Below, piece after piece: positions 1 through 64,000 of a DNA stretch of 64,000 nt. Made by a program: the position numbers and the translations under genes. The notes beneath the pieces are model-generated. The model saw only the letters and a list, made by a program, of their open reading frames with translations, was not told the origin of the DNA and searched no databases. The stretch is taken from the NCBI GenBank assembly GCA_050084515.1, contig CM114271.1, forward strand, positions 22,382,001 to 22,446,000, given 5' to 3'. The number at the start of each line of letters is the position of its first letter. The first letter of the stretch is position 1. This DNA is from Blasia pusilla (taxonomy: Eukaryota).

Positions 1-24
1 AACAAGTGGAAAAGCAATGCTATT

Positions 25-240
25 TGCAACACGTTGGATTCTGACGGGTTGCAATCACTGGAGACATGTTGGTGAATTTGCAACCCGTTGCTTTCAGACG
101 GATTGCATCATTGCAGACACAAGTGCAAAAGGAATTCTACTTGCAACCCGTCTGGTTCCTAGGGTGAATTTGAAACATGTTGGGATCCGACATGTTGCAT
201 GCAGAGATGCAACCCGTCGGAGTCCGACAGGTTTTATTTC
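25..240. repeat. Cluster of 29-bp palindromes in an intron of the minus-strand gene
   Basis: Example TGCAACACGTTGGATTCTGACGGGTTGCA at 25-53, with further degenerate copies near 79, 141 and 208. Confidence 0.85.
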
Positions 241-275
241 TGAACAAACTCAATTCGTTCAAAAAGTGCACTTAC

Positions 276-3200
276 CCGGACTTGATTTGTCGCCGATCTG
301 AGTGGATAATCATTTTTTATGAACCATGATTGCGCCGTCGTCCACTTCAGTGACCTCTTCATGCCATGAAGGTTGAAGAGCTCGTCTTCGCTCCCTCCAG
401 TAAGGACCAAGAAATAACCCCTGTCACTGAGATACGCGTCAGCAAAAGAAAACAACAGAGCGATATGGTCATAGGAAAGTGGGACATTCCAATATGGGAC
501 ACTATCAGAGGGATTGTTGTCCCACAAGCAAAACCCAGAAGGCAAATATCCAATGAGGAGATCCACCACCGCCTCCTCAGCAACCCCATGCACCGTCCAG
601 GGGGCGTGCCCATTTCGATGGAGTTTTTGCCCTAGCACGGTCAATTTCTCGATGGCAGGTATCGACTCCTGAGAACTGAAACTCTACAATTTATCAACAA
701 GATGAGTCAAGTAAAGAAGGATATTTGTCCTAGTGATCGTTTCCCTGTGCCTGCCCAAGGATGATGGAGTGTATTCCACATCCTTATCTCCTCCCTCGGA
801 CGAACCAGGCACCTCTCGCTTTCGCTTCTCTCGAGTGTGTTTTCGGCTTGTTGGAGTCTCTATTACCTTAGACTCCACATGAGTTTTCTTTGATGAGGAC
901 GAGGTCTGGCCCTCTCGCCCCTCTCGCCTCGACAAATTTGCCTCTCGCCTTGAACACTCAGCCTCTTTTCTCGAAGACTCGGCCTCGGAATTCCTCGATC
1001 CCCTCGCCCTGGCTTTCAAACCCGTTGTGGATTTATCTTTGGCAGTGACAACCTTTGCCACCAACTTCGTTGTCTCGAGGGCTTGCTCCTCCGCATCTCC
1101 TTCAAAAAATTTGTCAAGCTTCACAAAGTTTGGAATGTCGTCCCTACATGTGACCACTGCATCATAGATCACGTGTAGATTTTTTACTGTAATGTCCTTT
1201 GGATCGTTGAAGTCCAACCAGATTAGAAAATTTATTACCTCCTAGTCAAACATGCCCTGTCCCATCTCCATGTCATACATGGAAAATCCCTCTCCATGAG
1301 GCAGAGAAGCCCACAATTTGTAGGCTACCAAAAATTTTGCGCCAAGTACCTGCATTCACACAATTGATAAGGTACATGTACACCATCCGCTGGGGAGCTC
1401 TTTGTCGAGATAACTCAGCCACCTGGTCCTGAAAATCCCACTTTGTTTTTGCAAAATCCCATTTTTTGGCGTATATTTCCTCGACCAGATCTGCCTCAGG
1501 GAGGATGTAATTCTTGAACATCATCCGGAATCTTGGATTTTCCGTCGGCTTATCTCTTATGTCATCAAGCCATAGTTCAAAATCTTCTGCAGCCTCTAGG
1601 TTTGCTTCCTCTAGAATTGGCTCAATCTTCTTCAACTTTGCTTGTAGACCCACAATCATGGACTTCCCGAGAAGGCGCAACGCATCCCAGAATGAATGAT
1701 CATTCCCGTAGCCAATGGAAGATCACTGGATCTCAAACTCCCAGAGGGTGGTGTGCCACCCGCTTCTGTGCCTCAGTGCCCTCGAGACTCGTTTTAATCA
1801 GTCGGATTCGCCTAAACTCGGATATGCCTGACAGCGCAAACCTATGCACGCGATCTAGAGACAATTTCTCTCCGATCTGACCCTATGGATCCTCGTCTCT
1901 CTTCCTCTGGCGCTTGATTATCGCCTAGAGCTCCTTGTAAAACTCCGGGCCAAGTTCGGGGTTGAGAATTGCAATGTAATGTTGCATCTTGCTTGCAGTG
2001 TACTTTATAGCTACATATGCGGCAGCCTGAATAAATTTTTCCCGTTCCGACGCGGAAACGTTCTCCCTTCGCTCCAGTTCCAACACAACACTCTTCTTGG
2101 CGGCGTGGATCTTAGACCAACAGAGGATTGTGACGGCGGCATCTTGGGAAATTAAGGTATTTGCCCCGGTTTTCTTCTTTATTTGACAGAAGATGCTGGC
2201 GAAGGAACCAGATTGTCACCCAAGAACCCAGCATCTCATCAACCAGATTGTCACCCAAGAATCCCTTGTACTCTCTTGGGTGCGTCGTAAGCACCTTCTT
2301 GACCCTGTCACAATCTTGGATCTAGTGGTGGGTGACATTCCCCTCGGATACAATCCTGCAAATCCAAACATAAGGTAAGAATATTGCAGCCTATCGGGTT
2401 CCATTTGGTTGCACCAGAGAGTCATGAACAGAGAGTGCAACCCATCGGACTCTGATGGGTTGCAACACTCTCGAGAGATTTCAAGGATGCCCAATCCGTC
2501 GGAGTCTGATGGGTTGCGACAATCACTTTGACTTGAAGTCTCTTCGACAAAAATGTATTTCTTGCAACCCGTCGGACTCTGACGGGTCGTAATTCTGTCA
2601 ACCCATCGGGGTCCAAAAGATAACACATAGATAAGTGTTGCAACCCGTCAAAGTCTGACGGGTTGTAGAAAATACACTATTTTTCAAAGAGACTGCAAGT
2701 GAAAGTGATTGTTACAACCCGTCGGACTTTGACGGATTGGGCATCCTTGAAATCTCCCGAGAGTATTGCAACCCATCGGAGTCCGACGGGTTGCACTCTC
2801 TGTTCGTGACTCTCTGGTGCAACCACACAATGACTTCTATTCCTTGGTTCCAACCCGTCGGACTCCGATGGGTTGTAGAATGGCTTTCATTCCGAGACAA
2901 GTTTCCAGATAAAAAATGCCCACATCAACCCGTCAGAGTCCGAAGGGTTGCGCAATGGCCCTGTAAAGCTGGAATTGGATGCCTCAAAGCAAGCTCTCAG
3001 ACTCCGACCACGTGCCCTGGGAGGAAAATGCAACCCGTCGGAGTCCGACGGGTTGCTTTCGGCCAAAAGTATCCAAAAAATAGTGGACAGTCTAGCAACT
3101 CGTCGGACTCTGATGAGTTGCTTTTAGCTGTCCGATGATTTCTTATCCCTCATCGTGTAACTCGTCGGAGTCCAACAGATTGCAAAACAAATAAATCATG

Positions 3201-4914
3201 CATTCATTTTTCAACCTGTCGATGTTCGACTGGTCTTAATATCCCGGATTAATCTGATGTGCTTGGTCACCAGGCAATCCGTCGGACTCCAACGGTTTTC
3301 TTGACTATGACCTTAACCTCAAAGAGGATGGGGGCAAGAGACTCAAATCATTCCTGCCCATCTTCAAGCTTTCCAATTATGCAACCCGTAGAACTCCGAC
3401 GGATTGAAGCAATCAAACGTAAGGATGAGGAAACTTACGTATTCATCGCATGCGTTTCCATTTCCACTGTTGCCATGTGATGAGGAATTCAAAATGGATA
3501 GAGCATGTCAGCCCTCATGCAAAAATGCGCCTCCAATGAATTTGGGCGCTCCTATGCAAACTGTCTCCACGCCATGTACATGTGGTTCCCATCTGAGATG
3601 AAGAAGTAGAGATTCTGCATCCAGCTAAATTGGGTTCCTTCAATCGCTCTTCTGAACTCCTGGTCTCTCATCCTCTAGAATGTGTCCAACGCCTCCAAGT
3701 CCTCTTCCGTCACCAGAGCGCGCTTGGATTCCATGTTCATCGTAAGGCTGAACATAGAACGGAGGGAAGTTGTCAACGTAGGATGATGTCACTGCCCACT
3801 GTTTCAGCTTTGCAATGTCCTCCTCCGACTGAATTTTGCGGACGTACTCCATTGTCCGCAATCGACAAGAGTGGAATTCTTTGGGGACTTTTGGCCCTCC
3901 ATCAGTGCCATCTGCTTAACAACCTGCCACAATGGGGACAAAGTCAATAAAATATTGTGTTTTGCCAATGTATTATATAATGAGCTTTCACATAACCCAA
4001 ATTCTTCTTACCCGCTCAAAGATTGGGTCGGTATGCAGGCCCACTAGTTGCTCTGGGACAGAAGCTGGAAAGTCCACGCGAAACTCATCAATCCAATAAA
4101 GGTCAATTTCTTCCATCAGACTCAATGACAATGAATACTTTTCTCCTGCTTCTTCAAAGATGTCCACCATCTCCACACTTGCTGTCCTCATGACCTCATC
4201 GTCCTTCACTTGAACTTTGGCCGTTTCCTCAGTCAATTTTAGATTCATGGTGTCTCCAGACCTCATCGGAGATATTTCTTGCATCTCAACACTGTCTGTT
4301 GGACGGGCAGGGCTTTCTTTAATGGCCATTGCTTTTTCTCTTTGAGCTTTCGCCAATTCTGCTCTTCTGATGGAGGCGTCAAGACGCTTCTTCTCGGGTT
4401 TCTCGTCCGCGACTCTTTTCTTCAAGGCTTTCGATGCCTCCGCCTCGGCGTTTTGCTTTGGGCGCTCCATCAGAGCAAGTTTTTCCAGAACCTCTTGCCT
4501 GTGCATATGTGCTTCCCTTTCCCACTCCTCTATTTCTTGTTGCCTTATCTCATTCGCCGAGCAAGGACCAAGAGATGGTGACGCAAGAGTCCTGATGGAC
4601 TTGGGAGTGATGCTTCCTACCTTGGTTGCTTGTGTTTTCTTCCACGTCATGGTGCACGTTGGGTCAAGTCTTCCTCCTCAACAGTGTTATCTGCTCCTGA
4701 GCACAACTGATCCCTTGAAGCTTTGATGGAGTGCCTAAACCCAACTCTCCAAGGCTTGTGTGGTGAAGCGTCGTGACCTTCAAGTGGATGGGCTTGTCGA
4801 AATCGAACCCTCGAAGTGTCGGGTGTTGGATAATTGTTACCTTCAAGCAAAGGGGTCAATGTAATTGACTTGGCCAGCGGAGAAGGTAACCTCAGCTATT
4901 GGGAGGAAGAGCAC
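276..4914 (-). pseudogene. Spliced, disrupted gene: coiled-coil region, ParB/Srx-like domain, helical region, C-terminal amino-(N6A/N4C) methyltransferase-like domain
   Basis: Inferred exons are 4914-3439 and 2355-276. The GTAAGT donor at 3438 and polypyrimidine-CAG acceptor at 2356 join in frame (HAMNT|IVSEG), and a further donor lies at 275. YFFISDGNHMYMAW (DGNH at 3593-3582) resembles the ParB DGxHR motif. VVDLLIGYLPSG...W...FSFADAYLSDRGYFLVL in ORF 234-644 resembles motif IV onward of DPPY-type MTases. Several stops and frameshifts. Confidence 0.6.
2390..3410. repeat. Intronic array of 29-bp palindromes TGCAACCCGTCGGA-N-TCCGACGGGTTGCA
   Basis: Roughly 15-18 copies by eye, e.g. 2767-2795 and 3029-3056, with irregular spacers. 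Confined to intron 2356-3438. Confidence 0.95.
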
Positions 4915-5054
4915 CTGAAATCGCGAAATGAAAAAGGGAAATAAGCGAAATCTCAGCCTTTTATACTTTTTGAGCCGTTGAGCTGACCGTTGGGTCATTG
5001 GAACCGTTGTACCAACGGCGACGTCGGCCGTTATGGAACTTTACATGTGGGAAA

Positions 5055-5660
5055 CGTGCAACCCATCCCCCTCGTCAGACGTGCAACCCGTCAGAGATCG
5101 ACGAGTTGCACCCTTCCCTCATCTCGGGGTAACAAGGCGAGGTACCCGGGCAACCTGTTGCAGACCGACGGATTGCTTGCTTCCCTTGTCCGAGGGTGAC
5201 AAAGCATGGTCCCGAGGCAACCCGTCGACCTCTGACAGCTTACAAGGTCTACCATGGGTTGGATACTTCCCACCATACGGCGAAATTGCGGCACGGTCTC
5301 CGACAAACTCGTATGTCCCTCACGGTTTGCACGGTTCACTGGACAAGAGAAATCGACGCGAGATCCCCCTGCAACTCGGTTACCTCAAAAAGGGAAAGCG
5401 AGGTGAGGTACCTTTTCAGTCCGTTGCAGTCCCCATCGGGTTTTCGTAGGAAATCCATGCGAGGTCTCGTGGATCCCGACTCCAATCAAACAGGTCAGAC
5501 AGGCACGGGTACCGACTGACAACTTCGTTCAACCCAAAGGACTCCAACGCGTTACAAGTTGCACTCCGACTCTAACAGAAGATGGTACTCCGTGGATTTG
5601 CAACCCACATGTCTGAGTCCTAAAATTTGCAACCCGTCGGATTTCGACAGGTTGCAACAA
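5055..5660. repeat. Degenerate palindrome cluster between the divergent genes
   Basis: About 8-10 degenerate copies, e.g. TGCAACCCGTCGGATTTCGACAGGTTGCA at ~5628-5656. Confidence 0.85.
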
Positions 5661-6294
5661 GATTGAATCCATTGCGTCAGACAATCTCACCTACCAAACA
5701 ATATCTTGTCAATCAAATTCTGTCATGAGAATAACGGTCACTATTCACTATTAATTAAACATTCTCATTCTTATTCTTATTCTTATTCTTATTCTCATTC
5801 TTCATCAGGTGGAATCATCAAGGAATGGATAATTATGTAAAACTCACTTGTGGTAGTCATCTAGTGGCCCTTCCTCAATCAGAAATAATTTGACCGCAAG
5901 CTGGTGAGTCTTACATACCAGTTGAGGAAAATTTCCTCTCACTATGATTTCTTCTCCAAATTGGAACAAAATTTGTTTCCAAGGATTTTAGGATGGACGG
6001 TATGGAAGACATTGTAGGTGAGACAGTCGAGCCACTGATAACAGACTGTAAAGTATGGAATCTCCTACCTCTCAAAATGGGTCAATATAGAGTTTATGGC
6101 TTGCCTCTGAATTCCACTGTTTCCCAAGTAGACGGACCGGAATTTCCTAGTGCATTGAGCTCTACGTTTGCCACTCCCAACTCTGTAGATCCAACATGAA
6201 CTCCAACTTCACACGTTCGTAACAATGTTGTACTTCGAAAGACATTCCTTATGTCGTCAACCTCAATGGATCTGTCGGACACCAACCAGGTCCT

Positions 6295-9200
6295 GTGTCT
6301 GCCTACTCGTTCCTCTTGCCAATATTAGGCAATAGTTTGATGTCGTCTCTGCCCTTTAAAATGTTCAAGCACATTCTTTTCGACGAGCTACCGCCCAAGT
6401 ACGATGGTAATTGCATTTTTGAGTTGCCTCCACTTGCTGGTCCTGCTCAAAAGAAAGATGGAGGACGCTTGAAGGGTATGGACAGAAAGTCTGATTGTCA
6501 TCGATGCTACAAGCTTCAACGGACTAGTGCTTCAATTCCAAATGGTCCTTGGATTGTTTCTCGCCGCCAATGTGTTGGAGCCTTGGAGTGTAGAAGTCCA
6601 GGCTGCCCGTATCTAGAGCGCAATGGGGGAGTCAATACGTCGCAATTTCCCCCAAAGAATGCAAAAACTCCATATGATGTCGGTGGGACCATACCTCCGG
6701 GAGGCCATCGATGTCCTCATTGTCAAGCATCCCCTTTCTGCGTTAGAGCGTGTCCTGCATACATATTTTTCATTGTGCACAACTTCAATTCTACGTCCGA
6801 GTACACCAGGATGGCAGTTCATATTGGCTCCCACATTCATCATGTAACCGTTGCAATTCAAAGACACATCAAAGAGGATGTGGCAAAGACAGTGGCCGAG
6901 GTATATAGACACTCTCCGGGATCAAAGCCCGGAGTGATGAAGTTAACAACAGCATCACAAATTTGTGAACAACTGCTTGGAATCCCTGGGCAGGGCGAGA
7001 TCATGGTTGGTGAGGAGAAAGAACTCTGGGAAAATCTCGCATTTCTCGCTGACCTTGAATGCTTCCAGAACTTACTGAGTCAAATATGGATACTTAATGG
7101 AAAGACGGAAAAAATGGATGCCATTTCCAGAGTCAAGGCCAACTCCAGATTTCCCTTTATTCAAAGATGGCAGTTCACGGGCCAGGGAGGCGAAGGATCC
7201 ACGGCTTATGTCTTCAAAAGTCAACTACAGGGCCGTTGAGTGGCCTCGATCTTATAGATCGAATGAGGGAAGGGAAAGATCTCTACGGCACCTGGATAAG
7301 CTTTGATATTTGCTACAGAGTGTCAACCATGGGTGCTCACGTTTACGACCATGTGGAGAAGGGACTCAAAACTTTATTTGTCTGTGAGGTAAAAGCAGAA
7401 GATGTTGGTAGTTTGAAGAAGTGTGGGTTACTCTTATTGGAGGTGGTGAAGGAAAACAAAAGGCCACCTCTGGAAATTTCATGGCGGATAATGCACAACC
7501 TGGATGGATTGCTATCAGGGAAGTGTTTTGGGGTGGAGAGGTTCAACCAGAGAGGGAAAGGTCGGATGCTTTCCATTGGCAACAGTCTCTGACCCGGTAC
7601 ACCAAATTTTGCATCAAGGAGAATAAGAGAACGGAGCATATCACTCTACTCCAATGCTGCAAGGACCGAAAAACCTTGAAAGAGGCCATGGAGTGCCAAG
7701 AAGAACTTCATGGGTGATGGAGGAAGCATGCAATTGAGGGGAAGTACAAAGAGTTGTGCTCTTGGCTCAGTTGGTGGACAGTTGATGAATGAGACAATGG
7801 GGAAACTTCATGCGGCAGGTGAGTTCAGTATTTCGTCCTTTCGAGCTCATGCTCAGAATTGTTTGAAAAGTTGCAGCTCAAGTTGAGAAGCGTGGGAACT
7901 ATAGGGATTTCAAATCGCAGAAACCAAGCAACCCGTCGGAAACCGATAGGTTTCATCAAGAAAGTATGTGCAACCCGTCAGAACTTGACTGATTGCATGA
8001 GTGTCACACCCGTCGGAGCGCGACAGGATGCATGAGGAATGTTTGTGCAACCCGTCGGATCCCGACGGGTTGCAAGTTGCATGTATACAAGGCCTGCAAA
8101 TAGTTTGACCCGGATGGGTTGCAAGACGCAAGGCTGCGAGTTAACTCGATCTACAACCCGTCGGATTCTGACAAGTTGCGTCTGTCTGCAACCTATCAGA
8201 TTCGACTAGTTGCGTCCGTCTCTGACTCCTCACATTCATACAGTTGCGGCTGTCTTCAACTCCTCGCATCCAGACACGTTGCATGAGTGCAAGTTAACTG
8301 GAACCCGTCGAATTCTAACAAGTTGCATCGAATTCTAACAAGTTGCAAAGATTCGTGTATGGACACTTCTTGCAAGCCAACAGAATCCGACAGGTTGCAC
8401 AAGGATTTTTAAGACCGGACCAGCCTGCTTCTCACAACCTGTCCGATTCCGACGGGTTGCAGTAGCAGGTTCTTGTGTGCTGGGTTGCAGTAAGAGGTTC
8501 CTGGGACATTCCATGGATGTCTCTGACTTGCAACCCGTTTTAAGTCGGAGGCAGGAAAATCCATGTGCGACCCATCGGATTCCGATGACTTGCACTTGGA
8601 TCTTCCAGCCCGGAGTGGCCAAAGTTACTTGCAACTCGTCTGAATCCGACACGTTGCACTAGGTGGTTCCTGGGTATTGCAACACGTCGAAAACCGATGG
8701 GTTGCACAATCATTCATGGGATGTCTCCGACTTGCAACCTGTCTGGTTCCAACAGGTTGCTTTTTTCTTCTCTCATAGAGCTATTTTCATTCCCTTCTCA
8801 CATTGCCGTCGTTGTAGGGGTTGAACATTCATGAAAATGCCCTCTGCCCCAACACAAGTGGAGCAGAAAGTGTTCATTCCTCCTGAAGGTTGTCACAGGC
8901 ATGCCAAAGAATGTCACTTGTGAAGGCATGCCAACAAGACCAAGCAAGAGCAATGCTACACTGTGTAGCATCCCATATCTTCCTCACAAAAAGCATAACT
9001 AAAGGAAAGGGGCCTTTGATTTACGAGCTCTATGTCAAGGCGGCTGTGAGATCTAGTGATGAGAAACTCTATGTGGAAGCCTTCAATTGGTGCGTAGCAG
9101 GAACTCCCCTCGAGCAAGATGTCCATATTGGTGGGGATATTCGTGGGCGTGTTTCAAGACGTCCCATACAGATGGTGGTAGAGCAATCCGAGCGAGACTC

Positions 9201-10320
9201 GTGGAGACCAGATAAGTATCTAGACTTCAGGCAAGTGAAGAGGCAGCATCGAGGAACAAACCCAGTGATTGATTTGGATGAAGAAATTACGACGCCCAAG
9301 TATTCGAAGATCTCGGATTGCTCCCAGATCCGAGATGCAGCAACTTCTCCAAAATCAGTAAATGTTTTATTTCAAAAGCCCTCCGTTGGTGGAAGTTCGC
9401 AACATGCGGTCTTTGGGGTAGTTCAACAGTATGGGATTCCGGTCATTAAGATGGATTGCAACCTCAAAAGGTGGCATATATCTCATAGCAACCCTAGACG
9501 TGGACCCACTTGCAAGGCAGGATCTGATGGCATTAGGAGAGCATGCGGCACTTTCCTAAATAAAAATTGTACAAGGACTGGACGACCATTACCTGGATTC
9601 TGGGGACTCAAAACCTTTGATCGTTTCATGAGGATTGGGGATCAATTGAAGTACTTCTTCTGCCCAAATGAATCTTGCGCTTTCTGAAAGTCTTATCCGA
9701 CTGCCATTAGAGCTCCAAGGAATACCCCCACGATTTGGCCTATTGCCGTAGGTACGAATGGCACTCAAGACGAAGTGGACAATCTTACAAGTGCCGATTT
9801 CAGACTCGTAGACGGAGGATATTCGGAGCATGTTCGCATTACAGAGACCTTTGCATTTTGTATTCAACCCAAGATTTATATCAAGATGTACCGAGAGAAG
9901 GTGGATGATCTCAATCCACTATTTCTGTTTGAGTCTAGAAATGGGGTGAATAGAAACAGAATGTGCAGGCCAATGGTGGAGAGAGCAAAGCGAATCGCAT
10001 CAGCTCCGGAGGCAAACATGGAAATCATCGCCACAAAAGATATTCAGAGTGGAAATGGAATAGGAAAGATGTATTGGGTCAGGAACAACACTGTAAATTC
10101 AAGTGTCATAGGGATGTATGTGGTGCACATATGTTGCTTTCCCACATGTTCATGTGATGACTTTGTCCAAAGAGAGACAAGTGGGAAAAGGTATTTCCTT
10201 TGTAAGCACATGTACTATGTATTGCTTGTAATTTTAAGAGAGTCGAAGGTAGGAGTAGGAATCCACCAACCAATTCTGTCCCTCAAAGAAGAGCGAAGTA
10301 TTTTAAACAAACCACTTTGA
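6295..10320 (+). pseudogene. MULE-type transposase: GCM/WRKY-like Zn domain, DDE core, C-terminal SWIM finger; one intron at 7819-8817
   Basis: Cys/His-rich N-terminus (CVGALECRSPGC...CPHC...HIGSHIH). Core motifs ISFDICY, NFMADNAQ and DAFHWQQSL. After the intron (cag|GTGAGT at 7819; ttgtAG at 8817) comes PNTSGAESVHSS with the catalytic E. SWIM finger CSCDDF...CKH at ~10147-10210. Frameshifts and stops present; the start may lie further upstream. Confidence 0.8.
7920..8760. repeat. Intronic array of 29-bp palindromes in the transposase gene
   Basis: Roughly 15-18 copies by eye, e.g. 8046-8074. Confined to intron 7819-8817. Confidence 0.95.
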
Positions 10321-10721
10321 GGATGCAAAATGAGGTCTTAGATTGTACTTTCATTTTCCAGAACCTTTACTTTGAGCTTGAACTCTATTCAGCCAAGGGA
10401 AAATGATAGATTTTTTCCAAACCTTGGATGGAAAAAGTGATTTGTTCCACATTTATTATTCCAATGATTTCTCAGTTTTTAAAATTTTGTGCAAACTGCA
10501 ACCCGTCGGATTCAGACGGGTTGCCAAAATGTGGAAGAGGAAAAAAAATCCGTGGGAGTGCCTAAGCACCGAGAAGAAAAGTGCAAAAAAATTCAGACAA
10601 AATTTTTCCTCTCTTGAACCCAACGGAAACTCTCTTCAAATAACAAGAAACTCTCTTAAAAAAAAGTATCTCTTTGGGTTGAAGGTAATTTCCACTCTCC
10701 TCTCTTACTCTCCTCTTACTG

Positions 10722-11864
10722 CGCCTCCAAGTTTTGAGACACCCAGATGAGAAGAGAAAGTGTGTTTGCTTCATTGAGCATTGTATAGGTTAAAGCAAGC
10801 CCAAATGGGTATGGAATCAACGAATAGAGACATTCTTTCAAGAGAGGGGTCTCATCAAGAGTCCGTCAGAAGCAAATTTTTATGTCTTTTGCGAAGATGG
10901 GATGTATATGTTGATAGTCCTTTATGTGGATGATCTAATCATCACAAGAGACCACGGTAAGAAAAGAGAGGAAATGAAGGAAGTGTTGAAATCTGAGTTT
11001 TAAATATCAGATCTAGATCTTTTGCAATGCTCTGTAGGTCTGGAGGTTTGGCAACAGTCTAATTCTATTTTTCTCTCTCACCAAAAGTATGTTAGAGAAA
11101 TCTTGAAAGCATTCGAGATGATCGAGTGTAAGGTAGTGGTCTCGCCAATGGATGCAGAGTTAAACCTCTCAATGGAGGATGTTTCATCATTGGTAGATGA
11201 AAAGTTGTAAAGATATCTTGTGGGTAGTTTGATATTTTTGTGCAACAGAAGATCAGATATTAGCTTTGCTGTAGGAGTGTTGAGTAGGTTCTCAACTAAG
11301 CCTCGGGAGAATCATTGGAAGGCAAGGATGCGTGTTTTGAAGTAAATCAAAGTCACTTTCGAGTACGGCATCACCTACACAGCAGGGACAAAAATGACAG
11401 ACTTTTGTGACTCGGATTGGGCAGCAAACTTAGATTCTCGGAGATGTGTTTCCAGTTAATGTTTCTTGGTAGGATCAGATGTGATATCATGGGTCAGCTA
11501 GAAGCAACATACAATGGCTCTTTCTTCTACCGAGGCAGAGTACAAGGTGGCTTGTTATGCTTCTTGTGAAGCAGTATGGTTTAGATGGATATTGGAGGAC
11601 ATAGAAGAAGCACCAGAAAGCGCTACTGTAATGTGGTTTGACAATCAGAGTTGCATTGCAATAGCACATAATCCTGTGTTTCATACTCGTACAAAGCACA
11701 TAGAGATTCAATATCATTTTTTGTGTGAGTTGATCGAGAGAGAGGTTTTGAATTTAGTCTATTGTCCAAAAAAGGATATTCGTGCAGACCTCTTCACCAA
11801 ATCCTTGAGCCGATATCAACTTCAACGACATTTGAAGGGTCTTGGTATCGGTCCAAGACAGTAG
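10722..11864 (+). pseudogene. Ty1/copia reverse transcriptase-RNase H remnant
   Basis: Motifs ALYRLKQA, LYVDDLII, FCDSDWA, ALSSTEAEY, DNQSCIAIAHNPVFHTRTKHIE and ADLFTKSL, with many stops. A purine tract AAGGAGGA followed by TG at 11894 suggests the PPT and start of a 3' LTR. Confidence 0.95.
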
Positions 11865-12650
11865 TCCACATGAGAGTGGATATTCAAGGAGGATGTGGGA
11901 TTCTCAAAATCCACTTCTCTTAGCACCATTAATCTGATCGGCCCCCTCATTTGATGGTTCTGACTTAGACGTCGAGGCAATCATAGCAATATGACGTAGG
12001 TGGTTTATGGAGTAGTGTTAATAGGATTATCTAATCCCATATTGCATTAGGGTACCCCGTACTCTGATGCAATATAGGGTTAGATAATCCTAGTAACGCA
12101 GAATGTTAGTAACTATGCAAAAAAATCTATAAATAGAAATGAAGAAAAATAGGTAGAAAATCCTAGTTTCCCATATCTCTAATTTGGGATCTAATTTTTT
12201 AAGTCTTTCAGAAGGAACACAAGCATAACAAATACAACCAAAGACTTTCAAGCAGGACAAATTAGGTTCATTTCTTATATATGAAGACTTTGAATAGACT
12301 CTAATGATGAACTCTTGATGTTGGAGTTTGGTTGATTAAGAAGACTGTACACGCTAGAACTTTTGCCCAATATATATACACTTTAGGCATGTTCTTCTAA
12401 TTCAGTATAGTAGGTATCGCCTCAACGATATGTCAATTCTTCTACTCAACCACTCTATTTTGTTGTGAAGTGTAACAAAAAGTCACCTCTTGTTGGATGT
12501 CATTTTAATATAAGGAGTCATCTAACTTTGTTGGAAGGTACTCTCTTCCTCCATCCCTACGCAATTTGAGATTGTGTTATCTAGTATTCTTTTGTACAGT
12601 AATTCTAAATGTCTGGACATTGAGAATACTTCTACTTTGGCTTTGAGAAA

Positions 12651-13330
12651 GTGGTTGCCCGTGTCACAGCCAATCGAGTGTTGGGCGAGGTAGCGGGTTA
12701 GCTGACACTCTGTCCAGGTTGTTTTGGGAGATCATGCGGATTTTGGGACACTTGCAGGAGCATCAATCCCGTTCTCTAACATATATTCTAGAGAATATGC
12801 CAATGTTGGGCGATTCAAGGTCCCGCGTGATGACGAGTGCACATAAGATGCGCGCATGGATCAACTTGGAAGTGTTGTTGTATGCGGCGAGTCTGGGTTC
12901 ACAAGCACATTCCCCGCGTCTTTGTTGGACTAACTTGGCATCATATTAGGTATTGCGGAGGGCGTATGCAGGAGTGGAGCAACCCTCTCACTTGTTGGTG
13001 GATTCTATTATGGATCCAGGTCATCGATCACAGGCAATACAGCACAATGATTGACCTTCGTTAACTGTGGTCAATAGGATAGGCATGCCACAGGCAGCCT
13101 TTCCCACATTGGTGAGTTTTTTTTGCTTCCTATGCATTCAAGGAGGTCGAGCCTCGCTTGGTTTGGGATGACCAGATACAATGGTTGGTGAAGTCCAACG
13201 TTGATGAGCGAGAGCAAGCGATGGGATTCCCCATAAGAGTGATGACAATACCATCACTATCAGAGGCATCACAACGTCATGTCTTGGATCAGGCGATGGA
13301 CCTGAACTGCTTGACATGGATTTTCACCTT
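12651..13330 (+). pseudogene. C5 cytosine DNA methyltransferase domain, motifs IV-X (copy 1)
   Basis: PC(H)SQSS..GSGLADT.SRLFWE, ENMP, AHSPRLCWTN, EREQAMGFP, RHVLDQAMDLNCL. Confidence 0.85.
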
Positions 13331-16300
13331 AGGAGTAGTTGAGCATCTTCGTTTGAGATTGCGATAGATTACATTTGTTGTGTTGGTGAGCCCCATGCCT
13401 ACCGAGAGGGTTGAGGTAGTGGCTGGGGACGAGATCCCAGTAGAAAAACACACCAGGGGTGATCGGGAGAGACACCCTTGGACTTCTTGGGATTTTTCGC
13501 ACGTACGCCAGGAGATGATAGCCACAACATCGAGCATGGTTTTGGGCACTGCATGTTAAGATTCGATTTTGCAATTCGCTGCATGAGAGCAGTCGAGTTT
13601 TGCTGTTCGAGACAAGGTTGCACCATAGCAACCACTGACACCCTCGTCGGAGAGTCCTACCATAGTCACGATGGAGACTTGGGAGCCAGATATGGGCCCT
13701 AAGTTGATAGGAGGAGAGCAGCGCCGGATACACCAGTTCCTTAGGAGTTATAGGAGTTGTTTTTCATTTAGCATGCATGATTTGGGTATGCTGAAGGGTC
13801 TAGGGATCCGCATTTAGTTGTCGAGTGACACGCCGATCTTCCAATGACCCCATAGGTACACTCACATGGAGAGAGCTCTGATTCAGAGTAGGAGCCATGA
13901 CTTGGTTGGAGCAGGACTAGTGGAGATGTTGCATGGAGAGTATGCATCTGCCTCTATCATGTCCGGCAGGAAGGATGTGCATTGCAACTAGACAGATAGG
14001 CGGATGTGTGGAGATTACCAACCTATCAATCGGCAAAAGAAGTCCGATAGGCATGCCATGCCCAACCATGAGGAGATCTTTGATGCAATTGGACATCCAA
14101 AGGTCTTCAATTTGTTAGATCTTTGAGCCAAATACCATCAGATGCCTATCAAAATGGAGGATTTGCAGAAGATGGCATTTTGGGGCATCGATCCTCACGG
14201 GAAGGATTGTTTGTACTAGTGGCGGTTCTTACCATTTGGGTTAAATAACGCCCCGGTTGAGTTTCAGAGGGTCATGGATAGGATCTTTGGCAAGTCTGGA
14301 TTTTGCTAGGTGTTATATTGATGGCATTGTAGTCTTGAGCGCCACGGTTGAGGAGCATGAGCGACATCTAGAGGAGGTGTTTTGACGATTGTAGTTATAT
14401 GGGCTGAAGCTTTATCTAGGCAAGTGTAAGTTCTTTTACGACATGATTGAGTTTCTAGGACATACGATATACCTGGGTGGCCTTGGTCTCTAGCAGACGA
14501 AGATAGAGGCTATTTCACGCATTCCACGCCCTACAGATGTGAGTTGAGTTCATGCATTCATGGGATTGGCAAACTTCTATCGACCATACGTCAAGGGTTT
14601 CAGTTTGATTGCAAAGCCACTAACCTTGCTGACCAAGGTGGATCAGGAGTGGCGCTGGGGGGATGAGCAAGAGAGAGCATTTCACCTGCTTAAGGATAGA
14701 TTGACGTCTGCGCCCATATTAAGGAGACCGATCAAGGGACGTCCTTTCCATTTTCATCTCGATTGGAGCATGTTCGGGCTTGGAGCCGTGCTCACCCAGC
14801 ATGACGATGATGATAGAGAGTACGCAGTGGCTTACACTAGTCGTTCGAACAACGTTGTAGAGGTAAAGTATAGCTCGTATGAGGGTGAGTGCGTGGCTGC
14901 AGTGCGGGATGTTGCACATTTCAGGTGTTATCTATTCGACAATCCCTTTACCTCATTATTGATCATCAGCCACTTAAGTGGTTGATGGAGTTCGAAAAGG
15001 TTACAGGGAAGCTTGCGAGATGGGCTCTTTTATTGCACGAGTATGACTTCAAGGTGGTACATAGACCGAAGACACTCAACCAAGATATAGATGGTTAGAG
15101 CCGTAACCCATGCCTAAGTCAGTGAAATGCGACTGGAGCTCGTTGGCATGGTGAGAGTGATGAGGAGTTGGTGCCAAGATGGCACGCGTCAGCCAATTTA
15201 TGCCTGTTGGCTATGGAGAGCCAAATTGCTGAGACTTCGATGGCGAGGTCTGATGGAGAGTCTTTAGATCCAAAGGCGGGTGAGGAGATGTCAGATGGCC
15301 GAGATGTTCATGACGATGGAATAGTCTTGGAGTACCTACGTACTGGCAGCGTTGCGAGCACAATGGATGCTAGAGAGCGGGATCGGATCTTACAGCGAGC
15401 CAGACGGTTCTGGTGGGAGGGGACACATGTGTTGCGAGTTTGGGAGGATGGTAGAGTGCATGTAGTGCCTTATCCTTTGCACAGACCACATTTAGTGCAT
15501 CATGCCCACGAGGAGTTGGGTCATTTTGGAGTGAAGCGGACGTACAACTTGCTCCAAATATAGTATTGGTGGCAAAGCATGTAGACTAACGTTTAGCAAT
15601 TTTTTATCTGGTGCATGGTGTGTGATCAATCCGGGCATCGTTTAATGCTTTGATTCCACAGTTGCATCCACTTCCGATCGTGGGTTTAGGTTATAGATGG
15701 AGTTTAGATTTTGCAGCATCTTTTCCTTTGACGGAGCGCCACAGTCGTTATGTGTTGGTGATGGTCGAGCATTTCTCGAAGTGGATAGAGTTGAATGCAT
15801 TGCCTGACAAAGCAAATGAGGGAGTAGCGTATGCTTTCCTAAATCGAGTGTTTAGTCATTACGGTGCACTAGCTGAGGTGTTGTCAGACCAGGGTACAGA
15901 GTTTCACGAGGAGTTTCAGGCCTTGTGTGATCAGGCATTGATTGACCACCGCACCACTTCGCGAGATCATACAGAGACGGATGGACTAGCGGAGAGAGTT
16001 GTGCAGACGGTGAAGAGAGGATTACGCAAGTATGGCTTGTAGAGAGGTCATCTAGGAGATTGGGATCACCAATTTCCGTGGTTGGCGATGGGATACAAAT
16101 TCAACAAGCAGGCATCCTTAGCGTCTTTTTCACTGTACTTGCTACTTTATGGTCGAGAGCTAGATTTACCTACGGCCATTCGTCGAGATGTTGGTGAGGT
16201 GTTGAACCTTGATGACCTTGATGTAGGGATACAAGAATGTTCTCAGAGGGCTGAGTTGTTTCGGAGAGTGATACCCATGGCGTTTGAGAACTTGGCGATT

Positions 16301-16596
16301 GCGCAACATCGGGATACATTGAGGTATGCGACTATTCGGGGAGGTGATTATCGATCTACTAGCCGGAGGTTTTATTAGGGAGACTATGTCTACTTGCAGC
16401 AGACGGCATCCACAACGTTGGATGTGACTGTAGGATGCACCATCTTGAAAGTGCGTGAGGTTTTGCCATCTGGTGTTCTCTTATTGGAGGGATGTGATGG
16501 TATGGTTTGGAAGGACCATGTGCATAACTTTGCGCCATGTCACCTTCCTAACATTGATAGTAGAGTTGATTCGAGCTTAGTTGTAGTTCCTACAGG

Positions 16597-16744
16597 CTTG
16601 CAATGTATGTTGTGTGGTTCCGCCCGTGGTGCAGCCACTATGCTAGTCTATGATGGGTGTTCGAGAGGGTGGTATATGGCATGTCTGACGCCACCTCTCA
16701 TTAGGGTTCCTCTAGGAAGATGGATGTGTCCTAGCTGTACATAG
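16597..16744 (+). other. PHD finger at the integrase C-terminus (copy 1)
   Basis: CMLC...MLVYDGCSRGWYMACLTPPL..VP.GRWMCPSC, a C4HC3 pattern with two ligands mutated. Confidence 0.9.
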
Positions 16745-16993
16745 AGTAGGTAGTTCTAGATTCTGACTTATGTCTGTGATATGGATGACAAGAAGACGAC
16801 TAACGATGGGGCCACATGAGCACTCGACGTTTTGGGCTCTTAGCGTCCGAAAGATGTATGTCATGGTAAGTAAGGATAGATGGTTATCTGGAGTTAGAGG
16901 GATCCAACCACCAACTATGAGGATTGATTGGAGATCTTTTGGTACTTCTTATCTCATTGTTTGAATGCCATGAGTTAGCATGGGATCGTGCGT

Positions 16994-18267
16994 TGTCGTA
17001 TAGTAAAATCAGCCAGTGTGTAAACTCCTTTCTCATTAAGTGTTAGATAGAGTTTTATTAGTATTAAGTAAATTAGTTTAGGAAAAGGAAATTCTCATGT
17101 TTAAACCTCTTTATGGTGCCTCTTTTATGCGGGCCCAAATTTAGGAAAAGAGGTAATAAAAAAAATGACTTTATAAAAGTAAAGTAGTGCGGTTGGTGCT
17201 CTAATGAAAAACAAAAGTAATCTTGGTTGGTGGCTAGGGTAGTTGGGGTAATTTGGAAAATATCAAATGGGTAAAAGAGGATATTTTGGAAGAGATAAGA
17301 GGAAATCTATTTGTGTCAAAATATGATTGGCTAAGCCTTGAGAGGAAGTCATGTTGCACAAAATAAAATTAGCCCTATTTCGTACTCATGTGGATCCCTT
17401 GTGAGTATATAAATAAAAAGGATCTTCAAGGGTTCATGACCTTCTACTTCACATCTTGAGTCTCTCGTGTCACTCTTGAGTGTATGACTTTGGGATTGCT
17501 TGCTCTTCCAATGAGAGTGGATTACCCCTCTTGGGAGAATAACTTGACATTGGTGTATTCTTCAAGAGTTTTCTAGAGTATGGTATGTGCGGAGATGAGA
17601 AACTTGTCACCTTAGATGAGTTTAGTCATACTAGAAATAGAAAATGGTTTGGCTTGTTATTTTCCCAATGAGAGTGGATTACCCCTCTTGGGAGAGCAAC
17701 TCCACCAAATCCCATTTTAGAGGAGAGTAGAAGATGTTTGTCAAATATGGATAGGGGTGGAGTACGAGTTATGCCAGATTTTCCTTTCCTTAACCCGTAC
17801 CACGTCAAGATTCTCTTTGTAGATAAGCATTGGTTCACTCGCTATCTAGTTTATCATTTTGGGAACGCGTTCATAAACCAAGTCATGCAATCTCCAACTC
17901 CGGTGATTCTTCCTATAGTTACATACAGAAGGACATGGGATTACACTTTGTATATCCTTACATAGCAATCCATGGACGTCAATAGGTCTGGTCGAGTAGG
18001 GTTTAATACTATTTGTGTTATTTTCCTTGTGTATGACATAAAATAGTTTACAGGGATTTCATAGTTAGGAATTTCGAGGTCCGATGTTACAAAGAAGTGA
18101 TCGCCTTGACACTTCCATTTGTGATACCTATCGTTAGAAAATGGAGAGTATACATAATAATTTTGTATTGAAAAAGGAGAACTACTTAGAGAGTTCACCT
18201 TGCATTGACCATGTTTGATGTAGCTAAAAGACCCACCTTTACTCGAAGAAAGGCTCTCGACACGATA
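16994..18267 (+). mobile_element. Solo LTR, family B
   Basis: Termini TGTCGT...ACGATA with 4-bp TSD GCGT (16990-16993 and 18268-18271). Homologous to the LTRs of 46358-54851. Confidence 0.95.
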
Positions 18268-18332
18268 GCGTATTTGTGTGTATGTTCGTTGACAGTAATG
18301 TATGTTGTGTAGCGATGTATATGCGCACAATA

Positions 18333-20183
18333 TGTTCCATCCCGTTGTCGTATAGTAAAATCAGCCAGTGTGTAAACTCCTTCCTCGTTAAGTGTTAGAT
18401 AACATTTTATTAGTATTAAGTAAATTAGCTTAGGAAAAGGAAATCCTCATGTTTAAACCTCTTTACGGTGCCTCTTTTATGCGGGCCCAACTTTAGAAAA
18501 AGAGATAATAAATAAAAGATGACTTTATAAAAGTAAAGTAGTTACTTTAATGAAAAGAAAAAATAGTCTTGGTTGGTGGCTAGGTTAGTTGGGGCAATTT
18601 GGAAAATATCAAGTGGGTAAAAGAGGATATTTTGGAAGAGATAAGAGGAAATCTACTTGTGTCAAAATGTGATTGGCTAAGCCTTGAGAGGAAGCCATGT
18701 GGCACAAGATAAGATAAGCTCTACTTCGTACTCTTGTGGATCCCTTGTGAGTATATAAAGAGGAGGGACCTTCAAGGGTTTATCACCTTCTATTCCACAT
18801 CTTGAGTCTCTCGTGTCTCTCTTGAGTGTATGGTTTTGGGATTGCTTGCTCTTCCAATGAGAGTGGATCACCCCTCTTGGAAGAGTAACTTGATCGTGGT
18901 CTATTCTTCGAGAGGTTTCTAGAGTGTGGTGTGTGTGTGTGGAGATGAGAGGTTTGTCACCTTAGAGGAGTTTAGTCATACTAAAATAGTGAATGTTTTG
19001 GCTTGTTACTTCCCCAATGAGAGTGGATTACCCCTCTTGGGAGAATAATTCCGCCAAAATCCATTCTTGAGGAGAGAAAAGAATGTCTGTCAAGCATGGA
19101 TAGGGGTGGAGCACGAGTTGTGCCCAACTTTCCTTTCCTCAATCCATACCATGTCAAGGTACTCTTTGTAGATAGACAGTGGTTCACTCGATATTTAGTT
19201 TATCACTTTGGGGAAGCGTTCATGAACCAGGTCATGCAATCTCCAACTTCGGTGATTCTTCCTATCGTCACATATGGAAGGACATGGGATTGTACTTTGT
19301 ATGTCCTTATATAGCGACCCATGGAAGTCAATAGGCTTGCTCAAGTAGGGTTTAACACTAGTTGTGCTATCTTCCTCGTGTACAAGCGTAAAATAGTTTA
19401 TAGGGATTTTATAGTTAGGAATTTCGGGGTCCGATGTTACGAAGAAGTGATCGCCTCGGCACTTCCATTTGTGATACATGTCGTGAGAGAATGGAGAGTG
19501 TACATCATAGTTTTGTATTGAAAAAGGAGAACTTCTTAGAGAGTTCACCTTGCATCGACCGCATCTATCGCAGCTAGAAGGTCCGCCCTTGCTCGGAGAA
19601 AGGCTCTCGACACGACACCGTTGGCGCTCAAAGTGGGGTTTGGGTTCCAAGAATCCTTGGAGACACTCCCCCTCACTAGTACTTCTAGGGATCCTCGCCC
19701 TCCCCCTAACTTTAGGGAAAGACAGTCGGGCCTCTCAATTTGGCCTTAAACCGAACTCCTCTTATAGTCATTTTTGGCCAATATCTCAAGCTCTGATGAA
19801 GTGTTTTCTAAGATCTTTGGTGCGTTGTGATCTTCTTAAAATAATATTTCCAACGCCATCTTACTTGACCCAAATACATCTTGGGACAAAAATTTATGGT
19901 CCAAAACACAATCAAAATCCCCAAACGGTAGTCGCGTTCTAAATTTGGTTCTCACCTCTTTGGCAACCAACCTTCCTAGACTCAATTCATCTAAAGTCTT
20001 GGTTCACATTTGGTCCAAGTTTCTTGATCGCGACCATAAATGCATGAAACGCACAAACTCTCTTGCGCATTTCGTCTCTTGGACTCTTCCAAGAGACATC
20101 TCCAAAGCGCAATCATTGTACCGTGAGCACACGAAACTTCTTGGCGTCTATTTGGTGTTGATTTGGTTATGAGAGTCACGACA
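18333..20183. mobile_element. Partial LTR, family C, interrupted by a family B solo LTR
   Basis: 19622-20183 aligns by eye with ~36423-36978 and ends in GTCACGACA. Confidence 0.85.
18346..19617 (+). mobile_element. Solo LTR, family B
   Basis: Termini TGTCGT...ACGACA with 4-bp TSD CCGT (18342-18345 and 19618-19621). Confidence 0.95.
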
Positions 20184-22149
20184 GCCATGGAATTGGCGAC
20201 CATGGGAGTTGGACGAGCAGAGGTGTTCTGGATGGCCACCACGCTGTGTGAGCGTGGAGAGGTGACTGCCTCTCTTTTAGAGGTGATTGAGAAGAAGGTG
20301 GACTTGTCTTACGAGCAAGGGCTCGGGACATCCCCAACTTAGTCATGGCATGCTACGGCGGAAAAGTTTGTAGATATGCCAACTTGGCCATCGATAGAGT
20401 GAGCCATGATCACATCTGGTATGGTGTTGTTGGATAATTGGGAGTATTTTGCTTGGTTAGTCCCACAAGGATGATGTATCACTCGCAACGCATCCTACTT
20501 GCATTGATTTGGGAGCGTAGCCCTTCATGTTAAAGAAGGCGGCGTATTTGGAATTGGGGTTATGGAAAGGCAACATTGAGTATTGTCCCTTTTAGATACA
20601 AACCTCTATTAGGGGCAAATCACTCACATAGTGTATGACTCGACATGAGTTGGTGGTTAGACTCTAGCTAGAGCATGAGTCGGATCGATTGTGTGATTGT
20701 GCGCACGCGGGCGATTACGACACCAAAAGAGTATGATGTGTTGGTAGGGAGTACTGTGTTGTACCCCCTTAGTTTCATCCTATATTTGTGGGAGGAGACA
20801 ATTTTTGATCGATTAGCGTGCCAATCAAGTGATGAACGGATGAGCCATTGAATGGTGTAGTTTGCAAGATGTAGTGGTGGTCGACCACGTGAGGATACAA
20901 TGACCATGTTGGCAACATTCATGGGTGGTGTTAGCTAACCAAAAGAGTTGTTGGAGAGGTCATACATGCAGAGGAAATTCCCATTGTGGATAGTCCCGCG
21001 GAGAGACATGCTAGAGTGGATCTCTCTTCCCATGGTGCAGAGACCAATTTACCATTGTTGGGTACAAGCATTGAGTTGCATGGAGTACATGCGAGCTTGT
21101 GAGGCAAGCATGGAGCCGTGCCTGTTTCTTCGAGCAGAGAGAGACAATGCAAGTGACAATCGTGCTCGAGGATTGGAGACTTCATATTTTAGGGTACCAT
21201 ACATGTTGTGTGGCAGCGTTTGGAGCAAGCTATGAGAGTTTTAGATCTTTTCGGAGGGATCAACATGACGGATAACTACAGTGTTGTAATGTTGCGGGAA
21301 TGATGGCACCAATGGTGCTAGATGTGTATAGGATAGAAGATCATGTTGGGTAGATATGTGTGTGCTGTCTGGAGTTAGCGGGACCCAATTTCCAGCTAGG
21401 GAGGCAGTTGTGGGGTCTTAGTGTATATGTGTGAGTTTGTTTAATTTATGGATGGATTGATCCATGTGTTGGGAAAATCAATGGTGTGTGGTATGTATAT
21501 ATGATCAGCGATGTGGGTTATGTAGCAATGTGTATGTGTACGACACTTGTCACATCTTAGTTAGACGTAGGTAGAGTTCTATCGCGTCAATGACATAGAG
21601 GGTTAACAAGCTATTCGGGTGTAGCTTTGTTGGTAGAGATGTTGGATGAGGTTGGTGATAGATCTATTGCATTTGTGGCGATTTTCCTTGTTTGGTCTTA
21701 GTTAGTTAGGTGACCCGTTGATCGAGTCAACGGTCACCTGATAACCTCTGCACGCAGGTTACGGTTGGGATGGCCATTTTTGGGGGAAGAGCCTTTGGCT
21801 CTTCCCAAGGGTGTAAGAGAGGGAGAGATGGCTTTCCCAAGCTGTCTTTCTCATGTTGAGCCTTAGGAGCACCTCTCTTGCATGTGTGTGTATGAACTAG
21901 GGTGCTAGTGTCTAGATTCCCTCATAGCAAAGGCTGGATGTGGCTCCATATGCCAATGTAGATTCAGGAGTGGAGTTTTAAGCCGGGTGAGTTGTTTTTA
22001 CTCTGATTTTATTGTGGGTTCTCGGTGTATATGTGTGAGTTTGTTTCATTTATGGATGGATTGACATGCGTGTTGGGAAGATCGGTGTTGTATGGTGAGT
22101 AGATGTGACCAGCGATGTGGGTTGTGTAGCGATATGTATGCGCACGACA
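20184..22149 (+). mobile_element. Diverged, internally deleted relative of family A (A') with a B1-ct-A2-B2 3' end
   Basis: Decayed protease-region motifs (VLLDN, YDVLVG) and DNMT motif I (VLDLFGGI at ~21238). Direct repeats 21408-21545 and 22012-22149 (138 bp each, ending ACGACA) flank 21548-22011, which starts TGTCAC. Confidence 0.85.
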
Positions 22150-23526
22150 TCTTGGTATGAACCACCAAAGTCAAAACCTAGACTAGCTAGTTGCGAGACT
22201 AAGAAGGACAACGGAACCAATTGTGGGACTAATGTTAGGCAAAACACGTAGGTATCTTGTGATTGGCCTTATATGAGAAAGGGGCGTAGCTACTCACGAG
22301 GACAATGGCAACGCAAGCAAGGTTTGAGAGCGTGGAGCCAAGTGCTAAGTCAAGGGTGAGAAGCATAGATCATATGAGTAGTCAAGATGGGCAGGACAAT
22401 GGGTTAACATCGTGGACTTGTACTTTATCTCGCGCAAGACCTACACCGGTGACCGGTCGCCTAGTCGCGCATCTCAGGCTGGCGGCGTGAGGGACATTTA
22501 TGCCGTTCTCGCCATTCCGGGGCACTGTTTGAGCCGAAGGCAGATTGGCCCCATCTTGGCCCTCCGCGCGCTCCATATGTTTGGTTAGGGCATTGACCCG
22601 ACGCTCAAGGCGGCCATAACTTATGTAGTTGTCAACGGTCCGAACAATATAAGATGCCTTGGGGAAATGGATCATATTCACGGGAGACCCATCAGGTTCA
22701 CGGTGGAACCTAATTCCGTTTGATATACCTATACCTTAAACCTTTTTTTGTCAGGCTTTTTTTGTGAATTTGTTTTTTTCCAAAAAAAATTTCAATTTTT
22801 TCCTATCATTTTTTTTGTTTGACAGTCCGGGGCCTGTCTGGAAATCCCAGGGGCCGTGTCAGCCAGTCCCCAGTCCCTGGCCCTTCGGACCCACAAAGTA
22901 TCTTGTCTTCTTTGGGCCGTTCGTCAAGAGCTGTGCATCTCTAGCCCTTTGAAAAACCGGGTTTCGTTCAAAAAGTTGAGATTAACTCAATTTAGCCTTT
23001 ATTTTGTACTTCCTTTTATAGGTGCTACTTTTCTTCATCATGTTACTATTGGGCAAATAGCCTTAGTTGGTTTTTTATTTTATTATTAAGCCCATGCTTG
23101 TCAAAAAATTAGAAACTAGATTAAGGTGAAGAAGTTGACCTGGGGCGTAGCCAAAATAAATAAATAAATTTTCATCCTCACCCTACGGGCCTACCCCCCT
23201 CCAGCTATCCCCATTTTCTCGTCATTTTTTGGCTGGTGTGCCTTCCACAACCTATCCAAAAATCTAGATTGGTAATAAAAAAGTATTAAGTGTGTTTTTA
23301 CTCATCATTTTTTACCTCTTATCGGTAGTTTTTAGCAGGTGTTTTTGGTCTTTTTCTTGGTTCAAGGGGAGTTTTTGTAGTCACAATTACGTGTTTTTCA
23401 TTATCTTCTATTTTATCTTGTATTGCATTTTACGAAGTCGCATTGTGTGCCAGTGCTTGCTATATAAAGATTGCACCGGAACACGTGAATTACAATTCTT
23501 TTTTAAGTAATAAAAGCAGTTTCCGG

Positions 23527-23599
23527 GCCGGCGTAGCTAAGATGGTAGAGCATTCCCACGGTAAGGGAAAGGCCTTCGGTTCAAGTCTGGTCGAAGGCT
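23527..23599 (+). tRNA. trnT: Mitochondrial-type tRNA-Thr(GGU), probably non-functional NUMT copy
   Basis: 73-nt cloverleaf. Anticodon arm TTCCC-AC-GGT-AA-GGGAA (GGT at 23560-23562) and T-loop GGTTCAAGT. Two mismatches in the acceptor stem. Confidence 0.85.
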
Positions 23600-24433
23600 C
23601 AAACTTCTCTATACGCGGGGGACATCTATGATTTGCAAAAGCTACGCACTTGTCGCTCTCAAAACAAGTTGTTTTTTTTTTATAAAAAAGCACTCGCTTT
23701 ACTTGTGTGAGGTGAACTTATTTTACCGGCATCCTGGATTGAGCTTGGATTGGACGCATTTGATGCGGTGAGCCGAGAAAATATCAGATTAATCCATGAC
23801 TTGAGTTTATTTTCGTTGTTTTCAACGTCTACTTTTATGCATAAACTTTAGTAAAAATGCAGCCACTTTTTAGCCTTGCGGAGGCAAGGTTCATTTACTA
23901 CATTTTTTATTTTTCCTGTTGTGGGGGGGCGTGAGACTATAGGGAGAGGTGCATAGCACTTTGGGGGTACAAAGGGTCCGAAGGTACGTAAGCACTTTCT
24001 AGACTCACAAAGTTATAGTTGAATGGGACGCCAAAATAGCGAAGTCGGAAAGTAAGGTCGTCCGACGTGCTTACGAAAAGGCCCGGGATTCTTACAATAA
24101 GGCCGGGAAGGGCTACATCAGGCTCGTAGGGTCCGTATAGATAAATGATTGAGGGGGAGCACCTTAGACAACAAGAAAATCCGTTGTTTCCCGATGCGCT
24201 TAAAGGCGCAACTCCTAGCGTACCTTCGATTTACGAAGAGTACGGTCGCTTAAGTTTACTTCTTCGGCAGTTAGTTGATTTTATAGAAGTCTTGGAATGG
24301 CTTTACAGTTGGAAAATCTATTTTGTCACGAAACGGAAAGCTTTTATGCATTTTGCTTACTCCACCGTAGATATTTATGCTATGGTTTGAATGGTAAACA
24401 AAAACAATGAATAAAAAATATGAATTATTAGAT

Positions 24434-24737
24434 ATGGCTAAAACTAAACAAATCCAGAATTTTACTTTGAATTTTGGACTTCAAGACTCTGCTTCTCATG
24501 GTGTTTTACGATTAGTAGTGGAAATGAATGGAGAAGTGGTAGAATGCGCGAAACCGCATATTGGATTACTCCATAGAGGAGAGGCACATAAAAATTACTT
24601 GAGTATAAAACTTATCTTCAAGCTTTACCTTATTTTGATCGTTTAGATAATGTTTCTATGATGGCCCAAGAACATGCTTATTCTTTAACTGTAGAGAGAC
24701 TTTGTAATTGTGAGGTACCTTACGAGCTCAGTATATG
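24434..24737 (+). pseudogene. nad7: NADH dehydrogenase subunit 7, 5' fragment
   Basis: [15 protein letters not shown]...[15 protein letters not shown]...PHIGLLHR, then after a 5-bp duplication (AGAGG twice) [37 protein letters not shown]. Confidence 0.95.
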
Positions 24738-24858
24738 CAGCCCTTGACATATGAATAAGTGTGCTTGTCCTTAACGGGATGATACGAAAATTCATATAGG
24801 TGTTGCATGGCTGTCGTTAGCTCGTGTCTTGAGACGTTGGGTTAAGTCCTGTAACGAG
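24738..24858 (+). rRNA. rrn18: Fragment of bacterial-type (mitochondrial) SSU rRNA, pseudogenic
   Basis: CCCTTGACAT...AGGTGTTGCATGGCTGTCGTTAGCTCGTGTC...GTTGGGTTAAGTCC..TAACGAG matches universally conserved 16S-like segments. Confidence 0.9.
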
Positions 24859-25831
24859 TTTAGCAATTCGCAATCAATAAAAGTTTAGCTCTCGTTGAAG
24901 TTTTCTTGCTATTTTCGTTGAAAGAAAATGGAAAACAAAGAAATTTTTTTATTTTATGTTTGTCAACCATCGTAGATGGTTGATCAAATTGTTATCGGCT
25001 GTCGAATGCCACCTGATTTTCATATTTAGGCTATTTATTACAAATAAGGATGATTGGAACGTTTTTATCTTTGAGAAAAAAACTGACCTATACTTTTGAT
25101 TTAGGCTTGTACCTCTGCCCACGAGACTAGCCAGACACAAAACGCAAAGGGCAATGAGACAAGCATAAGACGCCAAACGAGGAGTTAAGATGGGCGCTAG
25201 CCATATGAGACATGGAATGCGGATCTAAGCTCCAAGATGCATTTGGGGAGTTGACGGTTGCATAATCTGCAAGAAGCATCCGCCAAGCTATATTCATAGT
25301 TAACTAGTCAAACGGTGGTCAAGGCTCGCGAAGCATGTTTCGATTAAGGGAAAAAATCAAAGGTTCAAGGGGGAAAATTAGGGAAGATGGGGTTATTATG
25401 GAAAACCCAGCAGTACCTTAGGAGGGACACTCTCCCTCTTCATGCGATCAAGTCATTGAACCAAGAACTAATCATAATGCGTGTTTGGTAGTGTTTCAAG
25501 TTTGAGCTAAGGGGCCTATCTTGAGGAATTCGGGACATCGGTTAATTCCTCAAGATAGGTCCCTTGAAAATTTGATTTGTGCTCCAATTGAAGTTAGCGA
25601 CTTGGGGAGATGATGGCTTGATGAAGAGGCTTCCTAGGGAGACGATACGCACTTGGGGAGATTCGACCCGGTTAGCGCTTGGTGGCTTCTCGGCTACCTA
25701 CGGAAGTTGCAACCAATTGAGTCTTCGGGACTCAATCTTAGTCTTCCGCTTGTAAAACTCAAGGTCGGGAGTGCTTTGGAGTGAAACTAGATGGAGGGAT
25801 TCTAAGACGCTCATTAGAATAGTGGGTTTGG

Positions 25832-25834
<3 letters not shown>

Positions 25835-25871
<37 letters not shown>
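25835..25871. repeat. (GA)n microsatellite
   Basis: About 18 consecutive GA units. Confidence 0.95.
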
Positions 25872-25878
<7 letters not shown>

Positions 25879-28184
25879 TTGTGTAAGAAAGTTGAATAAA
25901 TTTTATTCATTAGAGAAAATTTGAAATTTTCAATGTTCAAACATCATGAGTGAATATCTATATTATTATTGGAGAGTATCTTTTTATTTTGCTTTCACTT
26001 TTCCTTTTGACATGTCGTTTTTAATCAATAAAATCACTCGAATTCAATTATATATTTAGAATGAATCATTCAAAACTATACATAGCTCATACCACCAACT
26101 AGTGATATCTTATGATTAGTAAGAATCATATATGTTACATAATGATGTGTATACACACTCCTTGCTTTAAGGACACGTGGAAATGAGTTAGTAGGGACAA
26201 CAAGAGAACTTTTTGGTCAGGCCTCCGCAAAAGCAAATAAAAAGAAGTTATGATGGTTGTCCGCAAACACCCACCGCTTACTTCATCAGCTAAAACTTAC
26301 CCCTCCCAAAAAGGGTTACTTGAGTAGCCTCTTAGGGCACGCGGGCTACACACCACAGGCATATCATCCGCTACCATCGTAGATAGCGCGAGCCACGCAT
26401 CCATGTATGCATGGATGGCGCTTGCCATGGCCATGACGGACCACGGGCTGTGCGCGGCGCCGGAGCTGGGTCCCGAGGCTCGCGCTAATTTGGCCTCTCG
26501 TCGTGGGCACGGGGGAGGACTGAGGACTGTAGTGAGTGAGCGCTTCGTCGCCCGAGAGGAGTTCGTGGGAAGTGTGGAGAGAGAGAGAGTGAGGGCTTTG
26601 GTCGTGTACGTATACAGTAGAGAGAGAGAGGAGAGGAGAGGAGAGGAGAGGGTTCCGCCTGTCTCGGACAGCATTCTTCCTTCCTTGCTTTATTCAGTCG
26701 TTCATTCGCCTTCTTCAGCTTCAGTGGGACCTCATTGCCGCGCCGCGTCAATTCCACCCCACCTCCGCTTCCTCTGGTGAACTCTCTCATGCCCCTCTTC
26801 GGTCGCGCTTGAGAATAAATCATCTCTCTCTCTCTCTCGCCTTCTTGTGCTCTTGCGTGTTAGTGCTGGGATGGATGGAATGAATGGGAGAACTCAGTCG
26901 ATTTGTGGACTGTGTGTGTATCTGTGGGTGTGTGCGCGTGTGGAAGAATGAGCAGAAGACGGGCGGGGGTGGGGAGGGGAGGAGTGAGGCGGGGGCGCTC
27001 AAAATTCGTGGGCAGGGGGCAATGGGTTGGGTTGGTGAGTTCCGGGTGGTGCTGGGATCTGTGGAGTGGAATGCGCAGAAGCGCAGGCTTAGTGAGCTGA
27101 ATGGTGCCATGCAAGACTCGGCTCCGGCTCGTGCGAGCGAGGCGGACTAAGTTGCGCTGATTTCTTGACTTATTTCATTTTCTTTGAACCCCTGCCATTG
27201 CGGGCACCAGTACTTCTCCACCGCCGCTGGTTAAGTGGTTGTGAATCCCGAGGAAACGAATGTCTAGTTTTCTTGATGGTGGCAAGCGTAAAGGAAGGCA
27301 GCTGCTCTGAACGCAGATTCGCGTGGGAGGTAATTGGGAATCGAAGTGTGATCATTGAGTGCTCCACACCGAGTCTATGGTGTAGTTGTAGGCGTCTCTG
27401 TGACAAATGGCCATACGATGAAGTCAGTCGACGCTCGTGTGAAATGCTGATGCTGATTCCAACCTTCCCAGAAGTTGTGAAGAGAAATTTCATGTGGCTC
27501 AGATTATTGTGGTCAGCTCTCCCCTCCTACCCTGCGGGTAATTAACCTCGCTGCCAGCCAGGACCAGATGCAGCCTTCTGCCTTGCTGTTAGAGAAGATT
27601 GTGTGGGGCTCGTACCCGAGTCTGGAGAGATAGCCCCTCAATGTGTTATCCCCACCCGTCAAGAACTAACATGAAGGGAATGGACACACGTAGCAGCTAC
27701 AAGATGTGGACGGCTGATTTAAGACGTCTACATTCCAGAGATAACTTCTATCGTTCTTCTAGAACGGTTCGAGTGGGTCTTTTCTCCGAGCCCGGACAGC
27801 CCGGACAGCTCTTCAGTTTTTTATCCACTACCTCAAAAAGGGAGTGGACAAACTTTGCTACAAGACGCGGACGACTCTTGGATTGCGCTTTAGATGTCTG
27901 ACGGTTGACAGAGAGATTCTCTGCATTGAAAGTTTTCTCTTTCTGGTCAAACCAGTCTCCTCCCTTGGCTTACTACTCCCCTGGCAACCTTTCTAATCCA
28001 CTGAAGGTGTGCAAGAATATGAAGGGCAGAATTGTGCACATGTTTGTTCTCATGGTGATCCCATGAACGGTTTCGGGCTGTACAGTAATTTTACGTCTAG
28101 TTCTGGTTGCGCCTGAGTACGACTTGTGTGGGCATTTATGATGTGCAATTTTTTGGATCTTGATCTATCAGGGAGAAATTGAGA

Positions 28185-30152
28185 ATGTCCGCAGCAGGGA
28201 AGGGAACTGGTGCGGCGCCCAAAGGTGGCAATGACAAGGGCAAAGATGACACGATAGCGAAGGTCACAGGAGTGGTGATCGCCTCAGGAATTGCGTGGAG
28301 CTTGTACAAGTCCTTCCGCACCAGGAGTTCGGCAGAGAAGCCTGTGGAAATAGAGCAGATTGTTAGTGACCTCCTGAACGAGCACAGCACTGTGATGATA
28401 ATGAATTTGCAAATGCTTGGAATTGTCTGGATTTTTTGCATTTTTTGTGTCAGTGGTATATTTTCCTGTTTGTTTCTGGTGCAATCCGAGACACTAAACA
28501 GTCGCTTCCAACCATGATCAGACCATGATTGTGCTTGTGTGTATAAGTGCATGCTATTGTTACATTTTGGAAATGGGAGCACCTGGATATTTTCTCATGT
28601 GTTTCTGGTGCTAGTGAGGACTCTCCGAATATTTTTTGTCCAACCAACCTGAGACCATGATAGTACTGGTGTTTGGACGTCCATGCTCTGGGTTCATGCT
28701 GGAAATTGGAGGACGAATGAATGTGGCAGGATGCTGCAGGTGTTTCTGTGGAGGTGATGGTGGAAAAAGAAACAAACTAGTGTAATTACCAGAATGTGGA
28801 GTCGCTATATTCACTCCTCTATCTGGTTGTTTTTTCAGGAAAAGTCAGAGGACGTGACAGAAGTAATTGAGGAGGTTCTCGATGAAATGAAGGATAGGAA
28901 CCAGAGTTTCTTTGAGAAAGTTTCCAAGAGCAAGAAATCAAAGTCCAGACTTGACAAAGAATATGCCATCTGTAAGGGTGATACACTCTGGGGTATTTCA
29001 AGAAGATATGGGGTAAGTCTTGTAACTACCTCTGGCAGTAATCACATCAGTAGACCTAGATGAATGATTTCAGACTCATGGCTGCTGGGCCCAGCCCCTT
29101 TCTTGTAGATGCTCCCTCTGTTTTGTTGTTGCTTAAAGCAGATAATTGGTGCCCCTGTATCTCTAAACTGGTTGCCAGTCAAGTAGACCCTGATAATATA
29201 ATTATCAACAGCAGGTAGAAGAGAACCGTTGCATGAAAGACTCCCATTCTCTGAAAAAGGTCTGTAGAATCTCACTTGGATGTCACAGCATTCAACCAGA
29301 CCAGGAGATGTTCACAACCTAGACTCAGATTCCTGCTCGTTTTGGAATGAAGCTTGAAGACAAGGTTTAGCCAAGCTGAGAGAGGCCTATTCGAACCTTT
29401 TCAGCAGCTTGTGAAGTTTTTGGTCGATATTAGGCCAGAGGTTATCAAATCCTGAGGACACAATAAAAATTAAGAAACTACGAAGGAGGTACGTTTTAGA
29501 AATGCTCCATAATAAGCTTAATCCAGGGCCTTCTTAGAACAGCTGGAGTGGTAGGGAATATGGGGTCTTTCTGGATGTCTATCCGTTCAACAGGTTTGAT
29601 TACTTGTCCAGAATCCCAGCAGTGCACCTATAGGCATTGTACATACGGGCGCACTCAAATCATGTACGGAAAGGTCGGGCATCAGTCTTCCTGTCATCAA
29701 GTTCTTGGGGGTACCCTTGGCTGAAATTTTACTGCAAGCTCCATTCTTGGAGACCAGGAGTATTGACTAGGATTAGGTCCAGTCGAGTTGATAATGAACT
29801 TTTCTCAGGCCCTCAAGTAAAGCATGCAGCTAAGAGAGGTAATTAGGTGAATCATTTCCATCAGTAGCTGTCCCATCAGCCAGCAACAACAACCTCGTTG
29901 AGAGACCATCGATAAATGACAAAGTCTGCAAACACTAGCCTGGAAACTTCTGCTCTGGTGGCCTGTACTGGTCTTTATTGACACAGCCTTTGTTGACTTA
30001 GTCAGAGTTTACGGCCAAAGATATTAAAGATGGGATGTCTCATTTGAAGTTGCGTCTTCTTCCAGGTACCCATTGATGACTTGAAAGCATTGAATGGCAT
30101 TGGAGATGCTGACTACATCATCGCAGGGGACACTCTGGTTATCTCCAAATGA
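28185..30152 (+). CDS. Small LysM-domain protein with an N-terminal hydrophobic helix (145 aa; coding exons 28185-28361, 28839-29012, 30066-30152)
   Basis: GT-AG phase-0 introns give an intact ORF: MSAAGKG...IAKVTGVVIASGIAWSLYKSF...YAICKGDTLWGISRRYG|VPIDDLKALNGIGDADYIIAGDTLVISK*. The last ~45 aa form a canonical LysM domain. An acceptor at 28171 implies a 5' UTR intron. Confidence 0.92.
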
Positions 30153-31083
30153 AGTGATCCAAGACTTGGAGCAGAAATGAAGCTCAGTCCGTACCAGGGC
30201 GCTATATTGGGATAACATGTTGCTATCGTCTTGTGCCTTCTAACTTTTCTAGCAGCAGACAGCCCTCATTGGGTGCTAGAGTCAGGGGTACATCTGTATT
30301 GTTCTGTCCTTGGATACACTGGTTTAGTCTATGCAATATTTATTGTATACCCTAGTCTTGTCTGCAGGCTGATTTCTCTGCAGAAGTGTATGTAAATGGT
30401 CTGCTAAGCATGATGAAACCTGTTGTTTGGAGTGTGGTGAATAAAGCCGTGCCCACATAGCTTCACATAATGAGTTACCCCTGTGAGTGGGTGAAATGCT
30501 TAGTTTCTACACAACCATTTTTATGTTCTTAAAGAGTGGATGGAATCCATGCTATTTCCTCACAGCATCGATACGAGAAGGTGACCTGCTTTTAGGGTTC
30601 TGAGGACCTCTCAAATGCTGACTGACTGGAATTCATGCAAGATTTGGATTCCGTTTTTAAGGTTCTGAATCAATCCCCATGAACAGTGAGTACTGCCCTC
30701 CAGGACGCAATTGCACCTGGAGAAGTCAAAATCTAATCTCAGATTCCCTGAACCCTGATGTTGAGAACTGATGAAGGCGGTTGGTGAAGGCCTGGTAGCT
30801 AGCCAACTCCAGTTTGGATGTGGATTGAGGCCTATGTACCAAGGTACTACCAGGCTCACCAAATTTCTCTCATTGAATCTCAACCCTTGGTCACTTTTGC
30901 TCTCATATGGGCTTGACATGCACTTCTTGCCCGAAGTAACCAGATGCACTCATAAGTGGGTGACATTCTTGCGCAGTGTTTGGAATCGTACCTTCTACCC
31001 CACATCTGTTGTCTCTAGATTGTAAATCTGTTGAAGTGGTCTGGCCCATGCATCTTATCAGAGAGCACCTGACAGGATCGATG

Positions 31084-31196
31084 AATGAATGCCCATCTCT
31101 TTCCCACAACTTCCATGGCTGAATGAGTCTCCAATCTGTCAATGAATGCCCATCTCTTTCCCTCAACTTCCATGGCTGAATGAGTCTCAATCTGTC
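31084..31196. repeat. Tandem duplication of ~57 bp
   Basis: AATGAATGCCCATCTCTTTCCC...CAATCTGTC occurs twice. Confidence 0.9.
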
Positions 31197-32642
31197 GCTG
31201 TAACGATTGTTCAGTCCCATTCCTCTGCTCCTCCGAGCGTTCTGATGCCTCCCACATCGCAACTTCGTAACTCATTGCTCTCCACTTCACTTTCATTCCA
31301 AAATCTCAGCAGTGACTCCCTGCGCCATGCCCAAAGCCCAGTGGAATCCCCTAGCTCTGGCCAACCAGACATGGAATCACCCAAAGTCACGCAATGAATG
31401 CTTAACGTTATCTGATTGCTTTCAACTTTCATTGAAGTCACATCACTGAAGAAAGCAAACATGGACACTTCAGTCATCGAATTGAGATCGGTGTCCCTGA
31501 CTCCATTAACGGGAGATACCATTCAAATGATTATCATGAAGATTATGGGAGCGATCAGTTACTTCATCCAAGAAGTTATTAAAGAATTTTTTTTCTCCTC
31601 TTAACGAAAAGTTTTATTCTAACTAGAAAAAAGGAAGGAAATTAAAATTTTGGTTGGATAAAAATGTAGTGGGTCATGAATATGCGAATAATACATTGAA
31701 GAGTACTCGGGTGAAGTTCTACCATTCAATACTTCATTAGCATGTATGTGTTTCCTTATATCCTCGTAATTTTTTTATTTATTTAGCTCCCATTAATTGG
31801 GAAAGAGTTCCTTACAATCAATGAGATGATTTTCTATTTTCTAAACTAATATAATTCCATTCGTATATAATTTTCTGGCATGAAAATTATATGTGGAAAA
31901 TATCTCTTTCGTTAAACTAAGTTATGTTAAATTAATTTGTTACAAAATGTATACATGTGATCATGTCATAAGAGGAAATGATTTTCAAACTCCATCCTCT
32001 TTTTATTGAGAGAGTGGCAAATTAAAATCTGGATCCATTTCTCCCAAAAATTTTAATGTCATCCCTCCACTTTCATAATCGATGCTTCAGTTAACTGCAT
32101 AAAATTAAGTTAGAACTTCCAAGGAGAATAGAATAAAAACAAATAAAATTTAAAATAATCGTATCCAAAGTTTAAAACGTTATTAACCGTAATAAAAACT
32201 AACCATAATACTTGTAGATTATTTTCGAACGTGTAAGACAATCACTTCTTATGATGCTATTCCCTGACTCATTATTATTGTAATGAGGCGAAGCGCCGTC
32301 GCCGTCGCTCGGCGTTTGTGAGTTTCTTTATCTTTAACGGGGACCCACCGCTACAATAGCGCCTCCATACGGGACAGTTTAGGAGATTGTGTACCATCCT
32401 CTTCTCATTCTACTGGTCCTGCCACATGTCAAGATGCTACTGAAGATAACTTCCATTGGCCAATCAGGACGCTCGGTCTACCTCTATCCCTCTACGCGAT
32501 GACATGTCACTTAGTTCCCGTCCCTGCCACCTCTTACTTCCACTTGCTTCGTTATTCCGTTCGGAAAGTTTCGCCTCCATGCCATCACACCCATGCTGTG
32601 CCATCCAATGGTACAGCATGGCATCGGATGGTAGAGCATGAC

Positions 32643-32681
32643 ATGGTATGACGTGGTATGGTATGGTATGGTATGGTATGG
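32643..32681. repeat. (TATGG)n pentanucleotide repeat
   Basis: Run of ATGGT units. Confidence 0.85.
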
Positions 32682-35600
32682 GGCCCATCCTATCTAATTA
32701 CATATATCAAGAATCTTGTCACCACAATCTCATAGGAGGAACATTGTGCCCCATCTCTTCAACAAGTCTGGAATTTGAAAGGAGAATTAGTTATTATATT
32801 CGCGTGAAAGACACCCGGATAAGTTAGATAGTGAGAAAAACAACAACAAGTGAATGTAGAGGCCGTAACTATGACATGATGAGTTCATAGTTGAATTTTT
32901 TGATTATTAAACAAATAGGAAGAAATATTAAAATGAAAAGGGATATTGGAAAGTACATATAACACAAAAAGGGATGCATGTTTGTTTTAGTTCATGAGAA
33001 GTAATTGATAAGGCGTTTGTGCAGTACCTTTGGAAAAAAAAGGACTAAAGATGAGAAAATTTTGGGATTATGAGAAGAAAACGCTCGTAAAAAGAAGATA
33101 AAGGCTGATTTAAAAAATATGATGACCGCAAAACTAAAGAGAAGAACAAGGGTTTCATCACACTTATGTGTGATGGTCTATATTTAATCTAATACGTTGT
33201 ATGTTCAATCTACCATGGGAAATGCTAATAATGCACGTATATTTGAATCTCTCTTCATTTTTAAATTCTTGGATAATTTCTTCCATCACTCCACTTAATA
33301 GAAGTAGCACCATAAATGCTAGAGTACTAGCTCAAACATGTATTTCCTTCGACCATCATACCAAGATATACGTAATTTTCCATATTGTTGGTATGTTTTC
33401 ATGACGATCCTTACAAATCTTTGTTATTTACCTTGACCAAAACAAGGATCAACATGAAATAAGGGTAGTTAATATCTTGGGAGCATGGGGGAGTTTCATA
33501 AAGGTTGGATATGCTCTGAGACATTTGTACGAAGTAGCAATTTAGATCGAAGTAAATTCTTAGATTGCTAATTGACCTTTAGATAATGGTGATAAAACAT
33601 GGCTATCCATTATCGGCTCTTTAGAACTATTAAAAGTGTAAGAGATTATCCTAGTAAAGTCTAGTTATCCACTTGCAAGTCCACTTGTAATCCTCCAAAA
33701 AACACCCCCAAAAATGTAGGATATTCTAAGAAATCCTCATTATTTTTTACTAGAGGGCTTCAAGTGCCTAGAAAGAATACCCTAAAGAATTTACAAGAAT
33801 GCTAATAAATGTAGATATCCACTAGTAACCCTCTAAGAACAACATTTCCAAGAGTGAAAGATAATTATTATAAGATTACTTACATACTACGTGCCTCTTC
33901 AAAAAATAGTTTTAAGAGTACAAGATAACCCTAAAAATAATTGCTATAGAATAAAAAAAAACTCAAAAAAGTAACTTAATCTTAAGAAAACATAGTCATC
34001 AATCAATAGTCATATAGACATGGTATTCACATGACGGTAAGATAATCCTAATAAAAAAGAAACTCCTCCAAAATATCTTGTAAAAGAAACTCCTCCAAAA
34101 TTTAACATAATCATAAGAAAAAAATATACATACTAGAGACCCTCCTAAATGTGTAAGATAATTTTAATAAAGCGTAGCTTTCCACTTGCAAGAAATACTC
34201 TAAAACTTCTTTAATTGGATAACTAAAAAAAAACATATATAGCCTTGAATAACTCTCAACATCTAACATCTTCCATGATCATTTAAGGATGCTCATGAAG
34301 CACAAGAACTCACTTATACTCATCTTCAACTTGACTTGAATTAATACTTGATGTGAGCAAATGTAACAATGTAAGGATGTTGTAGACTATGACCTTTACT
34401 TCTTCTAGATTTACCGCAAAGAACTCCCAAACTTTAGATTTGCAAGAAAAATACTTAGGTTGAGTCCCAAAGACTCGACTGGTTGGGCGTTCTGTGGGTA
34501 GCTGAGAAACCGCTAAGTGCTAATTGGGCCTAGTCTCCCCTGTTGTGCGCATATACATCGCTACACAACATACATTGCTGTCACCAAACACACACAAAAA
34601 CACGCACGATCCCATGCTAAATTCATGGCATCCAAACAATGAGACAAGAAGTACCAAAATATCTCTAATAAAACAAGATCCAATCTCTCTCACAACACCA
34701 TAGTTCTCACATGTCTCTCTCAAAGTCAAACCAAACCCACTCTCCTAATGAGAGCCTTGGGTTACACTCACAAGGCAAAGGACCATAGCTCCGCTGCCTC
34801 GTGCCAAGAGGTTCAACAAAGAGAGAATGAGCTCTCAAGCTCTCTCTCCTTGAGGTATACCCCTCCCCTCCCCTAAGCTCTCTCCATGGTAAACTATGCT
34901 CCCAAGTCACCTCCTTGGCTCTTGACCTCATGTAGGAGGTCAAGGGCCATTTACCAAAAATAGAATTTTGCCCATTTACTCAAAATGATACTTACCTAAA
35001 ATAGTAAGTTCCTCAATATGGCTCCAAATGAGCTGAAATGAAGGGGAAACCTGCTCTCTCGGGTTTCCGGGGCCTCATCAGGTCATCCTTGATCTCCTGA
35101 GCATGTTCTCCACTACTCGAGAAGGTGATCTACTAGATCTCATTGATCTATTCTAAAAGACGTGACAACTGTCATGCGCGTACACATTGCTACACAAGAT
35201 ACATCGTTGTCACCAAACACGCACTTCTTGTCTCGTTGTTTGGATGCCATGAGTTAGCATGGCATCCAAAAAATGAGACAAGAATTACCAAAATATCTCA
35301 AATCGCCCCCCTAGATGGTGGTTAGGTCCCTCTAACTCTAGATAGCCATCTGTCCCTACCTACCATGACATACATCTCTCGGACACTACGAGCAAGAAGG
35401 CCGGGTTCTCATGTGGCCCCATCCTTAGTCGCCTTCTTGTCATCCATGTCACAGAAACAAGTTGGAATGTAGAACTACCTACTATATGTACATATGGGAC
35501 ACATCCATCGTCCCTGAGGAACCCTAGTGAGAAGTGGCGTCAAGCATGCCATATGCCATCCTCTCGAACATCCATCACAAACTAGCATAGTGGCTGCATC

Positions 35601-35975
35601 ATGGGCAGAACCACACAACATACATCGCAAGCATGCATGAACTACTACTAAGCTCGGATCAACTGTATTATCAATGTTTGGAAGGTGACACGCCGCACAG
35701 TTACGCACATGGTCCTTCCAAACCATACCATCGCGTCACTCCAATAAGAGACCACATGATGGCAAAACCTCACGCACTCTCAAGATGGTGCGCCCTGCAA
35801 TCACATCCAACGTCGTGGATGCCGTCTGTTGCAAGTAGACATAGTCTCCCTGATGAAACCTCCGGATAGTAGGTCAATAACCACCCCCCCGAATAGTCGC
35901 ATATCTCAACGTATCCCGATGTTGCACAATCGCCAAGTTCTCAAATGCCATGGGCATCACTCTCCAAACCCACTC

Positions 35976-36978
35976 TGTCGCGCCCCTACTCTCCTTGAAC
36001 GTCAATCTTTAGTGTTGCGGAAGCATACGTTCAGTAGGTCACGAACTCATCGCTGATCTGCACCCAAACACGCACTCTCGTTAGTCGGGTCTGGGCCAAC
36101 CAGCATTCCAACCCACCGAGTCCTCAACTCGGCGTCTCATCAAGCTCAACCTTCGTTAGTTCCTAGTTTCCAAAACATGGCAAGTCCTTCAAGACTTGGA
36201 ACAGACTTCCTGGTTAGTCCAGGGATCTGAAACGGCCCTTGCGCGCCTAGCGATCCCAACTGTTCAACGGTCCTCGGGTGAGTTCCGAACCGAGACCCAA
36301 GTAATTGAGTCGCGGGGTGGAATCCAAGAGGGATGTCTAAAATCGCCTCAATAGACTTGGTGCAGGTTTTCCAACCCAACCCCCAAACTCGTGTTCCGTT
36401 CCATGCCCTTGGGCCGCCCCGCGGCGCCCAAAGTGGGGTTTGGGTTCCAAGCACTCTCGGAGACCTTCCCCCTTACTAGTACTTCTGGGGTTCTCCAATA
36501 ACTCCTCCCCTTTGGGAAAAGAGGGTCGGGCCCTTCATTGTGGCCCTCAACCCGACTCCACTTACAGTCATTTTTGGGTTTTATCTCGGCCGTTGCTTAT
36601 GCGTTTGCAGCGATCTTTGGTGCGTTTGGACCGGCTCTCCATAAGCTTTCCAACGCACCCTTATTTGTTCCAAATACATCTAGGTGCTAAAATTTATGGC
36701 CATAAATACAGTCGGAAACTCTCAAACGCTAGTGGCGTTCCAAATCGAGATCTTTCCTTTGGCAACCCACTTCCTAGACTCGACTTCTTTCAAGTCTCAT
36801 TCCGCATTTGGTCCAGGTTTCTCAGTTGCGACCATAACATCTGAAACGCGACTCCTTGCTCGCATCTCGTCTCTTGTCTCCTCTTTGAGACAACTCCAAC
36901 GCGTAAACCATCTTAGCGTGAGCTCGCTAATGTTCCGATGTTCCGCTTGGCACTTGTTTGGTCATGAGGGTCGCGACA
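35976..36978. mobile_element. Solo LTR, family C (1003 bp), inserted in the integrase of copy 2
   Basis: Termini TGTCGCG...CGCGACA with 5-bp TSD CACTC (35971-35975 and 36979-36983). Confidence 0.95.
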
Positions 36979-39529
36979 CACTCAGCCCTCTAAGAATATG
37001 CTCGTATCCATACATCAGGGTCATCAAGGTTCGACACCTCACCAACATCTCGACGAATGGCCGCAGGTAAATCTGGCTCTCGGCCATAAAGTAGCAAGTA
37101 CGGTGAAAAAGACACTAAGGATGTCTGCTTGCTGAATCTAAATCCATCGCCAACCACGGAAATTGGAGATCCCAATCTCCTAGGTGACCTCTCTACAAGC
37201 CATGCTTGCGTAATCCTCTCTTCACCGTCCGTACAACCCTCTCCGCTAGTCCATCCGCCTCAAGATGATCTCGCGAAGTGGTGCGGTGGTCAATCAACGC
37301 TTGATCACACAAGGCCTGAAACTCCTCGCGAAACTCTGTACTATGGTTTGTCAACACCTCAGTTGGTGCACCGTAATGACTCAGCACTCCATCTAGGAAG
37401 GCATATGCTACTCCCTCACTTGCTTTGTCAGGCAATGCAACCAACTCTATCCACTTCGAGAAGTGCTCGACCATCACCAACACATAACGACTATGGTGCT
37501 CTGTGAAAGGCAAAGGTCCTGCAAAATCCAAACTCCATCTATAACGTAAACCCATGATCAAAAGTGGATGCAACTGTGGAGTCAAAGCATTGAACGATGC
37601 TCAGACTCGATCACACACCATGCAATTGGCAACAAACTGTTGAACGTCAGTCTGCATGCCCCACCACCAATATTGAATCTGGAGCAAGCTGTACATCCGC
37701 GTCACTAAAAAATGACCCAACTCCTCATGGGCATGACGCACCAAATGTGCTCTCTGCAAAAGTGAGGCACTACACACACTCTACCATCCTCCCACACTTG
37801 CAACACATGTGCCCCTCCCATCGAAACTGTCTGGCTTGCTGTAGGATCCGATCCCGCTCTCTAGCACCCATTGTGCTCGCAACGCTGCCAGTACAAAGGT
37901 ACTCCAAGGCCACACCATCATCGTGAATGTCTCCGCCAGCTGTCGTCTCCTCACCGGCCTTTGGATCTAAGGACTCTCCATCAGACCTCGCCATCGAAGT
38001 CTCAACAATTTGGCTCTCCATAGCCAACAAGCGTTGTTCGAGCGACTAGCGTAAGCCACCACTAACTCTCTACCATCATTGTCATGCAAGGTGAGCACAG
38101 CTCTAAGCCCCAACATGCTCCAGCCGATATGCAACTGGAAAGGACGCCCCTGATGGGTCTCCTCAATATGGGCACGGACGTCAATATGTCCTTCAGCATA
38201 TGAAATGATCTCTATTGCTCATCCCCCCAGTGCCACTCCTCATCCACCTTGGTCATCAAGGTTAGCGGCTTTGCAATCGAGCTGAAACCCTTGACGTACC
38301 GTCAATAGAAGTTTGCCAATCCCTTGAATGAACGAACTCGACTCACATCTGTAGGGTGTGGAATGTGTGAAATAGCCTCTACCTTTGTCTGTTGCACACC
38401 AAGGCGCCCACGGTATATTGTATGACCCAAGTACTCAATGTGGTCGTAGAAGAACTTGCACTTGCCTGGATGTAGCTTCAGCCCATGTAATTGCAATCAT
38501 TGAAATACCTCCTCTAGATGTCGCTCATGCTCCTTAACCGTGGTGCTAAAGACTACGATGTCATCAATATAACACCTAGCAAAATCCAGACTTGCCAAGA
38601 TCCTATCCATGACCCTCTGAAACTCAGCCGGGGCATTCTTTAACCTAAATGGTATGAACCGTCACTGGTACAAACAATCCTTTCCATGAGGATCGATGCC
38701 CCAAAATGCCGTCTTCTGCGTGTCCTCCAATCTGATAGGCAGCTGATGGTATCCGGCTCGCAAATCCAATGAACTAAAGACCTTTGCATGCCCTAATCGC
38801 ATCAAAGATCTCCTCAGGGCTGGGTATGGCATACCTATCGGACTTCGTGTGCCGATTGATAGGTCTGTAATCTCCACACATTCGCCTATCCATCTAGTTG
38901 CCATGCATATCCTTCTTGGCGGGCATGAGAGTGGCAGATGCATACTCTCCATGCGATATCTCCACTAGTCTTGCTCCAACCAAGTCTTGGCTCCTACTAT
39001 GAATCAGAGCCCTCTCCATGTCACTGTATTTGGAGGGTTGTCGAAAAATTGGCGTGTCACTCGACAACACAATACGGATCCTTGGACCCTTTAGCATACC
39101 AAAATCATGCATACTAAATGCAAAACAACTCCTATAACTCCTAAGGAACTAGTGTATCCGATGCCGCTCTCCTCCTGTCAACTTAGGGCCCTCATCTAGC
39201 TCCCAAGTCTCCATCGTGACTACGGTAGGACTCTTTGGCACGGATTTCGGTGGTTGCTATGGTGCAACCCCGTCTCGAAAAATAGAACCCTCATCTCCAC
39301 GTGCAATACCTGGAACCACGCTCGATGCTGTGGCTATCATCTCCTCGCGTATCTGAAAAACATCCCAAGAAGTCCAAGGGTGTCTCCCCCGATCACCCTT
39401 GGTGTGTCGCCCTCCTTTGGTCTCGCCCCCAACCACTGCCTCAACCATCTCGATAGGCATGGGGCTCACAAACGAAACTTTTGTCATCTGTTGCATCCTC
39501 AAATGACGTTGCTCAGCTACTCCTAAGCT

Positions 39530-40475
39530 GAAAATCCATGTCAAGCAATTCAGGTCCATTGCCTAACCCAAGACATGACATCGTGATGGCTCTGATAGTG
39601 ACGATACTGCCGTCACTCCTGTGGAGAATCCCATCGCTCGCTCTCGCTCATCGACGTTGGGCTCCACCAACCTCTGTACGTGGTCATCCCAAACCAAGCC
39701 AGGCTTGGCCTCCTTGAATGTATAGGAAGCGGGAAAAATCACCAATGTGGGAAAGGATGCTCATGGCATGCCAATCCTATTGATCACACTCAAGGCGGTC
39801 GTTCATCTAGCCTCACTGCTTGTGATCGAAGGCTCGGATCCAATATGGAATCCACCAACAAATCGGAGGGGCTCTCCACTCTCGCATATGCCCTCCGTAA
39901 CACCTCCTGTGGTACCAAGTTGGTCCACCAAAGACATGAACAATGTGCTCGTGAACCCACACTCGCTGCATCGAACAACACTGTCGGGCCGATCCATACG
40001 CGCACATGATGCGCACTCGTCACCATGCCGGACCTTGAATCGCCCAAAATTGGCACATTCTCCAAAATGTATGTTGGAGAAAAAGGCTAATGCTCATGTA
40101 AATATTGCAAGATCCGCATCATTTCCCAAAACAACCAGGACCGAGTGTTAGCTAATCCACTACCTCGTCTAGCACTCGATTGGCCTTGACACGGCCAACC
40201 AACAATGACCAAGTCTATTGTCCCTACCTGCTCCAAGTCCTGCGCCCCAAACAATGAAATGTCCCTCGGTAGGGAACTCTCGTAACCCTGAATGGCCCAC
40301 GCAAACAACAAGTCGGGAAAACAGAGGCGTAACAATGCCACATGGTGAAGTGAAGCGCGCCTCGCAACATCATCAATCTCCACATACAGGTACTGCAGCA
40401 CGTGCACTCCAACATGCAAAACAACAGCTAACCTAGTGCTAATCCCTCCAAAGAGATCCAACACTCGAATACCCT
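39530..40475 (-). pseudogene. C5 cytosine DNA methyltransferase domain with all major motifs, DNMT3-like (copy 2)
   Basis: Motif I VLDLFGGI (~40461-40441), II YVEID, III DI, IV IDLVIVGWPCQGQS (40200-40180), V GL..TRS.LFWE, VI ENVP, VIII LWWTN, IX ERERAMGF..GVT, X HVLG*AMD. Confidence 0.92.
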
Positions 40476-43400
40476 TCCCTAGGATGCACCACACAATCGA
40501 GGTGGTGTCCAAAGGGGTCATAGCAACACTCCTACCTACTTGGGGTTCCTCTGACCCGTCATACTATGGTGCAAACGTCTAGCTCCATGCAGTTGGCACA
40601 TGCTCAGTCGCTAAGCATCAAAGCTCCTCAGTCGAGCCCCAAAGTGGCACCTCTCCTCCATGGACTCATGGCATTGCTAAATGCTGCTAAGGTCGCCATC
40701 TCTCCTAGCCGTCGCTCGATCACTACACCTATGAATCGAATGGGTAATGAGCTAAGGCGCCCATCACCTGATTGCCATCTTGGTCTGTAGGACGCTGACT
40801 CCTCCTAGTAATCCAGGGAAAACCCCATCGGGTGTAACACTACTCCACCAACCAAGACGTCGTAGGACTCTGTATCAGTCACTATCGCCTTGGCTCGCAC
40901 CATGGACTCATCTATAGGATGTCCCAAGAAAATCCTCATCACGACCTCCTGTCGGGTGATATACTGTGTGGTACTTGCTCCACCCAAGGATGTCTGTATC
41001 CGAAATGGACAACGCTCCACATTGGCTCTTGTTAAGCCCAGTCCTTTGAATGACGCTTTCCCCAACATCAGGGGTTGCGCTCTTGAATCCAACAAGACGC
41101 GCTATGGACTAAAAGCTCTACCTCCGGGACTCACTAACTGGAAGACCTCTCCCCGATTATCCAACAACACGACACCAGGAGAAACCATGGCACGCTCTAT
41201 CGCGGGTCTAGCGGGCATCTCCGCCATCCTAGCAGCCGTAGCCTGCCATGAATCTGACGTGGACGGCCCAAGCATCCGCTCCAAGGGCAGGTCCATCACC
41301 TCCTCTGCAATCAACTCTCAACGTGATGGAGGAACTCCAACTCCACGGTCACATAGCATAACGGCCAGCCAAAAAACCTCGGCGGGCATACCTTCCAACG
41401 TCATAACATCACAAGCAGAAAATAAAGGAGCGCGGTACACAACGGTGGCCGCCCCCAACAACGTGCTTGACACATGCTCCTCCTGAGCATTAGCAATTAT
41501 CTTGGTCTATTTCCTAGCTTCCCCTCATTGTGGATCCAACTCTGCGGCTGCTCCATGGTCACAACTACGGCGGCCTCTATCTGGAAAACCCTGCACATCC
41601 AACCAGGATCCTCCATATCTCTGGCTGCACCATATAATATCGATGCCACGGATCCGACATTGGGTAACCTCAATGCCATAGCGGAAATATGCTCCTGTAG
41701 TTGTTGTATATGAGCAGCCATCCCAACCTCACACATGGCATTTCCCTCGACGTGTCTAAGTGGTGGGACTCTACCTCCTCCACGGACAACTCCACCATCC
41801 TTTTGGGCAACTCCAGCTCCTCATATCCCAACGGGACCACCCGATGCACGATCTCTAGGCCCACCCGCATTGGCTACTCGCTCTGGTGCCCTCTCTCGCC
41901 CTCAGTCCGGACGTAACTCAGGGTGTAAACTGAAACTCCTGGCGCGTGTGTGACCATACTTTTAACAATAGTCACACTGATAACCTCATGGTGCAGCACC
42001 ATCTCCTCCTCCATGATGAGGCACCCGTCCATGATCCTGATGAGTGCAATCACGATGATGATGGGCTCCACCACATGACCAACAAGTAATCATAGGCGGC
42101 GGCTGCTGTTGAGCCGCATATGAAGGCGCAGGTCTCTGTGGCAAGGCCTCTTGGTATTCTCCCTGAGCTCATGGTGCCAAAGTCGACCTATCTTGGAGTC
42201 CACGTTGCTCCACTGGTGATGCAGACAATCGTGATTGCTCTCGCCTAGAACCAATGGTGGCTACGCTCTCCTCCGCCATGTTGCGCTCAATGTTCTCAAC
42301 GGTCCTAACCCGGTCGTCCATCTTGTACGCCCAACTGGGGGGACCACTCAATATGTACGGTGGATCACTAACACACTCCTCTACATGCTCCCCCTTGTCT
42401 GCAGATGACACAGAAGGAGATCAAGGTGGTCTCCCATGTGGAGACCCCTGAAACCTCGTACCACTCCGAGTAAATCCTCCAGAGCTACTCTCAGGTCCAC
42501 TACCTCGTCTCTCAAAATCCTGAAAGGACGCCATGATGGCCCTTGTGCCCCTCTCATACGATCAATCTCAATCTCACAAGTAATCCCTCAATCACTAAAA
42601 CTAAACATTTGGCACTCAATCTACACTCTCTCACTAAGACGTATGCTATGCGGAAATAAGCGGCGTAGTCCGAAAAATCAACTGATCTATTGTCTCATCG
42701 ACAAACCATCCTCAACTCTGGACATTCCACACAAGCCTATGTCCCCTAAACCCATACATCATCAATGCTCTCAGAATCAGCATGAAACCCAATATCCCAA
42801 ATAACTTCCCAATACCCGGAAATCCCTCACATGTACAGGGTAAGAGACCAGAATGGGTAACCTCACAATAATGTTAATGTCGCTCCCCGGCAAGTGCAAA
42901 TCTCAACCCCAACTCGGTCGTGAAGAAAACTCATCCAATCAGCAAGTCGTACTCCTCTTGTACTAAGGCTGCTCAACCTACTCGATGTGCAGTGCAGGTC
43001 CAGAGTTCTGGTGCGGCACTGGCGGCACGGAATGGCTACAAACGGCACGACACTCGAGAATGGGGTGCGGCACTTGGCGGCATATCCTCCTCAATTAGCA
43101 ATTCACACGCTCTGCTCCTTAGTGAAGGAGCGGCTCCATGATCGAGACGGTGCGATGCGGCCACGAGCGGCACTGTACGGCAATTTGGCGGCCCGTTGCG
43201 GCTACGGGCGTCACGGCACGGTACTCGATCGTCGTCGAGCGGCTACCAATCACAACATAGTAGCATGAAATGAAAACTCAAACACCTCTGGTTTAGGGTT
43301 TGAACAATTTAACCCTAAAAATCACCTAGAAATGGCAGTTTTGCAAGATTGACCATAACTTTTTGCTCGCAACTCCAAATTATGCACCATCTATTGCACA

Positions 43401-45149
43401 ACGTGCACAACTTCACGATCTACGACAATGTTAAAAAATGTTTTAAATCAGACATTCCTATAAAAATATACAAGGACTGCTGTAAAGTCCAATGTCCCTT
43501 TTCTCCTCCACAAAATTTGATAGCGCTTCCGCGCTGATTTCTTCCAAAAAAAATATAAAACTTGTGAGAACACAAATCAGCAAGCTACATGGTGCTCCCA
43601 AGAGCATTGGCATGGAGCAATCCGCTCCCATACTCAATTCTTATCAAAAATTGGGAAGCGGTTCTGCGTGCCACTATCCCGTACAAAAAATCAGCAAAGC
43701 AAAACAACAAACTCGCACGGCTCTTGCTCCGGTGTGCACTCCAATGAGCCATGAAGCAAGGAATACCGTCCCCCAATCTGCACCAAACATCAAGCAACCA
43801 ACGAGCTCCCCCATAAAGCTCTCTCACTCACTCATTCTCTCTTTGTAAAACAAGATCCAATCTCTCCCTCACAACACCGTGGTTCTCACATGTGTGCACT
43901 CTCACATGTCTCTCTAAATGTCAAACCAAACCCACTCTCCTAATGAGAGACTTTGGTTACACTCACAAGGCAAGGGACCATAGCTCCGTCGCCTTATGCC
44001 AAGAGGTTCAACAAAGAGAGAATGAGCTCTCAAGCTCTCTATCACGACTATTAGGATAGATCGGTGGGATCTAGCAGGGAGTCTTCACGAGAAGTGGAGG
44101 ACAGGCCGAAGAGGTCGAGGATGACATGCTGACGCCTTGAGAAACCTGAGAGAGCAGGTTTTCCCTTCGTTTTGGCTCATTTGGAGTCATAGAGAAACTT
44201 ACTATTTTGGGTAAGTTCCCATGTTGGGGATCATTGACTTTCCACTTTGGGAAGTGGTCCTTGACCCGCTACAGTAGGTCAAGAGCCAAGGAGGTGACGT
44301 GCAAGCATAGGTTAACGTTGAGAGGGCTTGGGAGAGGGAAGGGAGTATACCTCCAAGAGAGAATGAGCTCTCAAGATCTCTCTCCAAGAGAGAAAGCTTG
44401 AGAGCTCTCTCTCTTGGAGAGAGGTCTCATTCTCTCTTTGTTGAACCTCTTGGCATAAGGCGGCGGAGCTATGGTCCCTTGCTTTGTGAGTGTAACCCAA
44501 GCCTCTCATTAGGAGAGTGGGTTTGGTTTGACATGAGAGAGAATGCACACCTTTGAGAGCTATGGTGTGAGATGGTGTAGAGAGAGATTGGATCTTACTT
44601 TACAAAGAGAGAATGAGAGAATGAGAGAGTGAGAGAGCTTCATGGGGGAGCTCGCTGGTCACTCGCTGTTTTTGCAGGTTGGGGACCGTGTTCCCCATTC
44701 AGCGGCTCATGGGAGTGCTCACCGGAGCAAGGGCTGCTTTGAGTATTCTTTGCATTAGCCGATTTTTCGTGTGGAAGAGTGGCACGCGGAAGCGCTATGA
44801 TAATTTCTGATAGGGATTGATTATGGGAGCGGGTTGCCCCATTCCGGTGCTCTCAAGAGCACCATGTAGCTTGCTGATTTTTATTTTTACAGGTTTTCCA
44901 TTTTCGTTGGGAGAAAGAGACATTGGGCTTTACCACAGTCCTTGTCAATTTTTACTCGAGTGTCCAATTCCAAATATTTTTTAACACCATTGTAGATCGT
45001 GAAGCTGTGCACATTGTGCAATAAACGGTGCACAATTTAGAGTTGCAAGTAAAAAGTTATGGTCAATCTTGCAAAACTACCATTGCTAGGCAATTTTTAG
45101 GGTTAAATTGTTCAAACCCTAAACCACCCGCCATCGTCATAGTCACCGT

Positions 45150-45275
45150 CACCGATCAACGGTAAACCGTTACCATTAATGGTCAATCATCACCATCAAT
45201 GGTCAACCATCACCGTCAACGGTCCTTCGCCACCATCAACGGTCAACCGTCACCATCAACGGTCCACCATCCACC
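45150..45275. repeat. ~20-bp tandem array (CACCATCAACGGTCAACCGT-like) in the 5' leader of copy 3
   Basis: About 6 degenerate units within a ~350-bp segment that is absent from copy 2. Confidence 0.75.
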
Positions 45276-47630
45276 GGCCACCGTCAGCCGTTGCCGTTGC
45301 CAGAGCCGCATTTGGCCGTTGTCCACCCTTTGGTTGCCATTGCCGCCATAACGAAGTGGAGGGTCTTCCACGACCACCGTTGATTCTCTGACTTGCGCCG
45401 TCACCAAGTACTTTGGTTTGGCCGCCACCGTCATCGCAGTTTCGTGATCAACTAGTGATGGTAGATGACCTCCGATTATGGTGTTTGAGTTTTGATTTTA
45501 TGCTGCTATGTTGTGATTGGTATCCAATCGATGACGATCGAGTATCGTGCTGTGATGCCCGTAGTCGCAACGCGCCGCCGATTGCCACTCGTGGCCGCAC
45601 CGCACCGTCTCGATCGCCGAGCTGCACCGTCATTGTAGAGCAGAGTGTGGGTTTATTGTTGATTGAGGAGGGTATGCGGCCGAGTGCCGCATCCCACCAT
45701 CGAGGGCCGTGCCGTTTGTAGCCATTTTGTACCGCTTGCAACGACGTACCATTATGTTGGAACCGCACTGTCCATCGAGGAGTTTTGAGCAGCGTCAGTA
45801 CGGGAGGAGTATGACTTGCTGATTGGAGGAGTTGTCTCCATGATCGAGTTGGGGTTGAGATTTGCAGTTGCTTAGGAGCGACATCGACATGCGTTCAGGT
45901 TACCCATTCTTGTCCTTTACCCTGCACGCGTGTGGGATTCTGGGGATATTGGGTTGTGTGGATGCTGAGAGCATTATTTATGTATGTGGTTTAGGGGACA
46001 TAGACCTGTGTTGGATGTCCAGAGTTGAGGGAAGGTTATCGATGAGATGATAGCCTGGTCAATTTGCCACACCACGCCTCTTGTTGTCGCACGTTACACG
46101 TCTCGGGGAGGGAGAGTGTAGATTGAGTGCCGCATGTTTGGGATGAGTGATTGAGGGATTACTCACAAGGTTGAGAGTGATCGTGTGAGAGGGCCACGAG
46201 GGCCACCATGGCGTCCTTTCAGGATTTTGAGATGCGAGGTAGTGGACTTGAGAGTAGCTCTGGAGGGTTTATCCGGAGTGGTGCCAGGTTTGGAGGGTCT
46301 CCACGTGAGAGACCACCTCGATCTCCTTCAGTGTCGTCTTCAGACAAGGGGGAGCGTTGTCGTGTCGAGAATCTTTCTTCGAGCAAGGGCGGGCCTTCTA
46401 GCTGCGGTAGATGCGGTCGATGCAAGGTGAACTCTCTAATAAGTTCTCCTTTTTCAATACAAAATTATGATGTACACTCTCCATTCTCTCACGACAGGTA
46501 TCACAAATGGAAGTGCCGAGGCGATCACTTCTTCGTAACATCGGACCCCGAAATTCCTAACTATAAAATCCATATAAACTATTTTACGTTTGTACACGAG
46601 GAAGATAGCACAACTAGTGTTAAACCCTACTTGACCAGGCCTATTGACATCCATGGATCGCTATATAAGGACATACAAAGTACAATCCCATGTCCTTCCA
46701 TATGTGACGATAGGAAGAATCACCGGAGTTGGAGATTGCATGACCTGGTTCATGAACGCCTCCCCAAAGTGATAAACTAAATAGCGAGTGAACCAGTGCC
46801 TATCTACAAAGAGTACCTTGGCATGGTAAGGATTGAGGAAAGGAAAGTCGGGCACAGCTCGTGCTCCACCCCTATCCATGCTTGACACACATTCTCTACT
46901 CTCCTCAAGAATGGGTTTTGGCGGAGTTATTCTCCCAAGAGGGGTAATCCACTCTCATTGGGGAAGTAACAAGCCAAAACTTCCGCTATTTTAGTATGAC
47001 TAAACTCCTCTACGGTGACAAACCTCTCATCCCCACACACACACACCACACTCTAGAAATCTCTCAAAGAATAGACCATAGTCAAGTTACTCTCCCAAGA
47101 GGGGTGATCCACTCTCATTGGAAGAGCAAGCAATCCCAAAGCCATACACTCAAGAGAGACACGAGAGACTCAAGATGTGGAATAGAAGGATATGAACCCT
47201 TGAAGGTCCCTCCTCTTTATATACTCACAAGGGATCCACAAGAGTACGAAATAGAGCTTATCTTATCTTGTGCCACATGGCTTCCTCTCAAGGCTTAGCC
47301 AATCACATTTTGACACAAGTAGATTTCCTCTTATCTCTTCCAAAATATCCTCTTTTACCCACATGATATTTTCCAAATTACCCCAACTAACCTAGCCACC
47401 AACCAAGACTACTTTTGCTTTTCATTAAAGCAACTACTTTACTTTTATAAAGTCATCTTTTATTTATTACCTCCTTTTCCTAAAGTTGGGCCCGCATAAA
47501 AGAGGCACCATAAAGAGGTTTAAACATAAGAATCTCCTTTTTCTAAGCCAATTTACTTAATACTAATGAAACTCTATCTAACACTTAATGACGAACGAGT
47601 TTACACACTGGTTGATTTTACTATACGACA

Positions 47631-47642
47631 TTCATCCCCTCC
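47631..47642 (-). promoter_or_regulatory. Polypurine tract of family B
   Basis: GGAGGGGATGAA immediately precedes TGTCGT of the 3' LTR. Confidence 0.85.
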
Positions 47643-47725
47643 AAACCTGCACATCCTCCGGTATGTGCCCAAAAACATCAAGACTTCTTGCTATAGACTT
47701 ACTTATGTTGTGCCTCTAGACACAT

Positions 47726-50700
47726 TCAATCGAAATCAAGAAATCCTTCACGTCTACGGAAAATCTTGACCCTTTTTCCTACAATGGGCAGCTTGAGAAT
47801 TGTGCCATCTAGTTCACGTAGTTTGTAAGTGGCATTGTCAAAAGCAAAGACTATAACATATGGACCAAACCAACGACGTGCAAACTTCTTAATTGTAGTA
47901 TGCTGGTTGTCAAGGATGTTGTCGTGCACCAAGACCCAATCTCCTTCTCTTATCGGCTCCTTCCGAAGTCGATGAGTTTTGTCGAAGCGCTCCTTATTTT
48001 TCAACCTTGCTTCCTTCATTTTGACTAACGCTTCTGCAATATCCTCTTCCCGCCGCTCTAGCTGCTGCATTCGAAGTGCTAGGAGCTCTTCCCTATTGAG
48101 CCCGTCTTCCCACGACAAACCCATCCAAGTGGGTATATCTCCTTCTGCTGGCATTATCGGCTTTTGACTGTCATCAACTCAGAGGCATGAACCCCTCAGA
48201 ATGGTGCCGTGAGTGGTTCTATCGCCCATAAAGCAAATGGAAGTAATCTAGGCCAATCAACATAACGATCTCCACACGCCTTTACCAATGCTTGAATGAT
48301 TGGCGGATGTCCCCTTTCGCTCTTGCCGTTTGCCTCCGGATTCATGGAGGTTGTTAATCTCAACTGGACTCCATATCTCCTGAAGAACTCTCGTGCTTCC
48401 TCCGCATTCAACTCACCTCTATCTGCACGGATTCTCCCGACACTCCCATATCTAGCAACAATATCCTCTAGAATAAAACGACATATAGGCTGTTGTTTTA
48501 GCCCGTAAAGCCCTCCCTTCTACAAAGTTGGACAACTCTTCTCGTGCTAGGACCAGTAACGATTCCCCAAAGACCTAGTGGCATAGCAACTAGATCTATA
48601 ACCCATTGATGATGAATAGACAAAGGATATGTGGGTTTAAGTCCATCTCTCACCCTGATTTTTGATTGAAACTGACATTCAACACACGACCCAACATATC
48701 TCTCAACATCCTTATATAGGCCTTTCCACCAATACCTCTCTTTTATCTTGGTGAAAGTTGCCCAAGTACCTCTGTGACGTGCCCATAAAGAATTGTGGAA
48801 TTCTTTGAGCACTTGCATTTTTGTCCCATTGTCATCCACCACCCTCAAGGGCATTCCATCTTTCCTCTTTGGCCTTTTCCAAAGATATCCATCTTGTAGT
48901 AGATAGCCATACGCCTTGTGCCGAATCTCCTTGAAGAACTTTTCTGTCCACCCTCCATCTCTTTGCAGAGTGCTTAAATAGCGCCCAATTTCTTTTAACC
49001 TGCCCTCATACAAATCCTCTTTGAAGGATAGAACATCCTCTATGCCACCTTGTTCTTGAGATAACACTTGCCACACATGTGCATCATCCTCATCTATCTC
49101 AGTTGCCTCCATATCTTCTTCTTGACTAAATCTAGCTCTAGACAACATGTCAGCTACTGAGTTCTCTTTCCCAACTATATGCTTCAATTGTGGATTCAAG
49201 GACCTAATGTAGGCTATCCAACGTAGCATGGCTATATCTGGAGTTGTACAATCTTCGCAATCATACCTAACAAAGGTAGACAATCAACCTCAAGCAATAC
49301 ATAGGCTCCCATAAGATACTCCTTCTCGCTTTCATTGCGTTACAACTCCCCAAAGCTCCTCTTTACCGAGGGTACCTCCTCAATCGTTCCAGTAAGTGTA
49401 TGAGCTCCAAACCTTGTCGCAAATCTTCTTCCTTCCGTGTCATCCTCGCCTAACCGCCCATCCGATAGCAATAGGGCTAGTGTCCTTGTGATGATAATAG
49501 GTCGTCCGCATTCGTAGCTCATTTGTCGTAAAACAAGTGGCGACTTCAATGCCTCCTTCAATGCATCATTCTTTGCTCTTTGCTTCTTCTCCCAAGTGAA
49601 CTTCTTCTTCTTTCTCAACAACTCATACAAAGGATCAGATATGTGGCCAAAATGAGGAATCCACACATGATAGAACACACAAGCTCCTAAAAACCTTCTC
49701 ACTTGGTGCGTTTTTGCATTCTCGTATCCTCCCAATGACATCAACTTTTGCTGGATTTGGTTTGGCCAAACTCTCCACAAAGATGACCCACTACCACGAT
49801 CCGAGGAACCCCAAAGCTACACTTTTCTCCGAAAGAGTAAGATTGACCTCTTCTAGTCTTGTTAGGATCATATCCACATCTCGAATATGATCAGACACAA
49901 ACTTTCTACACCCATCTTTCACAACCCTCTCAATCCTATCTTCTATTGCACATCCCTTTATAGGGATATCATCTACAAAAGGAATGGTTTTCTCAGGAAT
50001 GAACTCTCTCAAGATCTTATTCATTGCACTCTACATGTGAGCGATAGAATTTGTTGCTCCTTGAGGTAATGTGCACAATCTTACAAGCCCAAGTGGAGTG
50101 CGCATAGTGGTAATATCTCTACTCTCTGTAGCTAATTGGAATTGATCATATCCTGAGTGCAAATCTCCTATAGAATAGATAGCACGGGCTGCAAAAGCTT
50201 CTGCGACTTCATCTATTCTAGGCCCTATGGGAGCAGGGCCTAGAATAGATGAAGTCCCATATTTCGAATGGTTACCTTATTTTCCGGTTGCATATCTTGA
50301 ATGAACCGGAGAGCTCCTGATTTCTTCGACACAGTGAACCATTGACTCGAGTAAGGCCCCATAGATGGCTCTAAGATACCCATCTGCATCTTCTCCTTCA
50401 ATAACTCAATCAGCTTGGGAATCATAGCTTGTGGTACTGGTATGGGTTTCAAATCCCAAGGCACATGTGGAACTGTGAAAATTACCATCAGTGCCACTAC
50501 ATTCGTGTCTACACAACCAATTTCTTGTGTAGTAAAAGAGAAAGCCTTACCATGTCTCCTTAACATCTCCCGAAAGCATTTTCTTTCAATTTCTGTGAGA
50601 AACTCAGCCCCTCCGATTTGCAGACGATCTAGCGTCTCTTCTGTGAACTTGTGTCCTATCTTCTTGACATCCCGCAGACTTGGCTCCATTGATGCACGTT

Positions 50701-53514
50701 CTACTTGTCTTCCACAACCCTCTGGTAGTTGAGTAGCAATTGGTTTCACTTTCCGGGCCACTATCTTGTATTTTGTGTGCACTTGTGCCTCCATGGGATG
50801 TTCGTCAGACTCAAACCCGTGCCCATCCGCTTCCTTCTCCGTAGATTCATATTCATTTTCTCCTTCCATGAACCTTGATATCTCTTCATGCAACTCACGC
50901 GAGTGAATTGCAATCACACTTCTATCCAGCGAATCGGTGTTCATCTGGGTAAACACCTCTTCAAGACTATCTCCAAAACCCTCTTCTTCATACATCCCAC
51001 TAATGAACTCTTCATCTAATAGAACACCCTCACATTTTAACAAACCCTTTTTTTTTTTTATAAAACGTCTTTTCTTTTCATTCATTTCTTTCATCATTTG
51101 GAATCTATTAGACCACGAAGAAAAACATTGAGAAAACCCACACCTAAACATATATGATTCTTCCCCCTCTACTAGCGGAAGACTCTTTCTATTCTCTGCA
51201 CCCCCATATTCCCGCTCTATAGGAGTGCTAACTAAAAATCCGAAAACTCTTTCTCTACCTTCATAGGACCATCTCTCAACTTCTCTCTATTCCTTTCATG
51301 ACCTATTAAAGAAGGAATTGAACTGATCTTGTTCCATCCTCGACTTCTAATACGGGCATAATGAGACCCATCATCCATGACTTTGGTCTCCATTCTAGAT
51401 CTTTGTGATGTAAGGTTGCCCAAGAATCAGAATAAGCGGCTCCATTCGAACAAAGAAATTTTGCTCAATCAACACATCTCCGATACGAGTTTTGACGGAT
51501 GGACAAGCACCATAGAGTTCACCTTTTTGGTTGTTAGCCGCTCGTAGTACCCATCCATGCCCTATATCAATTGGCCACATCCCTTTGTCGTACACACTTC
51601 GTGACATGATGTTGATCTCTGAACCATGATCAATGAGAGCCGTAATCGACTCTTGAAGAGAGCCAAGTCGAACTCTAGCCTCCGTCGTTGCACGCCCAAT
51701 ATGATCGAGAATAGTGTCCACCATTATGCCTTTCTTCACCTTGTTCTGTCAAGGCTTCTCCTACTCTCGCCTCTTTTCCCCGTAAGTCAAGCTTTTGTCC
51801 AAACACTTGGCAAAGCTCTTCATCTTCTTCTTCTGTGATGTCAGTATCCAAAGCTCTCACCATCACCATATCTGCAGTCATCTGCCTCTTCCTTTGGATC
51901 ACATCTATGATCAACTCATGAAAGTCACGTTTGGCTATGCCCAAGACTTCCCTCAAAGAAAACTCTATTTTCGCATCCAAAATCCTCTCCTCAAGAATCT
52001 CCTTTAAATTCGTGCTTGTCTCGATATGAGACTGCAACTTGTATGTAGGAGTCTTACCCTTGGTCTTCTGAGGAGACCTCAATTCGTTCTCCTTGGTCCC
52101 TGCTTCTTTGACATGAGAATCCCTCACAGATTCAGATGTGGAAGGTCCTTCTTCTCTTGATGGCTACGCCTCCGGTTGTTCTTTTCTTCTTAAGGTCCTT
52201 GCTCTTCTTGCGGCTTCCTCAACATCAACACCATCATTATCGCGTCTCCTCTTCTCCTCCACACTAGCATCTTGCCAACTCACATGTTTCTCTTGTGCTA
52301 GGTATGCTTTAACACACCCAGCTTCCACTGGATCATCCCATCCAGTCAGATGACGGATAGTCTGCCCCTCGTATCATAACTTCTCGAGGAAATTCTAATG
52401 ATTCACTTTAGCTACAGATACAATAGGCGCTTCAATTTTCTTTGCAAAGGTGTCGAATCTAATGTCGAGTGGCAACTCCTACTTGACTTCTCACTAATCC
52501 TTTCATACCTCCTCTACCAAAGTTGGTATTCAACAAAGCATACGGTCTGCGTCGAATGAATCTTCCCATCTTTGAAGTTTACTATTCCATTTCTAAGAGC
52601 TTCTGAAAATTCCTCACATTCTCGACGTTGATGCTCAACACTATCACACCATATACATCTTCTCACAAAGTTCTTACTTGTTGAAGGAGCACCAACACTA
52701 GGATTCCTATCAAGTTTAAGCTCAGCCATTTCTACTCTTAACTCTCTCAAACCTTTCACCAACTCATCAATGGTAGAATCTTCAAGCTTTGTTGGCATGG
52801 GCTTAGGCAATGGATTTGAAATTGGTACCTCCGACTTGAATACTGTGGTTCTACCTCTACTTCGACTTTGCTTTGTGAGGATAGCAATGACTTCTTCCAC
52901 TTTCTTCCAATTAGTCCGACACCTCCTTCTTCATTCTTGTCCGCCAACATTATGAAAAGCTTGTCCTCCAAATTCTCATCTACCGCCTCAAGGAATAACT
53001 CGGTTTTCCTCAAGTCTAGAGTTGCCCTTTCAGAAGGAGAAAGCTGAAAAAACCGCTTCTCAAACTCACGCAACAATTCATTTGGAGTCATTCCCTTCCC
53101 TGGACGTTGCTCTATCCATTCTAGAAAACTCCTCTTAGTCACCCGATCCACATCATCATCGAAGAATTCTCCTTTTAGCAACTGTTCGTACTCCTCCCAT
53201 GAGGTTGGATTTTCTGCTCTCAACTTCTTTACTTGACTACGGATCTCTGGTATTACAGCTAACTCAAAACTTGACACCATATCACCTTCGGGTACACGGT
53301 TTACCTCCATCTCACAAACGTACTCTCGAACATACTTGGTGATGTTCCTGCCATCAAATCTCCCCAACTTCTTCACAATCGCTTGGAGAGCCCTTGTTGA
53401 TCTTTGCTCTCCGATGTGAACTCCTCCTTGTTGGCTCAACAATGTTGTCAAAGTTCGGAGAAGATCCTCAGCTCCCTCAGTTCCCATTGATGAAGTACTC
53501 CCAAAAGTAGTCAT
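47726..53514 (-). pseudogene. Family B gag-pol, frameshifted
   Basis: Gag (GRFDGRNIT), knuckle CIWCDSVEHQRREC, protease LIDHGSEIN, RT (RFIQDMQP, FVDD), RNaseH (RWIAYI..NSVADMLSR), integrase (WWKGLYKDV..C..C, NPEANGKSERGH, WFGPY). No chromodomain. Confidence 0.95.
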
Positions 53515-53560
53515 CTTGATACGACTCCAACTTGCAAACACAAACAACCGCCTCAAAGAG

Positions 53561-53578
53561 CTCTCAGTGGAAGCACCA
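53561..53578 (-). promoter_or_regulatory. Primer-binding site of family B (tRNA-Thr-like)
   Basis: TGGTGCTTCCACTGAGAG lies 2 nt after the 5' LTR. Its complement CTCTCAGTGGAAGCACCA resembles the 3' end of plant cytosolic tRNA-Thr(AGU) as I recall it. Confidence 0.75.
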
Positions 53579-54851
53579 TTTATTGTGTCGAGAATCTTTC
53601 TTCGAGCAAGGGCGGGCCTTCTAGCTGCGGTAGATGCGGTCGATGCAAGGTGAACTCTCTAATAAGTTCTCCTTTTTCAATACAAAATTATGATGTACAC
53701 TCTCCATTCTCTCACGACAGGTATCACAAATGGAAGTGCCGAGGCGATCACTTCTTCGTAACATCGGACCCCGAAATTCCTAACTATAAAATCCCTATAA
53801 ACTATTTTACGTTTGTACACGAGGAAGATAGCACAACTAGTGTTAAACCCTACTTGACCAGGCCTATTGACATCCATGGATCGCTATATAAGGACATACA
53901 AAGTACAATCCCATGTCCTTCCATATGTGACGATAGGAAGAATCACCGGAGTTGGAGATTGCATGACTGGTTCATGAACGCCTCCCAAAGTGATAAACTA
54001 AATAGCGAGTGAACAAAGTGCCTATCTACAAAGAGTACCTTGACATGGTAAGGATTGAGGAAAGGAAAGTCGGGCACAGCTCGTGCTCCACCCCTATCCA
54101 TGCTTGACACACATTCTCTACTCTCCTCAAGAATGGGTTTTGGCGGAGTTATTCTCCCAAGAGGGGTAATCCACTCTCATTGGGGAAGTAACAAGCCAAA
54201 ACTTCCGCTATTTTAGTATGACTAAACTCCTCTACGGTGACAAACCTCTCATCCCCACACACACACACCACACTCTAGAAATCTCTCAAAGAATAGACCA
54301 TAGTCAAGTTACTCTCCCAAGAGGGGTGATCCACTCTCATTGGAAGAGCAAGCAATCCCAAAGCCATACACTCAAGAGAGACACGAGAGACTCAAGATGT
54401 GGAATAGAAGGATATGAACCCTTGAAGGTCCCTCCTCTTTATATACTCACAAGGATCCACAAGAGTACTAAATAGAGCTTATCTTATCTTGTGCCACATG
54501 GCTTCCTCTCAAGGCTTAGCCAATCACATTTTGACACAAGTAGATTTCCTCTTATCTCTTCCAAAATATCCTCTTTTACCCACATGATATTTTCCAAATT
54601 ACCCCAACTAACCTAGCCACCAACCAAGACTACTTTTGCTTTTCATTAAAGCAACTACTTTACTTTTATAAAGTCATCTTTTATTTATTACCTCCTTTTC
54701 CTAAAGTTGGGCCCGCATAAAAGAGGCACCATAAAGAGGTTTAAACATAAGAATCTCCTTTTTCTAAGCCAATTTACTTAATACTAATGAAACTCTATCT
54801 AACACTTAATGACGAACGAGTTTACACACTGGTTGATTTTACTATACGACA

Positions 54852-57800
54852 ACGTGTAGAGGAGTGTGTTAATGATCCACCATACACATTGAGTGGTCCT
54901 ACCACTTGGGCGTACGAGATGGACGACCGGGATAGAGGATCGCGTAGGTTTTCGGGTGCTGTACGCACCATAGAGCTACACGACTTCATTGCAGAGTTTA
55001 GGAGTTGGTGTGACTCACAGCGGGCTAGGAACTCTAGAGAGTTCAACCCATTTACAACATGGAACGGTATGTTCTAGCATTTAGAGGGGACACCCATGGA
55101 CGATTAGCATGAGTTCTCCCACATATATGCCCAGGAGATTGAGGCATGGCAACTCTACTATGATCCACACTATGTGTCATGGACGGAGCCGTTCCCAGAT
55201 GAGGAGGAGGAGTTAAGAGAGGCTACTTCCTCTTCCACTAGTGACTTTTTAGGAGGGATCACTCGCACTGGAGCAATTGCAACGTCTAGTCGAGTTCGTC
55301 CCAGGTTCAACCTCGTGGTTGAGTTCTTTGCTGAGTTGAGGGCTAGCTACTAAGGGGTACGGACGGAGAAGTTGCAGAGCATCCACGACTTCCAGAGGCG
55401 CCCGGGTGAGAGTTTGCGTGAGGCTTACACTCACTTGCACCGGTTGATCAACGTCACTCAAGGGGTGACAGAGGCTTAGGCTATCCAGTCATGGTACGCG
55501 ATGCTGGACCGGACCCTACGGACATAGGTGCGGGAGGGGTACTTCTTATGAACACCTCCCCTACGTTGAGAGATTTTTTTAGGACCGCCAAGAACATTGA
55601 GCGCAACATGGCAAAGGAGAGCGTAGCCACCATGGGTTCTGGGCGAGAGCAGTAGCCATTGTATGCACCACCTGTGTAGCAACGTGGACTCCAAGATAGG
55701 TCAACTTTGGCACCACGAGCTCACGGAGGGTACCAGGAGGCTGTGCCATAGAGACCTGCGCCTTCATATGCGGCTGAGGAACAACCGCCTACTGTTACTT
55801 GTTGGTCATGTGGTGGAGCCCGTCATCAATGCGATTGCACTCGTCAAGGTCATGGACGTGTGCCTCAGCATGGAGGAGGAGATGGTGCTGCACTAGGAGG
55901 TTATCAGTGTGACTATTGTCAGAGGTATGGTCATACACGTGCCAGGTGTTTCATTTTACATCATGAGTTACGTCCGGACCGAGGGCCAGAGAGGGCACTA
56001 GAGCGAGTAGCCGGTTTGGGTAGGCCTAGAGATCGTGCACGTGGTGGTTCCGTTGGGGGACGAGGATGTAGAGTTGCCCAACAGGGTGGTGGAGCTGCCC
56101 GTGGAGGAGGTAGAGTCCCACCACCTAGACGCGTCGAGGAAGATGCGGCGCGTGAGGCTAGGATGGCTGCTCAGATACATCAGCTCCAAGAGCAAATTGC
56201 CACTATGGCATTGAGATTACCCGATGTCGGATCTGTGGCATCGACATCATATGGAGCATCCTGAGATATGCAGGATCCTGGTTGGATGTGCGGGGTTGCC
56301 CAAATGGAGGCAGCCGCAATTGTGATGCGTGGAGCAGCCGTAGAGTTGGATCCACAGCGAGGGGAAGCTAGGAAACATACTAGGCTTCCTCAATCTTTCA
56401 CGTTCTCCGAGGTGATGAGGCCCCTATTGATGGGTCCTTATCAGAGGTCCTAGAGAGTTGGTGATGTTGTTGGTGTGCACGCACGGAGGGCAATGGAAGA
56501 AGCAAGTGCGACAACTCCTATTGTTGATGCTCAGGAGGGGCATGTGTCGAGCACGTTGTTGGGGGCGGCCACCATTGTGTATCGCGCTCCTTTATTTTCT
56601 CCTTCCGATGTTATGACGTTGGGAGGTACCCCCGCCGAGGCTTTTCGGCTGGCCGCTACGCTATGTGAGCATGGAGTTGGAGTTCCTGCATCACATTCAG
56701 AGGTGATTGCAGAGGAGGTGATGGACCTGCCCTTGGAGCGGATGCTCGGGCCGTCCACGTCAGATTCATGGTAGGCTGCGGCTGCTAGGCTAGCAGAGAT
56801 GCCTGCTAGACCCGCGATAGAGCATGCCATGGCTTCTCTTGGTATTGTGTTGCTGGATAACCGAGGAGTGGTCTTCCAGTTGGTCAGTCCCGGAGGTAGA
56901 GCATTTAGTCCGTAGCGCATTTTGTTGGATTCAGGAGCGCAACCCTTGATGTTGGGGAAAGCGTCATTCAGAGGATTGGGCTTGACGAGAGCCGATGTGG
57001 AGCGTTGTCCATTCCAGATACAAACATCCTTGGGTGGAGCAAGTACCACATAGTATATCACCCGACACGAGGTCGTGGTAAGGATTCGCCCGGGACATCC
57101 TACAGATGAGTCCGTGGTGCAAGCCAAGGCGATAGTGACTGATGTAGAGTCCTACGACGTCTTGGTTGGTGGAGCAGTGTTATACCCGATGGGATTTTCC
57201 CTGGATTACTAGAAGGAGTCAGTGTCCTACAGACTAGGATGGCACTCACGTGATGGGCGCCTTAGCTCATTACCCGTTCGATTCACAAGTGCAATGATAG
57301 AGCAACGGGTAGGAGAGATGGCGACCTTAGCAGCATTTAGCAGTGCCATCACTTGGCCCAATGATTTGATTGAGGGACCTGTCCATGCAGAGGATACTCC
57401 CGTTCCTGACATTTCTATGGAGAGGAGTGTCATGGTAGCCGCATCATTCCGTGGAGGAGAGGTGCCGCTGTGGGGCTCGAATGAGGAGCTTCGACGATTG
57501 GCAGATGAGCACGTGCAAACCGCGTGGAGCGAGGCATTTGCACCGGAGCATGACGGGTCTGAGGAACCTGAGGTAGTAGGGAGTGCTATGATGACACCCT
57601 TGGATACCACACCCATTGTGTGGTGTACCTCGGAGGAGGGTATTTGAATGTTAGATCTCTTTGGAGGGATTAGCACCGGGTTAGTTGCTGTTTTGCAGGC
57701 AGGAGTGTGAGTACAGCAGTACCTGTATGTGGAGAGTGATGATGTTGCGAGGCACGTCTCACTACAACATGTGGCATAGTTATGCCTACGTTTTCCTGAC

Positions 57801-60800
57801 TTATTTTCTCCGTCCGCCATACATGGATACCTGAGTTACCTACCGAGGGATATTTCGTTGCTGGGGGTGCAGGACTTAGAGCGGGTAGGGACCATTGATT
57901 TGGTCATTGCCGGTTGGCCATGTCAGGGCCAATCGAGTGCTAGACGAGGCAGCAGGTTGGCTGACACTCGATCTAGGTTTTTTTGGGAGATGTTGAGGGT
58001 CTTACGGAAGTTGCAGGAGCACCAGTCTCGTTCTCCAGCCTAAATTCTGGAGAATGTGCCGATCTTAGGAGACTCCAGGTCATAGGTGGTGATGAGTCCT
58101 CATCAAGTCGGTGCTTGGATCGGCCCAACAGTGTTCTTGGATACGGCGAGTGTAGGTTCTAGAGCCCATTTCCTGCGTCTATGGTGGACCAACTTGGTGC
58201 CCCATGTGGTGTTACGGAGGGCGTATGCAAGAGTGGAGCGCCCCTCCCATTTGGTGGAGCCCAACGCCAACGAGAGAGAGCGGGCGATGGGATTTCCTAC
58301 AGGAGTGACGGAAGGAGATCGACACACCAGGGAAGATCGGAAGAGACTCCCTTGGACTTCTTGGGATGTTTTGCAGGTATGTGAGGAGATGATAGCCACA
58401 ACATCGAGCGTGGTTCCGGGCACTGCATGTGGAGGAGATCAGAGTTTGTAGTTGGCTGCAGGAGAGCGGTTGAGTGTTGTTGTTCAAGACGGGGTTGCAC
58501 CATAGCAACCACCGATACCCGTGCCGGAGAGTCCTATTGTAGTCACGATGGAGACTTGGGAGCTAGATATAGGCCCTAAGTTGAGAGGAGGAGAGCGGCG
58601 CCGAATACATAAGTTCCTCAAGAGTTATAGGAGTTGTTTTACGTTTAGCATGGAGGATTTGGGTATGTTGAAGGGACCGGGGATCTGCATTGAGTTGTCG
58701 AGTGATACGCCGATCTTTTGACGACCCTACAAGTATAATGATATGGAGAATCCTCTGATTCAGAGTAGGAGCCAGGACTTGGTCGGAGCAGGACTAGTGG
58801 AGATGTCGCATGGGGAGTATGCATCTGCCACTGTCATGCCCGCCAAGAAGGATGTGCATGGCAACTGGACGGATAGGCGGATGTGTGGGGATTATCGACC
58901 TATCAATCGGCAAACAAAGTCCGATAGGCATGCCATGCCCACCCCTGAGGAAATCTTTGATGCGATTGGTCATGCAAAGGTCTTTAGTTCATTGGATTTG
59001 CGAACCGGATACCATCAGTTGCCTATCAGATTTGAGGACACGTAGAAGATGGCATTTTGGGGCATCGATCCTCATAGGAAGGATTTTTTGTACCAATGGT
59101 AGTTCTTACTATTTGGGTTAAAGAACGCCTTGGCGGAGTTTCACAGGGTCATACATAGGATCTTGGCTGGTCTGGATTTTGCTAGGTCTTATATTGATGA
59201 CATCGTAGTCTTTAGCGCCATGGTTGAGGAGCATGAGCGATATCTAGAGGAGGTGTTTTGACGATTGCAATTACATGGGCTGAAGCTATATCCAGGCAAG
59301 TGCAAGTTCTTCTACGACCAGATTGAGTACTTGGGTCATATGACATACCCAGGGGGCCTTGGTGTTCAGCACACGAAGGTAGAGGCTATCTCATGCATTC
59401 CACGCCCTACAGATGTGAGTTGTGTTCACGCATTCATGGGATTGGCAAACTTCTAACGGCTGTACGTCAAGGGATTCAGTTTGATTGCGAAGTTGCTAAT
59501 CTTGCTGGCCAAGGTGGATCACGAGTCGCACTGGGGGGATGAGCACGAGCGAGCATTTTAGTCGCTCTAGGACAAGTTGATGTCCGTGCCCATCTTGAGG
59601 AGACCGATCAGGGGGCATCCTTTCCAGTTGCACACAGATTGGAGCATGTTGGGGCTTAGCGCGGTGCTCACCCAGCATGATGATGAGGGTAGAGAGTTCG
59701 TGGTGGCTTACGCTAGCCGCTCGAACAACGCTGTAGAGTACAGCTTGTATGAGGGTGAGTGCTTGGCTGCAGTGTGCTTGGCTGGTGGAGAGTCCTTGGA
59801 TACCAAGGCCAGTGAGGAGACCACAGGTGGCAGAGATATTCATGATGATAGAGTAGTCTTGGAGTACCTTTGTACTGGCAGCGTTGCGAGCACCATGGAT
59901 GCTAGAGAGCGGGATCGGATCCTACAGCGGGCTAGACGGTTCCGTTGGGAGGGGACACATGTTTTGAGGGTTTGGGAGGATGGTAGAGTTCGCATAGTGC
60001 CGGATCCTTTGCTGAGAGCACGACTAGTGCAGCATGCATACGAGGAGTTGGGTCACTTTGGGGTGAAGCGGACGTACAGCTTGCTCCAGATTCAGTATTG
60101 GTGGCGAGGCAAAGAGATTGACGTTCAGCAGTTTGTTGCCAAATGCATGGTGTGTGATCGGGTCCGAGCATCGTTCAATGCTCCGACTCCACAGTTGTAT
60201 CCATTACCTATCATGGGCTTAGGGTGTAGATGGAGTTTGGATTTTGCAGGACCTTTGCCTTTGACGGAGCGTCACAATCGTTATGTGCTGGTGATGGTGG
60301 AGCACTTCTCGAAGTGGATCAAGTTGGTTGCATTTCCTGACAAAGCGAGTGAGGGAGTAGCATATGCCTTCCTTGACAGAGTGTTGAGTCATTATGGCGC
60401 ACCGGCTGAGGTGTTGACAGAGCAGGGTATCGAGTTTCGCGGTGAGTTCCAGGCCTTGTGTGATCAGGCGCTGATCAACCACCGCACGACTTCGCGAGAT
60501 CATCTTGAGGCGGATGGATTAGAGGAGAGATTTGTGCAGACGGTGAAGAGGGGCTTACGTAAGTATGGCTTGTAGAGAGGTCACCTAGGAGATTGGGACC
60601 TCTAATTGCCGTGGTTGGCGATGGGATACAGATTCAACAGGAAGGCATCCTTAGCGTCTTTTTCACCATACTTGCTACTTTATGGCCGAGAGCCAAATTT
60701 ACCAGCGGCCATTCGTCAAGATGCTAGTGAGGTCCTAGACCTTGATGACCCAGATGTATGGATGCAAGCATGTTCTCAGAGGGCTGAGTTGTTTTAGAGA

Positions 60801-61277
60801 GTGATGCCCATGGCGTTCGAGAACTTGGCGATTGCGCAACATCGGGATACGTTGAGGTATGCGACTGTTCGGGATGGTGGTTATCAACCAACTATGTGGA
60901 GGTTTCATCAGGGAGATTATGTCTACTTGCAGCAGACGACACCGACGATGTTGGATGTGATAGTAGGACACACTATCCCGAGAATGCGTGACGTTTTGTC
61001 ATCCGGTGTTCTCTTGCAGGAGGGATGCGATGGTATGGTATGGAAGGACCATGTGCATAATTATGCGCCATGTCACCTTCCTAACATTGATGGTACAATA
61101 GATCCGAGCTTAGCAGTAGTTCTTGCAGGCTTGCATTGTATGTTGTGTGGTTCTGCCCGTGGTGCGGCCACGATGCTAGTATGTGATGGATGCTCGAGAG
61201 GTTGGCATATGGCATGTCTGATGCCACCTCTCACTAGGTTTCCTTGGGGATGATGGATGTGTCCCAGATGTACAAAG
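54852..61277 (+). pseudogene. Gag-Pol of copy 3: Gag/Zn knuckle-protease-DNMT-RT-RNaseH-integrase-PHD
   Basis: ORF-track fragments starting at 55860, 56268, 56475, 57222, 57858, 58086, 58521, 58743, 59265, 59577, 60606 and 60801 all share one frame, broken only by stops. Motifs CDYCQRYGHTRARC, LLDSGA, LDLFGGI, GWPCQG, ENVP, YIDD, HTDWS, WSLDFAGP, CDGCSRGWHMAC. Confidence 0.92.
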
Positions 61278-61591
61278 AGGAGATACTAGGTAGGTTTCGA
61301 TTCTGACTTTTTTTGTGAGATGGATGACAGGAAGGCGACTAACGATGGGGCCACATGAGCACACGGCCTTTCTGCTCTTAGCATCCTAGAGATGTATGTC
61401 ATGGTAGGTAGGGATAGATGGCTATCTGGAGTTAGAGGGACCTAACCACCAGCTAGGGGGGCGATTGGAGATATTTTGGCACTTATCGCCTCTGTGTATG
61501 GATGCCATGAGTTAGCATGGGATCGTGTGTGTTTGTGTGTGTGTTCGATGATAGTGATGTATGTTGTGTAGCGATGCGTATGTGCACGACA

Positions 61592-61772
61592 TCTCTCTCC
61601 TTGAGGTATAACCCTCCCCTCCTCCAAGGTTCCTCCATGGTAACCTATGCTCCCAAGTCACCTCCTTGGCTCTTGACCTAATGTAGGAGGTCAAAGGCTA
61701 CTTACCAAAATTATAAATTTGACCATATAGTCAAAATGGTACTTACCTAAAATAATATATTCTTCAATATGG
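61592..61772 (-). repeat. Displaced remainder of the copy 2 A1 repeat
   Basis: Collinear with 34841-35022. Truncated at a tandem duplication with a ~34-bp period (61772-61835). Confidence 0.85.
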
Positions 61773-63019
61773 CCTTGATCGATCTCCCCAAGTTGCTTGC
61801 CCCAAGCCTTGATCGATCTCCCCAAGTTGCTTGCCTATACCTTAGTGTGTTAGTTAATTCCTTAGTGTGCATTTCTTAACTCAAACCTAAAACACCGCCA
61901 AACATGCATCACGATTAGTTCCTTGTTCAAGGACTTGAGTGTCTAGGGAGGTAGAGTGTCCCCCTCCCTCCCTATAGGTACTTCTAAGATTCTCCATGAG
62001 AAACCCAACTTCCCCTATGTCCCCCTTGGGCCATGGATTTTGGCCCTCAATCCAAATATAGTTCACAATCTATGGATCGACGTTTTATTGGTTATCTATC
62101 AAGTTGGCTTGGCAGAGGCTTTTGGTAGATTAAGTAGCTTTCTGCTCCCCAAATGCATCTTGTTACTTGGACTTGCATTTCATTTGTCTCATAGCTAGTG
62201 CCGGTCTTGACTCCTTTTTTGGCGTATCATGGTTGTCTTGCCGCCCATTACATTTCGTGACTAGTCTCAAGACGTCTCACCCATCTTGATTACTGGTGTG
62301 TTCCTTGCTTCAAGCCCTTAACTTGACACTTGGCTCCAAGGTCTCAAAACTTGCTTGCCTTGCCTTTGTCCACAGGAGTAGCTACACCTCTTTCGTGCCT
62401 AAATCTAGTCTTAAGACACGTGCAGGTCTTGCCTAGCGTTAGTCCCACGAAAGGGTTCCGCCCCCTTTCATAATCTCATGACTAACTAGTCTAGGTTTCG
62501 ACTTAGGTGAGTCACAACAAGATCTTTCCTCTTTGGACTTGCAATCATGACTCGCTTCTCTAGTTCTCGCTAGAATGGACAAGTAAGTCGAAAACCTCTT
62601 CCACTTGAGTTGACCCTCTTGAAGACACAATAGGTAATCCCTCAGTTGAATTCACCAACGCCTTTGGTTTTGGCCTATTTCCTCACAGGACATCCAAGCC
62701 TACGCCAATCTTATCTATCTCGATGTGTCGATTCGTACTAAGTACATTATACTTAGACTTGAATTTCCATAACAAACCGTGTCAAGCTCAACCATAACAA
62801 GTAAATCCATCTCAATAAAAACATTCAAAACTCATTCCTCATTCAAGAAAAAATTTGGACACTTTATTGAATTCTTGGACTTTTCCAAATTTTTGCATAC
62901 CATTAACATGATACTCCAAATAAAAATTTAGACAATGAAAATCCTACAAACTAGGCCACTACGATCAAGCTATGCACCAAACTCTAGTCTCACCATCTAC
63001 CTTCCCTTCAATTTTCTAC

Positions 63020-64000
63020 TTCTATATTTGTCTAGAATTTGAAGTTCCTTTCCATAAGTCAAATTTCTTTTTGGTTCCCATGTTCTTTTGAATAAATCAT
63101 AACCTTTCTACACCACGAAGTACTTGTTTACAAATCTTTTTCCTCTCTTTACTCTATGCTCATCTTGGTCTTTGACTATGGTTGGGTCGGATCGTATCAG
63201 TCCTCTCCAAGAAGAGTCTTGATCATCCACAAATGACTTTAATTCACTTATATGGAACACATCATGAACTCACCTTATCTCCAAGAACAACCTCAATTGG
63301 TATGACACCTCTTAATCTTTTTAATATCTCAAAGGGTCATGCATATTCTATTTTCGCATCATCTTCCAAGAGATACTTGAAAATAATTGGGGAGACCTTA
63401 GTCTTATCTAGAAAAGATGCCCAAAAAAGCCCAAGATATTCAAGAACTTATCTATAATAGATCCCCAAGATAGGCATGGGCGTGTTCTAACGATGCAGGC
63501 CTCTTAGCATGCAATCACATGCCAAGAAATGCTCCATTATCATAATGGAACTCCTGAATTGAGATGCCATTAGTTCTTCAAACCAAGTTGGGGTTCTAGG
63601 ATTGAATCCCACCACCAAAAAAATTTTCTGTATCTTTTCTCTAAATCCATGGAAATATTCTACTTTAACTGTGCCATAGGCATCTTCTTTTCCCAATTTT
63701 TTTGATCTATCAAAATAGAGTTTCACCACTACTCCTCAAGTACTAAGTTTACAAATTTTGCTCGACCTTTTGTGTTTGAGTGATAACTTGAACGTAGGAG
63801 CAAATCTGCTCCTTGAGTCATAAGCAAACACATCCAAAACTTAGAGACAAACTTGGGATCCCAATCAGACATTAAATCACTTGGAAAACACAAATTTTTG
63901 AAAATATTGCTAAATAAAAATGAGTGGCTTCCCATGAGGTAATTGTATTTCAAGTCAAAATGGAAACTCTTAGCTTAGAAATTGCTCTACCACTACCATG
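63020..64000 (-). pseudogene. Chromovirus-type Ty3/gypsy integrase and chromodomain remnant
   Basis: Integrase core SDWDPKFVSKFW...SSYHSNTKG, and chromodomain KYFVV*KGY....TWEP at ~63130-63070. Confidence 0.85.

Follow-up and report, generated by a model that had tools for sequence, protein, structure and literature searches.

KnitGypsy-Dnmt3 of the green alga Klebsormidium nitens combines gypsy domains with DIRS-like repeats in the order A-coding-B-A-B, as stated in the legend of Fig. 4c of de Mendoza et al. (2018, PMC5890265); the available excerpts of that paper give neither the junction anatomy of the element (spacer, PPT, PBS, target duplications) nor a mechanism for it. A 2026 preprint (10.64898/2026.05.21.726589) names "streptophytes (Gypsy-DNMT3)", in passing only in the portion available, and beyond the figure legend in PMC5890265 we found no further descriptions in the literature of gypsy-type elements with DIRS-type repeats. 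The repeat order itself is familiar from PAT and Ngaro, which are built as A1-internal-B1-A2-B2 with an internal B1-A2 joint that copies the joined ends (PMC7192593, in the part accessible), and TOC1 of Chlamydomonas has been called a DIRS element (PMC9940879). These DIRS-order elements encode a tyrosine recombinase, in contrast to the lineage described below, which has a DDE integrase, TG...CA ends, and duplications of 4–5 bp. To our knowledge, DIRS-order elements (PAT, Ngaro, and TOC1) make no target duplication. How a DDE integrase serves a DIRS-type repeat architecture is a puzzle that has gone unexplained so far. A further point of comparison is provided by the Tcn1 and Tf1/sushi elements of mosses, for which self-priming has been predicted (Neumann et al., PMC6317226). 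According to the sections of that paper at hand, the PBS beside U5 in Tf1/sushi and plant Tcn1 elements pairs with the transcript start instead of a tRNA, a sequence signature that recurs in the elements analyzed here; however, Tf1/sushi and Tcn1 have ordinary identical LTRs, unlike our lineage.

We analyzed a 64,000-nucleotide stretch of Blasia pusilla DNA (contig CM114271.1, positions 22,382,001 to 22,446,000; hereafter the window). Self-comparison, together with a Pfam search of 269 ORFs defined from stop to stop (minimum length 60 aa in the 9–24 kb region and 75 aa elsewhere in the window), reveals a nest of retrotransposons. The focal element within this nest consists of the following parts.

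20185–21262, + strand: internal remnant, comprising the ORF region upstream of the DNMT and DNMT motif I (tblastn, DNA alignment, and translations)
21263–21395, + strand: 3' UTR remnant that includes a conserved GGAGTTAG.GGGACC block (alignment with the regions preceding the purine tract in family A copies 1, 2, and 3 and in contigs L001 and L002)
21396–21407, + strand: purine tract (polypurine tract, PPT), ctagggaggcag / CTAGGGAGGCAG, read from the sequence and directly abutting B1
21408–21545, + strand: B1, 138 nt, ending in ACGACA
21546–21547, + strand: 2-nt spacer CT, between the CA that ends B and the TG that starts A
21548–22011, + strand: A2, 464 nt, TGTCAC...TTTTA, the sole A copy of the focal subfamily in the window
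22012–22149, + strand: B2, 138 nt, ending in ACGACA, the right end of the focal element

The positions and letters that the initial annotation assigned to the purine tract, B1, the CT spacer, A2, and B2 match the sequence exactly, and its description of both B copies as 138 bp long and ending in ACGACA is likewise borne out. B1 and B2 are 83.6% identical across 140 aligned columns (E 1.6e-32) and appear in our repeat search as family D16 at 83%; an unrelated repeat, Z1, follows directly after B2. A tail common to the B copies of diverged subfamilies had also been claimed, and a degenerate 25-nt pattern of this tail matches all six B copies of the window and nothing else, with 0 matches expected from 100 shuffles. 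A search for the B-nn-A junction itself, which had been recommended as a check, is less informative: ACGACANNTGTCAC with at most two mismatches has eight matches against 4.25 expected, and only two of the eight (21540 on the + strand and 35162 on the - strand) are true B-nn-A junctions, so the short pattern alone is unspecific. A junction-like ACGACA-NG-TATCAC in the LTR of a neighboring element, X, was set aside; it represents a single homologous site present in four copies and lies within chance expectation.

Upstream of its terminus the focal element is heavily damaged. The region 20130–21300 is collinear at the protein level with 56541–57676 of family A copy 2 and also with copy 3 (tblastn). 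Motif I of the DNMT is retained, as had been proposed: translation of 21193–21300 places RVLDLFGGI at 21235–21261, and this motif aligns with GIRVLDLFGGIS of family A copy 3 and with LVELFAGIG of the contig L001. It is all that is left of pol in the focal element, and no Pfam match is left in the DNMT fragment. Motif I (~21262) is joined directly to the final ~130 nt of the 3' UTR before the purine tract, through an internal deletion of ~3.6 kb that removed the rest of the DNMT, the RT, RNase H, integrase, and PHD finger. Its 5' portion is missing as well: at 20184/20185 the element is truncated by another unit, Y', which ends there. The suggestion that B1 sits beside the 3' end of pol thus fails for the focal copy, which lacks everything between motif I and a point ~130 nt upstream of the purine tract. 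No A1 of the focal subfamily was detected in the window by blastn (word size 7) or by tblastn with the 5' region of copy 2; blastn at the same word size found no second copy of A2 in the window, and we therefore regard the A1 of this element as missing. Given the 5' cut and the internal deletion, what survives of the focal element is the 3' end of a truncated, dead copy that belongs to a diverged subfamily. It is highly probable, in our judgment, that this stretch is the terminus of an old member of a Ty3/gypsy lineage with split direct repeats in the order A1-internal-B1-nn-A2-B2 and, as part of the same assessment, that this lineage encodes protease, DNMT, RT, RNase H, DDE integrase, and PHD finger, in that order.

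Other elements of the window belong to family A, which is present in three copies whose domains are a C5 DNA methylase (PF00145, matched in copies 1, 2, and 3), an RT-type RNase H, an H2C2 plus rve integrase, and a PHD finger. These copies and their neighbors are located as follows.

12652 to B1 at 18330, + strand: family A copy 1, which stops at the end of B1, without A2-B2
44040–61591, + strand: family A copy 2, with A1 at 44040–44602 and B1 at 61464–61591, where it terminates
44603–44618, + strand: self-type PBS of copy 2, complementary to 44425–44440
61453–61463, + strand: purine tract of copy 2
46356–54854: young element X, nested in copy 2
34541–35314, - strand: terminus of family A copy 3, with purine tract 35314–35304, B1 35303–35170, and spacer GT 35169–35168
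35167–34541, - strand: remainder of the copy 3 terminus, with A2 35167–34669 (TGTCAC...TTTTA) and B2 34668–34541
35976–36979: mini-Y, a 1004-bp unit with ends TGTCGCG...CGCGACA, a 5-bp duplication, and empty sites in copies 1 and 2

Copy 2 carries the DNMT, RNase H, integrase, and PHD finger; it comprises everything from A1 through B1 and is inserted inside A1 of copy 3. The purine tract of copies 2 and 3 is CTAGGGGGGCG. Element X is canonical, with LTR ends TGTCGT...ACGACA. Mini-Y consists of a left part, a PBS-like site, a purine tract, and a right part, without a terminal repeat. The termini observed are of two kinds: copy 1, copy 2, mini-Y, and Y' end at B, and the focal element, copy 3, and the contig L002 have the full form, the first two of these being 5'-damaged and L002 being a contig fragment. 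We considered repeat Z (22150–25900 compared with 62523–61875 and 34540–34395) as an empty site for copy 3 and rejected it; Z carries a purine tract and a B-tail remnant and is for that reason unusable as a clean empty site.

Relatives from elsewhere were sought with an integrase-region alignment against a collection of bacterial and archaeal genomes, in which six eukaryotic-looking contigs (L001 to L006) were found. The closest two, L001 and L002, share 64% amino acid identity with the window lineage and 87.5% DNA identity with each other. L001 encodes, in one frame, a protease, a DNMT (PF00145, 6.8e-12), an in-frame stop, and then RT, RNase H, integrase, and PHD finger; the 127 nt at its start are repeated at its end, and it contains B (6949–7054), GC, A, and then the 5' leader. 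The terminus of L002 reads CTAGGGGGGGCA, which is the purine tract of both contigs, followed by B1 (2311–2416), GC, A2 (2419–2778, TGTCAC...), and B2 (2779–2884). Its B1 and B2 are identical (106/106), as expected if one template makes both. In the available DNA of L003 to L006 (42–46% amino acid identity), no B1/B2 pair was found; two of these contigs have only ~1.1–1.2 kb past the integrase core.

The spacer is 2 nt long in all four junctions (CT, GT, GC, and GC, the two GC junctions not being independent), and in the three lineages represented by the focal element, copy 3, and L002/L001, A begins with TGTCAC and B ends with GACA. The A bodies of these lineages do not align; conservation across them is limited to TGTCAC, the length of the spacer, the purine tract together with the block upstream of it, and the two ends of B, start and tail. 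The initial annotation saw in such geometry a mechanism rather than a chance tandem insertion, and our results support that reading on the basis of its recurrence in three lineages with essentially unalignable A, the identity of B1 and B2 in L002, and the published related family. Other generalizations need amendment. The B-nn-A-B arrangement recurs, as anticipated, but the junction follows the purine tract and 3' UTR rather than pol directly; a second B does not always come after B1, as several copies lack A2-B2 and finish at B1, namely copy 1 and copy 2, the latter with a target duplication; and the ending of A in TTTTA holds for the focal element and copy 3 but not as a general rule, since A of L002 ends in CTCTC(C).

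In LTR elements, U3 starts after the purine tract and U5 stops at the PBS. B1 follows immediately on the purine tract in the focal element, copies 2 and 3, and L001/L002. No tRNA-type PBS is evident after A1 in family A or L001, and we therefore tested for self-complementarity. Directly after A1, copies 2 and 3 carry CAAAGAGAGAATGAG(A), which is perfectly complementary to a site within A; the complement is 16 nt long in copy 2, 15 nt in copy 3, and 13 nt in L001, and the complementary sites lie 178, 162, and 172 nt, respectively, before the end of A. For each of these three sequences, the observed length was reached in 0 of 2000 shuffles. Judged by sequence, this complementarity is a signature of self-primed reverse transcription and marks a candidate PBS. 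ARAGORN finds no tRNA in the window; the one Rfam tRNA match there is a degenerate Thr-like sequence, which we consider irrelevant. Given that the purine tract abuts B and the PBS-like site abuts A1, the repeat built by reverse transcription would be B-nn-A (604 nt in the focal element), and we infer that B1 is the start of its U3-like part. Neither for B nor for the B-nn-A junction did RNA folding show a consistent excess of stability (z = +1.0 for the focal element and -3.8 for copy 3). A hairpin is present in the first half of B in both subfamilies. By eye, and in few sequences, a GTGAC motif in the B tail shows 8–11 nt of complementarity to the spacer plus the start of A, an observation on which we do not rely.

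The ends at which these elements are inserted are placed differently from the ends of this putative reverse-transcription repeat. They are the TG at the start of A and the CA at the end of B, with target duplications of 4–5 bp (copy 2 and mini-Y). Copy 2 is flanked by TCTC as a 4-bp duplication (44036–44039 and 61592–61595), and A2 of copy 3 preserves the target in its undisturbed state, with the caution that this TCTC lies in a CT repeat in which slippage could mimic a duplication. The integrase ends appear, from their sequence, to lie not at the tips of the reverse-transcription repeat but to meet inside it across 2 nt. We found no tyrosine recombinase domain (PF00589) in the 269 ORFs of the window or in three ORFs of L001 (two long polyprotein ORFs and a 234-aa ORF joining across the contig ends), and therefore attribute insertion to the DDE integrase.

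These features place the lineage with respect to known classes. As in Ty3/gypsy elements, family A and L001 have the order RT, RNase H, integrase with an rve (DDE) core and H2C2, domains that are deleted in the focal copy, and copy 2 has TG...CA ends with a duplication within the 4–5 bp range (TCTC). The two identical LTRs of Ty3/gypsy elements are lacking; the 5' end is A only and the 3' end is B-nn-A-B. Split direct repeats are shared with DIRS elements and the tyrosine recombinase is not. With Gypsy-DNMT3, the lineage shares PF00145 in the polyprotein of the three family A copies and L001, the focal copy keeping motif I only, and the A-coding-B-A-B order, seen as B-nn-A-B at 21408–22149 and in copy 3 and L002 and as A1 without B in copy 2. 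The window element fits the Gypsy-DNMT3 type. With KnitGypsy-Dnmt3 in particular, as far as the excerpts of its description go, the window elements have in common a Dnmt3-type C5 methyltransferase within a gypsy Pol polyprotein and the A-coding-B-A-B order; they differ in their host and in being represented by two diverged subfamilies in the window. The window RNase H-integrase ORF is 43–51% identical in amino acid sequence to K. nitens proteins, one of which (P0031) has PF00145. Its best named matches are liverwort and Sphagnum proteins at 75–76%, and further matches include many green-algal PHD-integrase polyproteins; these matches make a bryophyte the probable host.

Retroviral integrase can cut the junction of a 2-LTR circle, at internal CA...TG, into usable ends; this is a side reaction, and 4 nt lie between CA and TG. 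The present lineage differs in having a 2-nt junction built into every repeat. We tentatively posit, with less than even confidence, a scheme of replication and insertion in which the integrase cuts this built-in mimic of a circle junction. Reverse transcription would handle B-nn-A as a long terminal repeat: plus-strand synthesis would start from the purine tract abutting B, and minus-strand synthesis from the self-priming site abutting the end of A1, with the RNA 5' end, 162–178 nt inside A, folding back as in Tf1. The predicted cDNA product would be [B-nn-A]-internal-[B-nn-A]. Each repeat would then contain both integrase ends internally, opposed with 2 nt between them, in the manner of the LTR-LTR junction of a 2-LTR circle. 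Cutting after each CA at CA-nn-TG would give two recessed CA-3'OH ends with 2-nt 5' overhangs, equivalent to the normal processed substrate, and the need for 2 nt in this cut would account for a spacer that is constant in length but free in sequence. A circle with two tandem repeats, cut at the junction on the PBS side, would yield A-internal-B-nn-A-B (as in the focal element, copy 3, and L002), in which the A2/B2 joint would represent the joined tips of the cDNA; a one-repeat circle, when cut, would yield A-internal-B (as in copy 2). Only A-internal-B-nn-A-B could found a lineage, because only that form keeps a 3' copy of R. It counts against the scheme that recombination between B1 and B2 is an equally good source of forms ending at B1. 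Among the ~7 termini available, we found neither the alternative permutation A-B-nn-A-internal-B nor solo A-B units.

Taken together, the identity of the element and cutting at the circle junction are the best explanation overall, to which we assign slightly less than an even chance. The same [B-nn-A]-internal-[B-nn-A] cDNA could also be inserted in linear form, the integrase removing long tips at the internal CA to leave A-internal-B. The evidence from the purine tract and PBS applies equally to this reading, and in the set observed, units ending at B (copy 1, copy 2, mini-Y, and Y') are roughly as frequent as full forms. However, trimming alone leaves a complete B2 directly after A2 in three lineages unexplained, so that B2 of the full forms would have to be added otherwise, for example by template switching at the end of A or by end-joining to a second molecule; moreover, A-internal-B copies, having no 3' copy of R, would not be expected to found families. 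We consider linear trimming unlikely. A true DIRS-type cycle, in which B1-nn-A2 only bridges and rebuilds the ends of incomplete cDNA into a circle that a recombinase inserts, seems to us improbable. The repeat geometry is that of PAT, Ngaro, and DIRS elements (PMC7192593 and PMC5890265, in the parts available), but the scanned ORFs of the window and L001 contain no PF00589, an intact H2C2 plus rve integrase is present, and the TG...CA ends with their short target duplications are the marks of a DDE integrase.

Two explanations remain. If A+B were the LTR of an ordinary element, B1 could have been duplicated upstream of the 3' LTR by aberrant reverse transcription or recombination and then inherited as a functionless passenger. 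A+B does have TG...CA ends, and the neighboring element X is canonical with similar ends, yet the 5' end of our elements is A only with a PBS-like site at once after it, the purine tract precedes B1 and not A2, and the arrangement with its 2-nt spacer is kept in three lineages whose A does not align, which leaves this origin very improbable. The crowded window, full of nested insertions, might invite the view that two elements were nested or inserted in tandem by chance in a transposon graveyard. We find this barely credible: the order and the spacer length recur in the unrelated contig L002, in which B1 equals B2, copy 3 repeats the pattern as well, and no match to the B-tail pattern is expected by chance.

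Gypsy domains with A-coding-B-A-B repeats were already known from KnitGypsy-Dnmt3; what is added here is the anatomy of the junction. This anatomy, which combines a purine tract abutting B, a putative self-priming site where A ends, a CA-nn-TG junction with a constant 2-nt spacer, and target duplications, leads to a concrete and testable model of replication. The split-repeat design persists across diverged subfamilies and hosts, and such elements will be missed or mis-called by LTR-finding programs built to look for two identical terminal repeats. Returning to cutting at the built-in junction, we put forward with considerable doubt the broader proposition that a lineage of DDE-integrase retrotransposons of green plants and algae inserts from circular or tandem-repeat cDNA via a built-in CA-nn-TG junction. 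If this is true, circle-junction integration, long discarded, would be the normal life cycle of this lineage, and the lineage would link LTR elements functionally to DIRS-type elements.

Repeat Z begins exactly where B2 of the truncated DNMT-carrying Ty3/gypsy 3' terminus (21396-22149, +) ends, and a second copy of it is located upstream of copy 3, the family A element on the minus strand.

22150-25900, no strand given: repeat Z
62523-61875, minus strand: repeat Z
34540-34395, minus strand: repeat Z
23527-23599, plus strand: tRNA-like sequence (Rfam RF00005, 35.4 bits)

Within Z, a purine tract and a remnant of the B tail (25632-25654) are followed by approximately 145 nt that are also found after B2 of copy 3, and then by a piece that resembles the 3' end of A and contains a (GA)n run. 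Repeat Z is probably either a relative that has decayed or a locus that has been duplicated. The tRNA-like sequence lies in a 2.7-kb insertion in Z and is Thr-like by its anticodon loop; ARAGORN called no tRNA at this position, and the sequence may be a pseudogene or part of a tRNA-derived SINE.

In B1 of copy 3, the B hairpin has undergone a local palindromic rearrangement (35225-35284). This explains why B2 of copy 3 resembles its own B1 less (75%) than it resembles B1 of copy 1 (90%) and of copy 2 (84%). The contig L001 (1-9285), which carries a related DNMT-containing element from another organism, has identical first and last 127 nt and thus represents a 9158-bp unit closing on itself, as expected if the assembler had collapsed A-internal-B-nn-A copies, where A and B are the split direct repeats and nn is the 2-nt spacer. 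Its one in-frame stop (3489-3491) lies between protease-DNMT and RT-RNase H-integrase-PHD. The contig is recorded under a cyanobacterial MAG and looks eukaryotic.

The window also contains a young canonical gypsy element (element X), other transposon sequences and a possible host-gene fragment.

46356-54854, minus strand: element X, with LTR pair, PBS and purine tract
16994-18267 and 18343-19621, plus strand: two older solo LTRs of element X
10794-11207, plus strand, and 12093-12335, minus strand: Ty1/copia fragments (RVT_2; retroviral SH3-like integrase domain)
28758-29060, plus strand: LysM domain fragment (Pfam, E 1.9e-05)

The LTRs of element X (each ~1275 bp, 99.4% identical) have TGTCGT...ACGACA ends, the PBS is TGG-type and preceded by AA, and the purine tract is GGAGGGGATGAA. 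Pfam matches include the H2C2 integrase zinc finger and DUF4100, and rve has no match in this element. The solo LTRs are placed in, and directly past, B1 of copy 1; the Ty1/copia fragments are directly upstream of this truncated copy. The target duplications (GCGT, CCGT and (A/G)CGT) agree with the NCGN preference reported for Phygy elements of Physcomitrella (PMC6317226).

The LysM fragment, the sole non-transposon Pfam match in the window, is perhaps a host-gene exon within the 26-33 kb stretch. ORFs of positions 1-9000 have no Pfam match. Within this region, a 424-nt segment (2406-2825) matches its reverse complement at 81%, and repeats of ~67 nt that form ACCCGTC...GACGGGT hairpins make up a small family (2601-2667, 7931-8074); both are possibly MITE-like.

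Copy 3 is also the host of an insertion, mini-Y, for which copies 1 and 2 show the empty site.

35976-36979, plus strand: mini-Y, 1004-bp unit with inverted ends and target duplication
19622-20184, plus strand: Y', partial copy of mini-Y (72% identity)

The inverted ends are 7 bp, the target duplication is 5 bp (CACTC) and terminal repeats are absent. Y' ends in CACGACA at 20184, adjoining the element to which the truncated terminus belongs. The left part of mini-Y is followed by a PBS-like, tRNA-Lys-like GGCGCCCAAAGTGGGG, a purine tract and the right part; mini-Y may be a non-autonomous element that shares the A-internal-B design.

Follow-up and report, generated by a model that had tools for sequence, protein, structure and literature searches.

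Split direct repeats and an internal palindrome in a PHD-finger clade of Ty3/gypsy retrotransposons with a DDE integrase

Integrated units in a clade of Ty3/gypsy retrotransposons have the order 4-bp target-site duplication (TSD)-A1-PBS-gag/pol-polypurine tract (PPT)-B1-nn-A2-B2-TSD, that is, split direct repeats together with a DDE integrase. The clade is a green-lineage gypsy group in which the integrase ends in a PHD finger and some members carry a C5 methyltransferase upstream of reverse transcriptase (RT). The layout is real, is common to the whole group and has once been noted in print; the element of the present window (the whole 64,000-nucleotide stretch of Blasia pusilla DNA that was analyzed) adds a new member, and the mechanism is unproven. 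The split layout seems to result from a site within the repeat at which the integrase cuts.

Three old, decayed, nested copies of the retrotransposon lie in the window. Copy 2 is on the minus strand, and its 3' end proved to be organized as the initial annotation had described it. The PPT AGGGGGGCG (35304-35312), found at the same position in relatives, is immediately 5' of B1 (35170-35303, ending GACA); a 2-nt GT spacer (35168-35169) then leads from B1 (..TGACA) to A2 (TGTCA..; 34670-35167, first letters TGTCACG), and B2 (34541-34669) forms the right terminus, ending ...CACAACA. A TATA-like GTATAC and a primer-like site, GCTCATTCTCTCTTTGT (34816-34832), lie within A2, and the middle of B1 holds an inverted duplication that is absent from B2 and from the B of copy 3. 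Copy 2 also contains the integrase catalytic core (rve by Pfam, 37274-37540), a 1-kb insertion within the integrase region (35976-36975) that copies 1 and 3 lack and that RNA reads skip, and a C5 cytosine methyltransferase motif region (PF00145, E = 1.3e-7, 40105-40266) upstream of RT, as in Klebsormidium nitens P0031. Its predicted self-primer PBS, ACAAAGAGAGAATGAGT (43830-43846), starts at the first base past A1, which copy 3 has split in two: a 3' part (43847-44039, with a primer-like site at 44011-44027) and a middle part (about 61596-61775, A positions about 146-327). The window does not contain the initial ~135 nt of this A1, and copy 2 therefore offers neither a 5' flank nor its own TSD.

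Copy 3 (44040-61591, plus strand) had been read as an A1...B unit with a 4-bp TSD, and we confirmed this: it is an A1...PPT-B unit nested in the A1 of copy 2, with TCTC at both flanks (44036-44039 and 61592-61595). Its target was a CT-rich stretch, and the homologous, uninterrupted A2 is 4 nt shorter. The A1 of copy 3 (44040-44601) contains a primer-like site, TCTCATTCTCTCTTTGT (44425-44441), and its boundary with the leader (44601/44602) reads ...CTTACTTT|ACAAAGAGAG, with B absent. The proposal that A runs straight into the leader without B therefore holds for this A1; however, its first letters are TATCACG (G>A relative to the proposed TGTCACG), and copy 2 lacks a full A. The predicted self-primer PBS, ACAAAGAGAGAATGAGA (44602-44618), forms 17/17 Watson-Crick pairs with 44425-44441. 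Coding remains of DNMT-RT-RNase H-integrase-PHD span 57786-61274 (PHD finger about 61137-61235), and the PPT (61455-61463) precedes the single B (61464-61591), whose right terminus ...CACGACA is followed by the TSD. A younger, unrelated LTR retrotransposon lies inside copy 3 on the minus strand (46355-54855; LTRs 46362-47630 and 53585-54851, 99.4% alike). Copy 1 (12652-16990, plus strand) is 5'-truncated in the DNMT region, and its B is interrupted by two LTR-like repeats of 1.3 kb (16991-18267 and 18343-19615).

Pfam searches of the window ORFs identified RT_RNaseH, Integrase_H2C2, rve, PHD and DNA_methylase domains, with RT_RNaseH, RT_RNaseH_2 and RVT_1 upstream of Integrase_H2C2 and rve, which is the gypsy-type Pol order; the rve core was present in all three copies, and no protease was identified by Pfam. 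With P0031 as the tblastn query, the window copies showed DNMT-RT-RH-INT in the same order, and identity to its DNMT segment was 38-41% in copies 2 and 3 and 33% in copy 1. The nearest named proteins (75-76% identity) belong to a liverwort and a peat moss, chlorophyte relatives were also matched, and the top PDB match of the relative P0005 was the Ty3 Gag-Pol polyprotein (E = 4e-101). A tyrosine recombinase domain (PF00589) was not found at E <=0.01 in 16 window ORFs, P0031, P0040 and the 2082-aa ORF of locus L069. As had been claimed, the element belongs to Ty3/gypsy, encodes a DDE integrase and, across the ORFs scanned, shows no tyrosine recombinase.

The termini TGTCA...TGACA, the short TSD and rve are those of a Ty3/gypsy element with a DDE integrase, and a PBS at the 5' repeat and a PPT at the 3' repeat are likewise present, priming itself being predicted from sequence. 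Paired identical direct LTRs at the ends of the integrated copy, the remaining Ty3/gypsy feature, were absent; they appear only when B-GC-A is taken as the LTR and the copy as a circular permutation. Elements of the DIRS order (PAT, Toc and Kangaroo) and Ngaro are not known to duplicate their target site on insertion. The window element shares the split direct repeats A1...B1A2B2 with DIRS/Ngaro elements, but shows neither a tyrosine recombinase in the ORFs scanned nor TSD-free insertion. As in KnitGypsy-Dnmt3-like elements, both a C5 methyltransferase, possibly of the Dnmt3 class, in a gypsy polyprotein and DIRS-like repeats were found.

One scan yielded 490 confirmed relatives; 80 metagenome loci were kept, and 57 of these matched A/B queries. 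At all 18 left ends (16 loci after merging duplicates, plus two window ends) A stood alone, and B was found at none, so that canonical AB...AB copies, which the initial annotation had named as refuting its reading, did not turn up among these ends. Right ends read B-nn-A-B in about 20 cases (window copy 2 and 19 relatives) and B alone in about 21. Among six complete elements, the 4-bp TSD around the whole unit was perfect in five (L015 AAGG, L017 TCTC, L070 ACCT, L074 ATGT and L072 CCAC) and imperfect in L067 (ATTA/ACTA). The A...B units, five relatives and window copy 3, had a perfect 4-bp TSD in 6/6, which gives 11 of 12 elements checked overall. The expected normal form, TSD-A1...B1-nn-A2-B2-TSD without B after A1, was therefore recovered in related loci. 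A1 and A2 are about 86-93% alike, and every copy studied is old.

Taken alone, the three decayed copies of the window would also fit a local accident, in which a canonical AB...AB element lost its 5' B and gained a duplicated B near the 3' LTR, or a solo or non-autonomous A2-B2 inserted separately. The same layout recurred in four sequence-unrelated families in independent contigs, which argues that it is not due to chance; in addition, the TSD flanks the whole unit (5/6) and never A2-B2, the B1-A2 spacer is 2 nt in 25/25 joints, and left-end B is 0/18. We consider both a local accident and separate insertions extremely improbable, and they were rejected, since layout, TSD, spacer and left-end counts are all contrary to it.

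The initial annotation had reported no visible PBS. It was right that a TGG-type PBS is lacking, and its view that no tRNA primer is used was supported; however, a self-complementary PBS is present, and the site adjoins A1 in four families. In these sequence-unrelated families, the first 13-17 nt past A1 are perfectly complementary to a site within A, located at A positions ~164-180 in family I, ~163-178 in family II and 385-401 in the window; the fourth family is represented by L035 and L063. When about 600 positions were tested per element, 13-mers with a perfect reverse complement in A occurred only at offsets -3 to +3 from the A end, in 6/6 elements. One compensatory change, T-A to C-G, distinguishes L037 from L015. 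The duplex of family II overlaps the last 3 nt of A, and in family I the primer-like site is deleted or decayed at 3/8 left ends. A TATAAA lies upstream of the primer-like site by 26 nt in L015 and 31 nt in L074, and in the window GTATAC lies about 30 nt upstream; across the clade, the spacing from TATA box to primer-like site is 26-31 nt. Judged by this complementarity, the pattern is that of a putative Tf1-type self-primer.

The self-priming mechanism is known from Tf1/Sushi, and among plant elements it has been predicted for Tcn1 and TAR (PMC6317226). In Tf1/Sushi and Tcn1 the PBS is the complement of the 5' end of the element's mRNA and not of a tRNA. The window clade is likened to them by its predicted priming pattern; a difference is that they have ordinary paired LTRs and chromodomains. 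That plant LTR survey reports no self-priming PHD clade, and "PHD" occurs in it 0 times.

Family transcripts were present in three RNA runs (2903-3992 reads per run aligned at >=85%), and the reads were strongly sense-stranded and covered INT, PPT, B1, the spacer and A2. Mapping of these reads revealed no pile-ups of starts or ends; the suggested transcription start at the primer-like site thus derives from TATA spacing and complementarity.

The B1|A2 spacer was 2 nt in all 25 joints (GC 10, GT 6, AC 5, AT 3 and AA 1; three of the 25 rows were read by eye), and 24 of the 25 spacers are GC or transitions of GC. The ancestral form of the joint is a perfect 12-bp palindrome, TGACA-GC-TGTCA, and the GT spacer of copy 2 is a decayed version of its GC centre. 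The perfect 12-mer was found in L015, L069 and L071, with 0.05 occurrences expected in 765 kb. These results support the earlier suggestion that the internal CA-nn-TG joint resembles two integrase ends and is a likely template for new ends. No indel was seen in the 25 B1-nn-A2 joints. The A2|B2 joint, by comparison, carries a 17-nt filler in L017, along with two additional bases on the PPT side, and a 2-nt deletion in L070, and in L072 a ~150-nt deletion begins exactly at the A end; it thus behaves like a de novo end joint. This heterogeneity comprises three independent events only, which could be post-insertion damage.

B starts at the first base past the G-rich PPT and A ends at the base just before the PBS; because B directly follows the PPT and A directly precedes the PBS, the LTR as defined by replication would be B-GC-A. 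We proposed, with slightly more confidence than doubt, that the element is a self-primed PHD-clade gypsy with LTR B-GC-A whose integrase opens the internal palindrome, leading to circularly permuted insertion. Transcription would start at the primer-like site in A1, and the 5' end of the element's own RNA would prime the minus strand, as in Tf1. With the plus strand primed by the PPT, the primary cDNA would be [B-GC-A]-PBS...PPT-[B-GC-A]. The DDE integrase would then ignore the cDNA tips and act on the palindrome of the PBS-proximal LTR, cutting 3' of each of its two CA's; the palindrome duplex TGACAGCTGTCA would be its substrate. The former cDNA tips, the A end and the B start, would become joined to each other, in a 2-LTR-type circle that precedes the cut or by end joining that follows it, and the resulting insert would be the circular permutation A...B-GC-A|B. 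The A...B form seen in copy 3 could arise by cutting of both palindromes, by cutting of a 1-LTR circle or by recombination between B1 and B2 at a later time. That form has no 3' copy of R and should not be able to propagate.

The proposed cutting of the palindrome by integrase has precedent: the 2-LTR circle junctions of PFV and HIV-1 are palindromic CA..TG joints of viral ends that integrase can cleave internally (PMC1180852, PMC1905944). The retroviral palindrome arises when the cDNA tips are joined, and its centre is 4 nt long, whereas the palindrome of the window clade is templated inside each LTR and has a 2-nt centre, the joined tips corresponding instead to A2|B2. A symmetric 2-LTR circle would contain two identical palindromes, and the other permutation (A-B-GC-A-PBS...B) would be expected about half the time. 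It was seen at 0/18 left ends, and our model thus has to assume a preference for the PBS-proximal LTR that it does not explain.

A DIRS/PAT-like replication, as put forward in the initial annotation, we regard as unlikely. The transcript would run from inside A1 to inside B2, cDNA would be made without LTR-type strong-stop jumps, and the incomplete ends would be rebuilt on the B1|A2 joint into a circle or a complete linear form, which the integrase would insert at the rebuilt B2|A1. Such a route agrees with the A1...B1A2B2 layout, which defines PAT, Toc, Kangaroo and Ngaro (PMC4157794), with the conserved palindrome of two integrase-type ends at the internal joint and with the coverage of B1-spacer-A2 by RNA reads. 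However, it predicts a templated and stable A2|B2, where three independent elements have indels exactly at this joint; the PPT at B1 and the self-primer PBS at A1 in four families are two-jump LTR signals that it does not need; and its rebuilt circle again has two palindromes, leaving the same unexplained asymmetry.

The analogy with PAT/Ngaro elements drawn at the outset applies to the layout but not further, the PPT and PBS being placed as in an ordinary LTR element if the LTR is B-GC-A. PAT, Toc, Kangaroo and Ngaro have a tyrosine recombinase and no DDE integrase, whereas the window clade encodes an rve integrase that includes an H2C2 zinc domain, and its units show TG...CA ends, a 4-bp TSD, a PPT and a PBS; the likeness arose by convergence.

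B2 might instead be made by RT, a reading that we consider improbable: after self-primed LTR replication, the plus strand would jump from the A end onto the minus-strand 3' end at the B start, producing a head-to-tail concatemer in which integrase would cut at the nearest palindromes. A|B would then be the place where minus-strand start meets plus-strand start, with occasional fillers as in L017. Head-to-tail units do occur in L069 and L071, where B-GC-A is followed by a PBS-like site and the leader again, but this pattern may stem from identical A copies having been collapsed in assembly, or from ectopic recombination. Moreover, a mirror jump of the minus strand would put B at the left end, where it was seen in 0/18.

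The combination had been thought undescribed, which did not hold. In KnitGypsy-Dnmt3 of K. nitens, a gypsy Pol contains a Dnmt3-related C5 methyltransferase within the polyprotein, and the Fig. 4c legend calls its repeat structure "the same as that of a DIRS retrotransposon" (de Mendoza et al. 2018, PMC5890265). The DNMT-RT-RH-INT order is common to it and the window element, as judged through P0031, which may not be the element of that paper; the host is a different one, and the copies in the window are dead. A PBS, PPT, palindrome or TSD is mentioned neither in section 9 of the paper nor in that legend.

Split direct repeats have so far been taken as a hallmark of tyrosine-recombinase retroelements, and this clade shows them also with a DDE integrase, 4-bp TSDs, a PPT and a self-primer PBS. 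Tentatively, and at rather less than even chances, we suggest that in the PHD gypsy clade, from chlorophytes to bryophytes, self-primed and often with a DNMT, the integrase site moved from the LTR tips to an internal templated 12-bp palindrome, each replicative insertion being a circular permutation A...B-GC-A|B. If so, split direct repeats would be a consequence of the point at which the genome is opened and not of tyrosine recombination, and the same logic could account for DIRS/PAT-type layouts arising from LTR ancestors. This reading of the palindrome would also provide a defined path, open to experiment, by which paired LTRs turned into split repeats. It would further be a naturally occurring instance of integrase action at a palindromic site within the LTR, an activity that is known until now from the 2-LTR circle junctions of retroviruses, both in vitro and in cells.

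Finders of LTR pairs and tRNA-based PBS screens will miss or mis-delimit elements of the clade, which, with the number of relatives from a single scan, is abundant in bryophyte-associated and algal data. The mechanism can be studied in Chlamydomonas reinhardtii, where the relative Gypsy-7a_cRei, with a PHD-finger gypsy Gag-Pol, is active in laboratory strains (Craig et al. 2022, PMC9940879). By description, its repeats look as A1 versus A2-B2 would with an 8-bp B; the legend lists no DNMT and draws PHD before INT.

Self-comparison of the window, together with tblastn searches with intact relatives, revealed three copies, ~85% alike, of one gypsy-type family. Copy 1 (12652-16990, plus strand) was truncated at both ends; copy 2 ran, in the self-comparison, from 44039 down to 34541 on the minus strand; and copy 3 (44040-61591, plus strand) sat inside the 5' repeat of copy 2, the remainder of which resumed at ~61596-61775, beyond copy 3. 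Several later events were visible in the copies. Copy 3 was split by a younger unrelated LTR retrotransposon (46355-54855, coding strand minus) with 1.27-kb LTRs 99.4% alike, and a tandem pair of 1.3-kb LTRs related to those of this nested element (16991-18267 and 18343-19615; 87-95% alike) interrupted copy 1 within its B segment. A 1-kb insertion in the integrase region (35976-36975; 74% similar to 19623-20128) was private to copy 2, being found in neither copy 1 nor copy 3, and was jumped by RNA reads (joints 35965/35971 to 36980). At the breakpoint of the A1 segment of copy 2, a 34-nt tandem duplication (CTTGATCGATCTCCCCAAGTTGCTTGCC.. twice) occupied 61776-61850, and beyond it lay further repeats common to 22149-22391 and 25157-25511.

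The 3' end of copy 2 was organized exactly as described in the initial annotation: on the minus strand, a polypurine tract (PPT; AGGGGGGCG, 35304-35312) was followed by B1 (35170-35303), a GT spacer, A2 (34670-35167, with TGTCACG as its first bases) and B2 (34541-34669). In copy 3, A1 (44040-44601, plus strand) led into the leader and pol without an intervening B, and the right end consisted of a PPT (61455-61463) and a single B (61464-61591), both on the plus strand. The 4-bp target site duplication (TSD) previously proposed for this A1...B copy was confirmed, with TCTC at either side and an uninterrupted homologue within A2 that was shorter by 4 nt. Copy 2 did not start with a full A as had been supposed; the first ~135 nt of A were missing, so that no TSD test was possible on this copy. 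The centre of its B1 (35225-35290) had given way to a near-perfect inverted duplication (TTCTTGTCTC..GGATGCCATG..CATGGCATCC..GAGACAAGAA), which occurred neither in its B2 nor in the B of copy 3.

We addressed the generality of this layout in metagenome contigs. Scanning these with an integrase alignment gave 490 confirmed relatives, from which 80 loci were retained, and BLAST searches of all 80 loci and the window with A, B and leader segments of five families produced matches in 57 loci. Contigs carrying the same insertion were merged (L011=L017, L045=L046, L066=L067, L070=L076, L072=L073, L034=L037, L063=L064=L065 and L054=L068); L060 and L063 may represent a single insertion, and L021, the contig of which stops 9 nt past B, was dropped from the counts. 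After merging, 18 left ends were visible (16 loci and two in the window), and in none of them did B lie beside A1. Twenty right ends, window copy 2 included, read B-nn-A-B, where nn is a 2-nt spacer and the B2 of L072 lacked its first ~150 nt; ~21, plus window copy 3, read B and then unrelated DNA; and three (L049, L054 and L078) were cut or unclear. A perfect 4-bp TSD surrounded the whole A1...B1-nn-A2-B2 unit in five of the six complete units (L015 AAGG, L017 TCTC, L070 ACCT, L074 ATGT and L072 CCAC), and the sixth, L067, had an imperfect one (ATTA/ACTA). All five A...B forms L009, L014, L019, L037 and L056 had perfect TSDs. Thus, A2-B2 is not a separate insertion, because the TSD surrounds the whole unit, and canonical AB...AB copies were absent from the 18 left ends. 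Both outcomes had been named in the initial annotation as conditions for refutation, and neither refuted it. The split-repeat observation is real, with the corrections described here. One contig, L079, carried two complete B-nn-A-B blocks 1.5 kb apart (2769-3399 and 4870-5517), the second of which had no upstream coding region within the contig. In DNA run X1, which gave only short contig pieces, the summed word depth over A and B (34568-35371) was roughly 3-10 times that of the integrase region, a depth that is not a copy number; this excess suggests that the host may contain numerous solo A-B units or non-autonomous derivatives.

Pfam searches of the window copies identified RNase H, Integrase_H2C2, rve and a C-terminal PHD finger, as well as a C5 cytosine methyltransferase motif region at 40105-40266 (minus strand). 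The RNase H-integrase ORF of copy 3 matched 222 longer proteins, and the closest named ones were from the liverwort Calypogeia fissa (75%) and from Sphagnum fallax; other relatives came from Klebsormidium nitens, Closterium, Haematococcus, Chlamydomonas eustigma, Volvox and Tetraselmis. Most relatives had the PHD finger and several had PF00145. The K. nitens protein P0031 has the order DNMT-RT-RH-INT, to which the window copies aligned by tblastn in the same order, and the best solved-structure match of another relative, P0005, was the Ty3 Gag-Pol polyprotein (E 4e-101). As anticipated in the initial annotation, no tyrosine recombinase domain was detected in P0031, a further relative (P0040), the intact 2082-aa ORF of L069 or the 16 window ORFs scanned. 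The combination of split repeats with a gypsy element, which had been taken as novel, is already in print for KnitGypsy-Dnmt3 of K. nitens (de Mendoza et al. 2018; PMC5890265), and a 2026 preprint (10.64898/2026.05.21.726589) mentions "streptophytes (Gypsy-DNMT3)". The window element belongs to the known Gypsy-DNMT3/PHD clade with split repeats, and is probably a member of it from a bryophyte. Compared by description, the repeat asymmetry of Gypsy-7a_cRei (Craig et al.; PMC9940879) would match that of this clade, with a very short B.

Although no PBS had been recognized previously, a self-complementary PBS adjoins A1. In four families, the 13-17 nt directly after A1 had their reverse complement at an internal site of A: ACTCAAAGAACTATGTT with A164-180 in family I, AATTCTAGAAAAACTA with A163-178 in family II, ACAAAGAGAGAATGAGA with 44425-44441 in the window (17/17 pairs), and AATCACCAAAAG with CTTTTGGTGATT in L035/L063. 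The four PBS sequences were unrelated, and the geometry was common to all. When ~600 positions were tested in each of six elements, a perfect reverse complement in A was found only for 13-mers at most 3 nt from the A end (6/6). Among the left ends of family I, five of eight copies kept at least 14/17 Watson-Crick pairs, the site being deleted or decayed in the other three, and all seven copies of family II kept at least 11/16 pairs; moreover, relative to L015, L037 showed a compensatory change from T-A to C-G in the PBS/site pairing. A TATA box lay upstream of the site by 26 nt in L015, 31 nt in L074 and ~30 nt in L035/L063, and GTATAC lay ~30 nt upstream of the primer-like site in the window. 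On sequence grounds, PBS-site complementarity together with this TATA spacing is the signature of putative Tf1-type self-priming. The absence of a TGG-type PBS was upheld in every family, no TGG being present at the A1 end, and a tRNA-type PBS was rejected for this reason. The sequence TGGGGGAGCTCG, ~50 nt downstream in the window, was also dropped as a PBS, since its distance from A is too great and by eye it matches no tRNA 3' end. Among plant elements, self-priming is a predicted feature of the Tcn1 and TAR lineages (PMC6317226), a paper that makes no mention of a PHD clade.

The joints between the segments were also informative. In every family, the first base of B directly followed the G-run PPT, and the gap between B1 (..ACA) and A2 (TGTCA..) was exactly 2 nt in 25/25 joints. 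With three rows corrected by eye, the spacers were GC (10), GT (6), AC (5), AT (3) and AA (1); thus, all except AA (24/25) were GC or its transitions, for which reason non-templated or host-derived bases were rejected as their source. Decay beside the spacer (GACA>GATA, TGTCA>TATCA) hit the cytosines of CAG/CTG. Together, the spacers and the cytosine decay of the flanks argue that the ancestral B1|A2 joint, as reconstructed, is a perfect palindrome, TGACA-GC-TGTCA, from which the GT spacer of the window is a single C>T step. The 12-mer palindrome was intact in L015 and L069/L071, against a chance expectation of 0.05 in the 765 kb searched. In L069/L071, a distant ORF-intact family from saline-lake metagenomes, PPT-B(57 nt)-TGACAGCTGTCA-A was located at L069:8835-8900 and L071:7054-7120; a B2 after A2 was looked for in these two contigs and not found, and both instead continued with a PBS-like site (ATTAATAAGAAC, the complement of A positions 96-107) and leader. 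In L071, a 3.5-kb stretch recurred at 99.9%, the period being 8847 bp. The renewed PBS-like site and leader after B-GC-A may reflect a tandem (head-to-tail) array, a circle or assembly collapse.

The unit bounded by PPT and PBS is B-GC-A, not A-B. We proposed that RNA would start at the primer-like site in A1 and end at a poly(A) site in A2, and that ordinary two-jump reverse transcription of it would yield [B-GC-A]-PBS...PPT-[B-GC-A]. The chromosomal A-PBS...PPT-B-GC-A|B would then be this cDNA with its tips (A end and B start) joined and with an opening made in the PBS-proximal repeat, at its palindrome, where the DDE integrase is predicted to nick 3' of both CA's, as retroviral integrases do at the palindromic 2-LTR circle junction (PMC1905944, PMC1180852). 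A|B would then be the minus-strand start joined to the plus-strand start, which fits its occasional fillers and deletions: the A2|B2 joint was mostly precise, and indels fell exactly there in three independent elements, with a filler of 17 nt and two additional PPT-side bases in L017, a 2-nt deletion in L070 and the loss of ~150 nt from the start of B2 in L072. Splicing was rejected as the source of A2|B2, since three families offered no GT...AG at the boundaries A end | leader and PPT | B. Alternatively, A|B could be made by the reverse transcriptase through an end-to-end template jump. In the scheme of joined cDNA tips, joining could occur before the cut, as a circle, or after it, by end joining across the insertion. 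From a circle carrying two identical palindromes, the mirror permutation (A-B-GC-A-PBS...B) would be expected at the same frequency as the observed one, and it was seen in 0/18 left ends; the circle model thus needs a hypothetical kinetic or positional bias. B was always shorter than A, so that the PBS-proximal palindrome would lie nearer a cDNA tip and become duplex early. The A...B form could come from cutting of both palindromes, from cutting of a one-repeat circle or from later B1 x B2 recombination, sources that are mutually indistinguishable here; lacking a 3' R, it should not replicate.

The core of the earlier idea survives, namely that the internal B|A joint is the source from which a DDE integrase remakes the ends, with no tRNA involved, and the comparison with PAT/Ngaro is reduced to a likeness in layout only. 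We give close to an even chance to the full reading, in which the element is self-primed, its LTR is B-GC-A and the integrase site is the internal palindrome. This reading may be what is new. A search for a mechanistic account of the split layout in gypsy elements, with most subscription journals, theses, Repbase notes and supplements outside it, brought up only a legend of de Mendoza et al., and the literature searched, figures and supplements excluded, yielded no description of the clade's self-primer PBS, PPT-B adjacency, palindrome or TSD. The mechanism is directly testable in a naturally active relative, with Gypsy-7a_cRei being active in Chlamydomonas strains and 86 new insertions of it having been reported (PMC9940879).

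Raw reads of three RNA runs, which share their species label with the best DNA match, were mapped to 34300-38300 at a likeness of at least 85%. Between 2903 and 3992 reads mapped per run, and these were mostly 85-95% alike, which indicates that they come from other copies. The first mate was on the plus strand ~10-40 times as often as on the minus strand, which, given usual stranded libraries, means sense RNA of the minus-strand copy. The reads spanned the integrase region, PPT, B1, spacer and A2, including the part of A2 upstream of the primer-like site, as genomic RNA ending in A2 would give. No pile-ups of starts or ends that would mark a TSS or poly(A) site were seen in the three runs. The joints 34620>35258 and 35218>34600 in the read mapping were set aside as B1/B2 mosaic alignments, not structural variants. 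At 35299, 79 RNA reads of run X20 passed from the PPT into a family I-type B (TGGTACAC..GGATGCTCTCGT), which indicates that the same organism also expresses a second subfamily that is close to metagenome family I.

Follow-up and report, generated by a model that had tools for sequence, protein, structure and literature searches.

Retrotransposons that carry a DNA methyltransferase of their own have so far been described from dinoflagellates and one charophyte alga. For the alga, Klebsormidium nitens, de Mendoza et al. described in 2018 the element KnitGypsy-Dnmt3, which, in the accessible part of that paper, combines a gypsy-type Pol and a non-permuted DNMT3-like domain under purifying selection with DIRS-like A-coding-B-A-B repeats flanking the gypsy-type coding part (PMC5890265). 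The KnitGypsy-Dnmt3 domain produced no methylation in yeast, in an assay in which human DNMT3B also failed, and its authors did not take the result as conclusive; for a second element, SymbioDIRS-Dnmt3 of Symbiodinium, de novo CG methylation was demonstrated in yeast, and the same text stresses that retroelements have acquired DNMTs recurrently and independently (PMC5890265). A preprint of 2026 describes, in the portion available, EpiLTRs and DAM-LTRs, which are LTR retrotransposons with DNA methyltransferase modules, and sets "streptophytes (Gypsy-DNMT3)" apart from these as a case known earlier (10.64898/2026.05.21.726589). Retro-DNMT3 in "streptophytes" is mentioned both there and in the accessible text of a publication of 2025 (PMC12344493), in each case citing the work of de Mendoza et al. 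We found no paper in the literature describing a land-plant Gypsy-DNMT3 element, and the supplements of PMC5890265 and PMC12344493 may list bryophyte sequences.

The 64,000-nt stretch of DNA analyzed here (the window) contains an element that shares with KnitGypsy-Dnmt3 the gypsy-type Pol, the non-permuted DNMT3-like domain, the DIRS-like split repeats, and the signature of purifying selection. We consider it very probable that these sequences are the decayed remains of three insertions of a Ty3/gypsy-type retrotransposon that belongs, with KnitGypsy-Dnmt3, to the Gypsy-DNMT3 family. The preliminary description of this DNA did not know of a well-described land-plant case. The arrangement is not an independent novelty, as a K. 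nitens polyprotein of the order PR-DNMT-RT-RH-INT carries a domain of the same retro-DNMT family. What the window contains is therefore not a new kind of element; it is a probable land-plant member of the known Gypsy-DNMT3 family, dead at this locus. While KnitGypsy-Dnmt3 resides in a charophyte alga, the window copies lie in a probable liverwort, and all of them are dead. SymbioDIRS-Dnmt3, compared here by its published description, also carries a DNMT3-type domain in a retrotransposon Pol and A-coding-B-A-B repeats, but this DIRS element encodes a tyrosine recombinase instead of a DDE integrase and has a dinoflagellate host (PMC5890265, accessible text). EpiLTRs and DAM-LTRs differ from the window element in carrying a DNMT that groups as sister to DNMT4 and that has been added to the 3' end of pol, where an adenine methyltransferase and a chromodomain accompany it (10.64898/2026.05.21.726589, portion available).

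Three decayed copies and their split repeats

Self-comparison and protein-guided mapping resolved three copies of one retroelement in the window, which are 75-90% identical at the DNA level, varying by region (Table 1). Stops, frameshifts, deletions, or altered catalytic residues disable every one of the copies. Because all are dead, the window copies have no function of their own, and activity of the element is not readable from this window.

Table 1. Positions in the window of the element copies, their parts, and the sequences inserted in them
Feature	Position	Strand	Remarks
Copy 1	12650..16993	+	5' truncation inside DNMT at motif IV; 3' cut by LTR of the other family
Copy 1 DNMT remnant	12650..13460	+	motifs IV-X; 1 frameshift, several stops
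Fourth remnant (A')	20166..20989	+	strongly diverged gag-PR; protein-guided mapping
Copy 2, whole element	34540..44043	-	A1 remnant, leader, gag, PR, DNMT, RT, RH, INT, PHD, B1, A2, B2
Copy 2 B2	34540..34669	-	direct repeat of B1, 75% over 138 bp
Copy 2 A2	34669..35165	-	73% identity to copy 3 A1 across 568 bp
Copy 2 B1	35169..35303	-	repeat comparison
Inserted repeat, ~1 kb	35976..36979	.	copy 2 only; self-comparison and reads
Copy 2 RT-RNase H-integrase	36980..39417	-	several frame changes; 84% DNA identity to copy 3 58312-60789
Copy 2 DNMT	39422..40509	-	motifs I-X and TRD; frame -2 to 39793, then frame -1
Copy 2 protease region and upstream stretch	40664..41434	-	frame -1
Copy 2 A1 remnant	43846..44043	-	head-to-head with copy 3
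Copy 3	44042-46355 and 54855-61773	+	interrupted by younger LTR element
Copy 3 A1	44042..44602	+	self-comparison
Copy 3 leader	44603..46355	+	homologous to copy 2 42387-44031
Nested younger LTR retrotransposon, other family	46362..54851	.	LTRs 46362-47630 and 53585-54851, 99.4% identical
Copy 3 gag-pol	54934..61280	+	N-terminal gag in frame 1; frame 3 throughout from 55539
Copy 3 DNMT remnant	57630..58346	+	motifs I-VIII and IX kept; 5 in-frame stops
Copy 3 B1	61464..61591	+	repeat comparison
Copy 3 inverted piece of repeat A, 182 bp	61592..61773	.	homology stops beyond

Copy 3 had been described as a single frame running from the Gag knuckle to the PHD finger. The Gag knuckle, protease, DNMT, RT, RH-INT, and PHD do all lie in frame 3, but this frame contains 23 in-frame stop codons within 55752-61253, and the N-terminal part of gag (54934-55338) is in a different frame from the rest of gag-pol. 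Pfam matches in this copy include rve, Integrase_H2C2, RT_RNaseH, and PHD, and ~138 residues of the RNase H region are deleted at 59774/59790. The LTR element nested in copy 3 is an insertion and does not belong to the DNMT element. Reads of the RNA runs and one DNA-run contig join 35965 to 36980, skipping the repeat inserted in copy 2.

Copies 2 and 3 meet head to head around 44032-44420. If this junction goes back to a single inverted duplication, the arrangement must be old, since the two copies are only 77-90% identical; alternatively, it derives from two insertions. At the other side of copy 3, homology ends after the inverted piece of repeat A, which indicates that its 3' end has been rearranged. 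Taken as a whole, the region consists of nested repeats whose ends have been rearranged, and no host gene was detected by Pfam in ten other ORFs of the window.

Related loci, 72 in number, were collected from eight metagenome records; their DNA shares only 73-76% identity with the copies of the window, and they therefore come from another host. The layout A-internal-B-A-B was found in copy 2 of the window and in 3 of the 10 long metagenome loci examined (L028, L046, and L056), in which an A1 of ~320-340 bp, an internal part of ~8.5 kb, and a B1 of 115 bp are followed by A2 and B2, with identities of 89-91% between A1 and A2 and 92-94% between B1 and B2.

The methyltransferase domain and its class

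The preliminary description had reported a complete C5 DNA methyltransferase between protease and RT at 39530-40475. Motifs and PF00145 matches bear out the domain and its position in a gypsy-type polyprotein, while its completeness holds for the motif content of copy 2 and not for the reading frame, as no copy has an open frame and all are pseudogenes. The names and numbering of motifs used here (I, IV PC, VI ENV, VIII RxR, IX, and X) are those that we take to apply to C5 methyltransferases. In copy 2, motif I (LDLFGGIS, from 40461) is followed by YVEID, GWPCQG, ENVP, GSRAH..LWWTN, and DERERAMGF and finally by motif X (AMDLN, from 39562), so that the canonical, non-permuted order that had been claimed can be read directly. 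This domain is damaged by three in-frame stops and one frameshift (at 39793), with one stop within motif X, and both arginines of motif VIII have become cysteines, so that RxR reads CxC.

The domain had also been ascribed to all three copies and, in part, to A'. It occupies the same place in copies 1, 2, and 3, but the fourth remnant at 20166-20989 consists of gag-PR only, with no DNMT match at E<=0.01, and copy 3 has lost the TRD and motif X by deletion. Copy 1 retains a catalytic loop reading GCPCHS and a motif VI reading ENM, and its motifs I-III are absent. The PF00145 search proposed in the preliminary description, run on pieces of the copies, gave 31.8 bits (E 1.3e-7) for a 158-aa piece of copy 2 at 40087-40563(-) and 31.7 bits for copy 3 at 57780-58043, against a Pfam cut-off of 22. 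The same 158-aa piece retrieves relatives at E 1e-45, which excludes a chance match, and the relatives themselves score 25-46 bits with PF00145.

An intact relative of 368 aa (P0004) was used as a stand-in for the window copies in the tests of class. In a phmmer search of the PDB with this protein, DNMT3A, DNMT3B, and DNMT3C ranked first, followed by tobacco DRM, Arabidopsis DRM2, and bacterial enzymes (DNMT3A 6e-12, DNMT3B 1.4e-9, NtDRM 1.2e-8, HaeIII 3.5e-4), and a profile of 38 retro-DNMTs also matched DNMT3A best (DNMT3A 3e-25, NtDRM 1e-15, HhaI 5.5e-9). An alignment-based AlphaFold model of P0004 reached a pLDDT of 92.3, and all PDB matches listed for it by Foldseek were DNMT3A/B/C (E 1.8e-18 to ~1e-15), with TM-scores of 0.79-0.85 to methyltransferase-only chains at a sequence identity of ~20-23%; the predicted fold superposes on DNA-bound DNMT3A/B. 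Six residues (C140, E183, R223, N230, E323, and G327), which cover the catalytic Cys, the ENV Glu, one motif VIII Arg, and residues of motif IX, are invariant in 38/38 aligned retro-DNMTs. These comparisons support the view, already taken in the preliminary description from the style of the motifs, that the DNMT domain of the window is DNMT3-like, as judged by the sequence and predicted fold of its relative.

The permuted motif order of the DRM type is absent, the order being canonical in copy 2 and in the relatives, and with DRM structures the match is confined to the half containing motifs I-IV, at weaker E-values than with DNMT3. Host DNMT3 enzymes typically have reader domains (PWWP and/or ADD) on the N-terminal side of the catalytic part. 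Pfam detected neither in three open-frame relatives with gag-PR-DNMT, P0002 (943 aa), P0005 (726 aa), and P0006 of Marchantia, in which gag and protease lie upstream instead. Host DNMT3 enzymes of animals and bryophytes (DNMT3A/B and PpDNMT3; PMC6453930, accessible text) share the canonical motif order with the retro-DNMT, and DNMT3A/B are its best matches in both sequence and fold; in contrast to them, the retro-DNMT, at ~23% identity, has a longer TRD that is conserved within the family, is embedded in gag-pol, and, in those relatives that were scanned, has neither PWWP nor ADD beside it.

Relatives, selection, and transcription

That the element belongs to a land plant, as had been proposed, agrees with its best named matches, which come from bryophytes. 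The RH-INT frame of copy 3 is 75% identical to a sequence of the liverwort Calypogeia fissa and, across 40% of the query, 76% identical to one of the moss Sphagnum fallax, and a gag-PR-DNMT gene model of Marchantia polymorpha is 56% identical to the decayed piece of copy 2. In the ESM Atlas, the nearest cluster is of eukaryotic sequences, among which the phylum Streptophyta is the most frequent. Rfam and tRNA scans gave no pointer to the host. A land-plant host is thus likely, most likely a bryophyte and probably a liverwort, the last on the strength of best matches at or below 75% identity. Among 208 long proteins retrieved with the copy 3 RH-INT query, many are RT/RNase H/integrase/PHD polyproteins, several of them with PF00145, and one is the DNMT-bearing K. 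nitens protein P0039 (51% identity).

P0039 shows the link to the Klebsormidium retro-DNMT that the preliminary description had suggested. Pfam gives the order DNMT-RT-RH-INT for this protein, and an upstream protease match completes it to PR-DNMT-RT-RH-INT, the order of the window element. Between its DNMT and the liverwort-type stand-in P0004 there is 44% identity over 260 residues, including the TRD (E 6e-58). In the P0039 gene model, motifs I-II could not be aligned, and EHV stands in the place where others have ENV. P0039 is presumably one of the elements of PMC5890265, the accessible text of which gives no gene identifiers.

The wider family is large. A phmmer search with P0004 against 1.84 billion representatives gave 4268 matches at E<=1e-3, of which 965 were at E<=1e-10 and 269 (clusters at 50% identity) at E<=1e-30. 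Two architectures account for most of the 214 proteins with DNMT hits that were examined: the DNMT follows RT/RH or directly precedes INT in 118, and it follows PR or precedes RT in 33, with the domain standing alone in 62 and oddly placed in 1, which makes RT-RH-DNMT-INT(-PHD) commoner than PR-DNMT-RT in this set. Polyproteins of the RT-RH-DNMT-INT-PHD type (P0048, P0058, and P0141 of Haematococcus lacustris) belong to the same retro-DNMT family as the window element, share its RT, RH, INT, and PHD modules, and have a type of DNMT that shares 40% identity with P0004 across 375 residues, but they differ in carrying the domain between RNase H and integrase and in forming a separate, well-supported DNMT clade.

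This separation was seen in an unrooted tree (LG+G4, quick search) of 68 domains, comprising 26 of the PR-DNMT-RT type (P0004 included), 39 of 112 of the RT-RH-DNMT-INT type, and the 3 window remnants, in which X was put in wherever the reading is broken. All copies from the window group in one clade (SH-aLRT 100) that is joined to Marchantia-type sequences (99), and they fall outside the single clade that unites all RT-RH-DNMT-INT rows (99). Klebsormidium stands among the PR-DNMT-RT rows, on the same side of the best-supported split as the liverwort clade, its sisterhood to which the tree does not resolve.

Pairwise dN/dS between window copies, calculated by the Nei-Gojobori method with stop or gap codons skipped, was 0.22, 0.24, and 0.57 for DNMT motifs I-VIII, 0.38, 0.38, and 0.47 for RT, 0.23, 0.26, and 0.51 for RH-INT, and 1.06 for gag (copies 2-3). 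The DNMT values are well below 1 and so speak against the neutral evolution that the preliminary description had named as a possible objection, and they show that purifying selection acted on the domain during the active life of the lineages. For the metagenome loci, median dN/dS was 0.59 for the DNMT (31 loci, 456 pairs, 5 of them at or above 1) and 0.35 for RT-RH (19 loci, 133 pairs, none at or above 1), so that the DNMT is less constrained than RT-RH in this decayed set. The range of 0.22-0.59 observed here indicates weaker constraint than the values of <0.2 published for KnitGypsy-Dnmt3 (PMC5890265, accessible text), as is expected for dead copies. Decay is widespread in the metagenome set as well: stops or frame changes interrupt the DNMT in 68/72 loci, one locus (L003) has a full-length, stop-free DNMT, and the remaining three are stop-free short fragments at contig ends.

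C-to-T hypermutation as the source of the stops was considered and rejected, only 7/23 stops of copy 3 being one such step away from the codon of another copy. Private changes were biased to C>T and G>A in copy 1 (148 against 43) and copy 2 (102 against 46), compared with 100 against 82 in copy 3. As the bias is hardly present in copy 3, these figures together point to ordinary decay of methylated DNA and to no special process.

Transcription was assessed with three RNA runs whose species label is shared with the best-matching DNA runs, the reads being mapped at >=85% likeness on 35000-44100. The runs gave 5097, 5585, and 5229 mapped reads, most of them <95% alike, from which it follows that diverged members of the family are transcribed; only 23-27 reads per run matched copy 2 at >=99%, and the copy 2 locus itself is barely or not transcribed. 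Reads with the first mate on the plus strand were ~10x commoner, and if the libraries follow the usual strand rule, which is not recorded for them, this RNA has the sense orientation with respect to copy 2, which lies on the minus strand. Depth of reads with the first mate on the plus strand was 8-43 in DNMT bins versus ~50-190 in most RT-INT bins, a difference that may merely reflect the greater divergence of the DNMT part.

Origin and proposed role of the Gypsy-DNMT3 element

An association of methyltransferase and retrotransposon by accident, in which a pseudogene of a host DNMT3, or a chimeric assembly, merely adjoins retrotransposon fragments, could be imagined in a repeat nest with rearranged ends such as this one. 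We regard it as scarcely credible here, given that the domain is equally placed in three copies that are 75-90% identical, that the DNMT of copy 3 is in frame with PR and RT, and that open reading frames from other organisms, as well as the 72 metagenome loci, show the same placement. A more serious alternative is that a land-plant gypsy element captured the DNMT3 of its bryophyte host and that its likeness to the Klebsormidium element is convergent. Recurrent, independent acquisitions are, after all, what PMC5890265 stresses in its accessible text, and the 68-domain tree, which holds no named host DNMT3, leaves room for such a capture by not settling the Klebsormidium-liverwort sisterhood. 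Against this, 44% of positions agree with the K. nitens retro-DNMT in a comparison that takes in the TRD, as against ~23% in the fold alignment with DNMT3A; in K. nitens, too, the domain lies between PR and RT; the unusual A-internal-B-A-B repeats are common to both elements (PMC5890265, accessible text); and the RH-INT part also matches the DNMT-bearing K. nitens polyprotein. An independent capture therefore appears quite improbable to us, and common membership of the Gypsy-DNMT3 family is the reading that we prefer.

A further question is what the domain does in active members, where it could act on RNA or RNA-DNA hybrids, or serve as a DNA- or chromatin-binding module, instead of methylating cDNA. 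The lack of DNA methylation by KnitGypsy-Dnmt3 in yeast would fit such a role, and RNA methylation has been raised by the authors of PMC5890265 for another class, as far as the accessible text goes; the yeast result is weak, however, because human DNMT3B failed in the same assay. The invariance of the catalytic Cys, the ENV Glu, and the motif VIII Arg throughout the 38 family members and the superposition of the predicted fold on DNA-bound DNMT3A/B argue in the other direction, and we think a role other than cDNA methylation unlikely.

Intact relatives encode, in a single gag-pol frame, a Gag zinc knuckle and an aspartic protease, followed by the DNMT3-type C5 methyltransferase, by RT and RNase H, and by a DDE integrase with a PHD finger at the C-terminus, the element being flanked by split direct repeats in the order A1-internal-B1-A2-B2. 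If the domain is a DNA methyltransferase in active elements, the following course of events can be envisaged. The methyltransferase would be made as a component of Pol and might then be packaged in the particle, as had been proposed, and travel with RT and integrase, methylating the new cDNA or the integration site, and a new copy could thereby enter the genome already marked or tune its own expression. The PHD finger, in turn, may aid the choice of chromatin for integration. It is a tentative and still doubtful suggestion that Gypsy-DNMT3 elements with DIRS-like split repeats have persisted in embryophytes (liverworts) since the common ancestor with Klebsormidium, or crossed into them, and that they are still transcribed, with live copies elsewhere in this genome.

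The window and its relatives in Marchantia and Calypogeia place the Gypsy-DNMT3 family in land plants, with its odd repeat structure kept. Retrotransposons with their own DNA methyltransferase invert the usual picture in which the host silences the transposon, and the size of this family, with its two architectures, provides naturally intact domains with which the activity of the gypsy branch could be tested. If elements of this kind are indeed live, a transposon-encoded DNMT3 would contribute, alongside the host's own enzymes, to the de novo methylation of cytosines in the nuclei of bryophytes.

A younger insertion and other features in and around the Gypsy-DNMT3 copies

The LTR retrotransposon nested within copy 3 of the Gypsy-DNMT3 element is younger than its host copy; its two LTRs, of ~1270 bp each, are 99.4% identical, the zinc-binding domain of its integrase is encoded on the minus strand, and its coding region is fragmented as well. 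The element is flanked by AGCGT on one side and AACGT on the other, which is likely a 5-bp target duplication with one mismatch. Two further LTRs share 87-95% identity with this pair, and they lie immediately 3' of copy 1.

Part of the insertion private to copy 2 is similar to positions 19623-20128 of the window (73%), and the insertion is absent from most genomic and transcribed members of the DNMT-element family. ARAGORN called no tRNA at the site of the Rfam tRNA match, which is possibly a tRNA-derived repeat or pseudogene.

Features within and around the Gypsy-DNMT3 copies
Feature	Position	Strand	Remark
LTR retrotransposon, family different from the DNMT element	46362-54851		within copy 3
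Two extra LTRs, family of the nested element	16991-18267 and 18343-19621		tandem
Rfam tRNA match	23527-23599	+	35.4 bits
Junction of copies 2 and 3	43846-44602		head to head
1-kb insertion	35976-36979		copy 2 only

Junction of copies 2 and 3

At the junction, the terminal 200 bp is present as an inverted repeat on either side of a 380-bp piece of repeat A, one of the split direct repeats flanking the DNMT element, and there are 30-nt direct repeats at 44014-44043 and 44355-44384. Opposite-strand joints at this junction are seen in RNA reads. This arrangement could stem from two insertions, from an inverted duplication or from recombination.

A second polyprotein architecture

Among database polyproteins, the retrotransposon methyltransferase domain also occurs between RNase H and integrase (P0048, P0058, P0132 and others, including a Haematococcus lacustris protein), and this second architecture is the commoner one among the proteins compared. 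Some of these polyproteins exceed 3000 residues and carry additional domains; those in P0142 are PF01585 and PF00293.
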